From: an uncultured bacterium
GTDB taxonomy: Bacteria; Fidelibacterota; UBA2242
Length of the DNA stretch: 59,749 nucleotides
Reading direction: 5' to 3'
Assembly (NCBI GenBank): GCA_964485475.1
Contig: CAZAKB010000002.1
Coordinates: forward strand, 1-59,749
Shown here: piece by piece, positions 1-59,749 of the stretch
Layout: every line of letters begins with the position of its first letter
Numbering within the stretch: position 1 is the first letter of the stretch
Notes under the pieces: generated by a model
Told to the model about the DNA's origin: nothing
What the model saw: only the letters and a program-made list of their open reading frames with translations
Databases searched by the model: none
Position numbers and translations under genes: made by a program

Positions 1-413
1 CTGAAATGCTGGAAGAATCGATCAAGAAGTACCAACTCCGGGCGATTGAAGCGGCTGAAGTGATTGACGAACTGATCAATCTGGCCAAAGAGATGCGGGA
101 AGCCCATCAGCGCGGTGAACAGCTCGGCCTGACCGATGATGAAGTGGCGTTTTACGATGCCCTTGAGGTCAATGACAGCGCTGTAAAAGTCATGGGTGAC
201 GAGACATTGAAGTTTCTGGCTCAGGAATTGGTGAAAGCAGTAAAACGAAGCGTATCCGTGGATTGGACGATGCGGGACAATGCCCGTGCCCAGATTCGGG
301 TGATTGTCAAACGGATTCTCCGCAAATATGGCTATCCACCGGATAAGCAGGAAAAAGCAACCCAGACTGTGCTAGAACAGGCTGAAGTACTGTGTCGTGA
401 GTGGGTGGATTAA
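1..413 (+). CDS. hsdR: Type I restriction enzyme R subunit (HsdR), C-terminal fragment; the 5' part lies outside the window
   Basis: The frame is open to the window edge. The translated tail ([13 protein letters not shown]..., [30 protein letters not shown]) matches the conserved C-terminal domain of type I R subunits as I recall it. Hand count of the first 120 nt gives about 51% GC, higher than the rest of the window. Confidence 0.8.
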
Positions 414-420
414 TCTGAAC

Positions 421-480
421 ATGTCGATTATTTGACGATTTATCGACACGTTTAACTGATATGTCGATTGCGTCGACACA
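421..480. repeat. Cluster of short direct repeats: ATGTCGATT (421-429, 461-469) and TCGACAC (443-449, 473-479)
   Basis: Read directly in the hsdR-tRNA spacer. Two ATGTCGATT...TCGACAC modules have different spacing (13 nt and 3 nt). Function unknown. Confidence 0.6.
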
Positions 481-681
481 TTGAAGTAACTCCCTGTAAT
501 AAGTACACAGATTGTGTAGAAAGTCCTTGCAATAAATACACAGTATGAATTCACCGTAACAATATCTGGATATTGGGCCTGTAGTTTTAGGATTAATTGC
601 ATGCGGTTCGGCATTTGATGAAGCAGTTTACGAGCTGATTTGGATCAGATTTATACTCTGCCATCCTGTCTGATTTCGAGT

Positions 682-707
682 AGTTTCCCCAGTAAGTTTC
701 CCCAGTA
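682..707. repeat. Perfect tandem duplication of a 13-mer (AGTTTCCCCAGTA x2), 7 nt upstream of tRNA-Arg
   Basis: Read directly: 682-694 is identical to 695-707. Confidence 0.9.
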
Positions 708-714
708 ATGAAAT

Positions 715-787
715 GCCCCGATAGCTCAAAGGATAGAGCATCTGCCTTCTAAGCAGAGGGTTGCAGGTTCGAGTCCTGCTCGGGGTA
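715..787 (+). tRNA. tRNA-Arg (anticodon TCT)
   Basis: Manual cloverleaf fold. Acceptor GCCCCGA/TCGGGGT (G1-U72 wobble), D arm GCTC/GAGC, anticodon stem TCTGC/GCAGA with loop CTTCTAA (anticodon TCT), 5-nt variable loop, T arm GCAGG/CCTGC with loop TTCGAGT, discriminator A. No encoded CCA. Confidence 0.9.
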
Positions 788-976
788 CTTAAATGTTTCT
801 CGACGAGAAATTAAAATATCCACTCCCAAAATAACATTCTTCAAAATTCAACCCCAGGTGCTCATTTTGCGTCATAGGGTGTCAGGAGTATCGCGTATAT
901 GGAATTGAATATGCTAGTCCCTAGGCTTATAGCCTGCATGCTAACCAGTTCCGAAGTTAAATCAGTGAATCAGAAT

Positions 977-3754
977 TTATTTCAGTTCTAGTTCAATAGT
1001 TACTATTTTCTTAGCATTAATTTTAATTTCAATCCAGGTTTTATCTAAAATTACTAATTCCGCCAACCTATTTTCCTCCAGATTCACTTGCCAGGCATTC
1101 GCGATTTGCCGCATGCATTCAATCCTTCCGGCTATTGGTTCTGATATCGGATTAAAAACCCGTAAAATCACTGTATCCTGTTTTTCGGCAATTTTCAGCG
1201 CACTGAGAATTAATGTCTCAGGATGAACTCTGAAAAAAGACATCTCCGGCTCGTGGACATTGATACCGGTGGTTATTTGAATTAGCCGAAGTGGAACGTT
1301 GAATTCTCTTGAGGCGAAATACAATTTTGTCTTCTGCCAGTTTCCGGAATGTGGGTAAATGGCATAATCGTATTCAAACTTCCCTTTGCTCTGGCTGCTC
1401 AGGATATAAGGATCATCGGCCCAGGGATTCGCCCCGCCTGCAATCCGCGGATAGCGCACACCATGCAACAGTGTAATCGCGATTGAGCGATCGTCGTCCT
1501 GGGAAATTTCATAATCACGCAAACCCTTATTCAGAATGGCCAATCCCTCTTTACCATCGAACAGATCGACCCAGTTCTGCTGTGGCTGGATTCCAAGTTC
1601 CTTGTCAATCCACTTACTGGAATCCACGGCAAAATCCACCGGCCGGGCAACTGCATCAAACTGACTCTCCGACCACGATTTTTCGACTTTTAATTGTGTC
1701 GGAAAGGCCACTCTTAAGCGATGATCTTCGGCGGATGTATCGACTTCTGTGTGAATTGATACCCACTTGGAATTGAGCGTCAAACGGACATCGGATACAA
1801 TTTCAATTGTCCGTTCCTTTTTCCGACGCCTTTTTTTATTAACCGTTAGGGACACCGGAACCGATAATGTCTGTGTTATACGACAAGTCGCTGCTAGGGT
1901 AGTATTTTCAACCAGGTCTATTTTATCGGCAACGATATCTTGAGTCTGGCAAGTCCGGTCATTTTCAGGACGAATATAATACCAGGGTGTGCCGGCATCG
2001 CCCCCATCTTCAAAAGTATTCTGCCGGGTATACAGCCGGCCGGTTGTTTTGTTGAGAATATTCAGAGATCCGTCAGAATTTATGGTAACTTTTAAAAATT
2101 CGTTTTCCATTGAATGAGCTGCGGTAGCGACTAGACTCTCACTTATCGGCTCGGCTTTATCGGCCGTTACCACCTTAAAGCATTTGAATCCAAACGACGG
2201 TACTGAATCAGCCATGAAAGAAATTTTATAGCGGTGAACAAAAATCGCTGAGTAAGCGGCGTCACCATCTTCATCAACGCCGTATACTTTCTGATAATCC
2301 AAAATTTCATAGGGTATCGATTTGCCCTGAAAATTCTCAATTCGGAAAAACCTCGATCCAGAGGATTGGGAAATATCAAGGAAGGCTTCTACTACTTCGG
2401 TCCGTTCCTGCTGCAGCGTATTGAATACAGTAATGACTTGATAGTTTTGAGAAAAATCCCGTTCAGTTACGGATTCCAGCACACTGAATTCGCTACGGTC
2501 ACTGATTCCATCCGCAATCAGACAGGCTTGTTCCAGTCGGTATGTTGCATCCTTATAAATCTGGTCCACACTGGGTCCGCAGACGGTGTCGTGTCCATGG
2601 TTGGATAAAATAAATTTCCAGACCAGATCGATAAAAGTCCGCGGATATTCCGCGCCCGCCATCCAGGCAAAAACAGCCAACGGCTCGACAATCTTTTCTG
2701 CCAGGATCTGAGCATCATGATTCAACCGTTTAAACGCTGCCTGAGATACCAGGACTCCCTGCATGATGCTGGTCCCATTGGTGTCTACCGCCGGATGCCG
2801 CTGCTCACCTTTTACAACTGGTAATTTCTCCCAATCCACACATTCCCTGACAGCCTGAATAAATGCCGGAAACGAAGAGTGAACCACTTGATCCTGCGGC
2901 CATGTCTCGTTAGCGTCTCGGATAATGTAGCCGGTATTCGGATGTGGATAACTGGCGTCGAAACCATCCATCAGCAGCAGGTGCTTAGTGGTCGCCATCT
3001 TATTGACCCAGGACTTGGCATATTTGAATCCCTCAATGACTTTGTCCGGATGATAGGTATGTGGCTGATTTTTATGCATCAGCTTAAAGCTGGAATGCTC
3101 AGATCCCGGAGTAATATTATGAAATAGAATTTTGCCATCATAAGCATTATCCCCAGTGTACATTGTTTCAGAGAAGACATTAAACCGAAAGTTAAAGCGT
3201 GTAAATTTCACTGGCAATTTGATACCCAGAATTTGAGTGCCGTCGGCCGCTTCAAGCCGGTACTCCGATGATTTCAATCCATGTGCATCTATGCCACGGT
3301 AAAATATGATGCTGTCAACCTCAAACCCGTGATATATCTGCGCCATTTGTGACACCTGCCCATAAGAACAGGGCGTGTACCCGACTTTCATCACCTGCCC
3401 GAATTGTTTTGCAACTTTATGCCCCATCAGCAGGTTCCGGACAATGGCCTCCGCACTGACAATGAAGAAATCCGGTAGCGTGTACCAGGGACCGACAAGG
3501 ATTTTTCCACTTTTAATATGTTTTTCCAGAAGAGCCCGTTTTTCCGGCCGGATTTCAATATAATCTTCCAGCAAAATGGTCTGGGAATCCAGATGGTAAT
3601 GTTTGAAATCCTTTTCTCTCTCACAGATTTCCAGCAGGCGATCCATCATTTCAACTAGATCCATACGCATATGCTGAAAGGGATGCCGCCACTCCCGGTC
3701 CCAGTGGGTATTGGATACGACGTGCAAAACATGCCGGTGAGATTTATTTTTCAT
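977..3754 (-). CDS. GH38 alpha-mannosidase (paralog 1), no signal peptide
   Basis: 925 aa. N-terminal HVVSNTHWDREWRHPFQ motif and later NHGHDTVCG motif are typical of bacterial GH38 (MngB/AMS1-like). No N-terminal hydrophobic leader. Confidence 0.9.
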   Translation of the reverse strand: MKNKSHRHVLHVVSNTHWDREWRHPFQHMRMDLVEMMDRLLEICEREKDFKHYHLDSQTILLEDYIEIRPEKRALLEKHIKSGKILVGPWYTLPDFFIVSAEAIVRNLLMGHKVAKQFGQVMKVGYTPCSYGQVSQMAQIYHGFEVDSIIFYRGIDAHGLKSSEYRLEAADGTQILGIKLPVKFTRFNFRFNVFSETMYTGDNAYDGKILFHNITPGSEHSSFKLMHKNQPHTYHPDKVIEGFKYAKSWVNKMATTKHLLLMDGFDASYPHPNTGYIIRDANETWPQDQVVHSSFPAFIQAVRECVDWEKLPVVKGEQRHPAVDTNGTSIMQGVLVSQAAFKRLNHDAQILAEKIVEPLAVFAWMAGAEYPRTFIDLVWKFILSNHGHDTVCGPSVDQIYKDATYRLEQACLIADGISDRSEFSVLESVTERDFSQNYQVITVFNTLQQERTEVVEAFLDISQSSGSRFFRIENFQGKSIPYEILDYQKVYGVDEDGDAAYSAIFVHRYKISFMADSVPSFGFKCFKVVTADKAEPISESLVATAAHSMENEFLKVTINSDGSLNILNKTTGRLYTRQNTFEDGGDAGTPWYYIRPENDRTCQTQDIVADKIDLVENTTLAATCRITQTLSVPVSLTVNKKRRRKKERTIEIVSDVRLTLNSKWVSIHTEVDTSAEDHRLRVAFPTQLKVEKSWSESQFDAVARPVDFAVDSSKWIDKELGIQPQQNWVDLFDGKEGLAILNKGLRDYEISQDDDRSIAITLLHGVRYPRIAGGANPWADDPYILSSQSKGKFEYDYAIYPHSGNWQKTKLYFASREFNVPLRLIQITTGINVHEPEMSFFRVHPETLILSALKIAEKQDTVILRVFNPISEPIAGRIECMRQIANAWQVNLEENRLAELVILDKTWIEIKINAKKIVTIELELK

Positions 3755-3787
3755 ATTATTCCTTTATATAAAATTGTTATTTGGCGA

Positions 3788-4921
3788 TCATTTTGCCAGT
3801 TGTACTCTGATAAACCTCGGCCGGTATACATCCATTCCCTGACTTGAGATGTCCACATCCACCGGCGCCGTCACATAACTGATAATCAGTTCGCCGGGTT
3901 TCGATGACAATTCCGGATGACATTTGGCTGCGTAAGTCATCGTTTGATGGTCAGGATTCTGATAGATGCAAACAGGTTCAGACCAAGGGCCGGTCAATTG
4001 CGGCGCTACGCTCAGATAAATATATGGTTTTTCGGGAACATAGGTGGTGCAGTAATTGAGTTTCCAGGCAGCGTCGTACTGAATCATTGTTTCTGTGCAT
4101 CCCGGCGCAAACAGTGTGATGGCTCCATTACGCGTTTTGCTCCAAATGTTACCTTTTTGAGATTTTACCCAGTACTCCAGCGTCTCCACCCCACCGCCGG
4201 CAAGAACATCTGTTGCTTTGGCACGGACTAAAATCATGCGGCGGTTTTTCGGATCATCGTTCAAATCATCCAGGGCTATGAAATAAAGCCAGGGTTTTTC
4301 GTACCAGACTGCCGAATGCAGAACAAAATGATCACTGCCAATGTTCATATCAAAATAGCGCAGATTCCATTCCATCGGATCATCATCGGGATTATCGATT
4401 ACAACAGATACCGTGCCCGCCACCCAGCCCTCCGACCAGTCTTTGTTTAATGTCATACAAAATACAATCAACTGATCTCCGATTCGGAGGCCATGTGTCG
4501 GCCAGTAGAATTTCCCCGACGTTCCTTCGTGAAATGGAAAAAACGCAATGTCTTTGTTCTCCTCTTTCCGCCAAAAATATTGAATACTTTGCAAAGGGTG
4601 AACGGTTCTGTCCTGTATGGCAATAGTACTGTTGATGAAAAACCGGTTCGGCACCCGCCGACCTTCTATTATTTCACCCAGGAAGGTATCGCCGAATAGC
4701 CACAGTGTCCGCCGGCCATCCAGTACAATAGAAGTGGCGGCATCTGCGCCCAGCCAGCCGCTGGCATTAGCCTGAAACATCTGATCATAAAGGCTGTCAA
4801 TTTCAACAGAAACCAACCGGACCGGGTAATTTTCGGGCCAGACCGGACATTGCGCCTTTACCAATCCCATTGAAGCAGTTAGCATCGACACCCAGATCAT
4901 CATTTTATTACGAAAAGTCAT
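3788..4921 (-). CDS. Exported DUF4185-like beta-propeller protein (putative glycosidase; the DUF4185 domain underlies CAZy GH183)
   Basis: 377 aa with a signal peptide (MMIWVSMLTASMGLVKAQ). It carries the motif TLWLFGDTFLG and a C-terminal YRPRFIRV motif, both shared with the paralogs at 32511-33626 and 41234-43237. The family call is from memory of the LWxFGDT signature. Confidence 0.55.
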   Translation of the reverse strand: MTFRNKMMIWVSMLTASMGLVKAQCPVWPENYPVRLVSVEIDSLYDQMFQANASGWLGADAATSIVLDGRRTLWLFGDTFLGEIIEGRRVPNRFFINSTIAIQDRTVHPLQSIQYFWRKEENKDIAFFPFHEGTSGKFYWPTHGLRIGDQLIVFCMTLNKDWSEGWVAGTVSVVIDNPDDDPMEWNLRYFDMNIGSDHFVLHSAVWYEKPWLYFIALDDLNDDPKNRRMILVRAKATDVLAGGGVETLEYWVKSQKGNIWSKTRNGAITLFAPGCTETMIQYDAAWKLNYCTTYVPEKPYIYLSVAPQLTGPWSEPVCIYQNPDHQTMTYAAKCHPELSSKPGELIISYVTAPVDVDISSQGMDVYRPRFIRVQLAK

Positions 4922-4941
4922 CTTTTTCCCCTATCATCATT

Positions 4942-7788
4942 TTACCAATGAAACTCGCAGACCGGATGAACTGTGATAAAAACATTGCTAAGTAATCCTG
5001 ATGGATAATTCGCCTTTTCACGCTCATTCGCCATGCTGTTGGCAATACGTAATTTGAGTAAATTGTCTCCGGGAATCAAACAGCCGGTAATAGCCGCATT
5101 ATAAGGCGGCCAGCAGCGCTGTGTCACATACTGTTCATTTAAGCGGATTTCAACACTGTGTCCAACGTTACCAATATGAATGAAAAACCGGTTGTCATTC
5201 GTAAACCAGGCCGAATCCATTCGGAATGTCTGGGTATAGGTTCCGATTCCCGAAAAACCAGGATAATCCTCTGTCCAACTACCTGCCGAGCGAATAGCCG
5301 GCCGGATGGAACTATCCGACGCGCTAAACAGCCATTGGTTCTCCAGGTATACCGTATCCACAATCACATTTTGCCATTGGAAAGCGTATTTCCCATCGAT
5401 ATCCAGGGTTAGGTCAGACCGGCCTGCTGCCAGCGGAGCTGCTGTAGTAACGACTTTTTTCTGGGATACAGAAATATTTTCAATCTGCCAATCGCCGGTT
5501 ATCGGATGAATATTCGGCCCAGGTCCACGGTGAAACACAACGCACTGGGAACCGTAACGGTCCAGCTTCAATGGCATGATTGTATAGCCCTTTTCCCGGC
5601 GATAGGCGACCAGGGTTCGGATTTGCCCGTTTTCCGGATTCCAGATTTCAGGCACGCCGGTATTTCTGAAGGAAATTTCGTTGGTAACTGGCAGAGAATC
5701 GTTGTTGGTGACAAAATAAATATCCAGCCCGGCCTTCCGTTTATGAATAAAATTAACTGCAGCCGTTTCTTTATTCAGCCGAATGTCCTGCTTCAGGTTT
5801 AGCTGTAGCAAATGATTCAATTCACAAGATAATCCAGTTATTTGAAAAGCCTTTCCTGATTTATCGGGATCGCCAGCCCATTCACTATTCCAGATGACCT
5901 CCGTATCCTCAAAAACAAACTTCCCTGCAGTATTCCAGATTGGCAAATTTCCGATTGCGATCACCGTTCCTCCGGTCAGGTAAAATTCCCTGATGACGTC
6001 CAGTGTCGCCTGATCTACTACCGTAACATACGGCAGAATCATCAGTTCATAATCTGACTGAACCACCCGATGATTGAGATTTAAAACGGCTTTCCCATTT
6101 TCTGTGCTGATGCGCATCTTTTGCTGCAACGTTACGTCATTCACAATATCATAGTCCCACTGCCAGGCAAGCAATTGTTCGCACAGTTTTTGAAAATTGC
6201 TGTCCAGCGTACTTACTGCAGTCTCATCAATTGGATTAAGCAAAAACCTGGCAGATTTATCAGGATACAGCACTGCGATTTTAGCCACATGCTGACCGCC
6301 GGAAAGCAGAAAGGACAACCGGGAGGTATAGTCGGTGTAGGTTTTCAGAAACGGCCAATAATTGGTTCCGATAAACAGGGACGGTGCAATCTCCATCCGC
6401 CAGTTCCGCTGATTTTCAAAATAAAAGGAACTCAGCATCAGATGATTGACACCCCGGGCAAACAGCCAGTCGGTTACGGCTTTCATCTTCTCAATTGTGG
6501 TAGACCAGCCGTAAGCGCCGAACACTTCACAGAAAAGGTCATGAGTGCCGAAACTGCGGGCGGCCGAGCTGGCGATTTTGGGCGTAATGGCTTTTGGGTT
6601 CCAATGGTATACCGCATCGGCACCCTGGATATGAGAATATTCCATGGCGCTGAAGTAGTCGCCCTGCATAATGGCTGAATATTTTAATTCCTCCTCGTGA
6701 GCAGGCTGGATGTTCAGCTGAATCTGGTGGTCTTCAGCCCAGTCATGCAGTGGTTTAAAATAGGAGTCCTGAAGCAATTCCGCTACCACCTGATAATAAT
6801 CATTACGTACTTTGATTGATTCCGCGCCAAGATTATGCCAGAGGGCTGGCAGATAATCAGCCAGATCATACTGTTTCCGTTTTCGAAACTCATCAGAAAA
6901 TCCTGGCGTCCAGGCAATGGTCTCAGGATTGATTCCCCAGGGTTTCAGGTTTTGGTAGACACCCGGCTCGTCGGTAATGATGCTGGTAATTACATTACCG
7001 AAGTATTCCGGCATTTTGGCATAATAGCGCGCGTGGTTAATTTTGATAAATTCAGCAGCTGTCCTCGGATCCAGCAAATCAACATAATACATCTCGGAAA
7101 AGACCGGTCGAAAATCACCGGCTTTCACTTCATAGGAAAGAATCTCCCACTCGCCTTCCGGAACCTGCCAGTCAAGACTGTGATAACTTATCTGATTACT
7201 GAGATTTGTCAATTTAGTATAAACCGACTGACCATTCACAATTGGCACAGCAAATATTGAGGCCGATTCTTCATTTACAGTCGTGGTAAAACGATCAGGA
7301 CCTGTAATCGACTGGCGGTTTTCCGACAAACACTTACTACGAAGTTCCGGGTGATTTTTCAGCATTATACCACCGGCATGACCGCTAGGCCAGCACCATT
7401 CATCATATAGACAAATCTTCAACCCGACTTCTGCTGCAATATCACAGGCGTATTTGACCTGATCAAACCATTCATCGGATAAAAATTCTATGGTCAATCC
7501 TTCCCACGCTAGCAGGACAACAGTACTTACGGTATGGCTGCGCTTCATCTCTTCCAGTTGGAACCGTATTTGTGTTGAATCAATATCGCCATTCCAGAAC
7601 CAGTAGACCCAAGGTCTGTACTCCTCAGGCGGATTGGCAAAGGCTTGCTGCAATTCGGTATATTGACGGTTTGATGAACAATTCATCACAAGCAACGAGA
7701 TGGCAAACATTGCGGTAAAAATACAGAATCCGGGCTTTTTGAGTCCTTCTGAATTGCTAAATAAATTAATAAATTGCCTCATATTCAT
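4942..7788 (-). CDS. Exported glycoside hydrolase-like protein (GH106-like N-terminal signature, C-terminal galactose-binding-like jelly roll)
   Basis: The start is moved to ATG 7788 (MNMRQF...), because the longer ORF overlaps the divergent gene at 7868. A hydrophobic leader ends in LLVMNCSS. PPEEYRPWVYWFWNG is the signature seen in GH106 and related large hydrolases. The family assignment is tentative. Confidence 0.55.
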   Translation of the reverse strand: MNMRQFINLFSNSEGLKKPGFCIFTAMFAISLLVMNCSSNRQYTELQQAFANPPEEYRPWVYWFWNGDIDSTQIRFQLEEMKRSHTVSTVVLLAWEGLTIEFLSDEWFDQVKYACDIAAEVGLKICLYDEWCWPSGHAGGIMLKNHPELRSKCLSENRQSITGPDRFTTTVNEESASIFAVPIVNGQSVYTKLTNLSNQISYHSLDWQVPEGEWEILSYEVKAGDFRPVFSEMYYVDLLDPRTAAEFIKINHARYYAKMPEYFGNVITSIITDEPGVYQNLKPWGINPETIAWTPGFSDEFRKRKQYDLADYLPALWHNLGAESIKVRNDYYQVVAELLQDSYFKPLHDWAEDHQIQLNIQPAHEEELKYSAIMQGDYFSAMEYSHIQGADAVYHWNPKAITPKIASSAARSFGTHDLFCEVFGAYGWSTTIEKMKAVTDWLFARGVNHLMLSSFYFENQRNWRMEIAPSLFIGTNYWPFLKTYTDYTSRLSFLLSGGQHVAKIAVLYPDKSARFLLNPIDETAVSTLDSNFQKLCEQLLAWQWDYDIVNDVTLQQKMRISTENGKAVLNLNHRVVQSDYELMILPYVTVVDQATLDVIREFYLTGGTVIAIGNLPIWNTAGKFVFEDTEVIWNSEWAGDPDKSGKAFQITGLSCELNHLLQLNLKQDIRLNKETAAVNFIHKRKAGLDIYFVTNNDSLPVTNEISFRNTGVPEIWNPENGQIRTLVAYRREKGYTIMPLKLDRYGSQCVVFHRGPGPNIHPITGDWQIENISVSQKKVVTTAAPLAAGRSDLTLDIDGKYAFQWQNVIVDTVYLENQWLFSASDSSIRPAIRSAGSWTEDYPGFSGIGTYTQTFRMDSAWFTNDNRFFIHIGNVGHSVEIRLNEQYVTQRCWPPYNAAITGCLIPGDNLLKLRIANSMANEREKANYPSGLLSNVFITVHPVCEFHW

Positions 7789-7807
7789 AAAGTCATTTGA
7801 TGACTTT
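7789..7807. promoter_or_regulatory. Perfect inverted repeat AAAGTCA-TTTGA-TGACTTT, candidate GntR/FadR-type operator
   Basis: 7-nt perfect arms with a GT...AC core, in the divergent spacer between 4942-7788(-) and 7868-9004(+). The 17-mer ATTCATAAAGTCATTTG (7783-7799) recurs exactly at 50118-50134, upstream of the GntR gene. Confidence 0.45.
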
Positions 7808-7867
7808 GGATGCAAATTAATATATATTATAAGCCGATAAAGGTGCAAGGAAAAACACGAGAAACTA

Positions 7868-9004
7868 ATGGAATATCGAAAATTTGGCAATACCGGAAAA
7901 ATGGTCTCCGCTTTAGGCTTTGGCTGCATGCGATTTCCGGTTATTAATAAGGATCCTGGCAATATAGATGAAGTGCAATCTGCCCGACTGCTGCATCATG
8001 CCATCGAACAGGGAATCAACTATTTTGACACCGCCTGGTTCTATCATGGCGGCAACAGTGAATCCTTCGTGGGAAAAACTATTCATGGCAGACTCCGCCA
8101 GAAAATTTTCCTGGCCACTAAACTTCCCCCAACGGAAGTTCACAGTTACGATGATATGGACCGGATTCTCAATGAGCAGCTTCGGCGGCTGCAAACCGAC
8201 TACCTCGATTTTTATCTATTACATGCTCTGAACAAGAGATATTGGAATCACCTGAAGAATCTGAATGTAATCGGATTTTTAGAAAAGGCCGTTAAAGATG
8301 GTCGGATTCACCATATTGGTTTTTCATTTCATGATGATCATAAAACCTTTATGGAAATCATCGATTCATACGCCTGGGAATTTTGCCAGATTCAGTACAA
8401 CTATATGGATACCGACCATCAGGCCGGTCAGGCGGGTCTGGATCACACGGCAAACAAAGGAATAGGCGCCATAATAATGGAACCGCTGCGAGGTGGAAAA
8501 CTCGCAACAGATCTTCCGCAAGAAGCCGTGGAGTTATTAAAATCCCACTCACCGAATCGCAGCCCTGCCGCCTGGGCGCTGCGCTTTTTGTGGAACCAAC
8601 CTCAGATCTCGATAGTGCTTAGCGGTATGTCCTCGATAGAACAGATGAACGAAAACATTGAGACAGCCCAAAAGACAAAAATCAACGATATGTCTGATGC
8701 TGAAAACAATCTGCTAGAACGCGTGGCCGAACTATTTTTACAGCGAACCCGGATCAATTGTACAAATTGCGGTTATTGTATGCCTTGCCCATCAGGCGTA
8801 TCAATTCCAAATTGCTTTGAATATTACAATAAGGCCTATATTTATAATGATATTCCAGCCGAAAATTTTCGCTATCAGCTTGGTTTAAATGATGCCGAAA
8901 GAGCTTCTCAATGTATTCGTTGCGGAAGTTGCGAGCCCAAATGCCCTCAGCAAATTCCAATAATGGATGAATTGGCAAAAGTTGCAGAATTATTTGAGAA
9001 GTAG
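7868..9004 (+). CDS. Aldo/keto reductase with C-terminal 4Fe-4S ferredoxin-type domain
   Basis: 378 aa. AKR N-terminus (MEYRKFGNTGKMVSALGFGCMRF, YFDTAWFY) plus two Cys clusters (CTNCGYCMPCP and CIRCGSCEPKCP). Confidence 0.9.
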   Translation: MEYRKFGNTGKMVSALGFGCMRFPVINKDPGNIDEVQSARLLHHAIEQGINYFDTAWFYHGGNSESFVGKTIHGRLRQKIFLATKLPPTEVHSYDDMDRILNEQLRRLQTDYLDFYLLHALNKRYWNHLKNLNVIGFLEKAVKDGRIHHIGFSFHDDHKTFMEIIDSYAWEFCQIQYNYMDTDHQAGQAGLDHTANKGIGAIIMEPLRGGKLATDLPQEAVELLKSHSPNRSPAAWALRFLWNQPQISIVLSGMSSIEQMNENIETAQKTKINDMSDAENNLLERVAELFLQRTRINCTNCGYCMPCPSGVSIPNCFEYYNKAYIYNDIPAENFRYQLGLNDAERASQCIRCGSCEPKCPQQIPIMDELAKVAELFEK

Positions 9005-9005
9005 T

Positions 9006-10127
9006 TTATTTCGACTTATAGATATTGTTTAAAGCAATTTTTGCCAGGCGCTCACCGACTTCCAGTTTATTTTTTGGATGAATATCGTTCCAGTCGCCGA
9101 TATCTTCGGTCTTTGCCATGCCGGTATTGGAAATTTCGAGTGCTTTCTTTTGCGCTTCCCATAATTTTTCCAATTCGCCCTCAGTATAATCTTGATAGGG
9201 CGCAATTTGTACAAAATAAAATGGAAAATCCCCTTGTTTCCAGACTTCCCTCCAACCATCAATCAGCGCCTTCATTTTATAATAATATTGCATTCCATCG
9301 CCAACATTTGACTCACCCTGATACCACAAAACGCCGCGAAACGAAAATGTGCCAAGTGGCGCAACCATCGCGTTATATATTCTGGATGGTCGGTACGGTT
9401 CACCCCAGACACCTCCGGAATTTACTTGAAATCGATTTTGATATAAATCCAAAACTTCCTCAACCATAAGATACCCTTCAGGTGCAATCCACGGTTCAAT
9501 ATGAGTTGCGCCCCAGGAAATGTCAATCAGTCCAACCGGAACCCTCAGTTCTTCATGGATACGCCGTCCAAAGAAATAGGCCAACGCCGAAAATCCTTCC
9601 CAATCACCTTCGGAAACAGATTCGGGTGTACAGATTTTCCATTTTCCTTTTACGCCAGATAGAAGAGTATCTCTTTCGGCTTTCCTTACATCGAAAAGTC
9701 TTATCCCGGGATAATTAGCTTGACGGATTTCTTCTGCGGCGTTTGAAATGATTTTCATTCCCATTTCCATATTGGATTGGCCGGAACAGATCCATACCTC
9801 GCCACAAAAAACATCCTGAATAAGAATTTCATTTTGACCTTTTATAGATACTTGATAAGGTCCACCCGTAATCGGCGATGGTATTGATAATCGCCAATTA
9901 CCCTCCGGGTCAGCGCTTATCTTATAATCAGTTTTTAACCAGCTGCATTTAACAGCAATATGTTCATTTGGCGCAGCCCAGCCCCATATTTGAAAAGGAA
10001 TATTTTGCTGGATTACCATATTATCGGAAAATACAGTTGGCAACCGCACAATCGCCGCCAATTGTATAGGAAAAACGATTAACATAAAAAGAAGCATAAC
10101 TGATTCGCTAAAAAAACAAATTTTCAC
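9006..10127 (-). CDS. Exported SGNH-type carbohydrate/sialate O-acetylesterase-like protein (DUF303/SASA family)
   Basis: 373 aa with an N-terminal hydrophobic leader and the catalytic-block motif CSGQSNME. Confidence 0.75.
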   Translation of the reverse strand: MKICFFSESVMLLFMLIVFPIQLAAIVRLPTVFSDNMVIQQNIPFQIWGWAAPNEHIAVKCSWLKTDYKISADPEGNWRLSIPSPITGGPYQVSIKGQNEILIQDVFCGEVWICSGQSNMEMGMKIISNAAEEIRQANYPGIRLFDVRKAERDTLLSGVKGKWKICTPESVSEGDWEGFSALAYFFGRRIHEELRVPVGLIDISWGATHIEPWIAPEGYLMVEEVLDLYQNRFQVNSGGVWGEPYRPSRIYNAMVAPLGTFSFRGVLWYQGESNVGDGMQYYYKMKALIDGWREVWKQGDFPFYFVQIAPYQDYTEGELEKLWEAQKKALEISNTGMAKTEDIGDWNDIHPKNKLEVGERLAKIALNNIYKSK

Positions 10128-10350
10128 AGATATTCCTTCCGGTAAAGTTCACATTTGTTAATAAGAATCTGCATATCATGAAGGAAATTTATAACAAAAT
10201 TCAGAAAATGAAATGAATATTCAATAACGAACATGAATAGTCTAATAAAGTTGGCTAGTAAGAATAACATATTTAATAGAAATGATTTTATTTAAATTTC
10301 ACCGCTTATTTAATATTATCATGTTTTTAAATAGATAAACCAAAATATTC

Positions 10351-11049
10351 ATGAATGACTTTCAAAAAAAATTGCATTGTTTTTTATTAATAGGCCAATC
10401 CAATATGGCCGGACGAGGAGAACAGTCAGAGGTCGATCCAATTTGTGATGACCGTATATTTATGTTCAGAGATAGGTATTGGCAAGTAGCAGTTGAGCCG
10501 CTTCATCAGGATCGCCCGGAGGCTGGAATTGGCCTGGCGATGGGTTTTGCATCGACATTGTTAAAACACCTCCCCGATATTTCAGTTGGCCTGATTCCCT
10601 GTGCTGTCGGAGCTACGTCAATATCCGAATGGATACCTGGCGCGCTATTATATCAGCGTGCAATTGATTCAGTACGAATAGCGTCATGTTCACTTCACGG
10701 AATCCTTTGGCATCAGGGCGAATACGACGCAAATATTCAAGAACGAGTTGACCAATACGCAAAACATCTGACTTTTTTGATCGAGTCCATTCGCTTCGAT
10801 TTAAATTCACCACAATTGCCATTTATTGCCGGAGAACTTGGATCATTTATTAATGCCGAAAGCGGATTTCCATTCGGCAGAAAAATTTCCAGAATTATTA
10901 AATCACTGGAAAAAAGCATTCCAAATTTTGCCTGTGTATCTGCTGATAATTTAACCGATAAAGGTGATAGTCTGCATTTCAATTCCAGTGCACTGCGGAA
11001 ATTTGGAAAGCGATATGCAACAGAACTATTACGATTAGAGAACAAATAG
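10351..11049 (+). CDS. Cytoplasmic SGNH-type O-acetylesterase-like protein (DUF303/SASA family)
   Basis: 232 aa. LLIGQSNMAGRG motif near the N-terminus and no leader peptide. Confidence 0.7.
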   Translation: MNDFQKKLHCFLLIGQSNMAGRGEQSEVDPICDDRIFMFRDRYWQVAVEPLHQDRPEAGIGLAMGFASTLLKHLPDISVGLIPCAVGATSISEWIPGALLYQRAIDSVRIASCSLHGILWHQGEYDANIQERVDQYAKHLTFLIESIRFDLNSPQLPFIAGELGSFINAESGFPFGRKISRIIKSLEKSIPNFACVSADNLTDKGDSLHFNSSALRKFGKRYATELLRLENK

Positions 11050-11057
11050 GATTTCCG

Positions 11058-12758
11058 GTGCAGAAAATCAAGGAACTACTCATCCAATTGTACGGCCCAG
11101 ATAACAGCGAGTCCTTGTTAAGTAAGATTATTGAACTCATCGATAATTATCACTGGGAATTAAAATCACCATCAGTTTTTACCGAGAACGATATTGCCTT
11201 AATCTGTTACGGAGACAGTTTTCAATCGGCAGACTGTCGCCCGCTGCAGGCATTACACTATTTCCTGAAAACCCAACTTCAGCAAACCATATCCATTGTT
11301 CATCTTCTTCCTTTTTTTCCATATTCCTCAGATGATGGATTTTCAGTAATTGACTATCGACTCGTTAATCCTAAATTGGGAAATTGGAATGATATCGAAG
11401 ACCTTGGCCGTTCATATAATTTGATTATTGATGCGGTAATTAATCATTTATCCTCAAAAAGTATCTGGTTTCAGGAATTCTTGAAGGACAATCCAGATTA
11501 TGACGATTTTTTCATCGAAACCGATCCAGATATCAATCTTTCAGCAATCATTCGGGCGCGGGAACATCCTCTGCTGACAACCTTCAATCGAAAAGAAAAA
11601 AATGTTCATCTTTGGACGACTTTCAGCGCTGATCAAATCGATCTTAATTTTCAAAATCCGGCTGTTTTGTTAAAAATACTAGACGTTCTACTATTCTATG
11701 CATCCAAATCTGCCCGAATACTTCGCCTCGATGCCATTGGGCATTGTTGGAAAAAATTGGGGACTAGTTGCCTGAATTTACCTGAAGTCCACCTTCTGGT
11801 ACGGTTGTTTCGTAGTGTGTTAAATTCTGTTTATCCAAATGTAGAATTACTCACTGAAACCAATGTGCCCCATGCCGAAAACATTCAATACTTTGGAAAT
11901 GGAGAAAATGAAGCACAACTGGTATATCAGTTTTCCCTTCCGGGACTGTTAATTCACAGTTTTCTGAAAGGCAATGGTACGAAATTAACAAAATGGGCTG
12001 AATCCCTCGCACTGGATTCAGAAAGTTGTACCTACTTCAATCTTCTGGCATCTCATGACGGTATTGGCATTCGCCCACTTTTAGGTATTCTGGATGATTC
12101 TGAAATCGAAAACCTCGTTCAAACAACATTGGACAGAGGCGGATTTGTTTCCTGTAAAAATTCCGTCAATAAACAAAAAGATGCCTATGAACTTAATATT
12201 ACATTATTTGATATTCTTTCAAATCCAGAACAGTCGGAAGATTTGAATATCCGAAAATTCATTACTGCACATGCCGTTTTACTAAGCATGCAGGGCATTC
12301 CTGCAATTTACTATCACTCCCTATTCGCCAGTTCCGGCGATCATGGTGGCGTCACGGCCTCCGGGCAAAATCGCTCGATTAATCGTAAAAAACTACAGAT
12401 CAAAAAACTTAACCGGCAATTGTCCGAACCACAATGCCGGGCAGCAAAAATACTTACCGAGATGAAGCACCTGATCGGGATTCGAAAACAATATCCGGCT
12501 TTTAATCCATATTCACCTCAGAAAATCCACACTCTGTCCAATCAATTATTCTGTATTGAGCGCTCATCCATTGATAAAAGCGAAAAGGTCTTGGCTATAC
12601 ATAATATGTCTGATGAATTGGTCGAAATTTCCATTCCTGAAATAGTGAATAGTAATTTATTAATTATTGCGAAAGACATTATTACTAATAACCCTGTGAA
12701 TATACAAGATCCGCTCTTCATCCCGCCTTATGGATTTGTTTGGATAAAAACAGCCTAG
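11058..12758 (+). CDS. GH13 subfamily 18 phosphorylase (sucrose / glucosylglycerate phosphorylase-like)
   Basis: 566 aa with a GTG start. Blocks LLPFFPYSSDDGFSVIDY, IIDAVINHLS, RLDAIGHCWK and LASHDGIG align by eye with Bifidobacterium sucrose phosphorylase. Confidence 0.85.
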   Translation: MQKIKELLIQLYGPDNSESLLSKIIELIDNYHWELKSPSVFTENDIALICYGDSFQSADCRPLQALHYFLKTQLQQTISIVHLLPFFPYSSDDGFSVIDYRLVNPKLGNWNDIEDLGRSYNLIIDAVINHLSSKSIWFQEFLKDNPDYDDFFIETDPDINLSAIIRAREHPLLTTFNRKEKNVHLWTTFSADQIDLNFQNPAVLLKILDVLLFYASKSARILRLDAIGHCWKKLGTSCLNLPEVHLLVRLFRSVLNSVYPNVELLTETNVPHAENIQYFGNGENEAQLVYQFSLPGLLIHSFLKGNGTKLTKWAESLALDSESCTYFNLLASHDGIGIRPLLGILDDSEIENLVQTTLDRGGFVSCKNSVNKQKDAYELNITLFDILSNPEQSEDLNIRKFITAHAVLLSMQGIPAIYYHSLFASSGDHGGVTASGQNRSINRKKLQIKKLNRQLSEPQCRAAKILTEMKHLIGIRKQYPAFNPYSPQKIHTLSNQLFCIERSSIDKSEKVLAIHNMSDELVEISIPEIVNSNLLIIAKDIITNNPVNIQDPLFIPPYGFVWIKTA

Positions 12759-12804
12759 CGATTCAAAATCCTGGACTATTACAGATAATTATTCAGCGGA
12801 TTTT

Positions 12805-15555
12805 CTAGCGAAACCGAACCCGCATTGTTACAATTTTCCGCGGTCCGGCTTCAATCACAATTCGGTTTCCCTGCATACGCGGCTGCTTCCCTGGCAAGTT
12901 ATCTTCCGATAATTTACAATACCCGGCCTCATGAATCGATTTATTAAACTGAACCGTCTCCGTCTGAGATTGATTTGTTGGATTCCAGAATCGTAGAATC
13001 AAGCCGTTTCCATCTTCGGCATTTTTGAGGGCTGAAAGGATCAGATTTTGATCCAGTTGTTCAATAAATGATTGTGGTATATTTTGATCACCAGCCAATT
13101 TCGGATACCCCGATGAAATTTTTCCCGATTGCCGGGTCAAAATACCAGATTGCAGTTCATTAGCGGTTTGTATAGCTTGCACTTTATCCAAATCTCCCGA
13201 AAAGGTCATCAATGCGTATCGTAGATGGATTTCTCCCTTTTCAAGGCCATCAGGTTCCCCGGCTGTTGTAAAGGTTCGGCGAAAAGACCGCAGCAGGGTT
13301 ATCTGCATGGAGCGCCGCTGATCGTCCCGTACTCCGCCTTCATGTAATCCGCCAGCGCTCAAAAATGCCAGACCGCGGTTTCCATACCCGACAGATTGTA
13401 GGTGCAGGAAAGGCTTCTCCGCCAATTCCGCCTCCTGCCAACGGGCAGTCTCGCCGGCCAACTTGATTTTCCGTTTTACAAAATCAAAAGGATGATGAGC
13501 CAGATAACTGGTTGCTGCAGGAATGTCAGTCGGCAATAGTAATCGTAAACAGTGGTCCTCCGCCTGATTATACACAACGGTTTTTATGTCCACGATTTTG
13601 GCGTTTTTTCGAAGCGTGATATAATTGGTAACAGGCAGGTCAACCCGTGCATCCGACCGTTTTTCATGCAGCCAGTCGTACTGAAACGGAATATTCATCG
13701 TAGTCACAACTTTGAATGTTACCTGTTCAGGACCATCATGTAAAATAGAAATCCCGGCATGTGAAGCCATGGAAATAATTCCTTCATCACTAGCCGTTGA
13801 TGCGTGAAACCAACCGCTGCCGATTTCACTGATATCCTCAAAAGTCAATAAATCCCGGTAGGTTTCGCCGCTGGTCTTATCAAATAATGTCAATGTCCCG
13901 TTTGATTCGATGGTAATCGTCAGCCAGGCATTTTCGGCACTATTCGGACCAGATCGCAAACTGCCCATCAACCGATAGGGAGTCGGACAGGGTTTAATCA
14001 GTAATGATGTAAATCCGAAGGCCGGTAATTCAATTTCTGCGGCAATGTGATAACGGGTAAATTCACCATCCCCAATCTGATTGTCCACCTGCGCAAATAT
14101 TGTTCTCTCCTGGGTTCGGGGAATTACAGATAACCGCTGATATGGAATTTCAGTACCGTCGGCATTATGTAAAGTAAATGATTTAATGTTCTGCGAACCC
14201 ACGAATCCTTCAGTAAAGACCGTTGGAAAATCCAATGGTAGATCAACATTAAATTCCACGACTTCTTTGCGTTTCCGGGGAAGCGGGTTGGCAATCACAA
14301 TGGTAAATTCGTAATCCGCTTGGCCGAGTTCCCTACAATTTGCCGTCAGGTAGCCAAAAGCCTTGTTCCGCAATTGCCGCCCCAGCACACGGCATTGGTC
14401 GTAGCGAAACATCATATCCCGGTGAACCTGGTCAATTGAACAGCCACAGATACTGTCATGGGCATGGTTTTGCAGCAGGTTTTTCCATGCGAGCCGCAAG
14501 TAATTTTCAGACAGATTCGCACCATCAGCATTCGCAATCGCCATCCAGGGTTCCACCCAGCGTTCCAGCAAATTCTGGCATTCATCGTTTGCCTGTTTCG
14601 TCCGAACCCGCGCCGAAACACAATTCGGAATCAGCCATAAGTACGGGTTTTTGTTTTTTGATGGTTTACGTAATTCGCCCTTTTTGCTTGGCATCTCCCG
14701 AGCGGTTTTTTCGGCTTCTTTAAAAAACTCCGGCAAGGTTGAATGTTTTGCATTCACATTTGACATAATATCATGTATCATTTTCACATATGCCGGTGCG
14801 TCCTTTGCCGGTTTTTTATGATCCAGAGAATCAATCAAACACAATACAGAGCCATTGGTCCGGGAGATTTCGTGTTCAATATACTCTTTTAGGCTCTTCT
14901 TGGCTTCCTGTATTGCGTGGTCACGGTCAGCAATAAAATCGGTTTCCAAAAATCCGCGCGCTTTCATGAAAGCACCATAACCCATGTGATCTTGCAGCTT
15001 GAATACAAATACACTACTTTCATCCGGTGCTTGCCAGTTGAAGAATGCCGGGGTCGTATGCTCATTCGTCCCGCGTCCCAGGACACAGTGTTTGAGATCA
15101 AAACCGGCATATATTTGTGGCATTTGAGATGGATGCCCGAACATATCACAGGTATAAGCAACCGGCATGGGTTCCACTCCCCACTCTTTGCTGATTCGTT
15201 TACCATACAAAAAATTACGAACCAGGGATTCCTCATCCGGGCAAAAAAGGTCCGGCATCGTAAACCATGGCCCTATTAAAATGCGACCGTCCTGTATCAA
15301 TTTTCTGAGCCGTTTTTCATTTTCCGGACGTATCTCTATGTAATCCTCGAGGATGCACGTCTGACCATCCAGGTGAAAATAATCAAAACCGTTGTCCCTT
15401 TCCATCAAATCGAGCAGATCATCAATTAATTCCACCAGCAGCAGTCTGAATTCCTGAAATGGCCGGTACCATTCCCGGTCCCAGTGGGTTCCGGAGATAT
15501 AATAAGCTGTATAATTTAAGTCTTTTGTCATGGGATAATTGCTTCCTTTCAACAC
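12805..15555 (-). CDS. GH38 alpha-mannosidase (paralog 2), no signal peptide
   Basis: 916 aa with YYISGTHWDREWYRPFQEF and NHAHDSICG motifs. An alternative start is at M9 (15531). Confidence 0.9.
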   Translation of the reverse strand: MLKGSNYPMTKDLNYTAYYISGTHWDREWYRPFQEFRLLLVELIDDLLDLMERDNGFDYFHLDGQTCILEDYIEIRPENEKRLRKLIQDGRILIGPWFTMPDLFCPDEESLVRNFLYGKRISKEWGVEPMPVAYTCDMFGHPSQMPQIYAGFDLKHCVLGRGTNEHTTPAFFNWQAPDESSVFVFKLQDHMGYGAFMKARGFLETDFIADRDHAIQEAKKSLKEYIEHEISRTNGSVLCLIDSLDHKKPAKDAPAYVKMIHDIMSNVNAKHSTLPEFFKEAEKTAREMPSKKGELRKPSKNKNPYLWLIPNCVSARVRTKQANDECQNLLERWVEPWMAIANADGANLSENYLRLAWKNLLQNHAHDSICGCSIDQVHRDMMFRYDQCRVLGRQLRNKAFGYLTANCRELGQADYEFTIVIANPLPRKRKEVVEFNVDLPLDFPTVFTEGFVGSQNIKSFTLHNADGTEIPYQRLSVIPRTQERTIFAQVDNQIGDGEFTRYHIAAEIELPAFGFTSLLIKPCPTPYRLMGSLRSGPNSAENAWLTITIESNGTLTLFDKTSGETYRDLLTFEDISEIGSGWFHASTASDEGIISMASHAGISILHDGPEQVTFKVVTTMNIPFQYDWLHEKRSDARVDLPVTNYITLRKNAKIVDIKTVVYNQAEDHCLRLLLPTDIPAATSYLAHHPFDFVKRKIKLAGETARWQEAELAEKPFLHLQSVGYGNRGLAFLSAGGLHEGGVRDDQRRSMQITLLRSFRRTFTTAGEPDGLEKGEIHLRYALMTFSGDLDKVQAIQTANELQSGILTRQSGKISSGYPKLAGDQNIPQSFIEQLDQNLILSALKNAEDGNGLILRFWNPTNQSQTETVQFNKSIHEAGYCKLSEDNLPGKQPRMQGNRIVIEAGPRKIVTMRVRFR

Positions 15556-15611
15556 TTTGATAACACGCTTTATTCCGTTAATTTCCTGTTGTTAGAACAG
15601 GAGTTATTTTA

Positions 15612-16481
15612 ATGGAAAAGAGATATTTCGATCTGGAAAAACCGAATACCTTGCTTAACTACCGGTGGATTCAGCCACCACAAATTGCCTATTTTATAAC
15701 CACTATCGATGAACTCGGTAATCATAATGTCACCCCAGTAACGTTGGGAACCTGCATCGGCGCCAGTTTCCCCCGGGGTAATCGTCCCGGCGAATACTAT
15801 TTCAGCTTTTCACTCAGTTGCGTTAACCTGCCCGATGAAGGCAATACCCTTGAAATCCGTCATGGATTGTACAATCTCGAAAAAATACCAGAATGCGTTA
15901 TCAGTTTCATTCCGGCAGCGCTGATGCGCCAGAGTACTCTAACCGGATTGCCAATTCCCCGTGGAATTAATGAAATGGACATTGCCGGCCTGACACCACT
16001 ACACTCAAAAAAAGTACGTCCCAGTGGTATTGCCGAATGCCCAATCAACCTGGAAGCATCTGTTTTTCAAAAAATCCAATTGGGACATAATTATATCCAT
16101 TACCTGTGTAAAATTGTCGCTGTCAGCGTTGATAATGAACTTATCGCACAAGATCAACTTGGATTTGGCTCACTGGAAATTGATCCGCTGTTTGAAGCCA
16201 ATATTCAACAGAATAATCAGGGTCAGTCCAGGCTTTACTATGGGCAAATGGATGTCAATAAAATTACACGTACTGCCGAAAATGTCGGTTGTTTGAAGGA
16301 CTGGATCGGCAGCTTCGAACAGTGGATTCAGGACGAGGAGGTCCGCGGCAAAATCACTGAATCCGATCGTCTGGAAATCCTGGAATTGAATCGCCATTGG
16401 CAAGCCAATCGCGATCCGGTTACAAACAACAAAATAAAACGTCAGTTAACGAAGTGGCTTCAAAAAATCGTTACTAAATAA
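15612..16481 (+). CDS. Flavin reductase-like (FMN-binding split-barrel) domain protein with C-terminal helical extension
   Basis: 289 aa. The pattern PPQIAYFITTIDELGNHNVTPVT ... DIAGLTPLHSKKVRPSGIAECPINLEASV resembles the flavin reductase-like domain. An AGGAG Shine-Dalgarno sequence lies 8 nt upstream. Confidence 0.55.
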   Translation: MEKRYFDLEKPNTLLNYRWIQPPQIAYFITTIDELGNHNVTPVTLGTCIGASFPRGNRPGEYYFSFSLSCVNLPDEGNTLEIRHGLYNLEKIPECVISFIPAALMRQSTLTGLPIPRGINEMDIAGLTPLHSKKVRPSGIAECPINLEASVFQKIQLGHNYIHYLCKIVAVSVDNELIAQDQLGFGSLEIDPLFEANIQQNNQGQSRLYYGQMDVNKITRTAENVGCLKDWIGSFEQWIQDEEVRGKITESDRLEILELNRHWQANRDPVTNNKIKRQLTKWLQKIVTK

Positions 16482-16528
16482 TTCTCTTTTCCTTTTTCAA
16501 ATAACAATACTGGTCACGAATTAATTCT

Positions 16529-17770
16529 TTATGGATTCACAGCCTTAAACAGGGCAACAATGTTTTCCGGGCGAATATCCGCCATTATATTATGCACCTG
16601 CTGAAACACAAAACCGCTACCCTGCTTCATAATCTCGACCTGCTTTCGTACATGTGTTGCAACCTCATCAGGAGATTGATGAGGCAGAATATCGCGTGTA
16701 TCACAGCCACCACCCCAGAAACAAATACGGTCACCGAATTTATCCTTCAGATGCTGCGGATTCATGCCATTGCAGGATATCTGGACCGGATTCACCGCTT
16801 CCAGACCCACATCAATCAAATCATCCAGCAGCGGTTCGATCCCGCCACAGGAGTGTAGCATTATTTTCACGTCAGCAAGTTCTTTCGTTCGTTTCCATAA
16901 TTTCTGTTGATAGGGTTTATAATACTGACGAAACATGGCGTTTGACATGAATGGACCAGCCTGTGTTCCAAAATCATCTCCAAAAAGGATTACATCAATA
17001 TAGGGACCAACTGCGGTGAGCCATTTTTCCAGATTTCGCAAATGTAATTCAAAAAGTTTCTCCGAGAGTCGAACAACCGCCTCCGAATATAGTCCCATAT
17101 ACATAAAATAATTATCCATCCGAAACAGATACTGGGGAATCTCAAACATATTTCCGCCAAACAGACCAATGATCGCCCGATCGGTTGATTCCCTCAATTT
17201 TTTAGCACCAGCTGTCAGTTTTTGAAGTCCCTGTTCGTCTAATTTCAAATGACTTCCGGGAGCTGCAACACCTGTCCACATGGAATAGGCAAATTGTTCG
17301 GCCAGATCATCGAAATTATCGGTTTGAAAGTCTCTTCCCTCCATGGGAAAATGAATGTGTTCCATAAATGGCGAACCTTTTTTCTGGACCGCCAAATCCC
17401 GACCATCATTTGCCAGCAAATACCAATCTCCAAAACGCTCCTCAATATTGATATATTCCGGAATCTTACAAGGAGTGCCATCGGGCAGTACCCATTCCTT
17501 CCAATCCTCATCATCCAGTAAAAATCCCCGCCCCATTTCAATTGTATCGACACCGAAAAGATCAAGAATTTCAGGTTCAATAATCGCCAGTTGCTGGGGA
17601 ATATCGTAAACGTAAATATCCCCTGAAGAAATACCTAAATATCGCTTCAGACGAGCATATGACATCGCCATAATTCCCGATGAGCGATGTCCTCCAAAAT
17701 CAATCGGTATTCGGTCAACCGGTTCATGATTTATTGCAGCAATTATTCTTTCATGTGAATTCATAAGCAC
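16529..17770 (-). CDS. URO-D/MtaA-like (beta/alpha)8 protein, paralog A (H-S-C-G motif)
   Basis: 413 aa. N-terminal ERIIAAINHEPVDRIPIDFG and IMLHSCGGIEPLLDDLIDVGLEAVNPVQ are typical of the uroporphyrinogen decarboxylase / methylcobamide methyltransferase superfamily. Confidence 0.8.
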   Translation of the reverse strand: MLMNSHERIIAAINHEPVDRIPIDFGGHRSSGIMAMSYARLKRYLGISSGDIYVYDIPQQLAIIEPEILDLFGVDTIEMGRGFLLDDEDWKEWVLPDGTPCKIPEYINIEERFGDWYLLANDGRDLAVQKKGSPFMEHIHFPMEGRDFQTDNFDDLAEQFAYSMWTGVAAPGSHLKLDEQGLQKLTAGAKKLRESTDRAIIGLFGGNMFEIPQYLFRMDNYFMYMGLYSEAVVRLSEKLFELHLRNLEKWLTAVGPYIDVILFGDDFGTQAGPFMSNAMFRQYYKPYQQKLWKRTKELADVKIMLHSCGGIEPLLDDLIDVGLEAVNPVQISCNGMNPQHLKDKFGDRICFWGGGCDTRDILPHQSPDEVATHVRKQVEIMKQGSGFVFQQVHNIMADIRPENIVALFKAVNP

Positions 17771-17773
17771 TCT

Positions 17774-18814
17774 TCAATTTTCAACTATTTCGAATATGAG
17801 ATGATAATTCCGGGACTCGCCCGCTTCCAGATATTGCAGCGTTCCCCATTTCCGTTCAGCCACGCGTCCTTCCACATGACAGTTTGACGGTTCAATCCCC
17901 AAAACATGGATTCCTTCCCCGGGCATTTTCCACTGTACTAATCGTGGTAAGGTTCTTGTGTCCCAGGAAAGCCTGACCGTGATCGATTTTTCCAATTTTC
18001 CGATCGGAAATTCCGGTTGGTGAATGGTTGCAACCGCCCAATTATTTTCAGATATCAAATCTTCATGATAATAGACCTTTTCCGAAATATCTTTTTCCGG
18101 TTTTTGCCACAGATTATTGCCCTTAGTTTGAACGCCTTGATCTCTTGCTATTACTTTTTTTGAAGGCCAGTGAATCTGCGTTTTGTCTGTTAACAACGGA
18201 AACCCAAAATTGAAGTGGTACAGCAGCATGTGCGGCGTTTTTCTGAATCCCTCGTTCCGGACAACATCATCGATCTGGATTCGGTTTTCACCAAGTTTAC
18301 TTTGGATTGTGCGCGTCAGTGTAATGTTTTCTCCAAAAATCCGACTCTGCCGGATTTGGCCTTTGAGGATCATCAAATAATCATCCCCATGCCATTCACC
18401 TTCACATTGCATCATGGTCGCCGGCAGTTGATGAGCATCACCATGCAGCATCAATTTTTCATTGCCATCCAGACAGGGAGAACCAACCTGGCTCAAACCG
18501 CAGGTCATCAATAATCCCCCGACAGCCGTCTTGAGCCAATCTATTTCCCCGGCTTTCCAGAACGAAGGATGAATTTCTCCGTTACATGATTGCCAGCTTA
18601 ACGGTGTTCCGCAAAATTCAGCCAATGAAATATCCATTCCCCGTGTACTATTCACACAGTAGGATAATCCGGCACCGGTACGAACCTGAATTTGTTCGAC
18701 GTTTTTGACACTACTCCCTTGAAGAATATATCGTTTCATACCACCGATCTGATCGATCTGCCCGATATGCCGTTCAATTTCACGGCGTGTCCATGTTTTC
18801 CCGTAGAGTTTCAT
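17774..18814 (-). CDS. Aldose 1-epimerase-like (galactose mutarotase fold, DUF4432-type) protein
   Basis: 346 aa. The N-terminal WTRREIERHIGQIDQIGGMKRY and the overall beta-rich pattern resemble DUF4432 proteins. Called from memory. Confidence 0.55.
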   Translation of the reverse strand: MKLYGKTWTRREIERHIGQIDQIGGMKRYILQGSSVKNVEQIQVRTGAGLSYCVNSTRGMDISLAEFCGTPLSWQSCNGEIHPSFWKAGEIDWLKTAVGGLLMTCGLSQVGSPCLDGNEKLMLHGDAHQLPATMMQCEGEWHGDDYLMILKGQIRQSRIFGENITLTRTIQSKLGENRIQIDDVVRNEGFRKTPHMLLYHFNFGFPLLTDKTQIHWPSKKVIARDQGVQTKGNNLWQKPEKDISEKVYYHEDLISENNWAVATIHQPEFPIGKLEKSITVRLSWDTRTLPRLVQWKMPGEGIHVLGIEPSNCHVEGRVAERKWGTLQYLEAGESRNYHLIFEIVEN

Positions 18815-18818
18815 TTTG

Positions 18819-19352
18819 TTATCCTACCCGTTTGATATTCGGATCGGTGAAGATATCACTTTCATCATGGCTGGCGCTGGAAAATTCCGATACTATCGCT
18901 CCATCGGGACCGCCTTGAAACCAGTGCAATGTATCACTGGGTATCGTGAACTGATCACCGGGATTCAGTTCGATTTCATGAAAAACAGTATAGTAATTTT
19001 CGCTGCCTCCGGGAATGGTTGCCTGAATTGATTGGGTTGGTTCACCCGATATATAAAGAAATGCTTTACCCCAGCGGCATCGAAAAGTTTCCATTTTTCC
19101 CTGAATAACCTCTCTGTCCGGATGCCGATGTTCCGGACAGGTCTGATTGGGAAACAAAACCAGTTCTTTTGCGCAATACCGCGCATTATTTTCATACACA
19201 ATGATTTCCAGTCCCAGGGATTTCAGGTTGTTCAGCCCAAAATCCGCAATTTCCATGTTCGCGAATTCGTTTTTAGCTATCGCTATCCCGGCTTTCCGTA
19301 ACATTGCCGCGGCTCTGTTTTTGGCCATTTCGATACTACTATAATCCAACAT
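18819..19352 (-). CDS. D-lyxose/D-mannose ketol-isomerase (cupin, YdaE-like)
   Basis: 177 aa. RYCAKELVLFPNQTCPEHRHP, ETFRCRWGKAFLY, TLHWFQGGPDGAIVSEFSSASHDESDIFTDP match the Lyx_isomer family. Confidence 0.85.
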   Translation of the reverse strand: MLDYSSIEMAKNRAAAMLRKAGIAIAKNEFANMEIADFGLNNLKSLGLEIIVYENNARYCAKELVLFPNQTCPEHRHPDREVIQGKMETFRCRWGKAFLYISGEPTQSIQATIPGGSENYYTVFHEIELNPGDQFTIPSDTLHWFQGGPDGAIVSEFSSASHDESDIFTDPNIKRVG

Positions 19353-19377
19353 AACGTCTTCGTCCCTTCAGAGAATC

Positions 19378-20532
19378 TTATTTATCATTCAAATCAGCCG
19401 GTCCGTAAAGCAGATAATCCTTTTCAAACCATTGTTTTTCGTCAAATATATCCGATACCGGACGTTTTTCCCACCCGGTCTTTATTTTATTTTGGAGAGC
19501 ACTCCAGTCTGGGATTCCAGAGCTGGCATCTATCGTCTCCACACTGCAGGCACCAACAGCAATGGCCGTGTTGATTGTATTTTCAGGATTATTTCCTTTG
19601 ATAAGTGATGCCAGAAATCCGGCAATGGTGGCGTCTCCGGAGCCGGTCGCACCTTTGACATCGACCTTATAACAAGGCGAATAGATTTCCCGGTTGGTCC
19701 ATTGGTGCACATCCGGCACTATTTTTCCTAGTCGCTGCAGGTCACCGGACGTTCTCAGATAAAATCCCTGATCACCGAGTTTCAGGCCAACGATACAAGC
19801 CCCAAGATCAATCAACTCTCCCGAGATTCCTGATAATGTCTCGCCGGACAATTCTTTGCTGGTACCATATCCCAACATGAATCGAATTTCATCCAGGCTG
19901 GGCAGAAAGATATCCACAAACGGTAATACCCGTTCCAAAATTCTTCGCCAATCTACTTTTCCGGCATGGGAATTCGGGTCGGGATAGGCCATGTCCAGGG
20001 AGCTGATAATCCCGGCAGATTTGACTTTTTGGAATAGAGATATAAGTTCTTCTCCGGTATTTTCAAACATCTGTCGCATCAATGGTGGATAACCAAAATG
20101 AAACAGGCTTATTCCACGGAGATCATTATCCGAAATATCACAGGATGAGTACGTATTATTACATCCGGGATGATGCCAGAAACTGCGATCCCTTCCCGGT
20201 GGATTTACCACGATAGTATAAGAACTGGATTCGCCCGGGACCGGTTTCATGTTTTTGGTCAATGCAATATCTATTTCATTGAATCGGTTAAGGATAGCCT
20301 GACCAAATAGATCGTCGCCGACTTTTCCCAGCAATCGGGTTTTCATACCAATTTTATGAAGTGCAATTCCGACATTTGACACCGCTCCGCCAGTGGATAA
20401 ACAGGCTGATCCGATTTCCAGTAATTTTCCCGGTTCAATTAAATTGACGCTCGGGTTCGTTCCGATCTCCGGAATAATATCCAGGCAAACATGTCCGGCA
20501 ACTGCGATAATGATATCTTTTTCTAAACTCAT
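19378..20532 (-). CDS. PfkB-family carbohydrate kinase
   Basis: 384 aa with an N-terminal GG motif region (LSTGGAVSNVG) and the C-terminal GATGSGDATIAGF signature. Confidence 0.85.
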   Translation of the reverse strand: MSLEKDIIIAVAGHVCLDIIPEIGTNPSVNLIEPGKLLEIGSACLSTGGAVSNVGIALHKIGMKTRLLGKVGDDLFGQAILNRFNEIDIALTKNMKPVPGESSSYTIVVNPPGRDRSFWHHPGCNNTYSSCDISDNDLRGISLFHFGYPPLMRQMFENTGEELISLFQKVKSAGIISSLDMAYPDPNSHAGKVDWRRILERVLPFVDIFLPSLDEIRFMLGYGTSKELSGETLSGISGELIDLGACIVGLKLGDQGFYLRTSGDLQRLGKIVPDVHQWTNREIYSPCYKVDVKGATGSGDATIAGFLASLIKGNNPENTINTAIAVGACSVETIDASSGIPDWSALQNKIKTGWEKRPVSDIFDEKQWFEKDYLLYGPADLNDK

Positions 20533-21549
20533 CTACACTCTAATTGGGTACTGACCAAAATCTTCAACGGCTTTCAGCATAGCTTTATAATTTTCAACCG
20601 GCACATATTTGGCCACGGAATTACTGGAACCAATGGCAAATCCTCCTCCAGGTGCAATTTCCACGATTCGCTTTTTAACATATTCCCGGATTTCGCCCGT
20701 TGTTCCACGGGCCAACGGATAATCCATATCAACAGTGCCCAGTAATGCCAATTTTCCTTTCACTTGCTTTTTTAATTCCACAACATCCCAGGCTTTAGGT
20801 TCAATCGGGTGAATCGCATCAAATCCCATGGCGATATAATCATCCAGCAAAGGCGCCTGGTTTCCATCTGAGTGAAAGAAAAACATTTTTCCATGTTCAT
20901 GGGCCAAGGCTGCATATTTCTCGTACCATGGAAACAAATATTTACGAATAACATCCGGTGACATGATCAATGCCTCGGTATATGCAATATCGTCAGAAAG
21001 CCAAATCCCACCGATATGTTCCTCTCTAATAACCTTGTCATACATCGCTAGTAAACTTGCTCCAAGACTGTCACAAATGTTGCGGATATATTCCGGGTCC
21101 TCAAATAATCCCAACATGAATTTCTCATATCCAACGTTAATCCAGGCATGTTCATAAATTCCACCCTGTGGTGCAAATATTACCTTCATTCCCTCCGGTA
21201 AAATTTCACCGGCTTTATCAATATCACCGTAATCTATGCTGTTCGTAAACTTCTCCGTTTCAGCCTGAAAATCCGCCTTGGGATCTTTTAACCAGCCCTG
21301 GAAAAACTCGTACCTCGGTGACAGTCGCAGATAATCATAGCCGGCAGCCTGCCAGAAGTAAATGTCTTTTTGAACATCGAATCCTTTTTTTCGACAATCG
21401 TATTCGGTTATATTATCCTCCATAAACGTGGCCTTAATTTCCGGATCAATCCAGAGTTCCACAAGCGGCAGGCGATCCGGCTCTGCATGTCTGACTGCCT
21501 TTATCATCCGGTTAAAACCAGGATTTCTTTGCATTGATTTATCTTTCAA
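20533..21549 (-). CDS. URO-D/MtaA-like protein, paralog B (H-S-D-G variant)
   Basis: 338 aa with RMIKAVRHAEPDRLPLVE at the N-terminus and FFFHSDGNQAPLLDDYIAMGFDAIHPIE. It abuts the kinase gene with no gap. Confidence 0.8.
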   Translation of the reverse strand: MKDKSMQRNPGFNRMIKAVRHAEPDRLPLVELWIDPEIKATFMEDNITEYDCRKKGFDVQKDIYFWQAAGYDYLRLSPRYEFFQGWLKDPKADFQAETEKFTNSIDYGDIDKAGEILPEGMKVIFAPQGGIYEHAWINVGYEKFMLGLFEDPEYIRNICDSLGASLLAMYDKVIREEHIGGIWLSDDIAYTEALIMSPDVIRKYLFPWYEKYAALAHEHGKMFFFHSDGNQAPLLDDYIAMGFDAIHPIEPKAWDVVELKKQVKGKLALLGTVDMDYPLARGTTGEIREYVKKRIVEIAPGGGFAIGSSNSVAKYVPVENYKAMLKAVEDFGQYPIRV

Positions 21550-23390
21550 TCATTAGGGTCATTCAGTGGTTTCGTAATCCCCACATCGGGCCTGATAAAG
21601 ACCAGCAATAGTTTGCAACTTCGTTTACCTTTATTCCTCACATGGAAATTTTTCGCCGCCGCCGGAACAATCATTGATTCTGCCCACGCCAGCGGATATT
21701 CACGGCCATTGGCGGTTTGAATAATGACAGTTTCACCTTCCACCAAATTCAGAGCAAAAGCAGTGTCGTTGGTTTCCATTTGGAAAACATCATCGAATTC
21801 AACTCGCTCAACCGTCCACCAGTTTTCCTTCTGGTCAGCGAGTAAATATTTTTTCCAGTGGTCATTTGCTTCGATTAAAATTGGTTTGGCAATTAGGTTT
21901 TCCTTAACCCATTTACCACGACGCTCAAAGCGAATATTCTGCCAGGCACGTTCAATGTTCAGCGGGCGGAATTTGCCCTCCAGATCACGTCGCATCCAAT
22001 CATAAATTTTAAACGTAAATATATATGTCGTCGCGCTGATCTCTAGCACCAAATTATCCTTACCGCTGCCATGAATTGTACCGTTGGGAATCAAAAACAT
22101 GTCATGCGGTTTGGACAGTTCACTGTTGACAAATCGGTCAATATCCACTTCCCTGCCGAATTCAGCGGATTTCGTAACGGCCTTATAAAATTCATCTGGG
22201 TCACAATCATCGGTAAGGCCGATATAAACCCTTGCACCGGGTTTGGCATTAAGGATATAATAGGATTCATCCTGTGTAAATGTTTCTCCAAATTCTCGCC
22301 GGACAAAATTCGGCCGTGGATGAACCTGCGTCGATAGATTGCCACCATCGATTGTATCAAGGTAATCCAATCGAATCGGCCACTCATACCGAAATTGCCG
22401 GGCGGCTTGTTTCCCGAGTACTTTTTCTTTCTCATGATACATCAGGAAGTCGAAAGAGAACTCAAGCCGTTTACCATCACTCTCGAGGATAATCCCGTTT
22501 TCAGGGGTAATAATTTCAAAAGACGTGGAAAGGTTGACTTTATCCTGATGAATTCCGAAATGACCCTGCATAAAATGGCCACCCCAGGGACCCGAATAAT
22601 ACCACGGTCGCACCCGAAATGCAGAACAGGCCAAATCCTTCAGATTCTCACGGAACTCACCACCTGAAATAAACATCGGATTCTCAGGTAATTGAAGGTC
22701 GATTAGCAGGTCAATATTATTCACAATCTGTTTTTTATGCCGGTTCAGAGCCGGCCATTCCACAAAATAGGCTCTTTTATAAAATGGTTCAAAGCCTTGA
22801 TAGTCACTTGCGCCAATATTGCGAGTCCGTCCCGCTTTGGCATTATTCTGAATGACATCTTTCGGGATATCGATATACCATAAACAATCCCAGACCTCTA
22901 TCAATCCGACACCTAATCCATAGAAAATTGTCAGTTTACCGGATTCGTCACCCCGTAATATAGATGCCTGGATACGCCGATCGGCAATCTTTCCGGCATT
23001 AAAAAACACCTCAATCCCGAAGGGGAACTGTCTGCCAAAAATTCGATCATCACCACCCAAAAATGGTTCAATCCGATTGAATATCATCGTTTCATCGGCC
23101 TGGCATTCAGCCATATTAACCCATGTCGGACTTATACCTTCTTTTTTCAGTGTTTGAGACAACTCACCTCGAAATTTTGTCCAGTCTATTCCGTGATATC
23201 CATCTATCGCCAATACCCGTAAACCGCTATTGATCCGCTGGATTATTCTTTCAGCCAAAGCCAGATAGCCGCCTTCTATTTTTCCATTTTTAACAGTAAA
23301 TGCTGGAAATGGGTCATACAATCCCCGTGGATACTCGGTCAGGTCAGACGGAATCGGCGCAGCCAAAGCATTATTTAAATCTTTAGTCAT
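21546..23390 (-). CDS. Class I mannose-6-phosphate isomerase-like protein with a roughly 270-aa N-terminal extension
   Basis: 614 aa. The cupin/PMI blocks LSTQVHP, DESYYIL and LIPNGTIHGSG lie in the C-terminal half. The N-terminal half is unassigned. Confidence 0.7.
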   Translation of the reverse strand: MTKDLNNALAAPIPSDLTEYPRGLYDPFPAFTVKNGKIEGGYLALAERIIQRINSGLRVLAIDGYHGIDWTKFRGELSQTLKKEGISPTWVNMAECQADETMIFNRIEPFLGGDDRIFGRQFPFGIEVFFNAGKIADRRIQASILRGDESGKLTIFYGLGVGLIEVWDCLWYIDIPKDVIQNNAKAGRTRNIGASDYQGFEPFYKRAYFVEWPALNRHKKQIVNNIDLLIDLQLPENPMFISGGEFRENLKDLACSAFRVRPWYYSGPWGGHFMQGHFGIHQDKVNLSTSFEIITPENGIILESDGKRLEFSFDFLMYHEKEKVLGKQAARQFRYEWPIRLDYLDTIDGGNLSTQVHPRPNFVRREFGETFTQDESYYILNAKPGARVYIGLTDDCDPDEFYKAVTKSAEFGREVDIDRFVNSELSKPHDMFLIPNGTIHGSGKDNLVLEISATTYIFTFKIYDWMRRDLEGKFRPLNIERAWQNIRFERRGKWVKENLIAKPILIEANDHWKKYLLADQKENWWTVERVEFDDVFQMETNDTAFALNLVEGETVIIQTANGREYPLAWAESMIVPAAAKNFHVRNKGKRSCKLLLVFIRPDVGITKPLNDPND

Positions 23391-24322
23391 AATTGAATTT
23401 CTTTATTATTAGGATGATTATGCATTGGATGGAACGCGATACCCAGTGCCGCAGCGCGGTTTCCGAGTACATCTGATCGGATTTTAACATTCCCCCGCGG
23501 GAACGTCCATGCCATTTTTTGTACTGCCTTAATCAGTTCTGGCAGAATCAGGTCTGCTGAATTCATGACGCCACCACCAATAACAACCACCTGGGGACCG
23601 TAGGCATGGATTATATTAACAATACCCAGCGCCAGATTGCTCTGAAACATTGCCAGCGTCTGACTGTATTTCATATTTCCATTGCGGACTTCATCGAAAA
23701 ACCTGGGCAGTATTTCATCAGTACCGAACAATTCGGGATGGGCGTCTATTATACACTGCATGAAAGCCGTCGCGGAGCAATAGGATTCAAGACAACCACG
23801 ACTGCCACAGGCACAGACCGGGCCATTTCTGTCAATACTGATATGGCCGCCAAGCAAACCGCCAGCGGGATCAGCGCCCATATAGGGTTTGCCATCAACT
23901 ATCAAAGCCGAACCAATGCCGGTCCCCAACGTCAGACATACAAAAGGATTACTGCCACGCCCCGCACCAAACAACCATTCACCCCAGGCATACGCCCGGG
24001 CATCATTGTCGACGGCAAAGGGAAAACCAAGTTTCTCTTTAAAGACACTGCAAAGATCAAGGCCAGGGAAAAATTGTGCTTCACCAATGTCACGATGCCA
24101 GATTCCGGTTTGGGGATCAACCAACCCCTTGACAGCCAATCCGCCTTTTTCTACGGGATATTTTCCGATGAAATTCCGGGCAGCCTCGACGAGGTTTTCC
24201 AGTAAACGATCACCGCGATTCAGATCAGCAAGTTTCACCTGCTGAAATGCAATTTCATGACCATCTTCCTCGAAGATACCAAATTTGACATGAGTTCCGC
24301 CAAAATCAATTCCGAGCCGCAT
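23387..24322 (-). CDS. ROK-family sugar kinase
   Basis: 311 aa with MRLGIDFGGTHVKFG (ATP-binding) and the CACGSRGCLE zinc motif. Confidence 0.85.
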   Translation of the reverse strand: MRLGIDFGGTHVKFGIFEEDGHEIAFQQVKLADLNRGDRLLENLVEAARNFIGKYPVEKGGLAVKGLVDPQTGIWHRDIGEAQFFPGLDLCSVFKEKLGFPFAVDNDARAYAWGEWLFGAGRGSNPFVCLTLGTGIGSALIVDGKPYMGADPAGGLLGGHISIDRNGPVCACGSRGCLESYCSATAFMQCIIDAHPELFGTDEILPRFFDEVRNGNMKYSQTLAMFQSNLALGIVNIIHAYGPQVVVIGGGVMNSADLILPELIKAVQKMAWTFPRGNVKIRSDVLGNRAAALGIAFHPMHNHPNNKEIQL

Positions 24323-24333
24323 TCCTGAATCCT

Positions 24334-25590
24334 TTAATCAGTAAAATAATATTCTAGGGCATCAATTAAATGACGCCGCCAACTACCCCAGGTATGGCCT
24401 TCGTGATATTCTTTGTAAACCAAATTGTTGTTTTTTCCTTCTAGAACCTTTTTCAAACGACGAGCGGCTTCCAAAAAATTGGTCTCTTCTTTTGGCAGAA
24501 AATTTCCACCAACCACTCTCTCATAAGTCCCGACATCTACCCAGAATCGAACGTTCCTTTTTTCTGAAGCATTAATCTCCCGTATCAGCTGATCATTAAA
24601 ACAAGAGTAATATCCGGATTGTCCATAGGCATTACCGAATACGTCTGATCGTTTAAACCCGATAGCAACGGAGATTAGCCCACCATAAGAATCCCCGGCA
24701 ACTAACCGCTGATCAGGCAATTGAATAGTCGCATAAGATTTATCTATAAATGGTACCAGTTCATCACAGAAAAACCGCACATAATCATCATTTAATCCGT
24801 ACTCTGTAGTCCGGTTTGGCATTTCCGGTTTGAAGCGGTTGGGCGGTTGGACAAAAACTGCGATCATCGGCTTGATCTTACCGGCATTGATCAGACCGTC
24901 CAAAACTGTTGGAATATGGGCAAATTCGATATAATCCTGACCGTCCTGCAGATACAGCGCCGGATAGGCCTGATCAGTGGAATATTCTGGCGGCAGATAG
25001 ACAAAAACATCGTGAGAATAGCCCAGAATTTCCGATTCATGGACATGTTTTATTACCTGTTTTAAATCGCTCTTCTTTCCGAAGATAAATGGTTTAAACA
25101 ATGGATGTCGTTCGTACTTCGGCATCGCCAATTCGGAAAATGGCCCGAAACCGTTGAGTACTTTATATGGATTCAGCGGATCAGGAAAAGGAAAACCGTC
25201 TTTAGTAATGGAAATGCCGTATTCCAGACGGGCATCGGGTTCTAAGACTAAACGTTTATAGTACAAATCAGTGGCCGGAATATTCTCCATTGCAATAAAA
25301 TCCGCCCAACACGTCATATCACCATTAAGAACAATACCCTGATCGTTCCCCTGATAAAGCAGCACAACCGTGGAATCGTTTTCAAAAATCGGGTAATCCC
25401 CTATTCGGCAATCCCGGATTAATTCATTGGCGGCAATTTGTTTATCCAGCGGATTTTCCATGAATTTGATCTTATTCTGAAACTCAATAAATAAACGATT
25501 ATTGGACACATTATCTGTCGAACAATTCATCAATCCACTCCCAAATATAACCATTAGCATCATGTAACTAATAAATTTACTATTTTTCAT
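24334..25590 (-). CDS. Exported esterase (PF00756-type alpha/beta hydrolase with N-terminal Ig-like module)
   Basis: 418 aa. The leader ends in LMNCS, and the nucleophile elbow is GDSYGG. Overall layout is like enterochelin/feruloyl-type putative esterases. Confidence 0.7.
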   Translation of the reverse strand: MKNSKFISYMMLMVIFGSGLMNCSTDNVSNNRLFIEFQNKIKFMENPLDKQIAANELIRDCRIGDYPIFENDSTVVLLYQGNDQGIVLNGDMTCWADFIAMENIPATDLYYKRLVLEPDARLEYGISITKDGFPFPDPLNPYKVLNGFGPFSELAMPKYERHPLFKPFIFGKKSDLKQVIKHVHESEILGYSHDVFVYLPPEYSTDQAYPALYLQDGQDYIEFAHIPTVLDGLINAGKIKPMIAVFVQPPNRFKPEMPNRTTEYGLNDDYVRFFCDELVPFIDKSYATIQLPDQRLVAGDSYGGLISVAIGFKRSDVFGNAYGQSGYYSCFNDQLIREINASEKRNVRFWVDVGTYERVVGGNFLPKEETNFLEAARRLKKVLEGKNNNLVYKEYHEGHTWGSWRRHLIDALEYYFTD

Positions 25591-27664
25591 TACCTATCTC
25601 CCTCATTCCGGATTTATTGACAGCATAGCGTTTTCCCTGAAAGCGCAAATTTAATAGTTCTGCATTGGCATCGAATTCCTGAAAATCCGGTTTTGCACTT
25701 ATTGTTTTCAACGTTGAATTCACACCGAATATCGATTCGATAATAACATTCACAAATGCTCCGCCACCGGAGACAGCCCAATCGCACATAAACGGCGGCT
25801 CCGGCGGACATTTAATCGCCCCGCCGTTTTCGGCAGGAACCGCAGATTCCACGAAATGCGCCTGGCCGAACGGCCCCTGGTTAGCGCTTTTCGCAACACC
25901 TTTCAACCAGCGGAATGCCTCTTTTCCGCGCCCGATTTTGTACAATGCCGTTGCCGCCTGAGCGGGCCAAGCCGGATACGCGCCATTCCATTGATGGTCA
26001 GGCCGGACACTGAACATAGCATTATCATCAAACGGCGAAATAGCCCTGAGCCAATTATTTGTTTTCAGTTCGTCATTAAAAAACCGATACATCTCGCTTT
26101 TTTGAACATCACTTAGATCATCGCTAATAGTATTCAGAATTGTGATAAAGTCATAGATATGCCGGACCTCGACCATTTTTCCATCGGGAAAACGGGCATG
26201 CCAGTATCCGCCACCCGGCTTATATAATTTTTGCAGATCAGGTAGCAGTGCCTCGGCGGTACGACGGTGATCAGCGGCATTTTTTGAATTTCCCGTCATT
26301 TCCAGAATATCCGCCATAAACCGCAGATTATGAACATTGCCGGCATTAAGACTGGCGACTTCATGAATATAGGTACTGACGCATTCCAATAAATTATTTA
26401 TTCCGCCGTAATCGGCCAAACCATTTTTGCTCTTAAAATAATTCCAGCTATCTGCATACTTACGAAAGTAGTCGATCACCTTCATTGATAACGATGGATC
26501 TTTTGGATTTCTGATACACTTATTCAGCCAATCATATCGGCCATTCCAACTTAAAAAATACCGCGACATTGAGAGCATCGCAAAATCATTCACCGAATAC
26601 CAGGGTCCCACTGGTCCATCCGTCAAATACTCGGTACCAAAATGATGGTGCGTGTCCATCAGCATCCAGCGTTCTAAATATTTCTGCATAACATCGGGAT
26701 CCAGAAGCGCATGCACCATTTGACTAAGATGATAATCCCAGATAAATGTCACCGTTTGCCAGTATTTTGGCACGAGTGTATCGTACGCCCGACCGTATTT
26801 TGAATATGGATTATCCCGCTTGAAATATATAACACTGAGAATAGCCATATAATATAATCTTAAAATGTCCTGATCATTGGTTAACAATGTCGGTAAATAA
26901 CCAGAATAGCGACTATTACCCGGTGTAAATACGGCTTGTAATTCAGAATTCCAATCCCGCTCAGTTTTCAGAATTTCATTGACCGGATGAGCTGCAACCT
27001 CATCGTAAATCTGACATATTTCTTTCTCTTCGCTGCCAATCACGGAGATAAAATAAACGGTCTGATTGTCACCGGCTTCGAGGTGAAGCATTTTTTCAAG
27101 TGCAATTGGAGAAACACGATCAGCCTTTTTACTTAAACCCTGAATTTGAATCGCTTTGCTGTTTCGGGCACTGAAAAGTACGGCTGAGCGGTTCTCATAA
27201 ACAGTCACTTTATTATCAGATTCATGAGGAGGCATAAAATTCGCCCATTTGTCAAGGGCAAACGTAACTGAACCCGCAATACCAAACTTCAATTTTACAT
27301 CATGAACAGTTCCCGACCGATTTTCTACAGATAGATGAACAATCACTCCATTTTTCCCAGTTAGCATAACTGTCTCGGATTTCAAAAACAGTCCTTGATA
27401 TTCGGCTTCCCGGATAATTTTATCCGGCTGCCAGTAATATGTCACCGGACAATTCAGAGACGGAAAGTAACGCCCATTCAGAAAAAGGCCGGCTGTCACC
27501 GTATCGGCTGTACCAAACGGTGGAAAATTGAGGCTGGAAATCCCCGTAATATCCCTGCTAACCTGCATAGCACCGACAAAATTCGTCAATCCTGGCGGAT
27601 TAAAAAGATCACTAAAACTATGGATCATCGGACTGCTGACCAGATCTTTGACAGTGGGAATCAT
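25580..27664 (-). CDS. Unassigned 694-aa cytoplasmic protein; possible beta-sandwich plus (alpha/alpha)6 glycoside hydrolase/phosphorylase-like fold
   Basis: Long uninterrupted ORF with an 11-nt overlap to the downstream gene. I recognise no family motif. The Trp/aromatic-rich helical C-terminal two-thirds (FIWDYHLSQMVHALLD, HQWNGAYPAWPAQAATALYKIG) suggests a six-hairpin fold. The function is a guess. Confidence 0.35.
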   Translation of the reverse strand: MIPTVKDLVSSPMIHSFSDLFNPPGLTNFVGAMQVSRDITGISSLNFPPFGTADTVTAGLFLNGRYFPSLNCPVTYYWQPDKIIREAEYQGLFLKSETVMLTGKNGVIVHLSVENRSGTVHDVKLKFGIAGSVTFALDKWANFMPPHESDNKVTVYENRSAVLFSARNSKAIQIQGLSKKADRVSPIALEKMLHLEAGDNQTVYFISVIGSEEKEICQIYDEVAAHPVNEILKTERDWNSELQAVFTPGNSRYSGYLPTLLTNDQDILRLYYMAILSVIYFKRDNPYSKYGRAYDTLVPKYWQTVTFIWDYHLSQMVHALLDPDVMQKYLERWMLMDTHHHFGTEYLTDGPVGPWYSVNDFAMLSMSRYFLSWNGRYDWLNKCIRNPKDPSLSMKVIDYFRKYADSWNYFKSKNGLADYGGINNLLECVSTYIHEVASLNAGNVHNLRFMADILEMTGNSKNAADHRRTAEALLPDLQKLYKPGGGYWHARFPDGKMVEVRHIYDFITILNTISDDLSDVQKSEMYRFFNDELKTNNWLRAISPFDDNAMFSVRPDHQWNGAYPAWPAQAATALYKIGRGKEAFRWLKGVAKSANQGPFGQAHFVESAVPAENGGAIKCPPEPPFMCDWAVSGGGAFVNVIIESIFGVNSTLKTISAKPDFQEFDANAELLNLRFQGKRYAVNKSGMREIGNEK

Positions 27665-27680
27665 TGTGTAAATATTATCC

Positions 27681-30470
27681 TTATTTATGCTTAACGAGTA
27701 GGGTCATGATTTTTTTTCTGGCGACTTTTAATTTAACAATATTTGGTTCAATTAATTCAATTTTTGAAATAATCTCTTCATTCAAACGAACAATGTATAC
27801 TTCTCTGACCGGGAATTTACAGATTAATTTTCCGGTGACTTCCAGATCGGACGGATTATAGAACCGAAAAATTACACCATCTCCGGATTCGGCTTTTTTG
27901 ATAGCCGTCAGATACAATGATTCGGGTTCTAATTTCAGAAATGATTCACATTTCCCCAGTCCTATGCCTTTGTATCGTCCATGATGAACACTCAGTGTCG
28001 GGTATTTATGTTCCCGTTCATAACGCTGTACATTTGCGCTATTCCAGTTACCAGTATAAAAACAGAGTGCCAGGTTAAAGTAATGGTGTCCCGGACATTG
28101 TGAGCCTTCGTTACCAACCCTGACAACCAGGTCTTCACGACCAATTCCTGACATTTTCGGATAACCAAAGGCCCTTAATAACGTCAGGGCAACACTGCCA
28201 CTCTCATTATCCAGCACTTCATATTCAGCCAATCCCAGATTCAGAACGGCCATTCCGCGATCACCATTTTCCACATAGACACCGCCATTATTCGGCTGAG
28301 TCCCGGTATATGGTTCCAGCCAGTCGCGAGTATCAGGCAATGACACTTCCCGCTCCAAGACATCAAATTGCCCACTGGCGATGGATTTCCCCGGGCGAAA
28401 ACCACTGTCGAAAAGCATCCTCAAACGATGATCCTTGACTGTATTATCCAAATCAATTCTGATATGTAATTTGGGACCATTGTGTTTGAGTGTGACCGTT
28501 GCATTGATCGGAAGTTCTTTCTCCCAATCGCTGCGTTTTTTAGTTGCTCGCACCAACTCAGATGGCAATCGCATTTTTATTTTGATTTCGAAGGATGTCA
28601 GTAAGGGGCCATCGCTGATTCGTTTAATTTCGGCGGCCGTTCCCAGCGAATTTAGCGTCGAATTACTGTCACCTACTGGTGGTGTATGGGTCCATGGATC
28701 ACCGGATTCACCGGTATCTTCAAACCAAAGAATATTGGGATAGTTTTCACCGCTGATCTTGTCGGTAACTGTTAGCGTTCCGTTGGATTCAATTTTCACT
28801 CTCAGATACTGATTTTCCATTGTATTGGTAGCAGTGATCTGAGAGCCATAATTGGATTTGCGGCCTTCCTCCGGTTTTACAATAAATGTTTTATAACCGA
28901 CTGCCGGAATATTTTGGGCATCTAAGGCCACTTTCCATTTTGTCGTCAGATAATTGCTTGGTATTTCATGGGGTTCAATGGGTATAAGGTAACTTTCTTC
29001 CCGTGAGATGACCTGATGTTCGATTTTCTTCCCATTATTATCATAAACTGAAAACGCCCGAACACCCATATCTCTAGGAAAATCGATATAGACTTCCGGA
29101 ACATCATCTCGATCAAAAGAAAGGGGATTAAAAACGGTAACCATTACATCCTGCTGGTCCGCATCCGAAGTATCAATACAAGATACAATTCCGCCAAGCG
29201 CGTTTTTGGTAATAGATTTCCCGATGATATCCACCTGATCGAAGCGGTATTCCATGTCCTTATGAATCTGGTCCGGACTCAATCCACCAATCGCATCATG
29301 AGAATGGTTAGATAACAGCATTTTCCAGGCATTGATCATTGAATTTTCGGGATAGTTTACCTGCTCCAGAAGTTCCGCCATTACGGAAAATGGTTCAGCC
29401 CATTGAATCAGCGAACGTTCAACTTCGGCATTACGTTTTTTAATGTATACTCTTGACGACAACGATTCTTTCAGAAAGGCATTAAACATATTATCAGGGC
29501 TCGGGTGGCGACGCTCCCCCTTGAGGACAGTCAATCTTTCCGGCTGGATTTGTGAGTTCAAATCAGCCAGAAAATTCGGCAACGAACTGTGAATAAAATT
29601 CCAATCGGGATTAACCTTATTTGCCTCTTCAAGGATTAATGGAAGATGTTTATTCGGATAAGCACTGTCCATTCCATCAAAAAGTACCAGACAATCAGAA
29701 GTTGCCTGTTCAAGAATATCATTCATAGCGGCCTGAATGCCCGGTTTGACATTTTCAAGATTACAGGTATCGCCATAGGGTGAACGAATCACCTGCGGTT
29801 CTTCTTCGTGGTCTTCGTCAGCCCGGTTCAGGTGGAACGGTAGACATCCTTCTTCTCCCCAGCGAAAACCCGGAAAATCCTTCGAATGCATTGTAGCCCG
29901 AGCAACATAGATGAAAAACGCTCCCCGGCTGACATGTCGACTCAGACGAATTCCCAGAATACGGGTTCCATCTGGCGATTCCAGAAAATACTCGTTGGTT
30001 CCTTCAGTATAATGAATTCCACGATAGAATATAATCCCGTCGATTCCAAATCCCGCGTAGAGTTGCGCCATTTGCGATATCTGTCCATAGGATGTAGGCG
30101 TATATCCGATTTTTGATGTTTTTCCAAATGAATCACCAACCCGTTTTCCCATCAATAGATTGCGCACCAGTGATTCAGCATTGACGGTAAACTCTTCGGG
30201 CAATGTATACCAGGGTCCGATAATTAACCGACCCGCCTTAATTAAAGATTCCAGCCTTGAGCGGTTTTCCGGTCTGATTTCAAGATAATCATCCAAAAAA
30301 ATGGTCTGGGAATCAAAATTAAAATATTTGTACTCCGGATTTATTTCCATCAAATCCAGAAGTTTATCTAATAACCTGACAAGGTGAAGTCTGGTTTCCT
30401 GGAGTGGAAAGCGCCATTCGCGATCCCAGTGTGTATTTGATAAAACATGTATTGTCTTTTTCTGTCCCAT
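27681..30470 (-). CDS. GH38 alpha-mannosidase (paralog 3), no signal peptide
   Basis: 929 aa with IHVLSNTHWDREWRFPLQETR and NHSHDAIGG motifs. Confidence 0.9.
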   Translation of the reverse strand: MGQKKTIHVLSNTHWDREWRFPLQETRLHLVRLLDKLLDLMEINPEYKYFNFDSQTIFLDDYLEIRPENRSRLESLIKAGRLIIGPWYTLPEEFTVNAESLVRNLLMGKRVGDSFGKTSKIGYTPTSYGQISQMAQLYAGFGIDGIIFYRGIHYTEGTNEYFLESPDGTRILGIRLSRHVSRGAFFIYVARATMHSKDFPGFRWGEEGCLPFHLNRADEDHEEEPQVIRSPYGDTCNLENVKPGIQAAMNDILEQATSDCLVLFDGMDSAYPNKHLPLILEEANKVNPDWNFIHSSLPNFLADLNSQIQPERLTVLKGERRHPSPDNMFNAFLKESLSSRVYIKKRNAEVERSLIQWAEPFSVMAELLEQVNYPENSMINAWKMLLSNHSHDAIGGLSPDQIHKDMEYRFDQVDIIGKSITKNALGGIVSCIDTSDADQQDVMVTVFNPLSFDRDDVPEVYIDFPRDMGVRAFSVYDNNGKKIEHQVISREESYLIPIEPHEIPSNYLTTKWKVALDAQNIPAVGYKTFIVKPEEGRKSNYGSQITATNTMENQYLRVKIESNGTLTVTDKISGENYPNILWFEDTGESGDPWTHTPPVGDSNSTLNSLGTAAEIKRISDGPLLTSFEIKIKMRLPSELVRATKKRSDWEKELPINATVTLKHNGPKLHIRIDLDNTVKDHRLRMLFDSGFRPGKSIASGQFDVLEREVSLPDTRDWLEPYTGTQPNNGGVYVENGDRGMAVLNLGLAEYEVLDNESGSVALTLLRAFGYPKMSGIGREDLVVRVGNEGSQCPGHHYFNLALCFYTGNWNSANVQRYEREHKYPTLSVHHGRYKGIGLGKCESFLKLEPESLYLTAIKKAESGDGVIFRFYNPSDLEVTGKLICKFPVREVYIVRLNEEIISKIELIEPNIVKLKVARKKIMTLLVKHK

Positions 30471-30493
30471 TACAATATCCTAATTTTCAAAAT

Positions 30494-31468
30494 TTAATAA
30501 TTACGATTCTTTATCCAGATTTCCTGAATCAGGTCATAGCTCTCCAGCGGCATTCCTCTGAAAACACAGTTCGATGTTGAAAAAATATACCCACCGCCGG
30601 GTTTAGCGTGGGTCAGGCAATACTCCGCGCTCTTATGGACCTGTTCCGGTGTTCCGGTTTGCATTAATGAACAATCAACATTCCCACAGAGTGCAATTTT
30701 ATCGCCGTATTTCTCTTTGATTTCTTTTATATCGACTCCAGCCATGGGATCCAGAGAATGCAACGCGTGAGGTCCGGCATCCAGCAGGTAGTGAAGGATT
30801 GGCATAATATTGCCATCGGTATGTTTAATGACATAGGCGCCCGCTTTGCGAAAATACTGGACGGCCTCCTTTAAATAGGGTGCAATAAATTCTTCGAATT
30901 GGGCCGGACTGATGAAAGGTCCAGCATTGAAACAATAATCACAACATAAAATAAATCCATCGGCTCCATTTTCCAGCATTTCATGACAGCGGGCAAAACT
31001 ATCTTCCACGTTTTTATTGGCTACGTCGTGCATAAATTCAGGTCTATCGATCAAATCAAAACAGAATTGTTCCATATTGTTAAAAGGTATCATGAATGTT
31101 GGGTCGTTGTGACACATTAACATGTATTCATCCCCGGATATTTCACGAATTTCTCGGATTGTGTCACGTACACCGGATTCTATCTTATTTTCATGTTTTC
31201 CCATTGTCCGGTTGATAAATATTATTGAGTGATCATACCGTCTGGCCACATCCACATAGAGTCGCGCATTATATTTTACTTTGTCAGTATAGGACATTCC
31301 GCTGACATCGGGATCCACCGGACCGCCAATCCAGGTTCGGCCCTGAAAATCCCGCTCCGTTTCGTCAAACACCAGTTCGAACGTCGGTACAAAATCCGGT
31401 ATCCCGCCATCCAATACTATCCGGGCACGCTCACGATGTTTCATATTCAAAACTCCAATTTCCGGCAC
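30494..31468 (-). CDS. URO-D/MtaA-like protein, paralog C (H-T-D-G variant)
   Basis: 324 aa with VIKHTDGNIMPILHYLLDAGPHALHSLDP and KIALCGNVD blocks that are collinear with the other paralogs. Confidence 0.75.
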   Translation of the reverse strand: MPEIGVLNMKHRERARIVLDGGIPDFVPTFELVFDETERDFQGRTWIGGPVDPDVSGMSYTDKVKYNARLYVDVARRYDHSIIFINRTMGKHENKIESGVRDTIREIREISGDEYMLMCHNDPTFMIPFNNMEQFCFDLIDRPEFMHDVANKNVEDSFARCHEMLENGADGFILCCDYCFNAGPFISPAQFEEFIAPYLKEAVQYFRKAGAYVIKHTDGNIMPILHYLLDAGPHALHSLDPMAGVDIKEIKEKYGDKIALCGNVDCSLMQTGTPEQVHKSAEYCLTHAKPGGGYIFSTSNCVFRGMPLESYDLIQEIWIKNRNY

Positions 31469-31479
31469 TTGGCTTTCAC

Positions 31480-32475
31480 TTATAATATCACTGATAATAT
31501 TTCACTAAAATCATGGCAATAGTGACTGCAAAGTCCCTTTGTGCCACTCTTTTCAATGTTACCACCTGCAAATCCGATCGGGCTGAAGCCCGCCAACCGA
31601 ATAGACGAAACACCGGCACCACTATCTTCAATTCCCACTACATGCTGACGTTGATCAAAGGTAATCCCCAAACCGACCCGCGCCACTTCGGCATAAAGCC
31701 AGGGATGAGGTTTGGGTGATAACTCACCTAAGGTTCCAGGTGTTCCCTTTCCAACCAGAAATCCGGCTGTTATAATCGCATCATAAAATTCCGCCGGATC
31801 ACCCATGCCCAGATTCTGAAAAGCCGATAATATTTCGGGATAGGCTTTTTCATAGAGTCCGGATGTGACTAGCCCAATCTTTATTCGATGTGCTTTCAAC
31901 GTTAATAAAAAATCCTTTAATCCCGGCGTCGGCACAAACGCATCTTTTCGACCGTTACCTTTAAGTATCGCATTCATTTCCCGACGTGTATGCTCAATGT
32001 AATATGCTCGGGCATCCTCAACCGTTTTTTCAGGACAGTATTTGCCAATACAATATTGTAAATGTTCGGAAACGCTGTGTCCGGATACGTAGGGAATATC
32101 GGCATTCTCAAGTTCGAATTTTGGATTTGCGATGAGGCTGGCAATACTAATCTGAATAATCCAGACCCAGAATTCTTCACTATGGACACTGGTTCCATCA
32201 AGGTCCATCAGGACAGCCTTAACAGGTTTTTCCATGGATACCGGGTAAACCGGGTAATAAGCCGGGTATCCCATTGCGGACAATACAAAGGCTAAAGTGT
32301 GTTCTTCAAACACAATAAACTCAACTTTTCGGTCACCGGTTGCCAAAATCTGTTTTACGCCCATTTTCCCTACACGATGATAATCATCGGAGGATTGATC
32401 GATATTGATCAGCCCGGAGTTCAGACTGATCTGTCCAAGGCCCGGCAAATCGATTTTTTTTGACATTGATTTCAC
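31480..32475 (-). CDS. HAD-superfamily hydrolase (phosphatase / beta-phosphoglucomutase-like) with a roughly 85-aa N-terminal extension
   Basis: 331 aa. Motif I is LMDLDGT, and the motif III/IV region is GIEDSGAGV. Confidence 0.75.
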   Translation of the reverse strand: MKSMSKKIDLPGLGQISLNSGLINIDQSSDDYHRVGKMGVKQILATGDRKVEFIVFEEHTLAFVLSAMGYPAYYPVYPVSMEKPVKAVLMDLDGTSVHSEEFWVWIIQISIASLIANPKFELENADIPYVSGHSVSEHLQYCIGKYCPEKTVEDARAYYIEHTRREMNAILKGNGRKDAFVPTPGLKDFLLTLKAHRIKIGLVTSGLYEKAYPEILSAFQNLGMGDPAEFYDAIITAGFLVGKGTPGTLGELSPKPHPWLYAEVARVGLGITFDQRQHVVGIEDSGAGVSSIRLAGFSPIGFAGGNIEKSGTKGLCSHYCHDFSEILSVIL

Positions 32476-32510
32476 TAATTACTTTCTATTTATATAAACC
32501 CGCATTCAGG

Positions 32511-33626
32511 TTATTCAAATGCTACGCGAATGAGATGTGGATAATATTCTTCAAATTCAATATACGTAATATAGATCGTTTTGCCATTATCTTCGGCTAA
32601 TTCAGGGTGCTCTTTGCCCGCATAGATCAAACAACTGTATGGTAATTTTACTGAATCATCGACATTCACCGTGTACAATGCAACCGGTTCACTCCAGGGT
32701 CCCCAGGGATTTAAAGCCGTTCGGCCGACAATCTTTGCGGAGGTCATGAATGAATGCACTGCCAGATAACGTTTCAGATAATGATTATAGGAAACCGAAA
32801 CTTCGCTCGGTGCATCGGAAAAAATACTCATTGCGTCGTTAATATTTTTACTCCATTCCGGCTTCGATGAGCGTAGATATTCATATTTGGAATAATCCTC
32901 AATATCATTCACTGCAACTCTTGCGACATAACAACGCTGAACACCGGATGAATCCATTAACACACCATAAAAGTAGAGGCGGTTATGATTGGAATCTTTT
33001 AAAATGCATGAGCCAAAATGAGGTGCATTTTTCGGCCACCAGATATAGTCGTCTGCTTTCAACAGACGTTTAAACGTCCAGGTTTGAGGATCACCCACAA
33101 CCAGGCCAGATCCGATAATTTCAAAATTCACCGGTAAAAGTTTACTGCCATCATCTGATCCGGTCAAAAAACCGTGTGGAAGCATTCGCACTTTAATAAA
33201 TGATAGGTACAATTTTCCGTCTGTAAAGACACCGTGCTGGCACCAGATTCTATCTTTGTCTTTATCTTTATCCTGAAGCAATGGAATCAGGGTTTTCAAT
33301 TTACCGTTTTCATCAAGAATGTACCGGTAATCATTTAAAACACTCTCAACACCACCATCATGGGAAACCAGTAAACCGGTGTTACAGAACATGTGCTGAA
33401 TAGTACCCTTACCGCTCATATTCTCAGGGGGTAACGGTTGTCCATTGGGAAACCAGAGACTTTCACCGGGAATCCTTTTTCCAATCAGAGTATCTCCGAA
33501 AAACCACAATGTCTGGCTCGGCATCGGAATGGAAAAAGCCCCATCCTGCCCGATCATCCGATGGGGATTTTCAACAAACAGTGGCCCCAAATCTTTCGTA
33601 TTGATTACATTAAGTGACTTCATCAC
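32511..33626 (-). CDS. Cytoplasmic DUF4185-like beta-propeller protein (putative glycosidase)
   Basis: 371 aa with no leader. It has TLWFFGDTLIG and a C-terminal YYPHLIRV, paralogous to 3788-4921 and to the core of 41234-43237. Confidence 0.55.
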   Translation of the reverse strand: MMKSLNVINTKDLGPLFVENPHRMIGQDGAFSIPMPSQTLWFFGDTLIGKRIPGESLWFPNGQPLPPENMSGKGTIQHMFCNTGLLVSHDGGVESVLNDYRYILDENGKLKTLIPLLQDKDKDKDRIWCQHGVFTDGKLYLSFIKVRMLPHGFLTGSDDGSKLLPVNFEIIGSGLVVGDPQTWTFKRLLKADDYIWWPKNAPHFGSCILKDSNHNRLYFYGVLMDSSGVQRCYVARVAVNDIEDYSKYEYLRSSKPEWSKNINDAMSIFSDAPSEVSVSYNHYLKRYLAVHSFMTSAKIVGRTALNPWGPWSEPVALYTVNVDDSVKLPYSCLIYAGKEHPELAEDNGKTIYITYIEFEEYYPHLIRVAFE

Positions 33627-33665
33627 TCCGCATTTCTTTTTGTATTATCTGACATATGTATTATA

Positions 33666-33687
33666 GGGGCGGGATTGTACCTGCCCC
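33666..33687 (-). terminator. GC-rich hairpin in the only sizeable gap (86 nt) of the 34-kb co-directional gene array; possible terminator/attenuator or RNA processing site
   Basis: GGGGCGGG (33666-33673) pairs with CCTGCCCC (33680-33687) around a 6-nt loop. On the minus-strand RNA this gives 5 GC pairs, one mismatch and 2 more pairs. There is no clear U-tract, so the call is weak. Confidence 0.3.
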
Positions 33688-33712
33688 CATAATTGTCTCA
33701 CAAGGTGCAAAC

Positions 33713-34576
33713 TTACTTAGAAAGTACCATTTTCATGGTCTGCGAAAATTTGTCCGTCTGCAATTTGTAAAAATAAATACCACTGGCCAGATTTGATCCG
33801 TCAAGTGTGACATTATAACTGCCCGCTCCGCGATAATCGTCCACCAGTTTCGCCACTTCGTGTCCCATCATATCAAATACCGACAGGGTTACAAAGGAAT
33901 TTTCAGGAATTTCAAACTGAATATTTGTTGTCGGGTTGAATGGATTCGGAAAGTTCTGGGACAATTTGAATTCGTTGACCATTGGAACTTCATCATCCAC
34001 AGCCGTACCGCCGGTGACTGTAATGGAGTTGTCCAGACTTACATCCATGTAACCTTCTTCCGTATAATCAAGATTCGCCATCGTCAACAAGTAACCAAGG
34101 TTAAAGGTCCCATTGGTATTGCCAACCGTCATACCAATTAACACATCAAACCAGAGTGTATCGGATGCCACCGGTTGGTTGTGCGCTTCGATCCCCTGAA
34201 AAAAGACCCATTTCAAATCATCGCCACTTGGATAATGAGCTTCTGTTGAATCATACCAGGCCTGAGCCACTTTGTAAGGACCCACAGTGTCCCGTAATAC
34301 CGTTTCTGTGGTCAACAGTTCGCAAGTACCTTCGTAATCGCCTTCGTAAGTTACCGTATTCAAAATAAAATCGTTGGGAACCATAACACCAAAGAGCATA
34401 TGACGTTCGACATCATCTTTGTCGTTAGTTGTACAGGTAACGGTAATAGCGATCTCTTCTCCAGCAGTCGCACTGGACGGTTGGTCAACTTCGTGAATGG
34501 TAAAACATCCCATCATTAAAATGGTGATTACCACAACAGCCAATACCAATGTCTTGTTAGTAGCATTAGTTTTCAT
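33713..34576 (-). CDS. Secreted protein with T9SS C-terminal sorting domain (putative surface glycan-binding protein)
   Basis: The start is moved to ATG 34576, which is preceded by AAAGGAGGC. The leader is VLAVVVITILMMGC. The C-terminal LSQNFPNPFNPTTNIQF...GIYFYKLQTDKFSQTMKMVLSK is a classic type A T9SS CTD. Confidence 0.7.
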   Translation of the reverse strand: MKTNATNKTLVLAVVVITILMMGCFTIHEVDQPSSATAGEEIAITVTCTTNDKDDVERHMLFGVMVPNDFILNTVTYEGDYEGTCELLTTETVLRDTVGPYKVAQAWYDSTEAHYPSGDDLKWVFFQGIEAHNQPVASDTLWFDVLIGMTVGNTNGTFNLGYLLTMANLDYTEEGYMDVSLDNSITVTGGTAVDDEVPMVNEFKLSQNFPNPFNPTTNIQFEIPENSFVTLSVFDMMGHEVAKLVDDYRGAGSYNVTLDGSNLASGIYFYKLQTDKFSQTMKMVLSK

Positions 34577-34670
34577 TTCAGCCTCCTTTGTTTGTTTGCG
34601 GTTAGCATTCTTAATTCGTGATTTCCAAAATTGTCTAAATACATCCATTCTCTTCTATTAATTGCTTCTG

Positions 34671-37600
34671 TCATTTTACTGTCAACAAATAAACAGTATT
34701 GCCGGGAATAGTTATGTTGATTCTATTATTTAAAATCGGAATCATTGCGTGAGTATTATCTAAGCAGTCTGTTAAAACAATTTCACGGTTTTTAAAAAAA
34801 TCCGACTGTATAATCACGTTTTCAGCATGCACTGGATTGCAATTTAATAATTCCATCTGCCAAGTATTTTGTCCAGCCGTTTTTCTAAGATTATACAAAA
34901 TGACATTACTATTACTAAATGTGAAATAACTTCCAGTCGGCTTGCTGGTAGAAAACCAGCCTTGTTGCAGCAGCGGAGTTGTTAGAGTTTCCCATCCAAA
35001 TTTAGTGGACAATCCTGCCCTAAATTCAGCTTCCGCCAGAGTGAGACTATACCGTAAAATTAGTTTACCTGAATTGTCCTGTCGACGATTCCACTGCTCC
35101 GGAAAATTATTGACGACATTTGAGATTAGTACCGGTCGCTTATTGTCATATTCAAGACGGACAACCCTGCAATCCATCGACGCCCAAATCAAGGATGACG
35201 ATTTATCCGATAAGGCCACGGTTCTCCGAATTGAGTAGGCATTGTGTTCAATTCCTGGCAAACGATCTTTTTCAGGGTCTAAAAACCCACCAATAATTTC
35301 AATCATAGCCTGGGCGTTTTTTAACTCAAAGGGAAATGCCAATCCATATTCTTCCACAATATCAGTTTTCGATAATTTGGACAGATCGACAGATTGATCC
35401 ACATCGATTTTCTCCATTTCCGACCAAAGAATAAAATCGGTCGCCTCAAAGAGTTCGTTCTCGTATTGCACTCTTAACACCAAACGGACTGGTCGTTCGT
35501 CGATAATTTCCCATCGAGCATTGCCCTGTTCCACAGATTTAAAGCCATCATGCTGAGTACCCCGTTTAAGAACCGGCTGGGCAAAATGATACTGGTCTGT
35601 GTTCCCTATTAGATTACGCCGGGTATTTTTATCAATTATCCCGCTGATCCGATTATTATTAATATCGTATTTAATTAGATAGAAGCGGTTTTCGATACTA
35701 TTTTCCGTCAGGATCAGATCGGAATCGGATACCTGGGTCGTTTTTAATGTCGGTTTCATCTGGTATTTTTTAAATCCCAATGACGGTAAATCCCGAGCTA
35801 TAAACCAGACTTTATGCCCTTCTGCAAAATGCGGAACAGAGTTTCCGGTGGATAAGTCATAAATGTCAAACGACAGATCACGACCTTCACGAAAGTGCAA
35901 TTCAACAACTCTGTCACATTTCCAGGACAGGGAATTAAAAACTATCACTCCTTCAGTCTCAAAACTGGCATGTGGCACCGCAAACCGATACACTGCGCGT
36001 TGTCGTAATTCTTCAGCCTGAAGTTCGGCCTGATCAATGTATCCCTTTCGAAAAGCCATCGTACTTATATTATCTTCCGGTGAGCCAAATCCGAATTCCA
36101 ATCCCGACCCATGCCCGGAGAAATTCAGCAGTAATTCATAACAGTTTTGAAACATCGAACATTGCGGTTCGACCGATGAATCTAGGAGCCAGTTAATCGT
36201 TGACAATTTTTCTACAGAAAGCAAATCATGCTGGATTTTTCGGTAGCGAATAAACTCTTTCGGTTCGCTTTGGTACAGGATATCCCAATCAGACGTCCAG
36301 TCGCCTTTTAATACCGGAAGTTGGTCTGAGTATTGTGCTTCAAATTCAGCGGCAAACTCACCAAGCGTTGCAGACCGGAATTTCGGATATTCGTATATTG
36401 AATTCCATGTGTTGATCATACTATACTGATCATTGGGAATTCCAGCATTATCACTAAAGACTGTATTAATCAGCACTTTTTCATAAGGATAATCATACGC
36501 CTTCAAACGGTTTATTTTTTTCCAAATCAATTGTTCGACGGCCTGCGGCGATTTCTCCATCCCAAGGTAACGACCTTCAGTATAGGCATTTGTTATATAG
36601 GTCATTACTCGCGAATCATCAGCGCCTTCCCAGTAAAACACTTTTGGCAATTCCCGCTGTAAGCGGTAATCATTATAGATCTCATTTATTCCACAAGCCA
36701 GAAATCCAGTCCCGGTATTCTTCAGCATTTGAGGAATGATCCAGGACAAACCTGGCAAATCGTTAACCATTGCAGCGGAAAAATCAACTCCATAACGAGC
36801 ATGATATTCAGCTGCTTTATCAAAAGCGCGAATCATCTCTTCCCTGCTGATCCATCCCGTATAAGGATTCGTAAATATGGGTGACACTCCAATCTGTCCT
36901 GTTGAAACAAAACTCATAAATTCGTCAAATGTCGCCCTGGGAACTGTCTTTTCAAATAAATCCAATATCCAGGGTGTTTCCACCATCCAATGAAATTCCG
37001 AATCCTTCCGGCACTTGTCCAATACATCAAGCATTGTCTGTATATGACGTTCTTTCACAACCGGCTGAGTGTTTGTATAACCGATATCCATATGGGATGT
37101 CATTACTACATAAAATTCATAACGATTCTGCTGCTTCAGAATCTTCTTTTTCTTTATTTTCTGATCGTCAATGGTTGTGGTACAGGTGATTTGCTTGTCT
37201 TCTTCCAGAGCGGGTATGTAAATTTCCCGGCGATTTTCACCGCAGCTGATTTTATTAAAATCAAAATCGTATTGCTTACCATCAAACTCTAACATCAAGG
37301 TAGCGGATACGTCAGTAGCCAATGGTGAATAGATAGTAACGTCAATTCGCTGAAATAACTGATTGTCAATCTTTTTAAAGAAAAATGTTGATTCAAGGTC
37401 ACAGTTATATCTGTCATTCTTCGTGGGTTTTATCACCTGAATTCCAGATGGTACAGTTTGATCTGCATTCACAATTTTCAGGAAGAACTCCCACCCCCAG
37501 GGCGTTCCGCCAAACCAGTCGATGACCAGATTGTTCTGGGAATTACCGACCCGAACAAGAATATGATTTTCACCTTTTCGAAGTTGAACCGGTATCGAAT

Positions 37601-38102
37601 CCTGATCTGCAATTGCCCCACGTTCCCGGATGGACTGATAAATCGGAACACCATTCAACCAGATTTTCATCCGTGAGTTACTGCCAAGTAACAGCTTGGC
37701 GCTTTTTTTATTTTCACAAAATATTTTCGCCGATGCAAAGGCATCCGTCGCATACCAGAGTTTTTCAGGATTTCGACCAAGCCTGGTATGACCAATGATT
37801 GTGTTAAAATCCAGATACCCATCATTTTCGATTGATTGAACCTGCCAACTTACTACACCGGATTCAGCAAGACTACTTGATTCGGTTTTTCCCTCATAGG
37901 GTGCTATCGCGGTCTCATTGATTAAATCATCATCAGCTGCCTGACCAAAGCCGGTTAATGACTGTTCAAAGGGCCCCGCCACTAACCACACCGGAATATA
38001 TCCTGTATCCGCGAGCCCAAGGGAATCGGCAACGGCATCAGTTCCGCAAAGCATTGAAGCACATATCAGCAGGCCATAACCCGGCTTTGGGAATTTCATC
38101 AT
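34671..38102 (-). CDS. Exported GH38-like alpha-mannosidase (paralog 4) with a roughly 330-aa N-terminal jelly-roll-like extension
   Basis: The start is moved to ATG 38102 (MMKFPKPGYGLLICASMLCG leader), which overlaps the permease stop as ATGA. The GH38 core starts at YVVMTSHMDIGYTNTQ, a divergent version of the HWDREW block. Confidence 0.75.
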   Translation of the reverse strand: MMKFPKPGYGLLICASMLCGTDAVADSLGLADTGYIPVWLVAGPFEQSLTGFGQAADDDLINETAIAPYEGKTESSSLAESGVVSWQVQSIENDGYLDFNTIIGHTRLGRNPEKLWYATDAFASAKIFCENKKSAKLLLGSNSRMKIWLNGVPIYQSIRERGAIADQDSIPVQLRKGENHILVRVGNSQNNLVIDWFGGTPWGWEFFLKIVNADQTVPSGIQVIKPTKNDRYNCDLESTFFFKKIDNQLFQRIDVTIYSPLATDVSATLMLEFDGKQYDFDFNKISCGENRREIYIPALEEDKQITCTTTIDDQKIKKKKILKQQNRYEFYVVMTSHMDIGYTNTQPVVKERHIQTMLDVLDKCRKDSEFHWMVETPWILDLFEKTVPRATFDEFMSFVSTGQIGVSPIFTNPYTGWISREEMIRAFDKAAEYHARYGVDFSAAMVNDLPGLSWIIPQMLKNTGTGFLACGINEIYNDYRLQRELPKVFYWEGADDSRVMTYITNAYTEGRYLGMEKSPQAVEQLIWKKINRLKAYDYPYEKVLINTVFSDNAGIPNDQYSMINTWNSIYEYPKFRSATLGEFAAEFEAQYSDQLPVLKGDWTSDWDILYQSEPKEFIRYRKIQHDLLSVEKLSTINWLLDSSVEPQCSMFQNCYELLLNFSGHGSGLEFGFGSPEDNISTMAFRKGYIDQAELQAEELRQRAVYRFAVPHASFETEGVIVFNSLSWKCDRVVELHFREGRDLSFDIYDLSTGNSVPHFAEGHKVWFIARDLPSLGFKKYQMKPTLKTTQVSDSDLILTENSIENRFYLIKYDINNNRISGIIDKNTRRNLIGNTDQYHFAQPVLKRGTQHDGFKSVEQGNARWEIIDERPVRLVLRVQYENELFEATDFILWSEMEKIDVDQSVDLSKLSKTDIVEEYGLAFPFELKNAQAMIEIIGGFLDPEKDRLPGIEHNAYSIRRTVALSDKSSSLIWASMDCRVVRLEYDNKRPVLISNVVNNFPEQWNRRQDNSGKLILRYSLTLAEAEFRAGLSTKFGWETLTTPLLQQGWFSTSKPTGSYFTFSNSNVILYNLRKTAGQNTWQMELLNCNPVHAENVIIQSDFFKNREIVLTDCLDNTHAMIPILNNRINITIPGNTVYLLTVK

Positions 38103-38944
38103 CCTTTTATCCCACTCATCATAAAACCCTTGATAAAATATTTCTGGAACAGGAAAAACAGTACAATCATCGGGATCATCATCATTACCGACGCTGCCAT
38201 CAGCATGCCCCACTCTGTCTGATGCTGGCCGATAAACATCGCCAAACCTAAAGCTAGCGTTCCTTTCAACTTATCAGATAAATAAATCAACGGTCCAAAG
38301 AAATCGTTCCAGGTCATCATAAATGTCAGAATTGCCACTGTTGCCAAAGCAGGTTTTGCCAGGGGTAGGACAATGTTCCAGTAGATTCGCCATTCGGAAC
38401 AGCCATCGATCCTGGCCGCATCAAACAGTTCGCCGGGTATTGTCAGAAAAAACTGTCGCAAGAGGAATATATTGAAGGCGCCACCACCAAAAAACGCCGG
38501 CACAATCAGGGGTCTGAATGTATTCAGCCAGCCTAGATTTTTAAACAGCACAAACAAGGGAATCATGGTGACCTGCATCGGCAGCATCATCGTTGCCAAT
38601 ACAAAAATAAACACCCCATTTCGGCCTGGCCATTTCAGACAGGCGAAAGCATAGGCTACTAATGAGCTGGACAGTAGAGTCCCGATAATTGTCATGCTCG
38701 AAATAAAAACAGAATTACGTAAATAGGTTAGAAATGGCATTTTTTCGAATACATTGGCGTAATTTTCCCAGTGAAACTGTTCCGGAATCCACTTCGGCGG
38801 AATCACAAAAATCGATTCATTACCCTTTAATGATGTTGACAAAATCCATAAAAACGGTAATATCAGCATTGTTGCGACTGCAAATAAAAACAAATATGTG
38901 ATAATTGTCTTCAGCAGTTTTCGTGAAGGAGTTTTCAGCATCAT
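38099..38944 (-). CDS. ABC sugar transporter permease (CUT1, MalG-like)
   Basis: 281 aa, multi-TM, with the EAA-type loop DAARIDGCSEWRIYWNIVLPLAKP. Confidence 0.9.
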   Translation of the reverse strand: MMLKTPSRKLLKTIITYLFLFAVATMLILPFLWILSTSLKGNESIFVIPPKWIPEQFHWENYANVFEKMPFLTYLRNSVFISSMTIIGTLLSSSLVAYAFACLKWPGRNGVFIFVLATMMLPMQVTMIPLFVLFKNLGWLNTFRPLIVPAFFGGGAFNIFLLRQFFLTIPGELFDAARIDGCSEWRIYWNIVLPLAKPALATVAILTFMMTWNDFFGPLIYLSDKLKGTLALGLAMFIGQHQTEWGMLMAASVMMMIPMIVLFFLFQKYFIKGFMMSGIKG

Positions 38945-39867
38945 AACTTTTCTCCTTCGTAATAAACCAACTTCTGACCAATTTTGAACTGAGCAACTGT
39001 AACGATCAGAATAAAAACCAGCAGCAGCCAGGCTAAGGCACTGGCGTAGCCCATGCTGAAATCATCAAAGGCCTTATAATAGAGATATAAGTTGTAGAAC
39101 ATCGTTGAATTCAAAGGACCACCTTTGGTCATGACATAGGCTTCAGTAAATACCTGGAATGAAAAAATTATCTCCAGCACTGTCCAAAGAAAAATGAGCG
39201 GTGACACCATGGGAATCGTGACATGCCGGAATTTATTCCACCAGCCACCGCCATCCAGATCGACGACCTCATACATCTGCTGGGGTATGCCCTGCAACGC
39301 CGCCAGAAACACCAGCATACGCCCGCCGCCAATCGACCACAAGCTCATCATAATGATTGACGGTTTTGACCATTCCGGACTCTGCAGCCAGAGAGGGCCC
39401 TGAATACCAAAAAAAGCCAGCAGCGTATTAATCAATCCGTACTGAGGATTCAGCATCCAGAGCCAGATTGAGGACAACACAACGCCGGTAATGATCGATG
39501 GAATGAAATAGATTGTCCGGAAAAAGCGGATACCTCTGACTGAGTTATTTACTAAAACCGCTAAAAGCAACGACCCCAGAATCGCCATTGGTGTTCGTAA
39601 AAATGTATAAAAAACCGTATTCCAAGTGGATTTCCAGAAATAGGGGTCTTCCATAATCAGTTCTCGGTAATTTCCCAGACCAATAAATTGCGGAATCCGA
39701 AGAACATCGTATTGACAGAGACTGTAATACATGGACATGATGATCGGGTAAAGCCCAAATAGGAGAAAACCCAACGCCCAGGGCGAAACAAACAAATATC
39801 CCAACAATGCCTGATTACGACGAAGGGGGCTTTTCCAGAATGATTTTAGACTATCAACAGTATTCAT
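38941..39867 (-). CDS. ABC sugar transporter permease (CUT1, MalF-like)
   Basis: 308 aa, multi-TM, with the EAA-type loop YEVVDLDGGGWWNKFRHVTIPMVSP. It has a 4-nt overlap with the downstream permease. Confidence 0.9.
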   Translation of the reverse strand: MNTVDSLKSFWKSPLRRNQALLGYLFVSPWALGFLLFGLYPIIMSMYYSLCQYDVLRIPQFIGLGNYRELIMEDPYFWKSTWNTVFYTFLRTPMAILGSLLLAVLVNNSVRGIRFFRTIYFIPSIITGVVLSSIWLWMLNPQYGLINTLLAFFGIQGPLWLQSPEWSKPSIIMMSLWSIGGGRMLVFLAALQGIPQQMYEVVDLDGGGWWNKFRHVTIPMVSPLIFLWTVLEIIFSFQVFTEAYVMTKGGPLNSTMFYNLYLYYKAFDDFSMGYASALAWLLLVFILIVTVAQFKIGQKLVYYEGEKL

Positions 39868-39872
39868 CTATC

Positions 39873-41228
39873 CTAATAATCCATTTTTGAACGAACATAT
39901 TTATCATATTCCAGGGTTTTCAGTAATTCGTGATTTACCATTTTTTCTGCCTGATTCAAGGCTTCATCAATAGTCTGAATCTTATTTACGATATGTTCGA
40001 TCGCGTTGTAAAATTCCCGCCAGAACACATCATGGGCCATCGGCACTACCGCTGCAGAATGAGCCAGTTCAATATGTTTTACAAAAATATTCGTCTCGCG
40101 ATCTTTATTAAACCGTTTATCATAGGCCGCTCGCTGATTTGCCGGGAAAAGATTTTCTTCCATCGCCTCAACTGAAGCCAGTTGGATCTCCTTATCAGAC
40201 ATGAACTTGATAAACTCCCAGGACTCGTCGGGGTTTTTAGCACCCCGGGGAATCGCCACCCACCAGCATCCGGAAAAAGATGTTGTCGGAAACCCCGGAA
40301 AACTCGGAATCATCCCGATTCCATAATCTAGATCAGGATGGTAACTTTCAATATGTTCCGGAAAGGTGGACGGCAGGATCATCATGGCAATTTTTTCCGA
40401 AACAAAACAGTGCTGATCCCCATATCCAAAACCAGCCGTAAACGTCGATAATTTATCCATGTCAAAATCACCCATATAGTCCAGCATCCACCGACATGCC
40501 CGGTGCATTTCGGGACTATTCAAATTCAACGCTTGACCATCTTCAATTAAAAATTCGGCACCCAACTGCCAGGCTAAAATAATCGGCGTCGGCAACGTTG
40601 ACTGACCCGGAATCAGGGCCTGCTGGTAAAAAGGAATAAAACCAATTTGAGTAAAGTACCCGTCTTTGTCATATTTTGTCAATTTCCGGGAATATTGCTG
40701 AACTTCCTGCCAGGTCTGAGGAATTTTTTCCGGGTCAAGACCGGCCTCCCGAAACAGTCGCTTATTGATAAAAAATGCATAGGAGGCTGTATAAACCGGA
40801 ATCGCAAAGATGTGGCCCTGCCATCTCATTTCCTTCCACAGCGACGGAAAGAACACAGTTGAATCCAGGCCGTCTCTCTTAATAAAATCATCCAGCGGGC
40901 GTAAGGCCATCCGGGACGCCCATTTCACGACTGGCGAAAATTGGTTGATCACATCCGGAGGATTCCCGGACAACAAGGCGGTCAGGACCTTCTTTTCCTG
41001 TTCCTGCCAGGGAATGACAACCGATTTCACCTCAATACTATCATTTATACTGTTAAATGCAGTAAGGTAGTAAGGGATCTGTTCTTTCTGGCCGGTACTA
41101 TGCCAATACTGAATCACGGTCGTGCCGGTCACCGGTTTTTCACTACGGGTAACCAAAAAAGGGACGACAACCATCAAGCCAATGGTCAAAAACCCAATAA
41201 TCTTCAATAGTGTTTTTATCAGATTCAT
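39873..41228 (-). CDS. ABC transporter extracellular solute-binding protein (family 1, oligosaccharide type)
   Basis: 451 aa with an N-terminal membrane anchor. Size and position are directly upstream of the two CUT1 permeases. Confidence 0.8.
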   Translation of the reverse strand: MNLIKTLLKIIGFLTIGLMVVVPFLVTRSEKPVTGTTVIQYWHSTGQKEQIPYYLTAFNSINDSIEVKSVVIPWQEQEKKVLTALLSGNPPDVINQFSPVVKWASRMALRPLDDFIKRDGLDSTVFFPSLWKEMRWQGHIFAIPVYTASYAFFINKRLFREAGLDPEKIPQTWQEVQQYSRKLTKYDKDGYFTQIGFIPFYQQALIPGQSTLPTPIILAWQLGAEFLIEDGQALNLNSPEMHRACRWMLDYMGDFDMDKLSTFTAGFGYGDQHCFVSEKIAMMILPSTFPEHIESYHPDLDYGIGMIPSFPGFPTTSFSGCWWVAIPRGAKNPDESWEFIKFMSDKEIQLASVEAMEENLFPANQRAAYDKRFNKDRETNIFVKHIELAHSAAVVPMAHDVFWREFYNAIEHIVNKIQTIDEALNQAEKMVNHELLKTLEYDKYVRSKMDY

Positions 41229-41233
41229 AGACT

Positions 41234-43237
41234 CTATTTCAAGTAAACCATTTTCCGGGATTCCCGAAAGGATTTCCCGTCAGCCCTATTAATCCTGAGT
41301 TGATAGCAGTAAATACCACTGGCGATTTCTTGCCCTCTGTAATCCTTAGCATCCCAGATTTGATGATAATAGCCAGCTTGTGCAACGTCCTGCACAAATT
41401 CCCGGACCAACCGTCCGGACAGATCATAGATGGCCAGGTTCACGCTTGCCGGTCGATCGATCCGGTATCCAACGGTCGTTGAATTATTAAAGGGATTCGG
41501 GTAGTTCTGTTGCAGTGTGAATTCTGCCGGTTGGATATCCTTCGGGCTGTCCATATTGTTTTCAGATCCCTCTAAATCCATAACAACAAATCGAGGTCTG
41601 TAGATATCAGCATAGGTGAACGCGTCCCAACCCGACGCATTGACATTATAGCTGATTAATAATTCGCCGGGCTTTGACAAATGGGGATGTGCTTTCGCAT
41701 TATACATAAAAATATTTGCATTATCATCCGCTTCAGGGCAATCCCAGATGGTTTGATAATGCTCAAACGGACCAACCGGGCTGTCCCCGAATCGCACCGC
41801 TACGCTGCGGCTGACAGTATTTAACTGAAATACGCAAATAAATCGACCATCCGCCAAGGGCGTTACACTGAATTCCATGGAAATATTTCGTGTGATTCCG
41901 GCACACCGGGCAATATCGGTCACCCAGTCGCTTCCATCCCAAAACCGGTATTTTGAAAAATCCCGGATATCTTCCGGAAAAAAGCGGGTAGCGGCCATTT
42001 CCCGGACACCCAGACTGCTCATCGGTCCATACACATAGATATAACCATCGGCGCCGTGGTTCCCGGAAACTGTTGTCATCGGCATAATTGCCTCGCCGAT
42101 AATTATTTCCTTCCCATCCGTTGATTCGGCCATGAGAGGCGTATCCACCTGTTTAACGTCTGTCAGATTAAGGCTATCATCCACGCAAAATGAGATTAGA
42201 GAAACACCCAGAATTTCCCAGGGATCCGGTGGTTTCCGCAGCCGCATTCCATAGACATAGACAGTATCACCAATGGCAATGCCATCCATCAGCCAGTACC
42301 AGTTACCGCTACTAGAATGTGGCGTGTCCGGTACAAATATTGCCCCCGGAGAACCGTTATCCTTTTCTCCCCAGGTAAAAATCATTTCTTCTTCCAAGGG
42401 TTGATTGCCCTTCAGGCACCCCAATGTATTATTCACTAATGACGACCCGACCCGAATACCATCATCATTTACTGAACCGATGAACGTGTCACTAAACAGA
42501 AAAAGCGTGTTTCCAGGTTCTCCTTCAGTGTATTGCTCGGATCCGTCTAAGGGAATGCTGAAGATACCGTCTGCTCCGGTCCAACCGCTTTTCCGGTTAA
42601 ACAGTTCTTCCCATTCCAGCGCTCGTGTGGTGTTCAGGTCCGGAGGATCCTCGATTACACAGAGACCTGAATCCGGTACACCGATGGCGTGGGGATAGCT
42701 AAAAGCGGTCCAGCCCGTTCCCAGCAATCCCGTTGTGGCCTTTGTGGCGATATACGCCAGTTTGAAACATCCCTCCATTGTACCGACTTTCAGTTGGAGT
42801 GTAATGTCTGCGGATGGCTTGTCGCTATAGATAAAACCGCTATCAGTCACCATGCAGACCCATTTCATGTTTACACCGTATTCATCGGCAGGATAATAAT
42901 AATCAGCCGAGTCACTCCAGACCGCCGACTCAAACAGAATCCCGTTTCCAACCGAGCTGGAATAGTTACCTGAAATATAGGACCAGTCTGCCGGCAGCAA
43001 TGCTCCTAAAAGTCCTTTGTGAGCATTGGTGGTTTCGGGACTTTCTTCCTGGACAGTTAAATGAACTGTAATAGTATCGCCAGGCTGCGCTTCGACGGGT
43101 TGCCGAACCTCTTTAAAATAACATTGCGAGTTTAATAATCCCACTGCCATTAAGAAAATCACCTGGATATTGAATAAGGACCGATGGTATTTAATTCCGG
43201 TATTTTTATTCTGATTATTCACTAAATAAATTCCCAA
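41234..43237 (-). CDS. Secreted three-module protein: N-terminal surface module, DUF4185-like core and T9SS C-terminal sorting domain
   Basis: 667 aa with a leader ending LLNSQC. The core has TLFLFSDTFIG ... DIYRPRFVVMDL. The C-terminus has LQQNYPNPFNNSTTVGYRI...GIYCYQLRI...KMVYLK. Confidence 0.6.
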   Translation of the reverse strand: MGIYLVNNQNKNTGIKYHRSLFNIQVIFLMAVGLLNSQCYFKEVRQPVEAQPGDTITVHLTVQEESPETTNAHKGLLGALLPADWSYISGNYSSSVGNGILFESAVWSDSADYYYPADEYGVNMKWVCMVTDSGFIYSDKPSADITLQLKVGTMEGCFKLAYIATKATTGLLGTGWTAFSYPHAIGVPDSGLCVIEDPPDLNTTRALEWEELFNRKSGWTGADGIFSIPLDGSEQYTEGEPGNTLFLFSDTFIGSVNDDGIRVGSSLVNNTLGCLKGNQPLEEEMIFTWGEKDNGSPGAIFVPDTPHSSSGNWYWLMDGIAIGDTVYVYGMRLRKPPDPWEILGVSLISFCVDDSLNLTDVKQVDTPLMAESTDGKEIIIGEAIMPMTTVSGNHGADGYIYVYGPMSSLGVREMAATRFFPEDIRDFSKYRFWDGSDWVTDIARCAGITRNISMEFSVTPLADGRFICVFQLNTVSRSVAVRFGDSPVGPFEHYQTIWDCPEADDNANIFMYNAKAHPHLSKPGELLISYNVNASGWDAFTYADIYRPRFVVMDLEGSENNMDSPKDIQPAEFTLQQNYPNPFNNSTTVGYRIDRPASVNLAIYDLSGRLVREFVQDVAQAGYYHQIWDAKDYRGQEIASGIYCYQLRINRADGKSFRESRKMVYLK

Positions 43238-43251
43238 TTATCAAGACCCGG

Positions 43252-44205
43252 TTAAAATGATAAGCTAATTGTCAGCCGATGAGTCGCGCCAAATATGTCA
43301 CCAAAGGATCCATAAGCGTAGTCAACATTTGTTTTTATTTTACCGATTTCAGGAACCATTATTCCAAAGCCGCTCGTTAATCTCTGCTCTTTATCATTGG
43401 CCTGATAGCCGCCCCGTAAGGCCAGTATGTTCATAAAAGTATATTCCACGCCGGTATTTATCCATTCGCTTGCATCCGTCGGGTGAACCAATTCAATCGA
43501 AGCGACCAGCCGATGGAAATCTGATGCAACTATTTTATCACTGGCCCCCACGCGGAACAGAAGCGGGGTTCGGAATTGTTGCTCTGCCAGCACCATATCC
43601 GGACCGAAGTGCTGTAATGCAAAGGCCAGTTTCAAATCCCGAAATCCCGTATGATAAATCGTACCGATATCAAAGAGCATGTTCTCAAATGACCGATTAT
43701 CCAGCACTTCCTGCACATATTTAATTTGAAGACCGATTGTCAGTTTATCCGTAAAACGTCGTGCTAGAGAAAGACCCACGAGATAATCCCCGGCTCCGAC
43801 CATATTGCCGGTTCCGTTCGGTTCTAAAACCGTCGTTTCTTCGAACTCTTTGATTTTAAAACTGATAGCACTGAGTCCAATCACAAAGGATTTCATCGGG
43901 ATGGCTACCGCGAAGGCGTCGTGAGTGCTTTCCACCAACCAGTTGGTGTGTGAAAAAGTCAGCTGAGGATCCGTTACAAACCCGATTCCGGCGACATTCC
44001 AGAAAACGGCATTGACGTCATCCGACAGACTGGTAAATGCTTCTCCCATGGCGGATTCCCGTCCGCCGACACCGATCTTCAGGAATTGCAGACCTGCGGA
44101 ACCGGCTTTGGTAAAATCAAACCCCCAATCAAACTGTGCCAGGGTATTCTGACTGATCAGGAATATTATAGACAGAGATATGATAATTTTTTTCATAAAT
44201 CTCAC
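43252..44205 (-). CDS. PorV/PorQ-family outer-membrane beta-barrel protein
   Basis: 317 aa with a signal peptide. GGRESAMGEAFTSLSDDVNAVFWNVAGIG matches the conserved N-terminal motif of PorV/PorQ (FadL-like) barrels. The C-terminus ends in an aromatic residue (SLSF). Confidence 0.65.
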   Translation of the reverse strand: MRFMKKIIISLSIIFLISQNTLAQFDWGFDFTKAGSAGLQFLKIGVGGRESAMGEAFTSLSDDVNAVFWNVAGIGFVTDPQLTFSHTNWLVESTHDAFAVAIPMKSFVIGLSAISFKIKEFEETTVLEPNGTGNMVGAGDYLVGLSLARRFTDKLTIGLQIKYVQEVLDNRSFENMLFDIGTIYHTGFRDLKLAFALQHFGPDMVLAEQQFRTPLLFRVGASDKIVASDFHRLVASIELVHPTDASEWINTGVEYTFMNILALRGGYQANDKEQRLTSGFGIMVPEIGKIKTNVDYAYGSFGDIFGATHRLTISLSF

Positions 44206-44207
44206 CT

Positions 44208-46091
44208 TTATTTAATAATGATCAATGATCCTTTAGCCGTTCCGACTTTTGAATCCACTGTCCAAAAATAGATACCGGGAGCCGTGCGCTGCCGGGCCTT
44301 GGTCAATTGGTCCCAAATTTCTTCGCCTGAGGCAACGTTTTTGTGTTTCAGAGTGCGGATGTGTTCACCGGAAGAGGTATAGATGCGAATATCACAGGTG
44401 TCCGGAAGGTTTGTCCAGACAATTGAATTAGCATCTGCTAGTGCAGGAAATCCAGATGCTTCACGGAAAGGATTAGGAAATACAATTACATCAAGAGTAT
44501 TTTCAGCGGGTTGGCTGGATACCATCACTGCTTCAGTATTGCGATTTGTCAACCAACTCTCATTACCATCGGAATCAACTGATGTAACAGCATAATAATA
44601 ACCAACACCAAGAAGAACATCCTCACCACTATCATCATATTGCCACCGATCTGTTTCAGAATTAATATATCGTTTTCGATCAGTACTGCTTCCAACCCTA
44701 ATTTTATTTTTAATTTTATCATAAGGACCAATAAATGCGCGGTCGCTACGATATACACTATAGTAAGAAAAATCATTAATCCCGGAAATTGGGTCGATCC
44801 AGTCAGTATCAATCTTTTCCCAGGATATAGTAATTGCTTGTGAACTGGGTAATGGCACAATTTCAATATCCGGTGAAGGAGGAGGCAAATCTACTATTTC
44901 GTAATTATTCTCATAAAGTGTCTTGGCATTATCTATCGTTTCCTGAAGCATTCCGAGTCCCTGACTCAGTTTTTCTTGTGCAGTAGGAAATTCACTATAG
45001 GGGATATCAATGACATCTTCCAGCGGAAGACCATTGACGGCTTCAACGATTGTGATTCGAACGGAATCCAATGACGCAATGGTATACGGCCCACAGGACA
45101 TTAACATGATTGGTGTAATATGCAAATCCGGGTCCGCTTGCCGGGAATTGTCCGTGCCATTTAAGAGAGCGTACAACGATTGCTTGCTGGCCACTCCATC
45201 CAGAGTATAAAATTGGGATTGGCTCATGACACTCGCCCAAAAAACCGCCGCCGGTTGCGGCTCATTATTCGAAGCCGGATCGGCCCCCAAAAGCGCAAAA
45301 CCAGCATAGCCCGGTGAGCGCAATTCCTCGGCGTCATCCCAGTAATTGCCCCAGTCCCACATATATTCGGTATACGTTGCCATATAGTTATCATAGGCGT
45401 ATAAAAGTGCCCTGGAGCTGTCAAAAGCGACTGACTCATCTTCACGACTGGCATTATCACCCCAGCCGTTATGGACGACTTGATCCTGATAACTGGGGCG
45501 AATGAGGTATGGAAAACCGACATAGGCATCCAGAATCGTCGCAGACGTCTGATTTGTGACGACGTACTCAATAATAATACAATTATTTAAACCGGGAAAA
45601 CTCCAGACTTTACTGGTTCGCTTGACATGCACATTTTCTGGTGTGGTCCACTCGGCAACGATAGACTCTTCCGGCGAATCCGGATCATAATCCGGTGAAC
45701 CAATAAAGTTTTCAATTTTCACCAATGCCTGAAACTCCCCGTCCACAACCGGTGATATGGGACCATTTTCAGCAAAGGCGATGACACCGTTTGCATCTTT
45801 CCAGCCCATCCAGAACCCGGCAGCATAAAGATAGGAACGCTGATCGTCTTTGTCTTTTAAATCATTGGGTCCACCGGGCCAGTCCATGCTGGGATAAAAT
45901 TCATAGCGATTGGTCGGATTAGGTGCCCCAATCGTACCATCATCTTTCATTGTTTCCCATAATTCTCCACGGTCATGAAGCAGGAAATCGGCGCGCCGCA
46001 ATTGACCATACAGTGAAGAGATACTAAGTAACAAAATCATTGCGATTATTCTGATATATTTCGGCATTTTACTATCCTTTATTTCGCTCAT
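44208..46091 (-). CDS. Secreted hypothetical protein with T9SS/FlgD-Ig-like C-terminal domain, adjacent to the TonB-dependent receptor
   Basis: 627 aa with the leader IIAMILLLSISSLYGQ (alternative start at M9, 46067). The C-terminus is VFPNPFRE...GIYFWTVDSKVGTAKGSLIIIK. The body has no recognisable catalytic family. Confidence 0.6.
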   Translation of the reverse strand: MSEIKDSKMPKYIRIIAMILLLSISSLYGQLRRADFLLHDRGELWETMKDDGTIGAPNPTNRYEFYPSMDWPGGPNDLKDKDDQRSYLYAAGFWMGWKDANGVIAFAENGPISPVVDGEFQALVKIENFIGSPDYDPDSPEESIVAEWTTPENVHVKRTSKVWSFPGLNNCIIIEYVVTNQTSATILDAYVGFPYLIRPSYQDQVVHNGWGDNASREDESVAFDSSRALLYAYDNYMATYTEYMWDWGNYWDDAEELRSPGYAGFALLGADPASNNEPQPAAVFWASVMSQSQFYTLDGVASKQSLYALLNGTDNSRQADPDLHITPIMLMSCGPYTIASLDSVRITIVEAVNGLPLEDVIDIPYSEFPTAQEKLSQGLGMLQETIDNAKTLYENNYEIVDLPPPSPDIEIVPLPSSQAITISWEKIDTDWIDPISGINDFSYYSVYRSDRAFIGPYDKIKNKIRVGSSTDRKRYINSETDRWQYDDSGEDVLLGVGYYYAVTSVDSDGNESWLTNRNTEAVMVSSQPAENTLDVIVFPNPFREASGFPALADANSIVWTNLPDTCDIRIYTSSGEHIRTLKHKNVASGEEIWDQLTKARQRTAPGIYFWTVDSKVGTAKGSLIIIK

Positions 46092-46105
46092 CTTGATTAC
46101 TCTCC

Positions 46106-49100
46106 TTAACGAAAATTGTATTTAATTCCAAAGTAAATCCGGCGGGCCGGTGCATAGGTTTGAGCGGTGATATCGTAACCAACTTCATCCACTTTCGGAA
46201 TCGTACCATTGTCGATATAATCGCTGAGTATATTATCACTTTCATTATAGTAAATATTGCCCAGGGAAATCATATTCTTGGCATTAAATACATTGGTAAT
46301 TCGAATATAGGCTGAGAGGATATGATTCTTACCGATTTCAATATTTTTCACCAATCGCAAATCCACGTTATTGAAGGCGGGATAGCGGTAATTATCATAA
46401 GTGTCCGGTGAATCATCGGGTCCTTGATACGTAAAGGGTTGCCCACTGATATACTGATGTAAAATACTGAGACTGGTTCCCTTTAATACCGGTGTAAGCA
46501 ATGGAATTTTCAGATCATCCGGATATCTCAGGTAAATATTCGTCCGGACAGTATGGGGACGACTGTAGGAATTCTGAACCGGGATGCGCTTGTTGATATC
46601 CGTATCCCATACGTAGGTATAGTTACCTTCACCATCGATCTTAATTTGCCCGGGACTGGCTCTTCCGATTGTTGATTTGGAAAAACTATAGTTTATATCC
46701 AGGGTAAATACCCGCGAAAATAATGTTCTCAACGTTATTTCAAATCCCCGGGCATCTCCATAATCACCCGGGAAGCTGCTGACGTAAAAAAGGTTGGGGG
46801 TCGTTTGTGAATTTATCGGATCCCATCCGTAGATACGCCGATCGAAAATGCCGTACCGGGCCGCGGTTTTATTAAACGCATCTTTATAAAAGGCGGTCAC
46901 ATCCAGAACGGCCACATCATTAAAATTTTGTTTGATTCCCACCTCAAAGGAAATCGTCTTTTCCGGTTTGAGCGGTTCCGCAGTCAAAAACACAATTCGT
47001 TCCGGATCGCCGTTATCGGAAGGAAAATGATTCGGTTCCCGCCCCTGGGCTGCCGCAGAATCCATTTCAGTCATGATTCCCTGAATGATCTTTTCAGGTC
47101 GAAAATAGCTGAGTTCAAACATCCGATCAAGGGGCGGCATCTGGTAAAAATGCCCGTAATTGAAGTGCAACAACGTATTTTCAGTAATCGGAAAGGATAC
47201 TCCCAATCTCGGACTAAACATATGATAGGACGGTGCTTGCTCCATGGGTTGATTCATAACATTTTCAAAGGAATATTTCACATTTCCCGAAGAATCCAGC
47301 TGATCGCCATCCGGGTCAAGAGCAGGATTAAAATCAGAATTTAAACTGTAATTATACAGGTTATTTGTCGAAAACCATTCACGGTTTGGATTAAAGTAAT
47401 CATAGCGCATTCCAACATTCAAAATCATACTCTCAAATTCCATTTTATTTTGAGCATATAGGGCAATCTGGATTGGATTGAAGGTATCATGCAGGCCCCG
47501 GTTCATCCATAATTCAGGATTGGACTTATAGTCAATATAGGACGGATATCGATAGGCCTTAAGTTCAGACATCGTATTATAGCGGAATTCAAAACCGGTT
47601 TTCAGAAAATTAAACGAATTCCACTGCCAGTTCAGACTCCCCAACCACGATAGATCACTGTTCTTCCAATGATTGTCCAGAACAAACGCCCAAGCGTCAA
47701 ACGGTTCCACAAAATATTCTTCATCGCTAAAATTGACCACCGTGTTGTATCGCTGAAATCCCCAAATATCGGGCATATCACTCTGGCCGATTTCAGTATA
47801 ATCGCTTGGTTTTTCACGGATATCGGTCAGATAGTAGCTCAGCTTTAAATCATAAAATAATTTTTGAGATAATACATGACTCCATAACAGACTGTTGCTG
47901 TAGGTATAGGTATCCAACAATGTGCCCCACCCGCGATAATATTTGGCCTGAGGTACAAATTGCCCATATTCCTGCCAGGTTGAGTGCCCTTCATGGTTAT
48001 AAAAACCGGTAAACCGCAATTTCGCTCGGGAGTCCGACTGAAACGCAATGTTGTAGGTGATATTTTCCTGGTCGTGAGTATCCCTGGGGCGCGGATATAT
48101 ATAGGCCTCTTTTTTAATTTGTGTTGCCACAAAAAATGAACTTCTAATATCTCCAATGTGAAACAGTGGACCACCAAGGCTGAAAAAAATATTTTGATCC
48201 GGTATTTTCCGATAATCATAGATATTTTTTTGCCGGTATGAAGTCATCCAATCTGGATCAATAACACCAATATCGGCCGTCGTATCCCGGTAGTTGTAAT
48301 AATTTTGGTCCCACCAAACTGCTGAAGGAGCATTGATATGATCCCGATACTCTTTCTGATATTTGCTCCACCACTGATTATCGATATCTGTCATAGACTC
48401 AATATGTGCAAGGGAATCTTCGGCAGATGGAATTTGAGTTCCCCAGGCAGACTGCCAGTTGGCGTGCTCATTATCTAATATTTCCCAATGATTCCGGACT
48501 TGAGTCTCGGTCGGGTGACTGTACATATAATTTCCGAAATGATGCTGGCCAGCAGTTCCGTAAATGTATTCAAACGAGAATGAATATTTTTCACCCCCCT
48601 CCCGTGTAATCACATTTACAATTCCGGACTGGGCTTCGCCGTACTCCGCATTAAAACCGGAAGTGATTAACTGTACTTCACTGATCGAGTGCATATTTAC
48701 ATCTGTAAATGAACCACCCTGGTCCGCTCGGCCTTCCATCAAAGATGAAGACCGGACACCATCTATAAACCATTTAACTTCACCCTGACTTCCACCCCGG
48801 ATTGAGTACCGGGGTTCTCCCCGGCCCTGTCCATTAAACCCGGAACTCAACGGCAATGGATCCATAAAAATACCGGTCTGAATCATCAACCCTTCTTTTG
48901 CATCGGCTACCGGCAACTGGGTGAGTTCTTCAAGCTCAACAAACTGGGTACTGTTGGTGATATCCTTCTGTATCACCGGACGCGTCGCGGTTACCACAAC
49001 TTCCTGGCCCATGTCAATCGCCTTAGATTCCAAATCCATATTAACTGTTGTCGTATGATCAATATTGACTTTGACATCCTTGACCATCACCTTGCCGTAG

Positions 49101-49354
49101 CCAATCATTGACACATGCAGTGTATATGTGCCGGGAGGAATCGACAAAATAAAATACCGTCCGTCGATATCAGTAGCGGCGCCAAACATTTGCCCTTCGA
49201 CCAGAACATTTGCCCCGACCAGAGCTTCCCCAATATTCTTGTCACGAACCAGTCCTGTGATTTTTCCAGTTTCTCCAGCAAATACCGTCATCGAACTGTA
49301 CAAAACCATCAAAAAAACAAAATCGAGAAGGCATTCAATCTTTCGTTTACTCAT
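46106..49354 (-). CDS. TonB-dependent receptor with N-terminal carboxypeptidase-regulatory-like domain (SusC-like, no SusD partner)
   Basis: 1082 aa. GKITGLVRDKNIGEALVGANVLVEG...DIDGRYFILSIPPGTYTL is the CarbopepD_reg-like domain. A plug region follows, and the C-terminus ends in a terminal aromatic residue (KYNFR region). Confidence 0.9.
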   Translation of the reverse strand: MSKRKIECLLDFVFLMVLYSSMTVFAGETGKITGLVRDKNIGEALVGANVLVEGQMFGAATDIDGRYFILSIPPGTYTLHVSMIGYGKVMVKDVKVNIDHTTTVNMDLESKAIDMGQEVVVTATRPVIQKDITNSTQFVELEELTQLPVADAKEGLMIQTGIFMDPLPLSSGFNGQGRGEPRYSIRGGSQGEVKWFIDGVRSSSLMEGRADQGGSFTDVNMHSISEVQLITSGFNAEYGEAQSGIVNVITREGGEKYSFSFEYIYGTAGQHHFGNYMYSHPTETQVRNHWEILDNEHANWQSAWGTQIPSAEDSLAHIESMTDIDNQWWSKYQKEYRDHINAPSAVWWDQNYYNYRDTTADIGVIDPDWMTSYRQKNIYDYRKIPDQNIFFSLGGPLFHIGDIRSSFFVATQIKKEAYIYPRPRDTHDQENITYNIAFQSDSRAKLRFTGFYNHEGHSTWQEYGQFVPQAKYYRGWGTLLDTYTYSNSLLWSHVLSQKLFYDLKLSYYLTDIREKPSDYTEIGQSDMPDIWGFQRYNTVVNFSDEEYFVEPFDAWAFVLDNHWKNSDLSWLGSLNWQWNSFNFLKTGFEFRYNTMSELKAYRYPSYIDYKSNPELWMNRGLHDTFNPIQIALYAQNKMEFESMILNVGMRYDYFNPNREWFSTNNLYNYSLNSDFNPALDPDGDQLDSSGNVKYSFENVMNQPMEQAPSYHMFSPRLGVSFPITENTLLHFNYGHFYQMPPLDRMFELSYFRPEKIIQGIMTEMDSAAAQGREPNHFPSDNGDPERIVFLTAEPLKPEKTISFEVGIKQNFNDVAVLDVTAFYKDAFNKTAARYGIFDRRIYGWDPINSQTTPNLFYVSSFPGDYGDARGFEITLRTLFSRVFTLDINYSFSKSTIGRASPGQIKIDGEGNYTYVWDTDINKRIPVQNSYSRPHTVRTNIYLRYPDDLKIPLLTPVLKGTSLSILHQYISGQPFTYQGPDDSPDTYDNYRYPAFNNVDLRLVKNIEIGKNHILSAYIRITNVFNAKNMISLGNIYYNESDNILSDYIDNGTIPKVDEVGYDITAQTYAPARRIYFGIKYNFR

Positions 49355-49396
49355 AAAATTACCCCTTTATCACCACACTAAACTCATTTTCAATAA

Positions 49397-50107
49397 CTAT
49401 TCTTCATCCGGGAAATAATTAATGATGATATCCCGGATGCGCTTTAACCGGGTTTCCATCAGTTCAATTGCTCTCTCCTTGTCCTTCTTTTTTAATGCCT
49501 CGTACAAATCGGAATGGGTCTGATAATCTTCCTGGCAGGCCATATGTTTATTGATCAGCTGAATCTGATCGTCAGTATATAAATTTGTAATGACTCGAAC
49601 AATCTCGTTAATTATAATATTTTTTGCGGCTTTCCGAATCATATAATGAAATTCCAGGTAATCCAGACCACATTCATTAAAGTTATCCAGATGGAGTTTC
49701 GCGTCGTCCAGCAGACCTTTCATCTTCAGGAACTCACACTGGGTCATATTGTTGATAGCCAGAGATACGATCATGCCCTCCATCGCAATTCTTGCGTCGA
49801 TCAGTTCCAGTAATATCTTTTTTGATAATGGTTGAGCGGTAGTAATCGGGTTCGGCAGAAACAGGGTATTGAAGTAACGTCCGACAAAAATCCCGGAACC
49901 GTGTTTAATCACAATCGAGCCGATGGTTTCAAGCTTCTTTATTGCTTCCCGCAGGGTTGGCAAACCGACTCCGAAAAATTTGGCGAGTTCTGCTGTTGAA
50001 GGCAGGCGATCACCCCGTTTTAAATCATTTCTGACAATAAATGCCCGAATCTCCTCGGCCAGATGATCTGAGAGAGAACGTTTGTTTATGGGAGTAATGT
50101 CATTCAT
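49397..50107 (-). CDS. GntR-family transcriptional regulator (FadR/FCD subfamily)
   Basis: 236 aa. The winged-HTH N-terminus (GDRLPSTAELAKFFGVGLPTLREAIKKLE) is followed by an all-helical FCD-like C-terminal domain. Confidence 0.9.
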   Translation of the reverse strand: MNDITPINKRSLSDHLAEEIRAFIVRNDLKRGDRLPSTAELAKFFGVGLPTLREAIKKLETIGSIVIKHGSGIFVGRYFNTLFLPNPITTAQPLSKKILLELIDARIAMEGMIVSLAINNMTQCEFLKMKGLLDDAKLHLDNFNECGLDYLEFHYMIRKAAKNIIINEIVRVITNLYTDDQIQLINKHMACQEDYQTHSDLYEALKKKDKERAIELMETRLKRIRDIIINYFPDEE

Positions 50108-50123
50108 AATTATTCCAATTCAT

Positions 50124-50142
50124 AAAGTCATTTGTTGATTTT
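50124..50142. promoter_or_regulatory. Second copy of the candidate operator (AAAGTCA-TTTGT-TGATTTT), upstream of the GntR gene and in the divergent spacer to the URO-D operon
   Basis: 6 of 7 arm positions are palindromic. The flanking 17-mer ATTCATAAAGTCATTTG is identical to 7783-7799. A further palindrome, ACTTTCAAAGT, lies at 50146-50156. Confidence 0.45.
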
Positions 50143-50412
50143 ATAACTTTCAAAGTATAAATTAATTTCCAACAAGTTTCAAGATAAAAATGTATTTTTA
50201 AAATCAGAATCAGCGCACCAAAATTTTAGCAAGGTGATTTCATTCGAAAATCCATTAACAGTCGCCAACGCATCAAAGCCATTATCAACCATCAAGCAAC
50301 CGATCGCAGCGGTTTCTGGCTTGGTAATCCGCATGCCGATACTTGGCCGATTTTTCACCGCTATTTCAAGACCGATTCTGAAGAAAATTTACGTGTAAAA
50401 ATTGGTGATGAT

Positions 50413-51261
50413 GTGCGCTGGATTTGCCCCCAGTTACAGCTTGGTTTTTACCGTGCCCCCGATGGAAAGGGTTTGTTTAATAATTACTCTGCAAAGGATG
50501 GAAAACACCCTCTCGCCGACTGTGAAACCATTGGAGAATTAGAGAACTTCAGCTGGCCCAATCCTGATTATCTTTACTTTAATGATACCATTGACATCCT
50601 TCGGAATACCGGTAACATTTACCGTTTAAGCGGGATGTGGACTTCCTTCTATCATGATCTTATGTTTTTATTTGGAATGGATAACTATCTCATTAAAATG
50701 TACACTCATCCCGAAGTAGTCGAGAGAGCCACTCAATATGTTTGTGAATTCTATTTTGAAGCCAACCGGATCTTTTTTGAACAGGCCGGAGATTTAGTTG
50801 ACGGTTATTTCTTCGGGAACGATTTCGGAACCCAGCAGGATTTGATAATGAGTCCGGATCTTTTCGATAAATTTATCATGCCCTGGTTTCGTCGTTTTAC
50901 AGATCAGGGTCATTCATACGGATACCAGGTCATCCTGCATTCTTGCGGTGCCATTTACAAAGTTATTGAACGATTAATTGATGCGGGTGTGGATTGTCTG
51001 CATCCCCTTCAGGCAAAGGCATGCAATATGAATGCTGAAACCCTGGCCCGTGATTTCAAAAATAAAATCGCTTTTATGGGTGGTATTGATACCCAGGATT
51101 TGCTGGTTAACGCTTCTCCTGAAGAGATTAAAAAGGATGTTCGTCGAGTAAAATCTCTGCTGGGCCCAAACCTTATCATCAGCCCCAGCCACGAAGCCCT
51201 GTTACCTAACATTCCACCAGAGAATGTTCAGGCCATGATTGAGGCAGCATTTGAAAAATAA
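50413..51261 (+). CDS. URO-D/MtaA-like protein, paralog D (H-S-C-G); conserved N-terminal coding sequence continues upstream to 50230 without a canonical start
   Basis: The only canonical start is GTG 50413. The same frame stays open from 50230 and encodes SRQRIKAIINHQATDRSGFWLGNP, which is homologous to the N-termini of the other paralogs. VILHSCGAIYKVIERLIDAGVDCLHPLQ is present. Confidence 0.7.
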   Translation: MRWICPQLQLGFYRAPDGKGLFNNYSAKDGKHPLADCETIGELENFSWPNPDYLYFNDTIDILRNTGNIYRLSGMWTSFYHDLMFLFGMDNYLIKMYTHPEVVERATQYVCEFYFEANRIFFEQAGDLVDGYFFGNDFGTQQDLIMSPDLFDKFIMPWFRRFTDQGHSYGYQVILHSCGAIYKVIERLIDAGVDCLHPLQAKACNMNAETLARDFKNKIAFMGGIDTQDLLVNASPEEIKKDVRRVKSLLGPNLIISPSHEALLPNIPPENVQAMIEAAFEK

Positions 51262-51288
51262 TTTACAACCGGTTAATTGGAGAATTGG

Positions 51289-52389
51289 ATGACATCCCGA
51301 GAACGATTATTAACTGCCCTTTCCAATGAAAAACCCGACCACCTGCCCTGCCAGGTACACAGTTGGATGCCCTATTATCTGAAAACCTACTTGGACGGCC
51401 GGGATCAGTTTGGAGCTTATGAATTTTTCAAGGGAATGGATTGGGTCATCTACGCCAATCCCCGGTTCATCTATAATGATACGGACCACGGTGTCTGGAA
51501 AAAACGGGATATCGATCTGGGAACTGATAGCGATGGTTCGCATCAGTTCCGGCATATCATCACAACCCCGGAAGGGGAATTGAGCTACGGACTGGGCTGG
51601 AACCAGTTCACCGCCTGGGTCACCAAGCATCTGATCGAAACGGAACGGGATTTCGATCTCTGGCAAAAATATGTCCCACTCCCGGAAAAAGTCGACTGGA
51701 CGCCACTAATCGAAATAAAAAAACGCATTGGTGATAGGGGCATTGTGCGGGGGGAATTTTTCGGCTTTGGGCAGGGCAGCCCCTGGCAGGACTTTTGTTA
51801 TATGTTCGGCACAGAGCTGGCGATTTATGCCGCTTATGACCGGCCCAATTGGGTTCACCACGTCTTAAACACCCTCCTGGAGAAAAAAATCAGTGTGATT
51901 GAGCGCGCCGGAACTTTTGAAATGGATATGGTCGAAACCGGGGGTGGGGCTGGATCGTCAACGGTAATCAGTCCCTCTATGCACCGGGAATTCTGTCTGC
52001 CTTACGATCGGATCCAAATCAACGCGTTGCACAACGCCGGAACCCGGGTGGTGTATCACCTCTGCGGCGGACTAATGCCACTCCTGGAAACAATCGTCGA
52101 AAACGGCACTGACGGCCTCGAAACGATGACACCGCTTTCAATGGGAGGTGATTGCAACCTGGCGGAAGCCAATCAGCGGGTTGGGAATAAATTATTTTTT
52201 ATCGGCGGTTTTGATCAGAACGCCGGTTTTGAAAAAGGTGATGCCGAAACCACGGCAAAATTGGTTCGGGAATGTCATCAGGCCTGCCCCGACGGTGGCT
52301 ATATTTGCAGCCCCTCGGATCACTTTTTCAGTGGTGATCCGGCCAATGTGCAGGCATTCGTGGATGAAGCCAATCGTTGTCATTATTAA
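51289..52389 (+). CDS. URO-D/MtaA-like protein, paralog E (H-L-C-G)
   Basis: ATG 51289 is preceded by GGAG with 6-nt spacing (the ORF track begins at TTG 51277). It has SRERLLTALSNEKPDHLP and VVYHLCGGLMPLLETIVENGTDGLE. Confidence 0.8.
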   Translation: MTSRERLLTALSNEKPDHLPCQVHSWMPYYLKTYLDGRDQFGAYEFFKGMDWVIYANPRFIYNDTDHGVWKKRDIDLGTDSDGSHQFRHIITTPEGELSYGLGWNQFTAWVTKHLIETERDFDLWQKYVPLPEKVDWTPLIEIKKRIGDRGIVRGEFFGFGQGSPWQDFCYMFGTELAIYAAYDRPNWVHHVLNTLLEKKISVIERAGTFEMDMVETGGGAGSSTVISPSMHREFCLPYDRIQINALHNAGTRVVYHLCGGLMPLLETIVENGTDGLETMTPLSMGGDCNLAEANQRVGNKLFFIGGFDQNAGFEKGDAETTAKLVRECHQACPDGGYICSPSDHFFSGDPANVQAFVDEANRCHY

Positions 52390-52400
52390 CACCTAAAGCA

Positions 52401-53495
52401 ATGGACACCCACATGCTTGACACTATCCCGATCCATCACCCAAATCCCGATAATCAAGCCTTCATTGCGCACCTCATGGGCCAAAAGCCACTGACCGCTG
52501 CACCCCTGGTGGAATACAATATCGATGATTCGCATATCCAACGAATCACAACGGAGATATTCAATCGTCCCTGGATTCCCTGGAGCAGAACACGGAGTGA
52601 TCAGCAATCTTGTCTGGATAATTTTATCCAGATCTGGTACCGCCTGGGTTACGATTTCGTCCGCTTTGAGCGCAGTCTGAGATTTGATGAAAAACGTGTT
52701 ATTGGTAAGGAACGCAGTTGGGTGGATCAGCAAAAGGGTGCTATTCAAAACTGGCAGGATTTTGAACAATATCAATGGCCCAAAGTCAGTGAATTTGATT
52801 TCTCTTCCTATGAATACATTAACAATAATCTCCCTAATGGCATGGGCTTTATTGTGTCCCATGCCGGGGGTGTATTTGAACATCTGTCTCAGATTATGTC
52901 CTTTGAAGGGCTGTGCTACGCCCTGGTGGATCAGCGTGATCTGGTGGAAGCAATTGTTGAAAAACTCGGAACATTAACAACGGAATTCTATTCTCAAATC
53001 CTGGACCTTGACCATGTTATTGCCTTGTGGCCGGGTGATGATATGGGTTATCATAGCGGAACAATGATTTCCCCTGCTGATTTGGGGCAGCTTATTCTTC
53101 CCTGGCATAAAATTTTTGCCCGGATGGCTCACAAACGTGGATTGCCTTATTTCTTGCATTCCTGTGGCAATTTAACAGATATTATGGATACGTTGATAGC
53201 TGATGTAATGATCGACGGCAAACATTCCTTTGAGGACTCAATTATACCGGTGGAAGATTTTCACAAGCAGTATGGAAAAAGGATCGCGGTTCTGGGAGGT
53301 GTTGACGTCAACATCCTGGCGTCTGGTACACCGGAAGAGGTTCGAGCCCGCACCCGGGATCTGATTGAAAAATGCGATCTCATTGGAAGGTTCGGAATTG
53401 GCTCCGGCAATTCAATTCCGGATTACGTCCCTCTTAATAATTATTTGGCAATGATCGATGAAAGACATAAAGTAGCCCATGCAGGAAAACATTAA
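52401..53495 (+). CDS. URO-D/MtaA-like protein, paralog F (H-S-C-G)
   Basis: ATG 52401 (the track begins at TTG 52377, overlapping the previous stop). It has YFLHSCGNLTDIMDTLIADVMIDGKHSFE and RIAVLGGVDVN. Confidence 0.8.
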   Translation: MDTHMLDTIPIHHPNPDNQAFIAHLMGQKPLTAAPLVEYNIDDSHIQRITTEIFNRPWIPWSRTRSDQQSCLDNFIQIWYRLGYDFVRFERSLRFDEKRVIGKERSWVDQQKGAIQNWQDFEQYQWPKVSEFDFSSYEYINNNLPNGMGFIVSHAGGVFEHLSQIMSFEGLCYALVDQRDLVEAIVEKLGTLTTEFYSQILDLDHVIALWPGDDMGYHSGTMISPADLGQLILPWHKIFARMAHKRGLPYFLHSCGNLTDIMDTLIADVMIDGKHSFEDSIIPVEDFHKQYGKRIAVLGGVDVNILASGTPEEVRARTRDLIEKCDLIGRFGIGSGNSIPDYVPLNNYLAMIDERHKVAHAGKH

Positions 53496-53510
53496 CTAAA
53501 TGAGGAAATC

Positions 53511-54614
53511 GTGGCAACTGTCGAACTGAAAAATTTAACAAAGATTTATGGCAAGGACACACAGGTCATTAAAGACCTTGATTTGGCTATTAAAGACGGG
53601 GAATTCCTGGTATTGGTCGGCCCTTCCGGTTGTGGCAAAAGCACTACTCTACGTATGATTGCCGGTTTGGAAGAGGTTACTGCAGGCGAGATTTTTATAG
53701 ACGACCGTAAAGTCAATGATGTCCCACCCAAAGACCGTGATATTGCCATGGTTTTCCAGAACTATGCCCTTTACCCCCATATGACTGTATTTGATAATAT
53801 GGCTTTTGGACTAAAACTGCGCAAATTCCCAAAAAATGAAATACTAGCCCGCGTTCAGGAAGCCGCCGAAATTTTGGAAATCAATGATCTGTTGAAGCGA
53901 AAACCCAAGCAGCTGTCCGGCGGCCAGCGCCAGCGGGTGGCTTTGGGACGCTCCATCGTGCGTCAACCTAAGGTCTTTTTATTCGACGAGCCGCTCTCCA
54001 ATCTGGATGCGAAACTGCGAGTCCAGATGCGCACGGAAATCAAAAAACTGCATAAGCAGCTGAAAACGACAAAAGTTTTCGTGACCCATGACCAGGTAGA
54101 GGCCATGACCATGGGCGACCGCATCGCTGTCATGAAAGATGGGATCATTCACCAACTGGACACACCTTTGAATATTTACAACGAACCTGCCGATCTTTTT
54201 GTGGCAAGTTTTATCGGCAGCCCGGCCATGAATTTTATTACAACCACTGTCAATAATGAAAATATACTCTGCTCGGATGCTGCTAAATTTTTTTTCCCTG
54301 TTCCAAAAAAATATCTGTCCCAGATGAAGGATCAGACAAGTGAAGAAATTATAGTCGGCATTCGTCCCAATGATTTTACTATTAACCAGGAATCAAATGA
54401 GGATTATACATTCAACGCGTCACTCGAACTGGTGGAACCACTTGGGAATGAAACCATTCTTTACCTGTCGACCGGTTCCCAAGGTCTGACCTGTATCAGT
54501 AAACAATATAATCCTCAAAGTGCTGACGAAAACCAGGTAAGACTCTATATCAATCCAGAAAAAATTCATTTATTCAACAGATCTACTACAAAGCGACTAA
54601 TTCCCAAAAACTGA
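53511..54614 (+). CDS. ABC sugar transporter ATP-binding protein (MalK/UgpC/MsiK-like)
   Basis: 367 aa with a GTG start. Walker A is GPSGCGKST, the signature is LSGGQRQR, Walker B is VFLFDEPLS, and there is a C-terminal TOBE-like regulatory domain. Confidence 0.9.
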   Translation: MATVELKNLTKIYGKDTQVIKDLDLAIKDGEFLVLVGPSGCGKSTTLRMIAGLEEVTAGEIFIDDRKVNDVPPKDRDIAMVFQNYALYPHMTVFDNMAFGLKLRKFPKNEILARVQEAAEILEINDLLKRKPKQLSGGQRQRVALGRSIVRQPKVFLFDEPLSNLDAKLRVQMRTEIKKLHKQLKTTKVFVTHDQVEAMTMGDRIAVMKDGIIHQLDTPLNIYNEPADLFVASFIGSPAMNFITTTVNNENILCSDAAKFFFPVPKKYLSQMKDQTSEEIIVGIRPNDFTINQESNEDYTFNASLELVEPLGNETILYLSTGSQGLTCISKQYNPQSADENQVRLYINPEKIHLFNRSTTKRLIPKN

Positions 54615-54695
54615 ATATATGTGAATTGTTTAATAAGTTGATCAATTCGTATACGACATATTCGGATTTTCATTTATTGAAGACAAACCATATTG

Positions 54696-54762
54696 CTTCT
54701 AAGCAGAGGGTTGCAGGTTCTTCCACAGGAACTCCCCTGGAGGAGTCCTGCTCGGGGGTACA
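54696..54762 (+). repeat. Broken 3'-half copy of tRNA-Arg(TCT): an att-like direct repeat of the tRNA at 715-787
   Basis: 54696-54720 (cttctaagcagagggttgcaggttc) is identical to the tRNA from the anticodon loop into the T arm. A 22-nt unrelated insert follows at 54721-54742. Then 54743-54762 (gagtcctgctcgggggtac) matches the tRNA 3' end with one extra G. There is no 5' half or D arm upstream. Confidence 0.8.
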
Positions 54763-54893
54763 CCTCTTCACTTATCAATATTCCTTTCCTCAGTATAGAT
54801 TCGTCCAACGAAATTCAATGTAGACGGATTCGGAGTAAATAAAAGTTATTTATGTAATACCAATGCTTCCGCTTCATAATGTATCGTTATATT

Positions 54894-56150
54894 TTACTCA
54901 ATAAACAACGGTAATATATGGCGATTATAAATATTGTCAGTCACGTTTGGGGCAATGAAATCCGAATATTGCTCCAATGCATTTATAAAATCCACTCCTT
55001 TTTCGGCAGCAATTTTATATCCAACGTGCAGTAACTGGCGAAAATTCGGGTTATATAATTTTTCAGTTTGAACATGGCGAAGCGAATTCACAAATTCATC
55101 ACTACTCCAGGTATCTACTTCGGCAGGATTTTGTAAGCGTTTGAAATCTATATCCAGAACTGTCGCATAGGGTTTCATCAGTTCCTCTTTGCGTTCAAAG
55201 GCTTGAGAATAAAGAGATTTTGCCAGTCTGAGGCCCTCTCCACCGGCGGAGGCAATTCCAATCACCTCTTCCAGCCAGGTCGTTCCGGCTGTCTTCAAAT
55301 GAACACCTGCGTTATGTTTTCTTAGAAGTTCCCGGATAATCGGATAGATGGAAAACTTATCACTCCCGGAATGGACACTCAGTTTTAATTCACCCGGCAA
55401 TCCGAATTCACCAATCGCATAGTCCACAACCAGAATATCCTGTTCGAATTCTCTGGCAAACTGCTTGACATCACCCACATAGTCGACACCTTTATTGAAT
55501 CGCCCGGTAAATTTTGGCGCAATCGTATCCAGCGGAAGACCTCGCCAGGCAGCAGCAGCCAGAATAAAAAACAGATCAACAGGCCGCTGTGGATACTCCG
55601 TTTCGTCAATCGATAATTCCAACACAAAGGGCGTTGTTACATTTGCGGCAATATATTGATAAATTTTTTCCGTCTCCAGAATTCCGGCCAGATACTGGTG
55701 TGCCATTTTCCGCACGATGGATTCATCAACAGCAATTTGACTTTCAATCCCCGGAATATAAAAGGGTTTCGTAAATCGATTACAGAACTGTAAATACTCT
55801 TCGATTTTTGAATCATCCACTGATTTCCCAATATCTTCGGCAACGTCCATTGTAAAAAAATCACTGCTTTGCATAAACCCGTCGATGGTTTTCAGGTTGA
55901 TATGATCGGCATCAACAAAATAGGGTTTTCCCCAATTTGTCGATTGAACTGCTTTATCGGCCGCGATTCGTGTATCCGCTGGTGTGCTGCCGATGGTTTT
56001 ATGTTCCCGGAACGATTTATTCCAGACAGGGGTAATCTCGATTCCCTGCCCGGCAGCGATCTTTAACGCCTCAATCTGGGCTTTACCTTGATGACCGAAA
56101 CGGTCCCCAATTCCAATCGAATATTTTGACAGTTTCATTGATTTCTCCAA
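54894..56150 (-). CDS. uxaE: UxaE-family tagaturonate/fructuronate epimerase-like protein
   Basis: 418 aa. Blocks FVDADHI, LSIDETEYPQRP, LSVHSGSDKFSIYP, HLKTAGTTWLEEV and NFRQLLHVGY are collinear with Thermotoga UxaE as I recall it. Confidence 0.8.
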   Translation of the reverse strand: MEKSMKLSKYSIGIGDRFGHQGKAQIEALKIAAGQGIEITPVWNKSFREHKTIGSTPADTRIAADKAVQSTNWGKPYFVDADHINLKTIDGFMQSSDFFTMDVAEDIGKSVDDSKIEEYLQFCNRFTKPFYIPGIESQIAVDESIVRKMAHQYLAGILETEKIYQYIAANVTTPFVLELSIDETEYPQRPVDLFFILAAAAWRGLPLDTIAPKFTGRFNKGVDYVGDVKQFAREFEQDILVVDYAIGEFGLPGELKLSVHSGSDKFSIYPIIRELLRKHNAGVHLKTAGTTWLEEVIGIASAGGEGLRLAKSLYSQAFERKEELMKPYATVLDIDFKRLQNPAEVDTWSSDEFVNSLRHVQTEKLYNPNFRQLLHVGYKIAAEKGVDFINALEQYSDFIAPNVTDNIYNRHILPLFIE

Positions 56151-56315
56151 TTAATTTATTATTTGCGATTATTTCTCATAAAAACCAGAATTAGAATTTA
56201 ATCGCAGGTCTTATAATGTGCAACAGGTCATTCTCAATGTATTTTTGAGGACTGAGAGTCTCTTTAAACAGAAATCGCCAATTAACTGAAATGTTACAGC
56301 GTATAAATACAATGA

Positions 56316-56582
56316 TCAGATCAAATTCATACTAATTGCGTAAATAATGATCGTTATACAACAGTGGTCATATAAAACTTTATCCAGATAAAACTTAAAA
56401 CGGTTTCGTTGTCTGAAAGATGTAATCTGAGGCAATTTCCACTTCTTAAGATTATCTAGAAAAGGTAAAATGTAGTCCGCCGATTTTGCCAGCGAGCCAC
56501 CGTCGGAATTCTCCAAATGCCAGAGATCAATGCCATCTGCATCCGCCATATGTGCCAGCAGTAACCAGGCTTCCAGAATGAA
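56316..56582 (-). pseudogene. Possible 5'-truncated remnant of an alginate-lyase-family (PF05426-like) gene
   Basis: The open frame starts right after a stop at about 56583. It encodes FILEAWLLLAHMADADGIDLWHLENSDGGSLAKSADYILPFLDNLKKWKLPQI, which resembles the C-terminal region of alginate-lyase-type proteins. Only about 88 codons remain, with no plausible N-terminal domain. Confidence 0.3.
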
Positions 56583-56927
56583 CTACCCCGGGGCAAGCCC
56601 CGAGGAATTCTTTCGATTAAATGTGATCAGCATATCTATTGTACCATATGAGGAGCAACCCTGTGAATAGAAATGCTTGCTAACGTTTCAATTGATTCAT
56701 TGTGACTTTTATATTAAGAAAAATAGATCGTATTAAAAATACGCCAAGAATGTAATTTGGATTCTCGAGAAATACAGAACGAATTTCTCAAACTTCCAAT
56801 CTCTTATCTATCGTAGCATCAATTCTCAAAAAACATCTGTTCTTTACATTCACTGTTCCGAAGTAAAAGATGATGATTATTCAAAGAACTGAAAATTAAT
56901 CTTTTGAGTCGCGATATCGGTCATAGT

Positions 56928-59749
56928 TCATGATTTTTGAATAGTATTGCTCACCATTTCCAATAATGCACTGACCGAATAAGGTTTTTGAAGAAACCTG
57001 AATCCTTTATCCTGAATAATCGACTGTTTGACCCGTTCTTCTGTATAGCCGCTGCACATAACCACCGGAATACTCGGATTGTTAACAATTAATTTGGTAA
57101 CCAGGTCAAAACCATTGATATCCGGCAAGATCACATCACTGATAATCAACTGGAAATTCCCTTTAGATTCTTCAAATACCGATTTCGCCTCTTGCCCATT
57201 TGAAGCAACTTGGATAACATACCCATACTGTCTCAAGGCTGTCGATGCTAAATCCAGGATTCCTTGCTCGTCTTCAATAACAAGGATTTTCTCGCCGTTT
57301 CCATAAAGAGATTCTTTGGATTCGGCCTGAGTAGCACTCTCTTCACTAAACGCTGAAACAGATGCAGGCAGATAGATTTTAAATACTGTACCCTGTTCCG
57401 GTTCACTGTAGACGTTGATCCAGCCGCCGTGACTCTTGACAATTCCATAGACTACTGATAATCCCAGGCCGGTGCCCTTGCCCTTTTCCTTTGTGCTGTA
57501 AAAAGGTTCGAATATTTTGGAGAGAATTTCTTTCGGAATACCAATCCCGGAATCCTGGACAGAAATTCGCACGAAACTCCCTATTCGGGATTCTGGCATA
57601 TATTTTTGGTCATCATCGGTAATTAAAATATTTTCAGTTTTTATTGTCAATTTACCGCCATCCGGCATGGCATCCCGGGCATTCACCGCCAGGTTCATGA
57701 TCACCTGTTCAATATTGCCCTCGTCCGCTTGAACATTTGGCAAATCAGATGCCATGTTTGTATTCACTTTAATATTCTCACCGATCAGACGTTGGATCAT
57801 TTTTAAAAGATTTCGAATCGTCTGGTTCAAATCCAGTGTCTTTAATTCGACGGTCTGTTTACGGCTGAACATCAACAATTGCCGGGTCAGACTCGCGGCC
57901 CGGGTTGACGAGTTCATGATTTGCGTCAAATCTTTATATTGAGGATTGCTTTCATTCATCGCCAACATTGCCATCTGGGCATGGCCCTGGATAACCGTCA
58001 GCAGATTATTGAAATCATGGGCGATACCACCGGCGAGAGTGCCAATAGATTCCATCTTCTGGCTCTCACGAAATTTATCTTCAAGTTCCAGTTTCTCCGC
58101 TTCCATCTGCTTTCGTTCGGTAATGTCGGTCATGACACCCTGCAGACCGGAGAAGCGGCCATTCTTTATCACGGGCCTGCTTGAGGTTCTGATCCAACGA
58201 ATTCCATCGGATTTAGTGAGAATGCGATACTCGCTTGGTTCTATCTGACCGCTGGCAACCTTTTGGAATAGAGATAATATGCGCGGTCTGTCATCCGGAT
58301 ATATAAAATCAATAAATGCTTTTCCGATCAATTCATCCGGGCGCCAACCCGACAGGATTTCTATGGCCGAACTGATATAGGTAAATATTCCCTTATCATC
58401 AGTAGAATAGATGATGTCATTGATATTCTCGACCAGATTGCGGTACTTGTATTCACTCTCTATTAATTTTTGTTCCGCCTGTTTGCGCTTGGTGATATCA
58501 TTAAAAGTCACAGCAAATTGCCCTGGTTTCGGACAATATGCCGTCACTTCATAGTACTTTTTTAGCGCGCCGCTGAAATGCTCGAAACGAATTGATTTTC
58601 CCGTAAGAGCTACTTCACCGTATTTCTTGATCCAAAATGACTCAGTATCAGGTAAAACCTCCAGGCAGGTTTTACCGATGATGTTTATTGGATCCAAGTC
58701 AGTCATCGTTCCGAACGTTTTATTAATCTCAAGGAATCGGTAGTCGACCGGTTTCCCATCGGCATCACAAATTATTTCATGCAAAGCGAATCCATTTATC
58801 ATTTGTTCAAAAAGAAGCCGATATTTTTTCTCACTCTCACGTATGTTCGTTTCTGCCTGTTTGCGCTCAGTGATGTCCTGAGCCAGAATGGCGATATCTC
58901 CAGCCATCGGCACAACGACGACCCGGAACGAGGTCGGTTTTGTTATGCTTTCGCCGGAATAGTCGGACTCAAAGATACAACTCTCCCCTGATTCCGCGAC
59001 CTGTTGATAGGCTCTCAGGAATGGCGTGCCGCGGTGACCGGGGAACAACTCCAGCAGGCGTCGGCCCACAACCGCTTCTGGATCGGTGCCGTTTAACCGC
59101 GCAACCGCGGCATTCTCATAAATCCAGGTGAAATCGACAACTCGCTCCTGGGCATCACGTACTGGTCGAAGGATTGTGAACCCATCGGGGGACATATCCT
59201 GCGCAATACGGAATTGCTCCTGGCTCTTTCTTAGCGCTTCTTCTGCCTGTTTGCGCTCGGTAATGTCATTGGTGATGCCAATCATGCCTGTGATTGAACC
59301 GTCTTTATCACACAGTGGCACTTTGGATGTTAAAAACCAGATTTTCTTACCATCCGGTTGAATACCGAATTCGACATTGTTTATGATTGAATGACCATCC
59401 CTGATTACATTTTGATCGTCGCTAAAATATTTCTCTGCCAGCTCCTTTGGGAAAACCTCAAAATCTGTTTTGTTAATAATATCAATATCAGCATTCAGTC
59501 CGAGGTATTTCAAATGTCCGAGTACTTCCTCTGTATGGATCGGATTGGCAATGATTTTCCGATATTCTTTATCTTTCACGAAAATGCCGTTTGGCAGGTT
59601 GTCTATGAGTGTTCTCAGCAGGGTGCGTTCCTGAAGTATTGTATTCTCCGCCATCTGGTGCTCTGCTTCAGTATGCAACGAGGTTAGTGCAAAGGATATA
59701 TCATCCACAACTTCTTCGAGAAGCACTATTTCCTGTTCATTAAAGAAAT
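56928..59749 (-). CDS. Hybrid sensor histidine kinase (multiple PAS domains, HisKA, HATPase_c, C-terminal receiver); the N-terminus lies outside the window
   Basis: The frame is open to the right window edge. The motif ITERKQAE recurs at the PAS boundaries, with close variants (ITKRKQAE, ITERKQME). The H-box is GGIAHDFNNLL, the N/G boxes are NLAVNARDAMP and GTGLGLS, and the receiver region is ILVIEDE...ISDVILPDING. Confidence 0.9.
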   Translation of the reverse strand, partial: FFNEQEIVLLEEVVDDISFALTSLHTEAEHQMAENTILQERTLLRTLIDNLPNGIFVKDKEYRKIIANPIHTEEVLGHLKYLGLNADIDIINKTDFEVFPKELAEKYFSDDQNVIRDGHSIINNVEFGIQPDGKKIWFLTSKVPLCDKDGSITGMIGITNDITERKQAEEALRKSQEQFRIAQDMSPDGFTILRPVRDAQERVVDFTWIYENAAVARLNGTDPEAVVGRRLLELFPGHRGTPFLRAYQQVAESGESCIFESDYSGESITKPTSFRVVVVPMAGDIAILAQDITERKQAETNIRESEKKYRLLFEQMINGFALHEIICDADGKPVDYRFLEINKTFGTMTDLDPINIIGKTCLEVLPDTESFWIKKYGEVALTGKSIRFEHFSGALKKYYEVTAYCPKPGQFAVTFNDITKRKQAEQKLIESEYKYRNLVENINDIIYSTDDKGIFTYISSAIEILSGWRPDELIGKAFIDFIYPDDRPRILSLFQKVASGQIEPSEYRILTKSDGIRWIRTSSRPVIKNGRFSGLQGVMTDITERKQMEAEKLELEDKFRESQKMESIGTLAGGIAHDFNNLLTVIQGHAQMAMLAMNESNPQYKDLTQIMNSSTRAASLTRQLLMFSRKQTVELKTLDLNQTIRNLLKMIQRLIGENIKVNTNMASDLPNVQADEGNIEQVIMNLAVNARDAMPDGGKLTIKTENILITDDDQKYMPESRIGSFVRISVQDSGIGIPKEILSKIFEPFYSTKEKGKGTGLGLSVVYGIVKSHGGWINVYSEPEQGTVFKIYLPASVSAFSEESATQAESKESLYGNGEKILVIEDEQGILDLASTALRQYGYVIQVASNGQEAKSVFEESKGNFQLIISDVILPDINGFDLVTKLIVNNPSIPVVMCSGYTEERVKQSIIQDKGFRFLQKPYSVSALLEMVSNTIQKS

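Follow-up and report, generated by a model that had tools for sequence, protein, structure and literature searches.

Genomic islands reportedly enter tRNA genes via tyrosine integrases with an anticodon-loop sublocation, as Williams is said to have described in 2002. Such islands carry the integrase gene themselves, in most cases beside the tRNA. Other described blocks include the CIME and accretion-mobilization elements of Streptococcus thermophilus (ICESt1 family) and the IMEX elements and dif modules that use the host XerC/XerD, as in the gonococcal genetic island and the Acinetobacter pdif modules. Two GIY-YIG systems also bear on what follows. One is that of the Ssn proteins, ssDNA nucleases with a single GIY-YIG domain that are paired with SRM/NTS hairpin repeats (Chenal et al. 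2025, PMC11893778). The other is SegB of phage T4, a homing endonuclease of the GIY-YIG type whose free-standing gene lies among clustered tRNA genes (PMC2330249; PMC13096335).

The locus described here occupies most of a 59,749-nt stretch (the window) of contig CAZAKB010000002.1 from an uncultured bacterium of the Fidelibacterota (UBA2242; assembly GCA_964485475.1), and its features are as follows.

715-787 (end 787/788), plus strand: intact tRNA-Arg(TCT) (ARAGORN and Rfam, 72 bits)
789-894, plus strand: left spacer arm (D), 85% identical to C3:54819-54929; also on C26 (two places) and G014:C41
895-899, plus strand: left palindrome remnant GTATA, a half-site of GTATACGAYGTATAC (alignment of the D side)
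977-54614, no single strand: cargo of ∼39 genes for the use of mannosides and other carbohydrates (Pfam scans, PF00589 search)
54649-54663, plus strand: right palindrome copy GTATACGACATATTC, slightly decayed (pattern search, alignments)
54664-54695, plus strand: right spacer arm, proximal part of RE, GGATTTTCATTTATTGAAGACAAACCATATTG, adjoining the anticodon loop of the tRNA fragment
54696-54720, plus strand: tRNA-Arg 3′ half, first part, 25/25 identity to 746-770
54721-54742, plus strand: double mini-hairpin insert of 22 nt, between T-loop positions 56 and 57
54743-54761, plus strand: tRNA-Arg 3′ half, second part, 18/18 tRNA nt plus one extra G

A tRNA-Arg gene and its displaced 3′ half border the locus

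A sequence-only reading of the window had noted a complete tRNA-Arg(TCT) at 715-787 and a broken 3′ half on the same strand, and ARAGORN, Rfam and alignment of the repeat confirmed both. The copy has no preceding 5′ half. Its first part (54696-54720) spans the anticodon loop, the 3′ anticodon-stem strand, the variable loop, the 5′ T-stem strand and TTC, through T-loop C56, and its second part (54743-54761) holds the remaining T loop, the 3′ T-stem strand and the acceptor 3′ strand. A direct repeat of the tRNA 3′ part is present at both ends of the carbohydrate block; the calculated chance expectation for a repeated 25-mer in 59.7 kb is ∼1e-6. The earlier view of the repeat as a recombination-related landmark rather than a coincidence is supported.

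The tRNA-Arg of the window is a second copy. Contig C250 carries tRNA-Pro(TGG) and then the first 52 nt of a tRNA-Arg, within which the contig terminates, and it overlaps window positions 712-766 by 55 nt; the native tRNA-Pro/tRNA-Arg cluster is the one on C250. Because C250 ends inside the tRNA with this overlap, the assembly graph branches at the tRNA. Together with the division of this metagenome-assembled genome into 352 contigs, this would favor a misjoin of the window across repeated tRNA and arm sequences, an artifact that we nevertheless regard as very improbable. Arm copies differ by 10 to 20%, enough for unique k-mers, and the congener G005, an independent assembly, shares the hsdR...uxaE bracket and the right arm. 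One of its contigs (C45) holds hsdR, a decayed hairpin-tagged pseudo-tRNA and the same glycan genes, collinear with window positions 3785 to 15300, and another (C32) holds GntR, ISL3, a right-arm-like stretch (read by eye) and uxaE, in that order. Every genome compared is a fragmented assembly with breaks at these repeats.

A conserved spacer lies inside both repeats

The sequence-only reading had offered the tRNA repeats as the attL and attR crossovers of one 54-kb island, in which case they should mark the exact edges of the inserted DNA. This does not fit the arms. Conserved spacer is retained inside the repeats, ∼105 nt to the right of the tRNA and 47 nt to the left of the fragment, and both spacer parts meet the cargo at the shared 15-nt palindrome GTATACGAYGTATAC, which forms the end of the left arm and the start of the right arm. 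The left arm opens with the hairpin TTTCTCGACGAGAAA (796-810), and its final ...GTATCGC adjoins the palindrome remnant, in which ∼10 nt are missing compared to C3, C26 and G014. Since this copy (895-899) has decayed in the window, we infer it from intact copies elsewhere.

Arms of matching layout are found again on C3, C26 (twice), C7 and C10 and in the relatives G005, G006, G014 and G015, with right-arm copies of 86 to 91% identity on C3, C26, C7, C10, G005:C219, G006:C81/C235/C211, G014:C41 and G015:C20. At C10:2262-2410, the left arm, a single palindrome, the right arm and a 12-nt core follow one another with no cargo between them, as in an unopened spacer, which likewise argues against the tRNA repeats as crossovers. 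On G014:C41, a 21.6-kb block is flanked by a perfect copy of the 15-nt palindrome, ATATACGACGTATAC. Part of this block is collinear with the block on C26, and it comes immediately after the native tRNA-Pro/tRNA-Arg cluster. Cargo edges coincide with the palindrome at at least five junctions in two genera, and the same scaffold borders other carbohydrate blocks, both in the window genome and in relatives belonging to two or more genera; the genes scanned beside the arms encode carbohydrate enzymes, sugar transporters or two-component regulators. Several observations count against a palindrome-centered reading: C10 is the only unopened spacer found and its core is cut to 12 nt, the left palindrome of the window has itself decayed to a half-site, and in the window genome the central base of the palindrome is T in left-type but C in right-type copies.

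These features can also be arranged as a classic tRNA-integrating island, in which a tyrosine integrase crossed over in the tRNA-Arg anticodon loop, the spacer arms correspond to P and P′ of attP with the palindromes as their arm-type binding sites, and later loss of the integrase left a CIME-like, cis-mobilizable remnant. Identity between fragment and tRNA does begin exactly at the anticodon loop, flanked by inverted stem strands, as a classic anticodon-loop crossover would have it. The right arm-core-left arm junctions on C3 and C26 resemble attP or tandem-element joints, the right-arm copies on C7, C10 and G005:C219, with a core of only ∼12 nt, resemble secondary sites, and in G006 and G000 the core connects other combinations of flanks. 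Also in favor, a partial integrase ORF lies 640 nt to the right of the C7 copy, where that contig ends; it is the only integrase near an arm. Against the island, PF00589 has no match anywhere in the window or on the arm-bearing contigs of 30 relatives. The joining of the C10 arms via a single palindrome is unexpected for opposite attP arms separated by a whole element. With a bracket common to G005, a host-like composition and a window tRNA that is not the native gene also against it, we consider such an island rather unlikely.

The cargo is host-like and its interior is a mosaic

The arms enclose 53.7 kb of cargo. Its enzymes comprise four GH38, a GH106, three DUF4185, a GH13-like protein and SASA esterases, joined by six URO-D-like genes, ROK and PfkB kinases, an ABC sugar transporter, a TonB-dependent receptor, a GntR regulator and a MalK-like ATPase. 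Carbohydrate-type or regulator Pfam matches were obtained for 37 of the 39 scanned ORFs of 977-54614 and none for the other two. The earlier remark that no mobility gene lies between the tRNA copies was borne out, with integrase, transposase, conjugation and phage domains all absent from these 39 ORFs by Pfam. No recombinase tied to the palindrome was found; every genome searched has recombinases of XerC/D size (297 and 301 aa).

A recent integrase island is not what these comparisons indicate: the hsdR...uxaE bracket is common to G005 and the tRNA is a second copy. Nor did the atypical composition looked for appear, since every 5-kb segment has a tetranucleotide distance between the 11th and 88th percentiles of the genome background, and GC is host-like as well.

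Synteny was seen with G005, G006 and G014, and the interior of the locus is a mosaic. G005 is without window positions 16.6 to 48.9 kb (∼32 kb) and 50.4 to 54.7 kb (∼4.4 kb), and the search for the locus at another site found it in G006, much reduced and between other neighbors. In G001, tRNA-Arg(TCT) and a tagged fragment are only ∼50 nt apart but have other flanks, so this is not a true empty site. To the right of the locus, the region 56151-56927 had been called decayed, a fair label given its 88-codon gene remnant and small GC-rich hairpin repeat; any link of this decay to the junction is putative.

Hairpin-tagged tRNA halves form a family

The 22-nt insert that splits the displaced 3′ half had been described as foreign. 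It is present as reported, but it proves to be a conserved, covarying double hairpin: covariance model R1 has matches in 24 of 29 family genomes, with up to 16 per genome, and scores 65.8 bits at 54708-54761. The general form is YYYC-N3-GRRR, twice, splitting the T loop between positions 56 and 57, and the window carries TTCC-aca-GGAA and CTCC-cct-GGAG. Across 32 sequences, 98.8% of cells are paired (46 to 73% in slid controls) and 9 of 13 pairs change on both sides, which are compensatory changes; U-G pairs are tolerated on the tRNA-sense strand only. The search for other copies of the insert in the genome returned an identical 22-mer at the equivalent T-loop position on C26 and variants on C59 and C218. 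The right-hand piece is a "retired" tRNA-Arg(TCT) 3′ half of a type common in the host's bacterial family, and the alternative first raised for it, the scar of a smaller element, came close to its actual nature.

Among the 41 best-scoring matches examined, 27 copies lie just downstream of an intact tRNA, usually by 20 to 330 nt, and 15 have a GIY-YIG ORF within 900 nt, some of these between tRNA and copy. At locus L108, a GIY-YIG gene sits beside tRNA genes in a tandemly amplified region. Matches to PF01541 in the window genome are confined to C59, C148, C164, C11 and C34; the window has none, so its fragment is without a neighboring nuclease gene. The distance between the intact tRNA and the tagged copy is 53.9 kb in the window, compared to mostly <330 nt for the examined family copies. 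Any role ascribed to the T-loop hairpins is putative, and we found no published description of hairpin-tagged tRNA halves. Compact, structured and strongly covarying, the element is present at many tRNA genes. It also resembles an attR scar, and software that detects islands by matching a tRNA to a remote partial copy will be misled by it.

The usual proximity of tagged fragments to intact tRNAs (≤330 nt among the best-scoring matches) also favors an account with no site-specific event. The tRNA and tagged fragment would then be a local duplication left by a small hairpin/GIY-YIG cassette, the carbohydrate genes would have accumulated by rearrangement and by homologous recombination between dispersed spacer copies, and the palindrome would be regulatory or a terminator. 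The arms (50 to 150 nt, 80 to 95% identical) are long enough for homologous exchange, and the host-like composition, the 32-kb and 4.4-kb indels relative to G005 and the ISL3 at the G005 junction fit as well. Such an account does not predict cargo edges that fall on the palindrome, as they do at no fewer than five junctions from two genera, G014 with its perfect 15-nt direct repeat among them. Nor is a promoter or terminator role for the palindrome consistent with the arms, whose orientation varies relative to the neighboring genes. We judge this account unlikely.

A proposed old block in a tRNA-derived scaffold

The explanation that we prefer, and to which we would give about an even chance, is that a cargo block was inserted long ago into a recombination scaffold derived from a tRNA, through a recombinase acting in trans. 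The intact tRNA and the tagged copy would have been joined by the conserved spacer, which was opened at the 15-nt palindrome, and the 53.7 kb of carbohydrate genes now occupy that opening. Insertion would have proceeded by site-specific recombination at the palindrome, with a recombinase that is not encoded in the block and presumably acts in trans. The insertion would be old, and the interior probably gained and lost large pieces afterwards.

A broader and distinctly doubtful extension is that the carbohydrate loci (2.7 to 54 kb) are integrase-less cassettes exchanged at a 15- to 21-nt palindrome in a tRNA-Arg-derived array by a recombinase whose gene lies elsewhere, such as a Xer-type enzyme of the host. 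If so, the array would be an integron-like or IMEX-like platform for modules of polysaccharide-locus size in this lineage, which is probably Neomarinimicrobiota to judge by a GIY-YIG protein identical to one in a named public record. Integrase-less modules of a third kind would then join the Xer-dependent IMEX elements and the pdif modules. Swapping of sugar loci at the palindrome scaffold would also explain how glycan capacity is reshuffled in uncultured marine and sediment bacteria without an integrase for each island. Should an ordinary reading hold, the locus would provide a useful caution and a modest addition to tRNA-linked genome plasticity.

Comparison with known systems

The tagged-fragment family recalls both GIY-YIG systems. 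As with Ssn, small hairpin repeats travel with genes for GIY-YIG proteins of ∼84 to 94 aa, and the strand-specific pairing of the T-loop hairpins would fit a single-strand target. However, tRNA is not mentioned in the Ssn paper (PMC11893778) and the window has no GIY-YIG gene. The SRM pattern HGTCWY...RNCYNB had no match in window positions 54600-54800 and 700-960 or in C59 18100-18677, and its 11 matches genome-wide are at chance level (7 to 13 in shuffles), without enrichment. L108 resembles SegB in having a GIY-YIG gene beside tRNA genes with tandem amplification, although SegB is a phage gene and comes without a T-loop hairpin; the parallel bears on the tagged-fragment family only and not on the 54-kb block.

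For the block itself, the resemblance to tRNA islands lies in an intact tRNA and a same-strand 3′ copy that bracket tens of kilobases, with identity beginning in the anticodon loop. Unlike those islands, it has no integrase, nor is there any near related copies apart from the partial ORF on C7; its repeats enclose conserved spacer at both ends, and a palindrome separate from them marks the edges of the cargo; and its composition is host-like, its bracket is conserved in a congener and its tRNA is a second copy. Like a CIME, it is flanked by attachment-type repeats, lacks recombination and transfer genes and was possibly moved by an enzyme encoded elsewhere. It differs in that several blocks share one scaffold and the cargo is ordinary carbohydrate metabolism, and no autonomous parent element or ICE with a cognate integrase at the same site was found in 30 relatives.

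IMEX elements and pdif modules share with this locus a large integrase-less block bounded by short, partly palindromic sites, in genomes where Xer-size recombinases are present. The palindrome spans 21 nt with one central base, against the 11-6-11 arrangement of dif, and the sites of the window sit in a tRNA-derived scaffold rather than at the terminus.

A broken tRNA copy closes a carbohydrate locus

The single tRNA in the window is a tRNA-Arg(TCT) (715-788 by ARAGORN; 715-787, 72 bits, by Rfam), and reading of the sequence places on the same strand, without a 5' half, a broken copy of it in three parts:

54696-54720, same strand as the tRNA: an exact match to 746-770, starting at the anticodon loop and running to C56 of the T loop
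54721-54742: a 22-nt insert, directly after the first part
54743-54761: what is left of the T arm, then the 3' strand of the acceptor stem, plus an additional G

A 25-mer repeat is expected by chance about 1e-6 times in the window (calculated), and this three-part copy, noticed in a sequence-only reading, is thus a real and meaningful landmark. At Rfam gathering thresholds, the window and ten further loci gave tRNA matches only. Contig C250 of the same genome (G000) carries tRNA-Pro(TGG), a 75-nt spacer and the first 52 nt of a tRNA-Arg(TCT), behind an upstream flank that is also found in relatives, so that the native tRNA-Arg gene lies elsewhere and the window tRNA is a second copy. Since the end of C250 overlaps window positions 712-766 by 55 nt, the assembly graph branches inside the tRNA.

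The Pfam scan covered 39 ORFs at 977-54614; two had no match, and the others belonged to carbohydrate-type and regulator families only:

Cargo families (Pfam)
Glycosidases and related: GH38 (four genes), GH106, DUF4185 (three), alpha-amylase
Others: SASA esterases, six URO-D-like proteins, ROK and PfkB kinases
Transport and regulation: ABC sugar transporter, TonB-dependent receptor, GntR, MalK-like ATPase

The six URO-D-like (PF01208) genes are spread over the mannoside locus (16529-17770, 20533-21549, 30494-31468, 50413-53495), unusually many for a carbohydrate cluster. The integrase family PF00589 has seven matches across G000 and zero in the window, in agreement with the earlier statement that the locus holds no integrase. 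Elsewhere in G000, two Xer-size recombinase genes lie on C23 and C343, and integrase genes on C7, C314 and C38. The further proposal, that the tRNA and its fragment are the attL/attR scar of one ~54-kb island whose integrase was lost, does not fit in this simple form. GC and tetranucleotide distance place each 5-kb window between the 11th and 88th percentiles of the genome background, a host-like composition with no sign of recent foreign origin.

Conserved arms meet at a palindrome

Two spacer arms lie just inside the bracket:

789-894: D, the left arm, roughly 105 nt right of the tRNA
895-899: GTATA, to which the left palindrome is reduced
54649-54695: RE, the right arm, 47 nt left of the fragment
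54649-54663: the right copy of the palindrome, within RE

D recurs to the right of tRNA-Arg-derived pieces (cores) on C3, C26 and in the relative G014, and RE recurs on C3, C26, C7, C10 and in G005, G006, G014 and G015. RE, core and D form a single junction on C3 and at one end of C26, while on C7 and C10 RE adjoins a core of only about 12 nt. The scanned genes flanking the arms encode carbohydrate enzymes, sugar transporters or two-component regulators. No integrase was found on the arm-bearing contigs among 30 relatives, and the sole one on those of G000 is incomplete and lies where C7 ends.

The palindrome GTATACGAYGTATAC is both the end of D and the start of RE. C10:2262-2410 is free of cargo: the proximal stretch of D runs there through a single palindrome directly into RE and the 12-nt core. 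No other empty spacer was found, relatives included, all genomes compared being fragmented assemblies. G014:C41 runs from native tRNA-Pro and tRNA-Arg through a 95-nt mini-insert, D and the palindrome into a 21.6-kb cargo, partly collinear with the C26 block of G000, and then through the same perfect 15-mer and RE into a decayed core with the insert. As read from sequence, this geometry fits what one spacer between a tRNA and a hairpin-tagged fragment would become if opened at the palindrome. A classic island integrated at the anticodon loop, where the repeat indeed begins, is unlikely, as the geometry does not suit two opposite attP arms.

A role of the palindrome as a GntR operator was rejected, the arms having no consistent position relative to promoters, and a similar match on C8 lies in a coding region and was taken as chance. 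Directly beside the palindrome, a shared stretch of ~60 nt (ACnAACCGnnTTCAnGACGGAGGAnCnTCTAACCTTAGAGCAGAGGCT) is seen in G000 at C26:25790-25857, C58:16310-16383 and C1:33960-34029; two of the three sites lie just after genes for T9SS-sorted proteins, and the C58 site has an IS66 transposase on its opposite side. The hairpin-rich mini-insert of G014 (C41, about 22700-22800; L224) directly follows tRNA-Arg, and an 11-nt duplicate of the 3' end of that tRNA (GCTCGGGGTAC) bounds it.

The bracket is shared with G005, the interior only in part

Gene orders in two relatives are as follows:

G005 C45: hsdR (87% nucleotide identity), AAA ATPase, Fic, a pseudo-tRNA with a decayed insert, then genes collinear with window 3785-15300
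G005 C32: window 16223-16588, window 48928-50210, a broken ISL3, a right-arm-like stretch (read by eye, 7-8 nt of core), uxaE
G006 C235: C3-type flank, RE and core, window 979-1654, window 31340-32938, RE and decayed core, C6-type flank

The bracket is thus common to G005, which lacks two interior pieces of 32 kb and 4.4 kb. On G006 C235 a 2.7-kb remnant of the same locus lies between different neighbours. That no site-specific event was involved is quite unlikely; the host-like composition is compatible with that view, and the cargo edges that coincide with the palindrome speak against it.

Pieces of the intergenic region between hsdR and the tRNA (418-704) recur in G005:C37 and G004:C152 at 72-97% identity, followed in G005:C37 by another hairpin-tagged tRNA-like piece. 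To the right of the bracket, an 88-codon remnant ORF (56316-56582, minus strand) adjoins a GC-rich hairpin at about 56580-56612, whose roughly 46-nt surroundings have copies of ~89% identity in G004, G005, G007 and G008. A separate element family lies right of tRNA-Arg cores in G017:C194, G005:C181, G005:C192, G015:C20 and G006:C81, with a flank (...CTGACTATCAACAAnATACAG...) that looks like an IHF site; the G017 member carries part of an integrase, 280 nt away from the tRNA. tRNA-Arg(TCT) is therefore a hotspot with several users in this order.

The insert is a recurrent double hairpin

The 22-nt insert had been called foreign, and a genome search instead revealed a recurrent structured element: C26 carries an identical 22-mer, placed alike in the T loop of another tRNA-Arg 3' half, C59 has a variant within a different tRNA-like 3' half, and a third double-hairpin copy with two mismatches is found at C218:2129-2150. 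The C218 copy has no recognisable tRNA context and sits just upstream of an AbrB/VapB-like antitoxin gene. The insert consists of two mini-palindromes, TTCC-N3-GGAA and CTCC-N3-GGAG, a layout that is kept with other loops in G013 and with other stems (TCCC/GGGA and CCTC/GAGG) in G001.

Covariance models built on the T arm together with the insert (A1, R1) matched 27 of 42 genomes of the order and, within the family, 24 of 29, with up to 16 matches per genome, often in tandem. Over 32 matches, 98.8% of cells pair and both sides change at 9 of 13 pairs (at one pair, UA 18 versus CG 14), compared with 46-73% pairing when partners are shifted by one to three columns; these figures are generous, given related sequences and an alignment made to fit the model. 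The compensatory changes are plain in the raw alignment rows. Hairpin 2 holds seven U-G cells that would be A-C mismatches on the opposite strand, so that it is the tRNA-sense strand that forms the structure, whether as RNA or single-stranded DNA.

Other accounts of the insert were dropped. For the window copy, the fold of lowest energy is a single long hairpin, at a non-significant z of -0.7, but across the family this fold pairs 94% of cells, fewer than the two-hairpin model. Once the insert was removed, ARAGORN recognised a tRNA in just one of 40 contexts (the tRNA-Ser of L108), so that functional tRNAs do not in general carry it as an intron, and the geometry does not suit an archaeal-type bulge-helix-bulge intron. 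The literature search found no description of T-loop hairpin inserts.

A public pattern scan for TTCCNNNGGAACTCCNNNGGAG returned many chance matches, about 280 being expected in 596 Gb (calculated), next to inserts in T loops from records of Bacteroidia, Ignavibacteria and Neomarinimicrobiota. Only matches in T-loop context were used, and Pedobacter repeats were kept as an aside. In Pedobacter, the 22-mer (TTCCAAAGGAACTCCTTYGGAG) lies in the loop of a dispersed hairpin repeat, cgtcatttcgaccgtagtg[...]gagaaatg (L065, L079, L086, L095, L097, L112, L124, L125, L129, L135, L136), and is thus not restricted to T loops. Two loci, L192 (G011:C7) and L198 (G010:C66), carry at about 1501-1579 a second insert of 21-25 nt within hairpin 1, as though the element were able to insert into its own copies.

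Tagged fragments follow intact tRNAs

Among 41 copies examined, a non-random sample of best-scoring or pattern-chosen cases, 27 have an intact tRNA 20-330 nt upstream on their own strand (Ser, Lys, Asp, Met, Gly, Cys, Leu, Pro and Arg are represented) and 15 have a GIY-YIG ORF within 900 nt. In the congener G001, a tagged fragment lies about 50 nt after tRNA-Arg(TCT). The minus strand of L108 (DAOTJS010000007.1, Candidatus Neomarinimicrobiota; 870-2200) has two units in tandem: in each, a full-length tRNA-Ser(CGA) bears the insert in its T loop and an 84-codon GIY-YIG ORF comes directly after it. An intact tRNA-Ser and one further tagged fragment follow. A VapBC-like pair adjoins this array, and a GIY-YIG protein of the relative G037 is 100% identical to that of L108 over 84 aa, a hint at the phylum to which the family of the window belongs. 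On C59 (18176-18677, minus strand) the order is GIY-YIG, a tRNA-like 3' fragment without insert, GIY-YIG and a tagged fragment, the latter being the same fragment as the plain one plus the double hairpin. The second C59 hairpin (CTTT/GGAG) pairs only with U-G wobbles.

We consider it about an even call that an old cargo block was set at the palindrome in a tRNA-Arg-derived scaffold whose right-hand piece is a retired copy of the hairpin-tagged kind typical of the family. The nearest published systems for tagged fragments include the Ssn GIY-YIG single-strand nucleases with their SRM hairpins (PMC11893778), a paper in which tRNA is not mentioned and whose SRM pattern had zero matches in the stretches tested, and SegB of phage T4 (PMC2330249).

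Follow-up and report, generated by a model that had tools for sequence, protein, structure and literature searches.

Six UroD-superfamily proteins of a mannan-degrading gene cluster as candidate corrinoid-dependent demethylases of O-methyl sugars

Six proteins of the uroporphyrinogen decarboxylase (UroD) superfamily, P1 to P6, are encoded in the stretch of DNA analyzed here (59,749 nucleotides; hereafter the window). Judging from sequence comparisons, we favor, at slightly better than even odds, the explanation that they act as corrinoid-dependent methyltransferases, removing methyl groups from O-methyl sugars together with partner proteins encoded elsewhere in the host genome; the six would most likely constitute the substrate-specific (MTI-type) halves of an oxygen-independent demethylase. 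Orthologs of these proteins are found beside B12 carrier proteins and sugar transporters, an association indicating that their role is probably oxygen-free sugar demethylation. Literature searches returned no description of such a B12-dependent sugar demethylation, and its performance by these proteins is probably previously undescribed.

Six UroD-fold proteins and their glycan locus

All six open reading frames match the Pfam URO-D family (PF01208; 50.9-92.8 bits against a cut-off of 23.9 bits, E-values 1e-13 to 3e-26), as a preliminary description of the window had proposed; the reading frames listed there exist, with three starts revised. On the minus strand lie P1 (16529..17764, 411 residues, Pfam E 3e-19), which starts at 17764, P2 (20533..21549, 338 residues) and P3 (30494..31444, ~316 residues, Pfam E 2.7e-26), which is flanked by genes for a HAD hydrolase and a GH38 enzyme and probably starts at 31444 within a reading frame extending to 31468. 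P4 (50254..51261, 335 residues), P5 (51289..52389, 366 residues, Pfam E 1.7e-19) and P6 (52401..53495, 364 residues, Pfam E 5.8e-17) follow on the plus strand. Gene callers began P4 at a GTG at 50413, which would leave a 282-residue stub; full-length tblastn matches and ortholog N-termini, by contrast, align over 335 residues from 50254, where an ATT in the window takes the place of the orthologs' ATG.

The reported division into four H-(S/L)-C-G and two H-(S/T)-D-G proteins was recovered exactly, with HSCG in P1, P4 and P6, HLCG in P5, HSDG in P2 and HTDG in P3. The His and Cys are at least 97% conserved among 121 relatives of P1 and among 116 of P4, H-S-D-G is at least 90% conserved in 111 relatives of P2, and H-x-D-G (H216, D218 and G219) is conserved in 38 of P3, indicating that the two motifs are family traits rather than products of drift. 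Family-conserved residues also include H226, D228, H247, E250 and N310 of P2 and H250 and H313 of P4. Pairwise identity among the paralogs does not exceed 31% (P6 is nearest to P2, at 29%), as expected of old subfamilies rather than recent duplicates; the earlier suggestion that six-fold paralogy reflects diversification within the locus was therefore misleading, the six being ancient and separately conserved. Purifying selection acts on each of the six (dN/dS 0.06-0.14; 0.11 for P4), which we count in favor of a demethylase role. The P1 family has more than 7000 homologs, with 60-65% identity across phyla, and P4 has 2964, at 62-66%; P3 homologs number 143 cluster representatives at E<1e-30. 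For P1 and P4, such high identity across phyla points to a single, fixed small substrate and not to a diversifying range, and we count it against the demethylase explanation.

The host is an uncultured Marinimicrobia-like bacterium, and the six genes sit inside a mannan-degrading cluster. Pfam annotation agrees with the setting first reported, of GH38 enzymes, sugar kinases and isomerases and an ABC importer without heme genes: the window encodes four GH38, four DUF4185 (GH183-type), one GH63-like and one GH106-like glycosidase, together with esterases, ROK and PfkB kinases, a lyxose/mannose-isomerase cupin, DUF4432, an ABC importer, a TonB receptor and proteins with T9SS tails. Between P1 and P2 (17774..20532, minus strand), genes for the mutarotase-like DUF4432, the isomerase cupin and PfkB form a module, syntenic in other loci (L087, L090 and L174), that is predicted to take mannose to fructose-6-phosphate. 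The minus-strand region 21546..30470, which like P3 is syntenic in L174, encodes a 614-residue MPI-like-cupin protein (a weak match to NCBIfam manA), a ROK kinase, an esterase, the GH63-like (alpha/alpha)6 hydrolase and a GH38 alpha-mannosidase; an 1180-residue GH38 and an ABC sugar importer (two permeases and a binding protein) occupy 34671..41228 of the same strand. P4, P5 and P6 share an operon whose last gene, for a MalK/MsiK-type ABC ATPase (53511..54614, plus strand; Pfam ABC_tran, OB_MalK and TOBE_2), likely energizes the importer at 38099-41228. This operon is kept in L175, with orthologs of P5 and P6 and with the divergent GntR/FCD regulator gene (49397..50107, minus strand; Pfam). 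Adjoining P1, in a neighborhood kept in L087 and L090, is a gene for a 289-residue flavoredoxin/FMN-binding-like protein (15612..16481, plus strand; weak Pfam Flavin_Reduct match, PDB 1eje at E 3.8e-11), a candidate electron donor that may keep a corrinoid reduced.

Relationship to HemE and MtaA

The Pfam family name, and the best PDB sequence match of P5 (HemE, E 1e-5), might point to uroporphyrinogen decarboxylases or other heme-pathway paralogs, a prospect that we regard as very improbable. The hemE equivalog model scores the six at no more than 25.8 bits against a cut-off of 303, which rules out HemE identity, and the methyltransferase proposal, which placement in the HemE clade was to overturn, survives. 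Although the paralogs share the superfamily fold with HemE (TM 0.6-0.7), they are present as six copies in a glycan locus with no heme genes in 59.7 kb by Pfam annotation, and their PF01208 alignments are limited to the C-terminal half to two-thirds of the model, leaving the N-terminal substrate-binding half unmatched.

MtaA and CmuA models outscore hemE for the six proteins, and among solved structures MtaA (PDB 4ay7) ranks first in both profile (E 4.9e-15) and fold (TM 0.66-0.71) comparisons. AF2 models of P1 (pLDDT 90.8) and P2 (pLDDT 94.6, TM 0.69) both return MtaA as the top fold match, with P1 differing from it by an extra five-stranded beta insertion (residues 88-127). The paralog H-x-C-G aligns with H-I-C-G of MtaA, and an N-terminal motif, ...R-L-L-A-A-L...P-D-R-V-P, is held in common. 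Identity to the methylcobamide:coenzyme M methyltransferases MtaA, MtbA and MtsA is nonetheless just 16-19%, Asp replaces Cys in two paralogs, and these bacteria are without coenzyme M metabolism. NCBIfam models place all six outside both HemE and true MtaA, with scores of 16-68 bits overall and 18-68 bits on the MtaA-type models against cut-offs of 235-600.

Mapping of the third zinc ligand, as originally recommended, shows that the Cys of MtaA is replaced by His in P1 (H391, alongside H304 and C306 of the motif), Asn in P2 and P3, His in P4, Asp in P5 and Asn in P6. The MtaA zinc triad is thus incomplete in all six, which speaks against reading His-x-Cys as half of an MtaA-type zinc site and which we count against the demethylase explanation. 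The same residues bear on a corrinoid-dependent alternative, which we consider unlikely, in which the H-x-C members methylate or demethylate thiols or thioethers, like MtaA, MtsA and Mlp, acting on methylthio-sugars or small methyl-sulfur compounds, or on the acceptor side, and being merely co-regulated with glycan catabolism. Alignment equates His-x-Cys with the thiol-binding zinc half-site of MtaA and MetE, whereas the absent third Cys in all six and the Asp in place of Cys in P2 and P3 argue against thiol chemistry.

As first described, genes for a corrinoid protein, activator or acceptor system are absent from the window: tblastn searches of its 59.7 kb with corrinoid proteins, RACo, CobW, MtaB, MTHFR, pterin-binding methyltransferase and homocysteine methyltransferase gave a best E-value of 0.013, and no cobalamin riboswitch was found there. 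We count the lack of a corrinoid protein, activator and MTII against demethylation; it favors a second alternative, that the six are cofactor-independent, possibly metal-dependent, sugar enzymes (decarboxylase, isomerase/epimerase or hydrolase) on a UroD barrel. UroD itself is a cofactor-free enzyme, the His/Asp/His/Glu pattern of P2 resembles metal-dependent sugar isomerase sites, and in fold comparison uronate isomerase and sugar epimerases rank directly behind UroD. Counting against this alternative, we know of no function in the UroD superfamily beyond methyltransferase and HemE, and literature searches found none.

Corrinoid and sugar genes beside orthologs

In the closest relatives, whose P1 is 79-84% identical, a DxHxxG corrinoid protein is encoded inside syntenic loci of the same operon order. 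Its gene is directly upstream of the GH63-like gene in L087; in L090 and L091, and similarly in L092, a URO-D-CobW-corrinoid operon adjoins SASA and GH13 genes, filling what in the window is an intergenic gap (10128..10350) upstream of the SASA esterase and GH13. The extra, seventh URO-D of L090 and L091 is MtaA-like (158-160 bits) and fused to a thioredoxin-like domain.

P1 orthologs adjoin a corrinoid protein in L007, L030, L062, L092 and L119. The corrinoid gene of L062 (Verrucomicrobiota) overlaps the start of the P1 ortholog, ending 4 nt inside the start codon region, and is translationally coupled to it; no second methyltransferase was found among the annotated neighboring reading frames. 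In L030 (Bacteroidales), one strand carries MTHFR, pterin-binding methyltransferase, FTHFS and AraC genes. The opposite strand encodes a corrinoid protein and RACo together with a sugar porter (351 bits for TIGR00879, cut-off 238), followed by a glycosidase and by the P1 ortholog. A reciprocal search of 80 metagenome loci, starting from the corrinoid protein, recovered relatives of P1 (53%), P3 (45%), P4 (37%) and P5 (40%) beside it: the P4 relative is coupled to the corrinoid gene in L119, the P3 relative lies 1.2 kb away in L130, and the P5 relative is directly upstream in L148. Other neighbors were RACo (13-14 loci), sugar porters, SSF, ABC sugar permeases (47%) and DUF4432 with ROK. An Anaerolineae locus (L172) encodes, in order, a flavoredoxin ortholog (46% identical) and a URO-D, MTHFR and pterin-binding methyltransferase, a binding protein, two permeases, a P2-like URO-D (36% identical) and GH38.

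A sugar transporter or glycosidase directly adjoins P1 in 31 of 80 genome loci, with GH38-P1-SSF a recurrent cassette and SSF-P1-GH32 also seen. In other phyla, 15 loci encode a GH38 of the 1180-residue type no more than 10 kb from a P1 ortholog, and in nine of them the two genes directly adjoin. Glycosidase co-occurrence outside the contig, whose absence was to refute the original idea, thus holds on other contigs and in other phyla. The phyla showing a sugar-gene context are Marinimicrobia, Planctomycetota, Bacteroidota, Verrucomicrobiota and Chloroflexota.

Characterized MTI genes mostly adjoin their corrinoid gene. A corrinoid gene, however, lies within 10 kb in only 5 of 82 P1 loci, and solitary orthologs (L088, L089 and L176) likewise count against demethylation. 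Because ~94% of P1 loci show no such gene within that distance, the cofactor-independent reaction keeps some likelihood, and the GH38-P1-SSF and SSF-P1-GH32 cassettes seem self-sufficient. That alternative would make the corrinoid neighbors coincidental or assign them to a separate step, which fits poorly with the coupled genes of L062 and L119, the complete methyl-transfer kit around P1 in L030 and the corrinoid protein inside the same locus in the closest relatives; less likely now than when first raised, it is in our estimation improbable.

Acceptor-side thiol chemistry, for its part, draws on the MtaA-like URO-D-thioredoxin-like fusion with CobW, on L105, which pairs a P1-like protein with both a corrinoid protein and a homocysteine S-methyltransferase domain, and on L149, where a distant P1-like protein (29%) accompanies MtaB and a corrinoid protein, an association by which H-x-C types could be MtaA-like acceptor-side enzymes. 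A methyl-sulfur/selenium role has also been proposed for bacterial MtaA homologs (Kountz and Balskus, PMC10418091). Against this, P1 orthologs share operons with sugar porters, SSF, GH38 and GH32 and not with sulfur genes, P1 is the sole UroD-type enzyme beside the corrinoid protein in L030 and L062, and the acceptor side is covered in L030 by a distinct pterin-binding enzyme. The corrinoid, RACo and MTHFR genes near orthologs lend substantial comparative support to methyltransferases whose putative substrates are O-methyl sugars.

Proposed pathway and comparison with known systems

In the demethylation pathway that we propose, secreted DUF4185 and GH38 enzymes and esterases would cut the polymer, the TonB receptor and ABC importer would import the fragments, and cytoplasmic GH38 and GH63-like enzymes would free monosaccharides. 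A URO-D paralog would bind a methylated sugar or small glycoside from a decorated alpha-mannan-type glycan, probably O-methyl rather than S-methyl, and a putative metal on His-x-Cys/Asp plus His/Asp/Asn would polarize the methyl-bearing heteroatom. Co(I) of a separate corrinoid protein, presumably encoded on another contig, would take the methyl group, with the paralogs acting as MTI rather than MTII, and another methyltransferase would pass it to tetrahydrofolate or a thiol. Free mannose would reach fructose-6-phosphate via the isomerase and PfkB, or ROK and MPI.

UroD-superfamily MTIs that cleave methyl ethers are established, and some are zinc enzymes (PMC13222342). The O-demethylase and dehalogenase MTIs OdmB, VdmB, MtvB, MtoB and CdmB share the Pfam family and (beta/alpha)8 fold with the paralogs, although CdmB is only marginally similar in sequence (E 1e-3 to 1e-4) and is without the conserved H-x-C/H-x-D motif. 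OdmB-type enzymes likewise occur as many paralogs per genome, with one substrate each, and work with a separate DxHxxG corrinoid protein of ~210 residues, a RACo-type activator and a pterin-binding MTII that delivers to tetrahydrofolate, a set found entire beside orthologs in L030 and partly in L090, L087, L062 and L172. Known MTI substrates are aryl methyl ethers or halomethanes, and the hosts are acetogens, Desulfitobacterium and one methanogen. The paralogs differ in lying among glycoside hydrolases and sugar transporters, mostly apart from partner genes, and an alkyl (sugar) methyl ether is a far poorer leaving group.

Type 1 mlp clusters (PMC10418091) also place several UroD-superfamily MtaA homologs in non-methanogenic anaerobes, likewise with no assigned methyl acceptor and often no tetrahydrofolate methyltransferase; these clusters, mostly of Firmicutes, unite Mlp2, Mlp3, a corrinoid protein and RACE, whereas the window has neither of the latter two and is a glycan-utilization locus. 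Finally, a cytochrome P450 demethylates 6-O-methyl-D-galactose in marine Bacteroidota, where it is encoded in a polysaccharide-utilization locus (PMC6292453); the physiological role that we propose for the paralogs, removal of a methyl ether that blocks sugar catabolism, is the same. That protein is unrelated, needs O2 and releases formaldehyde, whereas demethylation by the paralogs would proceed without O2 and keep the methyl group bound to a carrier.

Six divergent URO-D-fold families within a glycan-utilization region

The 59,749-bp window (G+C 38-47%) comprises a single large glycan-utilization region encoded predominantly on the minus strand. Pfam searches identified four GH38 alpha-mannosidases (977-3754, 12805-15555, 27681-30470 and 34671-38213), which are accompanied by four DUF4185 proteins, of which two carry a T9SS sorting tail, by a GH63-like and a GH106-like enzyme, and by SASA and other esterases. 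Uptake is represented by a TonB-dependent receptor and an ABC sugar importer whose MalK-type ATPase is encoded apart; sugar metabolism by ROK and PfkB kinases, a lyxose/mannose-isomerase-type cupin, DUF4432 and an MPI-like cupin protein; and regulation by a GntR protein. The uptake region (41234-49354) has a hybrid layout, in which an inner-membrane ABC importer takes the place of the SusCD/MFS arrangement, and a TonB-dependent receptor that includes a CarboxypepD_reg domain lies with two unannotated outer-membrane/lipoprotein-like genes and with DUF4961/DUF4185 enzymes bearing T9SS tails. Two genes, taken at their longest open reading frames, overlap neighbors and probably start further downstream: the GH38 frame at 34671-38213 overlaps a permease gene by 115 nt (38099-38213), and the GH106-like frame overlaps an opposite-strand AKR-ferredoxin gene by 95 nt (7868-7962). 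A tRNA-Arg (TCT) gene at 715-788 is the sole RNA gene detected in the window.

Embedded in this region are six genes, P1 (16529-17764, minus strand), P2 (20533-21549, minus), P3 (30494-31444, minus), P4 (50254-51261, plus), P5 (51289-52389, plus) and P6 (52401-53495, plus), whose products all pass the Pfam URO-D model PF01208 (50.9-92.8 bits against a gathering threshold of 23.9). Both the existence of the six superfamily genes and their setting among GH38 enzymes, kinases, isomerases and an ABC importer agree with the preliminary description. AF2 models of P1 (pLDDT 90.8) and P2 (pLDDT 94.6) match MtaA and UroD structures; among solved structures MtaA (PDB 4ay7) is the best match (profile E 4.9e-15), with a TM score of 0.66 for the P1 model and 0.69-0.71 for the P2 model, and UroD ranks next, followed by MetE.

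An identity as HemE can be rejected: the best score on the NCBIfam equivalog TIGR01464, 25.8 bits for P3, lies far below the 302.95-bit cut-off; P2, P5 and P6 have no match to this model at E<0.01; and none of the window's 38 annotated genes is a tetrapyrrole or haem biosynthesis gene, which places the paralogs outside bona fide HemE, as the preliminary description required. Orthology to MtaA/MtbA is likewise rejected, with the six paralogs scoring 18-68 bits against NCBIfam cut-offs of 400 (NF040654), 600 (NF041608), 235.4 (TIGR01463) and 244 bits (NF004889); for comparison, an MtaA-like URO-D protein from a related locus (L090) reaches 137-160 bits. Recent local amplification fails as an account of the six genes, since their pairwise identity does not exceed 31% and every paralog has a separate conserved family around it. 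The P1 family holds more than 7000 homologs at 60-65% identity across phyla (Planctomycetota, Verrucomicrobiota, Bacteroidota, Chloroflexota, Aminicenantes, KSB1, Hydrogenedentota and others), with the nearest genomes, of Candidatus Neomarinimicrobiota, at 76%; the P4 family holds 2964 homologs at 62-66% across phyla, and those of P2 and P3 are smaller than either. Against orthologs of 79-86% identity, dN/dS for all six is 0.06-0.14, or dS is saturated. In some P2-family members (P0224, P0227, P0229, P0232, P0236; L173 10001-11533) PF25653 (HMG-CoA_red_N), at times with PF19906 as well, is fused to the N-terminus, giving proteins of ~510 aa, and several P2 relatives are labelled 'nucleoside 2-deoxyribosyltransferase' by NCBI, which appears to be a mis-annotation.

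Three of the gene starts were corrected, for P1 to 17764, for P3 probably to 31444 and for P4 to 50254. From this position P4 is a complete 335-aa gene whose first codon is ATT, as opposed to the ATG of every ortholog (MNSRQR...), with AGGTGA a few bases 5' of it (region 50242-50415). Because ATT replaces ATG, gene callers place the start at GTG 50413 and drop 53 conserved residues. P4 may be ATT-initiated or weakly expressed; a truncated pseudogene is rejected on the strength of the intact 335-aa frame, end-to-end alignment with orthologs and a dN/dS of 0.11, the start codon being the sole difference.

Active-site motifs and the MtaA zinc site

The preliminary description had divided the paralogs into four with H-x-C and two with H-x-D, and this division holds exactly: the motif is HSCG in P1, P4 and P6, HLCG in P5, HSDG in P2 and HTDG in P3. 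The motifs are family traits, standing among the conserved residues of the P1 (H304, C306, N325, Q328, C354, D355, H391, N392), P4 (H229, C231, H250, Q253, H313, E314), P2 (H226, S227, D228, G229, H247, E250, N310) and P3 (H216, D218, G219) families. In MtaA and MetE, zinc is held by an H-x-C-xn-C motif through His, Cys and Cys, and the third ligand of MtaA is the Cys of its 'PGCG'. Alignment places the paralogs' H-x-C/D on the H-I-C-G of MtaA; the residue at the third-ligand position is H, N, N, H, D and N in P1 to P6, respectively, so that the classical H-x-C-xn-C site is not kept in any of them. P1, P4, P5 and P6 share H-x-C with MtaA and lack its third Cys. A metal site composed of His, Cys/Asp and His/Asp is plausible.

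Corrinoid partners and sugar genes in related loci

A tblastn search of the window for corrinoid protein, RACo (reductive activator of corrinoid protein), CobW, MtaB, MTHFR, pterin-binding methyltransferase and homocysteine methyltransferase returned none (best E 0.013), bearing out the earlier statement that no corrinoid, activator or acceptor gene lies in the 59.7 kb, and the window has no cobalamin riboswitch. Among P1 loci, ~94% have no corrinoid gene within 10 kb. Inspection of related loci revealed corrinoid proteins, defined by B12-binding_2 and B12-binding domains with DxHxxG, both inside syntenic loci (L087, L090, L091, L092) and beside orthologs or relatives of the paralogs (L007, L030, L062, L119, L130, L148).

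The closest comparison is with L090 and L091, where P1 is 84% identical to that of the window and gene order is kept through GH63-like, esterase, ROK, a 614-aa protein, P2, PfkB, cupin, DUF4432 and P1, and beyond P1 through a divergent FlavRed (flavoredoxin/FMN-binding-like) gene, GH38, GH13 and SASA. Immediately beyond SASA lies a three-gene operon (L090 17492-20453; also in L091 and L092). Its products are a 464-aa fusion of an MtaA-like URO-D (158-160 bits on MtaA/CmuA models) and a thioredoxin-like CPPC domain, the GTPase CobW, and a corrinoid protein of 209 aa that bears the sequence DLHDIGKN. The corresponding window position is a 223-bp gap (10128-10350), from which the entire operon is missing. 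The fusion hints at a protein or small thiol as methyl acceptor. In L087 (79% identical) a corrinoid protein lies immediately upstream of the GH63-like gene, and L092 carries CobW, corrinoid protein, SASA, GH13, FlavRed and P1 on 3.6 kb. In L090 (8374-9990) and L174 (13806-15418), DUF4432 and P1 are separated by two genes for DeoC-type class I aldolases, which are missing from the window.

More distant loci link the same components. In L062 (Verrucomicrobiota) the corrinoid gene (Pfam E 2.6e-30) and the start of the P1 ortholog share 4 nt. L030 (Bacteroidales) encodes MTHFR, a pterin-binding methyltransferase, formate-THF ligase (FTHFS) and AraC on one strand and, on the other, a corrinoid protein, RACo (Fer2, Raco_middle and RACo_C_ter), a sugar-porter MFS (TIGR00879 above cut-off), a DUF5060 glycosidase and the P1 ortholog; L021 carries RACo, a second URO-D, GH44, GH29 and GH32, with P1 immediately after GH32. 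In the complete genome of an Anaerolineae member (L172), a FlavRed ortholog and a URO-D gene precede MTHFR and the pterin-binding gene, which adjoin P2/P3-like genes, and the locus continues with a sugar-binding protein, two permeases (47-53% identical to those of the window), a P2-like URO-D and GH38.

A reciprocal search, in which these corrinoid proteins were aligned and the alignment was run against metagenome contigs, yielded 80 loci, which hold relatives of P1 (L119, 53%), P3 (L130, 45%), P4 (L119, 37%) and P5 (L148, 40%); the start of the P4-like gene of L119 overlaps the stop of the corrinoid gene. RACo occurs in 13-14 of these 80 loci, which also include sugar porters (L105, L149), SSF symporters, DUF4432 with ROK (L150), and ABC sugar permeases beside corrinoid genes at 47% identity to those of the window (L101, L111). 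In L149 (1858-6656), MtaB and a sugar-porter MFS share a single cluster with a corrinoid protein and a P1-like URO-D; L105 (8697-16367) groups two URO-D proteins, one P1-like and one MtaA-like, with a corrinoid protein, a sugar porter, RACo, DUF1638 and a homocysteine S-methyltransferase domain. Transporters of the sugar-porter type therefore recur in corrinoid methyltransferase clusters.

Linkage to sugar genes was assessed in 80 genome loci with a P1 ortholog, counting genes within 400 nt as adjacent and flanks as fetched; informative neighbors emerged only once flanking ORFs had been clustered. A sugar transporter or glycosidase homolog is adjacent in 31 of the 80 and within the flanks in 44, so that the expected co-occurrence with glycoside hydrolases extends beyond the window. 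Adjacent and flanking counts are 19 and 23 for SSF symporters, 7 and 12 for sugar-porter MFS, 9 and 15 for the large GH38 (the window's 1180-aa type), and 5 and 5 for GH32. A GH38-P1-SSF cassette recurs in Planctomycetota and Hydrogenedentota (L016, L026, L056, L063, L072, L073, L079, L080, L082, L086); its GH38 bears an N-terminal PL4-domain-III-like module, and Phycisphaerae have a variant, SSF-P1-GH32 (L005/L006). The operons P3...P2...P1 and, divergent from GntR, P4-P5-P6-MalK are kept in relatives (L174, L175), and solitary orthologs also occur (L088, L089, L176). Conservation of DUF4432, the cupin, PfkB and FlavRed around P1 orthologs is confined to Marinimicrobia. In a Bacteroidota locus (L177 700-15400), the genes around a P4 ortholog include GH95, GH141, a fusion of GH29 with GDSL, and esterases, a set reminiscent of the degradation of pectic rhamnogalacturonan-II/fucosides, where 2-O-methyl sugars occur.

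A proposed route for sugar-borne methyl groups and its relation to known systems

On the basis of gene context, the most economical reading of the six paralogs is as corrinoid-dependent methyltransferases of the UroD superfamily, which includes the ether-cleaving substrate:corrinoid methyltransferases OdmB, VdmB, MtvB and MtoB and the halomethane enzyme CdmB, some of them zinc-containing (PMC13222342). Within a catabolic glycan locus, methylated sugars are the obvious candidate methyl donors. A methyl group would pass from the sugar to Co(I) of a corrinoid protein common to the paralogs, and from there to tetrahydrofolate, as the pterin-binding methyltransferase and MTHFR of L030 and L172 suggest, or alternatively to a thiol, as suggested by the MtaA-like-thioredoxin fusion with CobW in L090. 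On the model of the zinc of methanol- and thiol-methyltransferases, the conserved His-x-Cys/Asp site is proposed to hold a metal polarizing the oxygen or sulfur that bears the methyl. Beside P1, FlavRed (289 aa, 15612-16481, plus strand; best PDB match 1eje, E 3.8e-11) is conserved next to URO-D genes in Marinimicrobia and has the Anaerolineae ortholog near MTHFR and the pterin-binding gene (L172 1375-2256; 46% identity); it may supply electrons that keep the corrinoid reduced, as a possible non-RACo reductant.

Several points weaken the methyltransferase reading: the partners are missing from the window and from most P1 loci, P1 and P4 are conserved to an extreme degree, which speaks for a single fixed substrate, and a distant P1-like gene accompanies MtaB in L149. 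The sugar substrate is suggested by locus context. We dropped DUF4185 as a pointer to 3-O-methylmannan by way of the mycobacterial methylmannose-polysaccharide hydrolase MmpH: MmpH, an (alpha/alpha)6 barrel (PMC9883506), is not a DUF4185 protein, and DUF4185 corresponds to the GH183 endo-D-arabinofuranase (PMC10115798).

More broadly, we put forward tentatively, at somewhat short of an even chance, that P1-P6-type methyltransferases in glycan loci constitute a widespread O2-independent carbohydrate demethylation system, found in at least 10 bacterial phyla, that delivers methyl groups to a B12 protein. In such a system the His-x-Cys and His-x-Asp metal sites would distinguish two mechanistic classes. 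These might differ, for instance, in activating S-methyl groups through a soft and O-methyl groups through a hard Lewis acid, or in the sugar position addressed; the flavoredoxin-like neighbor might represent a novel type of reductant for the corrinoid. Sugar methyl ethers, such as 3-O-methylmannose, 6-O-methylgalactose, 2-O-methylfucose, 2-O-methylxylose and 4-O-methylglucuronate, block entry into glycolysis. If true, the proposal would answer how strict anaerobes of sediments, guts and anoxic water columns handle methylated glycans; would open a new path from polysaccharide methyl groups to C1 pools, in fermenters other than acetogens and methanogens; would tie glycan degradation to B12 dependence; and would give a function to thousands of 'uroporphyrinogen decarboxylase family protein' genes in polysaccharide loci of Planctomycetota, Bacteroidota, Verrucomicrobiota, Chloroflexota and Marinimicrobia.

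Among known systems, the sole enzymatic solution to sugar demethylation found in the literature is an O2-dependent, aerobic P450 (PMC6292453), to which the proposed route would be the anaerobic counterpart. For the MtaA homologs of bacteria, methyl-sulfur/selenium metabolism is the sole role discussed so far (PMC10418091), and the window, which lacks a corrinoid protein and RACE, falls outside the definition of the type 1 mlp gene cluster given there. A full-text literature search found nothing that connects polysaccharide loci or the demethylation of sugars with corrinoid methyltransferases or proteins of the UroD family, and the proposal, which draws its support from gene context, therefore stands as a new application of a known superfamily and logic: the enzyme superfamily and three-component logic are familiar, and the substrate class, genomic setting and organisms are new.

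What the first reader, a model, noticed from the sequence alone, without database searches (positions are those of the whole stretch)
41234..49354. SusD-less outer-membrane glycan capture module: TonB-dependent receptor, T9SS cargo, locus-embedded PorV/PorQ-like barrel and T9SS-anchored DUF4185-like enzyme
Four tightly packed genes (gaps of 2-14 nt) encode, in order:
- a SusC-like TBDR with a carboxypeptidase-regulatory-like N-domain
- a 627-aa secreted protein with a T9SS-type C-terminal domain and no recognisable catalytic family
- a PorV/PorQ-family beta-barrel
- a T9SS-CTD protein whose core is DUF4185-like

No SusD homolog is present. In Bacteroidota, PorV is a general shuttle and tether for CTD cargo. 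A PorV-like paralog dedicated to one catabolic operon suggests a locus-specific surface complex. In that model, CTD-bearing binding and hydrolase proteins are held next to their cognate TBDR, functionally replacing SusD/SusE/SusG. This architecture is, to my knowledge, not functionally characterised.
Basis: partly seen in the sequence, partly recalled or inferred. Interest (0 to 1): 0.7.

Follow-up and report, generated by a model that had tools for sequence, protein, structure and literature searches.

The report
TonB receptor, tethered binder, PorV-like barrel
A sugar-degrading operon of an uncultured marine-type bacterium starts with three outer-membrane genes that always travel together: an importer, a secreted sugar-binding-type protein with an unusual secretion tail, and a small PorV-like barrel. 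The same trio recurs across many little-studied phyla and probably does the job SusD does in Bacteroides, but this has never been tested.

Summary
The four genes are real and lie at the stated coordinates, all on the minus strand. The window has no SusD.

The organism is a Fidelibacterota (Marinimicrobia) bacterium, not a classical Bacteroidota. The receptor is not a SusC/RagA-family protein.

- **Barrel:** the 317-aa protein is a 14-stranded member of the PorV/PorQ family. Its best structural match is F. johnsoniae PorV. It is not an ortholog of PorV, PorQ, PorP/SprF or FadL.
- **Conserved unit:** the conserved unit is three genes, not four: receptor, then the 627-aa protein ("X"), then the barrel. 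This order holds in all 80 related genome loci wherever upstream DNA exists. The gene after the barrel varies.
- **Spread:** more distant barrel paralogs (32-50% identical) sit next to receptors of the same type. I saw this in Calditrichota, KSB1, Ignavibacteria, Gemmatimonadota, Eisenbacteria and WOR-3, in 64 of 70 informative metagenome loci.
- **X's tail:** X carries a divergent subclass of the T9SS C-terminal domain ("S-type"). It occurs only in the barrel-linked gene and is the most conserved part of X.

Best reading: X is a T9SS-exported glycan binder that keeps its tail and is docked on its own barrel beside the receptor. The DUF4185 enzyme is ordinary T9SS cargo. The complex itself is inferred, not shown. 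I found no paper describing this module.

The parts
50154..50182 (-). Best sigma-70-like promoter match (TTGAAA, 17 nt spacer, TATACT). It lies in the 305-nt divergent intergenic region upstream of the regulator gene.
   Evidence: (10 of 12 matches). This is a consensus match only. Promoter-like sites in the region are barely above the shuffled expectation (58 found against 41.6 +/- 5.6).
49397..50107 (-). GntR/FCD-family transcription regulator. It is the first gene of the same-strand array, 42 nt upstream of the receptor gene.
   Evidence: GntR 61.8 bits, FCD 46 bits. An ortholog precedes the receptor in Marinimicrobia, Calditrichia and Rhodothermales loci.
46106..49354 (-). TonB-dependent receptor of 1082 aa with CarboxypepD_reg, Plug and a beta-barrel. 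It is not a SusC/RagA-family member.
   Evidence: Pfam. (TIGR04056 78 bits against a cut-off of 368). (no SusC among PDB hits). It lies immediately upstream of X in all informative loci.
44208..46091 (-). 'X' (P627), a secreted 627-aa protein with no Pfam family. It has a signal peptide, a conserved but unmodelled N-terminal segment (about aa 30-85), and a beta-supersandwich domain (about aa 85-355). A helical hairpin (364-393), an FN3 domain (about 405-505) and an S-type C-terminal domain follow.
   Evidence: no Pfam hit. (AF2 model, pLDDT 76). (Foldseek: the N-domain resembles the N-terminal supersandwich of GH94 phosphorylases, with FN3 hits as well). (314 homologs, >50% identical across phyla).
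44211..44504 (-). S-type C-terminal domain of X (aa 530-627). It is a diverged subclass of the T9SS type A tail, with the motifs VFPNPF, NLPxxCxIRIYT, GIYFW and IIIK at the C-terminus.
   Evidence: hhalign against type A gives probability 98%. All 83 X orthologs are S-type and all 106 other tail-bearing ORFs are A-type; it is the most conserved part of X (0.705, against 0.573 and 0.494); in paralog loci, 45 S-type ORFs lie directly upstream of a barrel, against 0 of 32 A-type.
43252..44205 (-). Small PorV/PorQ-family 14-stranded outer-membrane barrel of 317 aa (314 aa from the ATG at 44196), with a conserved N-terminal hatch-like segment.
   Evidence: NF033709 175.5 bits; PorV 60, PorQ 60 and PorV2 56 bits, all far below their cut-offs. 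(best PDB sequence hit is PorV 6h3i_F, E 1e-4). (AF2 gives 14 strands; Foldseek top hit is PorV 8gl6_F, E 2e-11, TM 0.68, then FadL/TodX). (putative extracellular loops are more conserved than the strands).
41234..43237 (-). T9SS cargo enzyme: DUF4961 domain, then a DUF4185/DUF5005 (GH183-like) domain, then a generic type A tail (aa 578-667, nt 41237-41506). Its start codon is uncertain: 667 aa from TTG, or 633-638 aa in public gene calls.
   Evidence: PF13810 46.4 bits, cut-off 39.5; TIGR04183 27.2 bits, cut-off 23. (PDB 4hbs, E 1e-9). (alternative start). Its position after the barrel is not conserved.
38099..41228 (-). ABC sugar importer: solute-binding protein (39873-41228) and two permeases (38941-39867 and 38099-38944). 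The matching MalK-type ATPase is encoded divergently at 53511-54614 (+).
   Evidence: These genes are co-conserved with the trio in nearly all 80 loci.
32511..38213 (-). Downstream enzymes conserved with the module: a GH38-N-domain protein (34671-38213), a DUF4961 protein with a type A tail (33713-34648) and a DUF4185 protein (32511-33626).
   Evidence: the DUF4185 paralog matches endo-alpha-D-arabinanase 8hhv at E 3e-8.

Best explanation
The region is the outer-membrane front end of a long glycan-utilisation operon in a Fidelibacterota (Marinimicrobia) bacterium. The gene content points to an alpha-mannoside-containing substrate.

**Core unit.** The core is a co-inherited trio:
- a TonB-dependent receptor that is not of the SusC family;
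- a secreted, non-catalytic-looking protein X, built of a beta-supersandwich, an FN3 domain and a special C-terminal domain;
- a small 14-stranded PorV/PorQ-family barrel.

**Proposed mechanism.**
1. [quoted passage not shown]
2. Its S-type tail is not removed. It docks on the conserved extracellular loops of its cognate barrel, as PorZ stays on PorQ, PorU on PorV, and type B cargo on PorP/SprF.
3. The barrel thereby tethers X beside, or onto, the receptor.
4. X captures glycan or oligosaccharides, which ordinary T9SS cargo enzymes have cut at the surface. Those enzymes are the DUF4185 enzyme and the DUF4961 protein, both with generic type A tails.
5. X hands the products to the receptor. An ABC importer and GH38 and other enzymes finish the job inside.

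**Shown:** the gene content, family assignments, predicted folds, conserved gene order, exclusivity of the S-type tail and the conservation patterns.

**Inferred:** secretion by T9SS, retention of the tail, tail-to-barrel docking, proximity to the receptor, glycan binding by X, and the identity of the substrate.
For: - **Gene order in relatives.** Receptor, X, barrel is kept in every one of 80 genome loci with enough DNA. These come from Neomarinimicrobiota, Ignavibacteriales (including a Melioribacter roseus MAG), Calditrichia, Rhodothermales and KSB1. The gene after the barrel varies.
- **Tight coupling.** The median distance from X's stop codon to the codon of the barrel's conserved mature N-terminal Gln is 77 nt, which leaves room for little more than a signal peptide.
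- **Generality.** The barrel family has 10,392 clusters (50% identity) at E<=1e-3. All seven paralog contexts annotated with Pfam show a CarboxypepD_reg-Plug receptor with the barrel. These include a WOR-3 GH94/ABC locus and a Gemmatimonadetes locus with its own ExbBD-TonB genes.
- **Metagenome survey.** Of 70 informative metagenome loci, 43 have an S-type-tail protein directly upstream of the barrel and 21 have the receptor directly upstream.
- **S-type tail, identity.** It is homologous to type A (hhalign 98%) but separable from it.
- **S-type tail, genome loci.** All 83 X orthologs are S-type and all 106 other tail-bearing ORFs are A-type.
- **S-type tail, paralog loci.** 45 S-type ORFs lie directly upstream of a barrel. 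The other 8 are each the first gene of one alternative operon type. None of 32 A-type ORFs is adjacent to a barrel.
- **Conservation of the tail.** X's tail is its most conserved part (0.705). The neighbouring enzyme's tail scores 0.372 in the same 37 genomes.
- **Barrel loops.** The putative extracellular loops are more conserved than the strands (0.615 against 0.515). Loop motifs such as EETT...P.GTG are kept even among paralogs, but not in F. johnsoniae PorV.
- **Fold of X.** The N-domain resembles the sugar-enzyme accessory supersandwich of GH94 phosphorylases. No catalytic family is detected.
- **Precedent.** Cognate PorV-like barrels hold uncleaved tails, and their genes cluster (review PMC10202324). 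The FadL-like barrel BamG is a structural subunit that binds a surface protein through its loops (PMC12578637).
- **T9SS use.** Two further proteins in the window carry type A tails above the curated cut-offs.
Against: - No experiment or complex prediction was possible, so the tail-to-barrel contact is inferred from genetics and conservation only.
- In the second operon type (KSB1, Melioribacteraceae and others) the barrel follows the receptor directly, and the S-type protein is about 7 kb upstream. Adjacency of X and the barrel is therefore not universal. A barrel-to-receptor contact is at least as well supported as a barrel-to-X contact.
- The loop/turn topology used for the conservation argument comes from an AF2 model plus the usual N-terminus-in-periplasm rule. 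It was not checked.
- High conservation of X's tail could instead reflect binding to the receptor or to a T9SS component.
- X's N-domain has many invariant acidic and aromatic residues, so a catalytic role cannot be excluded.
- I could not examine the rest of this genome for canonical porV/porU/sov genes.
- The sampled paralogs are the ones most similar to the query, so the 91% linkage figure may not hold for the whole family.
Confidence: 0.6

Rival explanations
1. The barrel is a dedicated, transient secretion shuttle for X. It would be a private PorV that takes X from the T9SS translocon. X's tail is then cleaved, and X is released or attached to LPS. No lasting X-barrel-receptor complex forms.
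For: The best structural match is PorV in a substrate-bound T9SS complex (8gl6_F), and PorV's described role is shuttling. The S-type tail is homologous to type A, which is normally cleaved.
Against: A transient signal would not need to be the most conserved part of X. It also would not explain why the barrel gene stays beside the receptor gene when X is encoded 7 kb away. Private barrels described so far (PorQ, PorP/SprF) retain their partners.
Confidence: 0.15
2. The barrel is a structural or functional subunit of the receptor itself, with barrel-to-barrel contact like BamG on BamA. It might be a co-channel or stabiliser. X's tail would serve only as a secretion signal, and X would bind the receptor directly as a SusD-like lid.
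For: The receptor and barrel are directly adjacent in 21 of 70 metagenome loci and in KSB1 and Melioribacteraceae loci. BamG sets a precedent, and BamG-type chains appear among the fold hits (9n2d_B and 9hjm_F). X has a highly conserved N-terminal segment that AF2 cannot place, which could be a receptor-binding element.
Against: This does not explain why a special tail subclass occurs only in barrel-linked genes. It also does not explain why X and the barrel stay adjacent when TonB-ExbBD genes separate them from the receptor in the Gemmatimonadetes locus. The idea is compatible with the best explanation if the barrel bridges both partners.
Confidence: 0.15
3. The barrel is a FadL-type channel or small porin that moves a small molecule linked to the pathway. 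It would have nothing to do with T9SS tails.
For: The fold is the 14-stranded FadL fold, and FadL/TodX are the next-best structural matches. Some homologs carry weak precomputed Toluene_X hits. The N-terminal hatch-like segment is conserved.
Against: The window protein has no Toluene_X hit at E<=0.01, but scores 175 bits on the PorV/PorQ family model. PorV is the top hit by both sequence and structure. The strict co-occurrence with one tail subclass is unexplained by a small-molecule channel. Sugar uptake is already covered by the receptor.
Confidence: 0.07
4. The adjacency is incidental: this is the genome's general PorV or PorQ that happens to lie in a sugar operon.
For: Only the family name supports this. 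The rest of this genome could not be searched.
Against: The barrel scores 60 bits against the PorV and PorQ equivalog cut-offs of 250 and 220. The same locus position holds in 80 genomes of several phyla. A second, different paralog sits beside another receptor in a Marinimicrobia MAG. No porU lies nearby.
Confidence: 0.03

Closest known systems
PorQ-PorZ and PorV-PorU pairs of the P. gingivalis T9SS attachment complex
   Same: A FadL-fold PorV/PorQ-family barrel is paired with one particular T9SS-exported protein. That protein's C-terminal domain is kept and used as the docking element (review PMC10202324). The window barrel belongs to the same NCBIfam family, and its best fold match is PorV.
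   Different: The window barrel is not an ortholog: it scores 60 bits against cut-offs of 250 and 220. It is about 50-80 residues shorter. It is encoded in a catabolic operon beside a TonB-dependent receptor rather than with T9SS machinery genes. Its partner looks like a glycan binder, not a sortase or LPS-delivery protein. Retention of the tail is not shown here.
PorP/SprF-family barrels with adjacent type B tail cargo (for example SprF-SprB, PorP-PG1035)
   Same: A dedicated barrel gene is clustered with the gene of its own cargo. The cargo carries a distinct tail class, does not use the general PorV route, and is thought to stay anchored on that barrel.
   Different: The barrel family differs: the window protein has no PorP_SprF Pfam hit. 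The tail class differs too. S-type is a diverged type A (hhalign 98%), not type B; CHU_C gives no hit for X and is below its cut-off for the enzyme. Linkage to a TonB-dependent receptor is not a feature of the SprF system.
SusC/SusD (with SusE/F/G) polysaccharide utilisation loci of Bacteroidota
   Same: The same logic applies: a regulator, a TonB-dependent importer, a surface glycan binder, surface endo-enzymes and downstream glycosidases in one operon. The receptor shares the N-terminal CarboxypepD_reg plus Plug layout.
   Different: There is no SusD anywhere in the window. The receptor fails the SusC/RagA model. The surface proteins are T9SS tail-bearing proteins rather than lipoproteins. 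The inner-membrane step is an ABC importer with a periplasmic binding protein. Some carrier lineages have a classical SusCDE as well (M. roseus, PMC3534657).
BamG-BamH in the Bacteroidota BAM complex
   Same: A 14-stranded FadL-like barrel is used as a structural subunit. It packs against a larger barrel and holds a surface protein by its extracellular loops (PMC12578637). BamG-type chains are among the fold hits.
   Different: The partners differ (BamA and a lipoprotein) and so does the process (membrane protein assembly). Similarity to the window barrel is weaker than for PorV (E 3e-6 and 9e-6 against 2e-11).
GH183 (DUF4185) endo-D-arabinofuranases
   Same: The fourth gene and three other genes in the window match PF13810. 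One paralog matches a solved endo-alpha-D-arabinanase (8hhv, E 3e-8). The characterised family members are endo-acting enzymes of PULs (PMC10115798).
   Different: The matches are weak and at family level only. The genomic company here is GH38 alpha-mannosidases and mannose-type metabolism. Catalytic residues and substrate were not examined.

Membership tests
PorV/PorQ family (NCBIfam NF033709) | Whole-protein score above the curated cut-off of the family model | tested here: met
   175.5 bits against a cut-off of 90, covering residues 37-317.
PorV/PorQ family (NCBIfam NF033709) | 14-stranded FadL-fold outer-membrane barrel | tested here: met
   The AF2 model (pLDDT 79) has 14 strands. The Foldseek top hit is PorV 8gl6_F (E 2e-11, TM 0.68), followed by FadL/TodX.
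PorV proper (T9SS shuttle, NF033710 / PF19572) | Score above the equivalog or Pfam cut-off | tested here: not met
   NF033710 scores 60.3 bits against a cut-off of 250. PF19572 scores 16.1 bits against a cut-off of 27.
PorV proper (T9SS shuttle, NF033710 / PF19572) | Genetic linkage to porU (known from P. gingivalis; from my own knowledge) | tested here: not met
   No PorU-like gene is in the 59.7-kb window. The neighbours are a TonB-dependent receptor and X in 80 loci.
PorQ (NF033711) and PorV2 (NF052325) | Score above the equivalog cut-off | tested here: not met
   PorQ scores 60.0 bits against a cut-off of 220. PorV2 scores 56.0 bits against a cut-off of 325.
PorP/SprF (PF11751) | Match to the family model, and a partner with a type B tail | tested here: not met
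   There is no PF11751 hit at E<=0.01. X's tail is a relative of type A, not type B.
FadL / Toluene_X transporters (PF03349) | Match to the family model | tested here: not met
   The window protein has no hit at E<=0.01. The structural similarity is real but ranks second to PorV. Transport function is not testable with these tools.
SusC/RagA TonB-linked receptors (TIGR04056) | Score above the subfamily cut-off | tested here: not met
   78.1 bits against a cut-off of 368.25, with only residues 31-338 matched. No solved SusC appears among the PDB hits.
SusC/RagA TonB-linked receptors (TIGR04056) | Adjacent susD-family gene | tested here: not met
   No SusD family was found in any ORF of the window or next to the receptor in related loci.
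T9SS type A C-terminal domain (TIGR04183 / PF18962) | Match of the last ~80 residues to the curated models: 667-aa enzyme | tested here: met
   TIGR04183 scores 27.2 bits against a cut-off of 23. PF18962 scores 21.8 bits, below its cut-off of 27.
T9SS type A C-terminal domain (TIGR04183 / PF18962) | Match of the last ~80 residues to the curated models: 627-aa protein X | tested here: inconclusive
   There is no hit to TIGR04183 or PF18962 at E<=0.01. A profile-profile comparison with type A tails from the same loci gives probability 98%. NCBI names one ortholog a 'T9SS type A sorting domain-containing protein'. X's tail is homologous to type A but forms a separable subclass.
T9SS cargo | Secretion depends on the T9SS, and the tail is cleaved or retained | not testable with these tools
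   This needs genetics or proteomics in a cultured carrier.
GH183 / DUF4185 (PF13810) | Score above the Pfam gathering cut-off | tested here: met
   46.4 bits against a cut-off of 39.5 for the 667-aa protein.
GH183 / DUF4185 (PF13810) | Catalytic aspartates and endo-D-arabinofuranase activity | not tested
   The residues described in PMC10115798 were not mapped, and activity cannot be tested here.

The most novel reading that the evidence does not exclude
Phyla related to Bacteroidota build their nutrient-capture complexes differently from the SusCD system. These phyla include Fidelibacterota, Ignavibacteria, Rhodothermia, Calditrichota, KSB1, Gemmatimonadota, Eisenbacteria and WOR-3. A previously unrecognised class of T9SS C-terminal domain (S-type) is a permanent docking tag for a dedicated family of small PorV-like barrels. 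Each barrel is wired to its own TonB-dependent receptor. The receptor-X-barrel trio would then be the widespread functional counterpart of SusC/SusD. It has been duplicated many times for different substrates, with surface display by T9SS docking taking the place of surface lipoproteins.
Probability: 0.4. Interest if true: 0.85.

Novelty: new variant of a known kind. Interest (0 to 1): 0.72.

Why it matters
How TonB-dependent receptors capture polymers is understood mainly from SusCD of Bacteroidia, where the partner is a surface lipoprotein. Many abundant environmental phyla have plenty of such receptors and T9SS cargo but few or no SusD genes. Examples are SAR406/Marinimicrobia, Ignavibacteria, Calditrichota and Gemmatimonadota.

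A conserved trio of receptor, tethered binder and private PorV-like barrel would fill that gap. It would also:
- give a genomic marker for substrate-uptake loci in these phyla (the S-type tail plus the small barrel);
- extend the cognate-barrel principle of the T9SS from machinery and adhesins to nutrient uptake;
- be directly testable in cultured carriers such as Melioribacter roseus and Caldithrix abyssi.

The barrel family is large (over 10,000 clusters at 50% identity), so the number of affected loci is substantial.

Tried and rejected
- **PorU resemblance.** I looked for evidence that X's tail resembles the retained tails of PorU or PorZ. NCBIfam gives only about 20-bit hits and the PDB search gives PorU at E 1.4. 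The generic type A tail of the neighbouring enzyme hits PorU better (E 0.001). This resemblance carries no weight and I dropped it.
- **Failed scan.** A metagenome scan with the broad paralog alignment A3 failed because it has no conserved 7-10 column stretch. I repeated it with a narrower alignment, A4.
- **Promoter and terminator scan.** Counts are close to the shuffled expectation, and all terminator-like sites lie inside genes. The scan shows only that no intergenic terminator interrupts the array. The promoter model may not suit this phylum.
- **Literature.** I found no description of the trio. The Caldithrix and Melioribacter genome papers do not mention it. The library covers open-access papers only, so absence is not proof.
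- **Cluster look-up.** The taxon rests on the closest named homologs.
- **Rejected readings.** A housekeeping PorV, a FadL transporter and a SusC-type PUL were considered and rejected; see the membership tests.
- **Not run.** I did not run a mirror-tree or co-variation test of tail against barrel. Shared inheritance of the whole module would produce correlation without contact, and about 120 pairs are too few for direct-coupling analysis.

Full report
**1. What is in the sequence**

All four genes of the finding lie on the minus strand at the stated coordinates, with gaps of 14, 2 and 14 nt.

- **Receptor (46106-49354).** It has CarbopepD_reg, Plug and TonB-dependent barrel domains.
- **627-aa protein, here called X (44208-46091).** It has no Pfam family. 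NCBIfam gives only about 20-bit hits of its C-terminus to the PorZ and PorU models.
- **317-aa protein (43252-44205).** It matches NCBIfam NF033709 'PorV/PorQ family' at 175.5 bits (cut-off 90). It scores only 60, 60 and 56 bits on the PorV, PorQ and PorV2 equivalogs, whose cut-offs are 250, 220 and 325.
- **667-aa protein (41234-43237).** It has DUF4961, DUF4185/DUF5005 and a type A T9SS tail.

Public gene calls start the barrel at the ATG three codons further in (314 aa). They start the fourth gene about 100 nt after the barrel. The last gap is therefore uncertain.

**2. Genomic setting**

A GntR/FCD regulator gene lies 42 nt upstream of the receptor on the same strand. Downstream, still on the same strand, are:
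- an ABC sugar-binding protein and two permeases;
- a GH38-N-domain protein;
- a DUF4961 protein with a type A tail;
- a DUF4185 protein;
- further GH38 enzymes, an MGH1-like hydrolase, an esterase, ROK and PfkB kinases, isomerase-like cupins and several URO-D-like proteins.

The remaining part of the window adds two more GH38 enzymes, another DUF4185, a GH106-like enzyme, SASA esterases and a GH13 enzyme.

No SusD-family protein is present anywhere in the window. No intergenic terminator-like site interrupts the array. The best promoter-like site lies upstream of the regulator. The region is therefore the outer-membrane front end of a large sugar-utilisation operon, most likely for a mannose-containing glycan.

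**3.

- **Taxon.** The closest named homologs of the barrel and of X are from Candidatus Marinimicrobia/Neomarinimicrobiota MAGs, at 67-84% identity. That taxon is now phylum Fidelibacterota in the FCB group.
- **Receptor family.** It shares the N-terminal layout of SusC but fails the SusC/RagA model (78 bits against 368). It matches no solved SusC.

**4. The barrel**

- By sequence, its best solved relative is F. johnsoniae PorV (6h3i_F, E 1e-4).
- An AF2 model built on 25 homologs (pLDDT 79) has 14 strands and an N-terminal hatch-like segment.
- Foldseek ranks PorV in a substrate-bound T9SS complex first (8gl6_F, E 2e-11, TM 0.68). FadL/TodX follow, and BamG-type chains come further down.
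- It has no Toluene_X or PorP_SprF Pfam hit.

It is a PorV/PorQ-superfamily barrel, but not an ortholog of any named member.

**5. Protein X**

An AF2 model built on 30 homologs (pLDDT 76) shows these parts:
- a signal peptide;
- a highly conserved but unmodelled segment (about aa 30-85);
- a large beta-sandwich domain (about aa 85-355);
- a helical hairpin;
- an FN3 domain;
- a C-terminal beta-sandwich.

Foldseek aligns the large domain with the N-terminal supersandwich of GH94 cellobiose/cellodextrin phosphorylases and similar accessory domains. The rest aligns with FN3 arrays. No catalytic domain is recognised. A glycan-binding role is plausible but unproven.

**6. Conservation of gene order**

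- Look-ups of barrel homologs in a Calditrichia MAG and an Ignavibacteriaceae MAG showed the same receptor, X, barrel, DUF4185-enzyme order, with the same regulator or ABC genes.
- A scan of one genome per species returned 80 loci. They come from Neomarinimicrobiota, Ignavibacteriales (including a Melioribacter roseus MAG), Calditrichia, Rhodothermales, KSB1 and MAGs labelled Bacteroidetes, Cytophagia or Chitinophagales.
- I searched their six-frame ORFs with the window's proteins. Receptor, X, barrel appears in every locus with enough upstream DNA.
- The gene after the barrel is variously the DUF4185 enzyme, a GH38-like gene, the ABC binding protein or a GH38. The conserved unit is a trio, not a quartet.
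- The distance from X's stop codon to the codon of the barrel's conserved mature N-terminal Gln has a median of 77 nt. That is little more than a signal peptide, so the two genes are tightly coupled.

**7. The module is general**

An exhaustive HMMER search finds 10,392 clusters (50% identity) related to the barrel at E<=1e-3. The whole orthologous group collapses into one of them.

Context look-ups of paralogs at 30-40% identity gave these gene orders:
- **Marinimicrobia and Caldithrix abyssi:** LacI, receptor, 1076-1136-aa unknown protein, barrel.
- **Eisenbacteria:** receptor, 831-aa unknown protein, barrel.
- **Gemmatimonadetes:** receptor, ExbB, ExbD, ExbD, TonB, 942-aa unknown protein, barrel.
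- **WOR-3:** receptor, 1080-aa unknown protein, barrel, ABC importer, GH94, glycoamylase with a T9SS tail.
- **KSB1 and Melioribacteraceae:** a second layout in which the barrel follows the receptor directly.

A metagenome scan with a paralog alignment gave 80 more loci, of which 70 have upstream DNA:
- 43 have an X-like protein directly upstream of the barrel. The receptor is seen before it in 15; the contig ends first in 25; no receptor was found in 3.
- 21 have the receptor directly upstream.
- 6 show neither.

**8. A special tail marks X**

The unknown proteins between receptor and barrel share with X a characteristic C-terminus: PNP[FY], NLPxxCxIRIYT, G.YF, and IIK at the end.

I built one profile from X's tail ('S-type') and one from the neighbouring enzymes' tails ('A-type').
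- The two are homologous (hhalign probability 98%) but separate cleanly.
- In the 80 genome loci, all 83 X orthologs are S-type and all 106 other tail-bearing ORFs are A-type.
- In the paralog loci, 45 S-type ORFs sit immediately upstream of a barrel.
- The other 8 S-type ORFs are all the first gene of the second operon layout.
- None of 32 A-type ORFs is adjacent to a barrel.
- X-like proteins of paralog modules also share pieces of the N-domain and the helix-FN3 region with X. The whole trio has evidently diversified by duplication.

**9. Conservation patterns**

- Across 37 genomes, X's tail is its most conserved part. Mean pairwise identity is 0.705, against 0.573 for the N-domain and 0.494 for FN3. 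The tail of the adjacent enzyme scores 0.372.
- In the barrel, the putative extracellular loops (0.615) are more conserved than the strands (0.515) or the periplasmic turns (0.484).
- The best-conserved loops are L2 (EETTVLEPNGTG, 0.74) and L5 (PTDAS, 0.78).
- The L2 and L5 motifs persist in the paralog consensus, but not in the aligned F. johnsoniae PorV.
- This pattern is the reverse of the usual variable-loop pattern. It fits a protein-protein surface shared by all modules.
- The loop assignment rests on the AF2 model and the standard topology rule.

**10. Mechanism**

The known precedent is that cognate PorV-like barrels keep uncleaved tails: PorZ on PorQ, PorU on PorV, and type B cargo on PorP/SprF, with genes clustered (review PMC10202324). 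A FadL-like barrel can also be a fixed structural subunit that packs against another barrel and holds a surface protein by its loops (BamG, PMC12578637).

I therefore propose the following:
1. X is exported by the T9SS.
2. X keeps its S-type tail and is docked on its private barrel, beside or on the receptor.
3. X acts as the glycan-capturing partner. Functionally it stands where SusD/SusE stand in Bacteroidia.
4. The DUF4185 and DUF4961 proteins are ordinary T9SS cargo.

The gene-level facts are shown. Export route, tail retention, docking, proximity to the receptor and glycan binding are inferred.

The main rivals are:
- a purely transient private shuttle;
- a receptor-associated barrel independent of X;
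- a FadL-type channel;
- chance placement of a housekeeping PorV, which is effectively excluded.

**11. Substrate**

Four GH38 genes and mannose-type kinases and isomerases point to alpha-mannosides. The four DUF4185 genes belong to the family whose characterised members are endo-D-arabinofuranases (GH183; PMC10115798; PDB 8hhv, E 3e-8). An arabinomannan-like glycan is therefore a possibility, but nothing here tests it.

**12. Novelty**

The parts are of known kinds: a TonB-dependent receptor, T9SS cargo and a PorV-family barrel. The principle of a private barrel for one cargo is also known. What I did not find in nine literature look-ups is:
- the conserved receptor-X-barrel trio;
- its S-type tail;
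- its spread across many phyla as the front end of uptake loci.

I class it as a new variant of a known kind, of high interest to people working on glycan uptake and the T9SS. The central physical claim is still untested. Melioribacter roseus also has a classical SusCDE (PMC3534657), so the two systems can coexist.

Noticed in passing
window 16529-17770, 20533-21549, 30494-31468 (-) and 50413-51261, 51277-52389, 52377-53495 (+): Six paralogs of the uroporphyrinogen-decarboxylase (URO-D, PF01208) family are scattered through a sugar-catabolic island. Three lie in a row next to the MalK-type ATPase. This family is unusual in a glycan locus, so they may act on a modified sugar, for example by demethylation or decarboxylation. 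Their function is unknown.
   Followed up: no
window 44208-46091 (-), residues about 30-85 of X: The first ~55 residues of mature X are among its most conserved (0.81 for residues 41-60, the peak). AF2 nevertheless gives them pLDDT 33-54 with no structure. A similar segment (R.G...N.G.I...EWP.GSG) opens the X-like protein of Caldithrix (L089). It could be a segment that folds only against a partner, either the receptor or the barrel.
   Followed up: partly
L087 (KSB1) 1-12000, L088 (Melioribacteraceae) 1-11400, and L120, L127, L132, L142, L143, L145, L147: A second conserved operon layout exists. Its order is: S-type-tail protein, ~700-aa type A tail protein, ~470-500-aa lipoprotein, receptor, barrel, ~350-aa NHL-repeat lipoprotein, then a type A tail enzyme (S8 peptidase or PLD-like). 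The substrate may be protein or lipid rather than glycan.
   Followed up: partly
L170 (Gemmatimonadetes-labelled contig) 1-7948: Here the module carries its own ExbB, ExbD, ExbD and TonB genes between the receptor gene and the X-barrel pair. This ties the module to TonB-energised transport.
   Followed up: no
L172 (WOR-3-labelled contig) 1039-15014: The same trio fronts a different sugar locus: ABC importer, GH94 phosphorylase and a glycoamylase/CBM30 protein with a T9SS tail. The N-domain of the window's X resembles the GH94 N-terminal supersandwich. I did not examine whether the X of this GH94 locus does too.
   Followed up: no
window 32511-33626, 3788-4921, 41234-43237 (-), together with the GH38 genes at 977-3754, 12805-15555, 27681-30470 and 34671-38213: Several DUF4185 (GH183-family) genes occur together with four GH38 alpha-mannosidase-family genes. 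The characterised members of the DUF4185 family cut D-arabinan of mycobacterial arabinogalactan and lipoarabinomannan. The pairing suggests an arabinomannan-like target, but the matches are only at family level.
   Followed up: partly
window 34671-38213 (-): This 1180-aa ORF has only a GH38 N-terminal domain, at residues 368-633. Its GTG start overlaps the preceding permease gene by 115 nt, so the true start is probably further downstream. In 15 related loci, ORFs whose best match is this window protein carry a type A T9SS tail, which would put a mannosidase-like enzyme on the surface.
   Followed up: no
L039 and L046 (both Ignavibacteriales MAG SURF_24: contigs QZKB01000046.1 and QZKB01000014.1): Two copies of the whole orthologous locus, with the same gene order, occur on different contigs of one MAG. 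They could be a true duplication or two strains binned together.
   Followed up: no
window 43252-44205 and 44208-46091 (-), predicted signal-peptide cleavage sites: The barrel (…LAQ↓) and X (consensus …AQxR) both have an invariant Gln at the predicted mature N-terminus. From my own recollection, this fits the 'Q-rule' (N-terminal pyroglutamate) described for exported proteins of Bacteroidota. I did not check it here.
   Followed up: no
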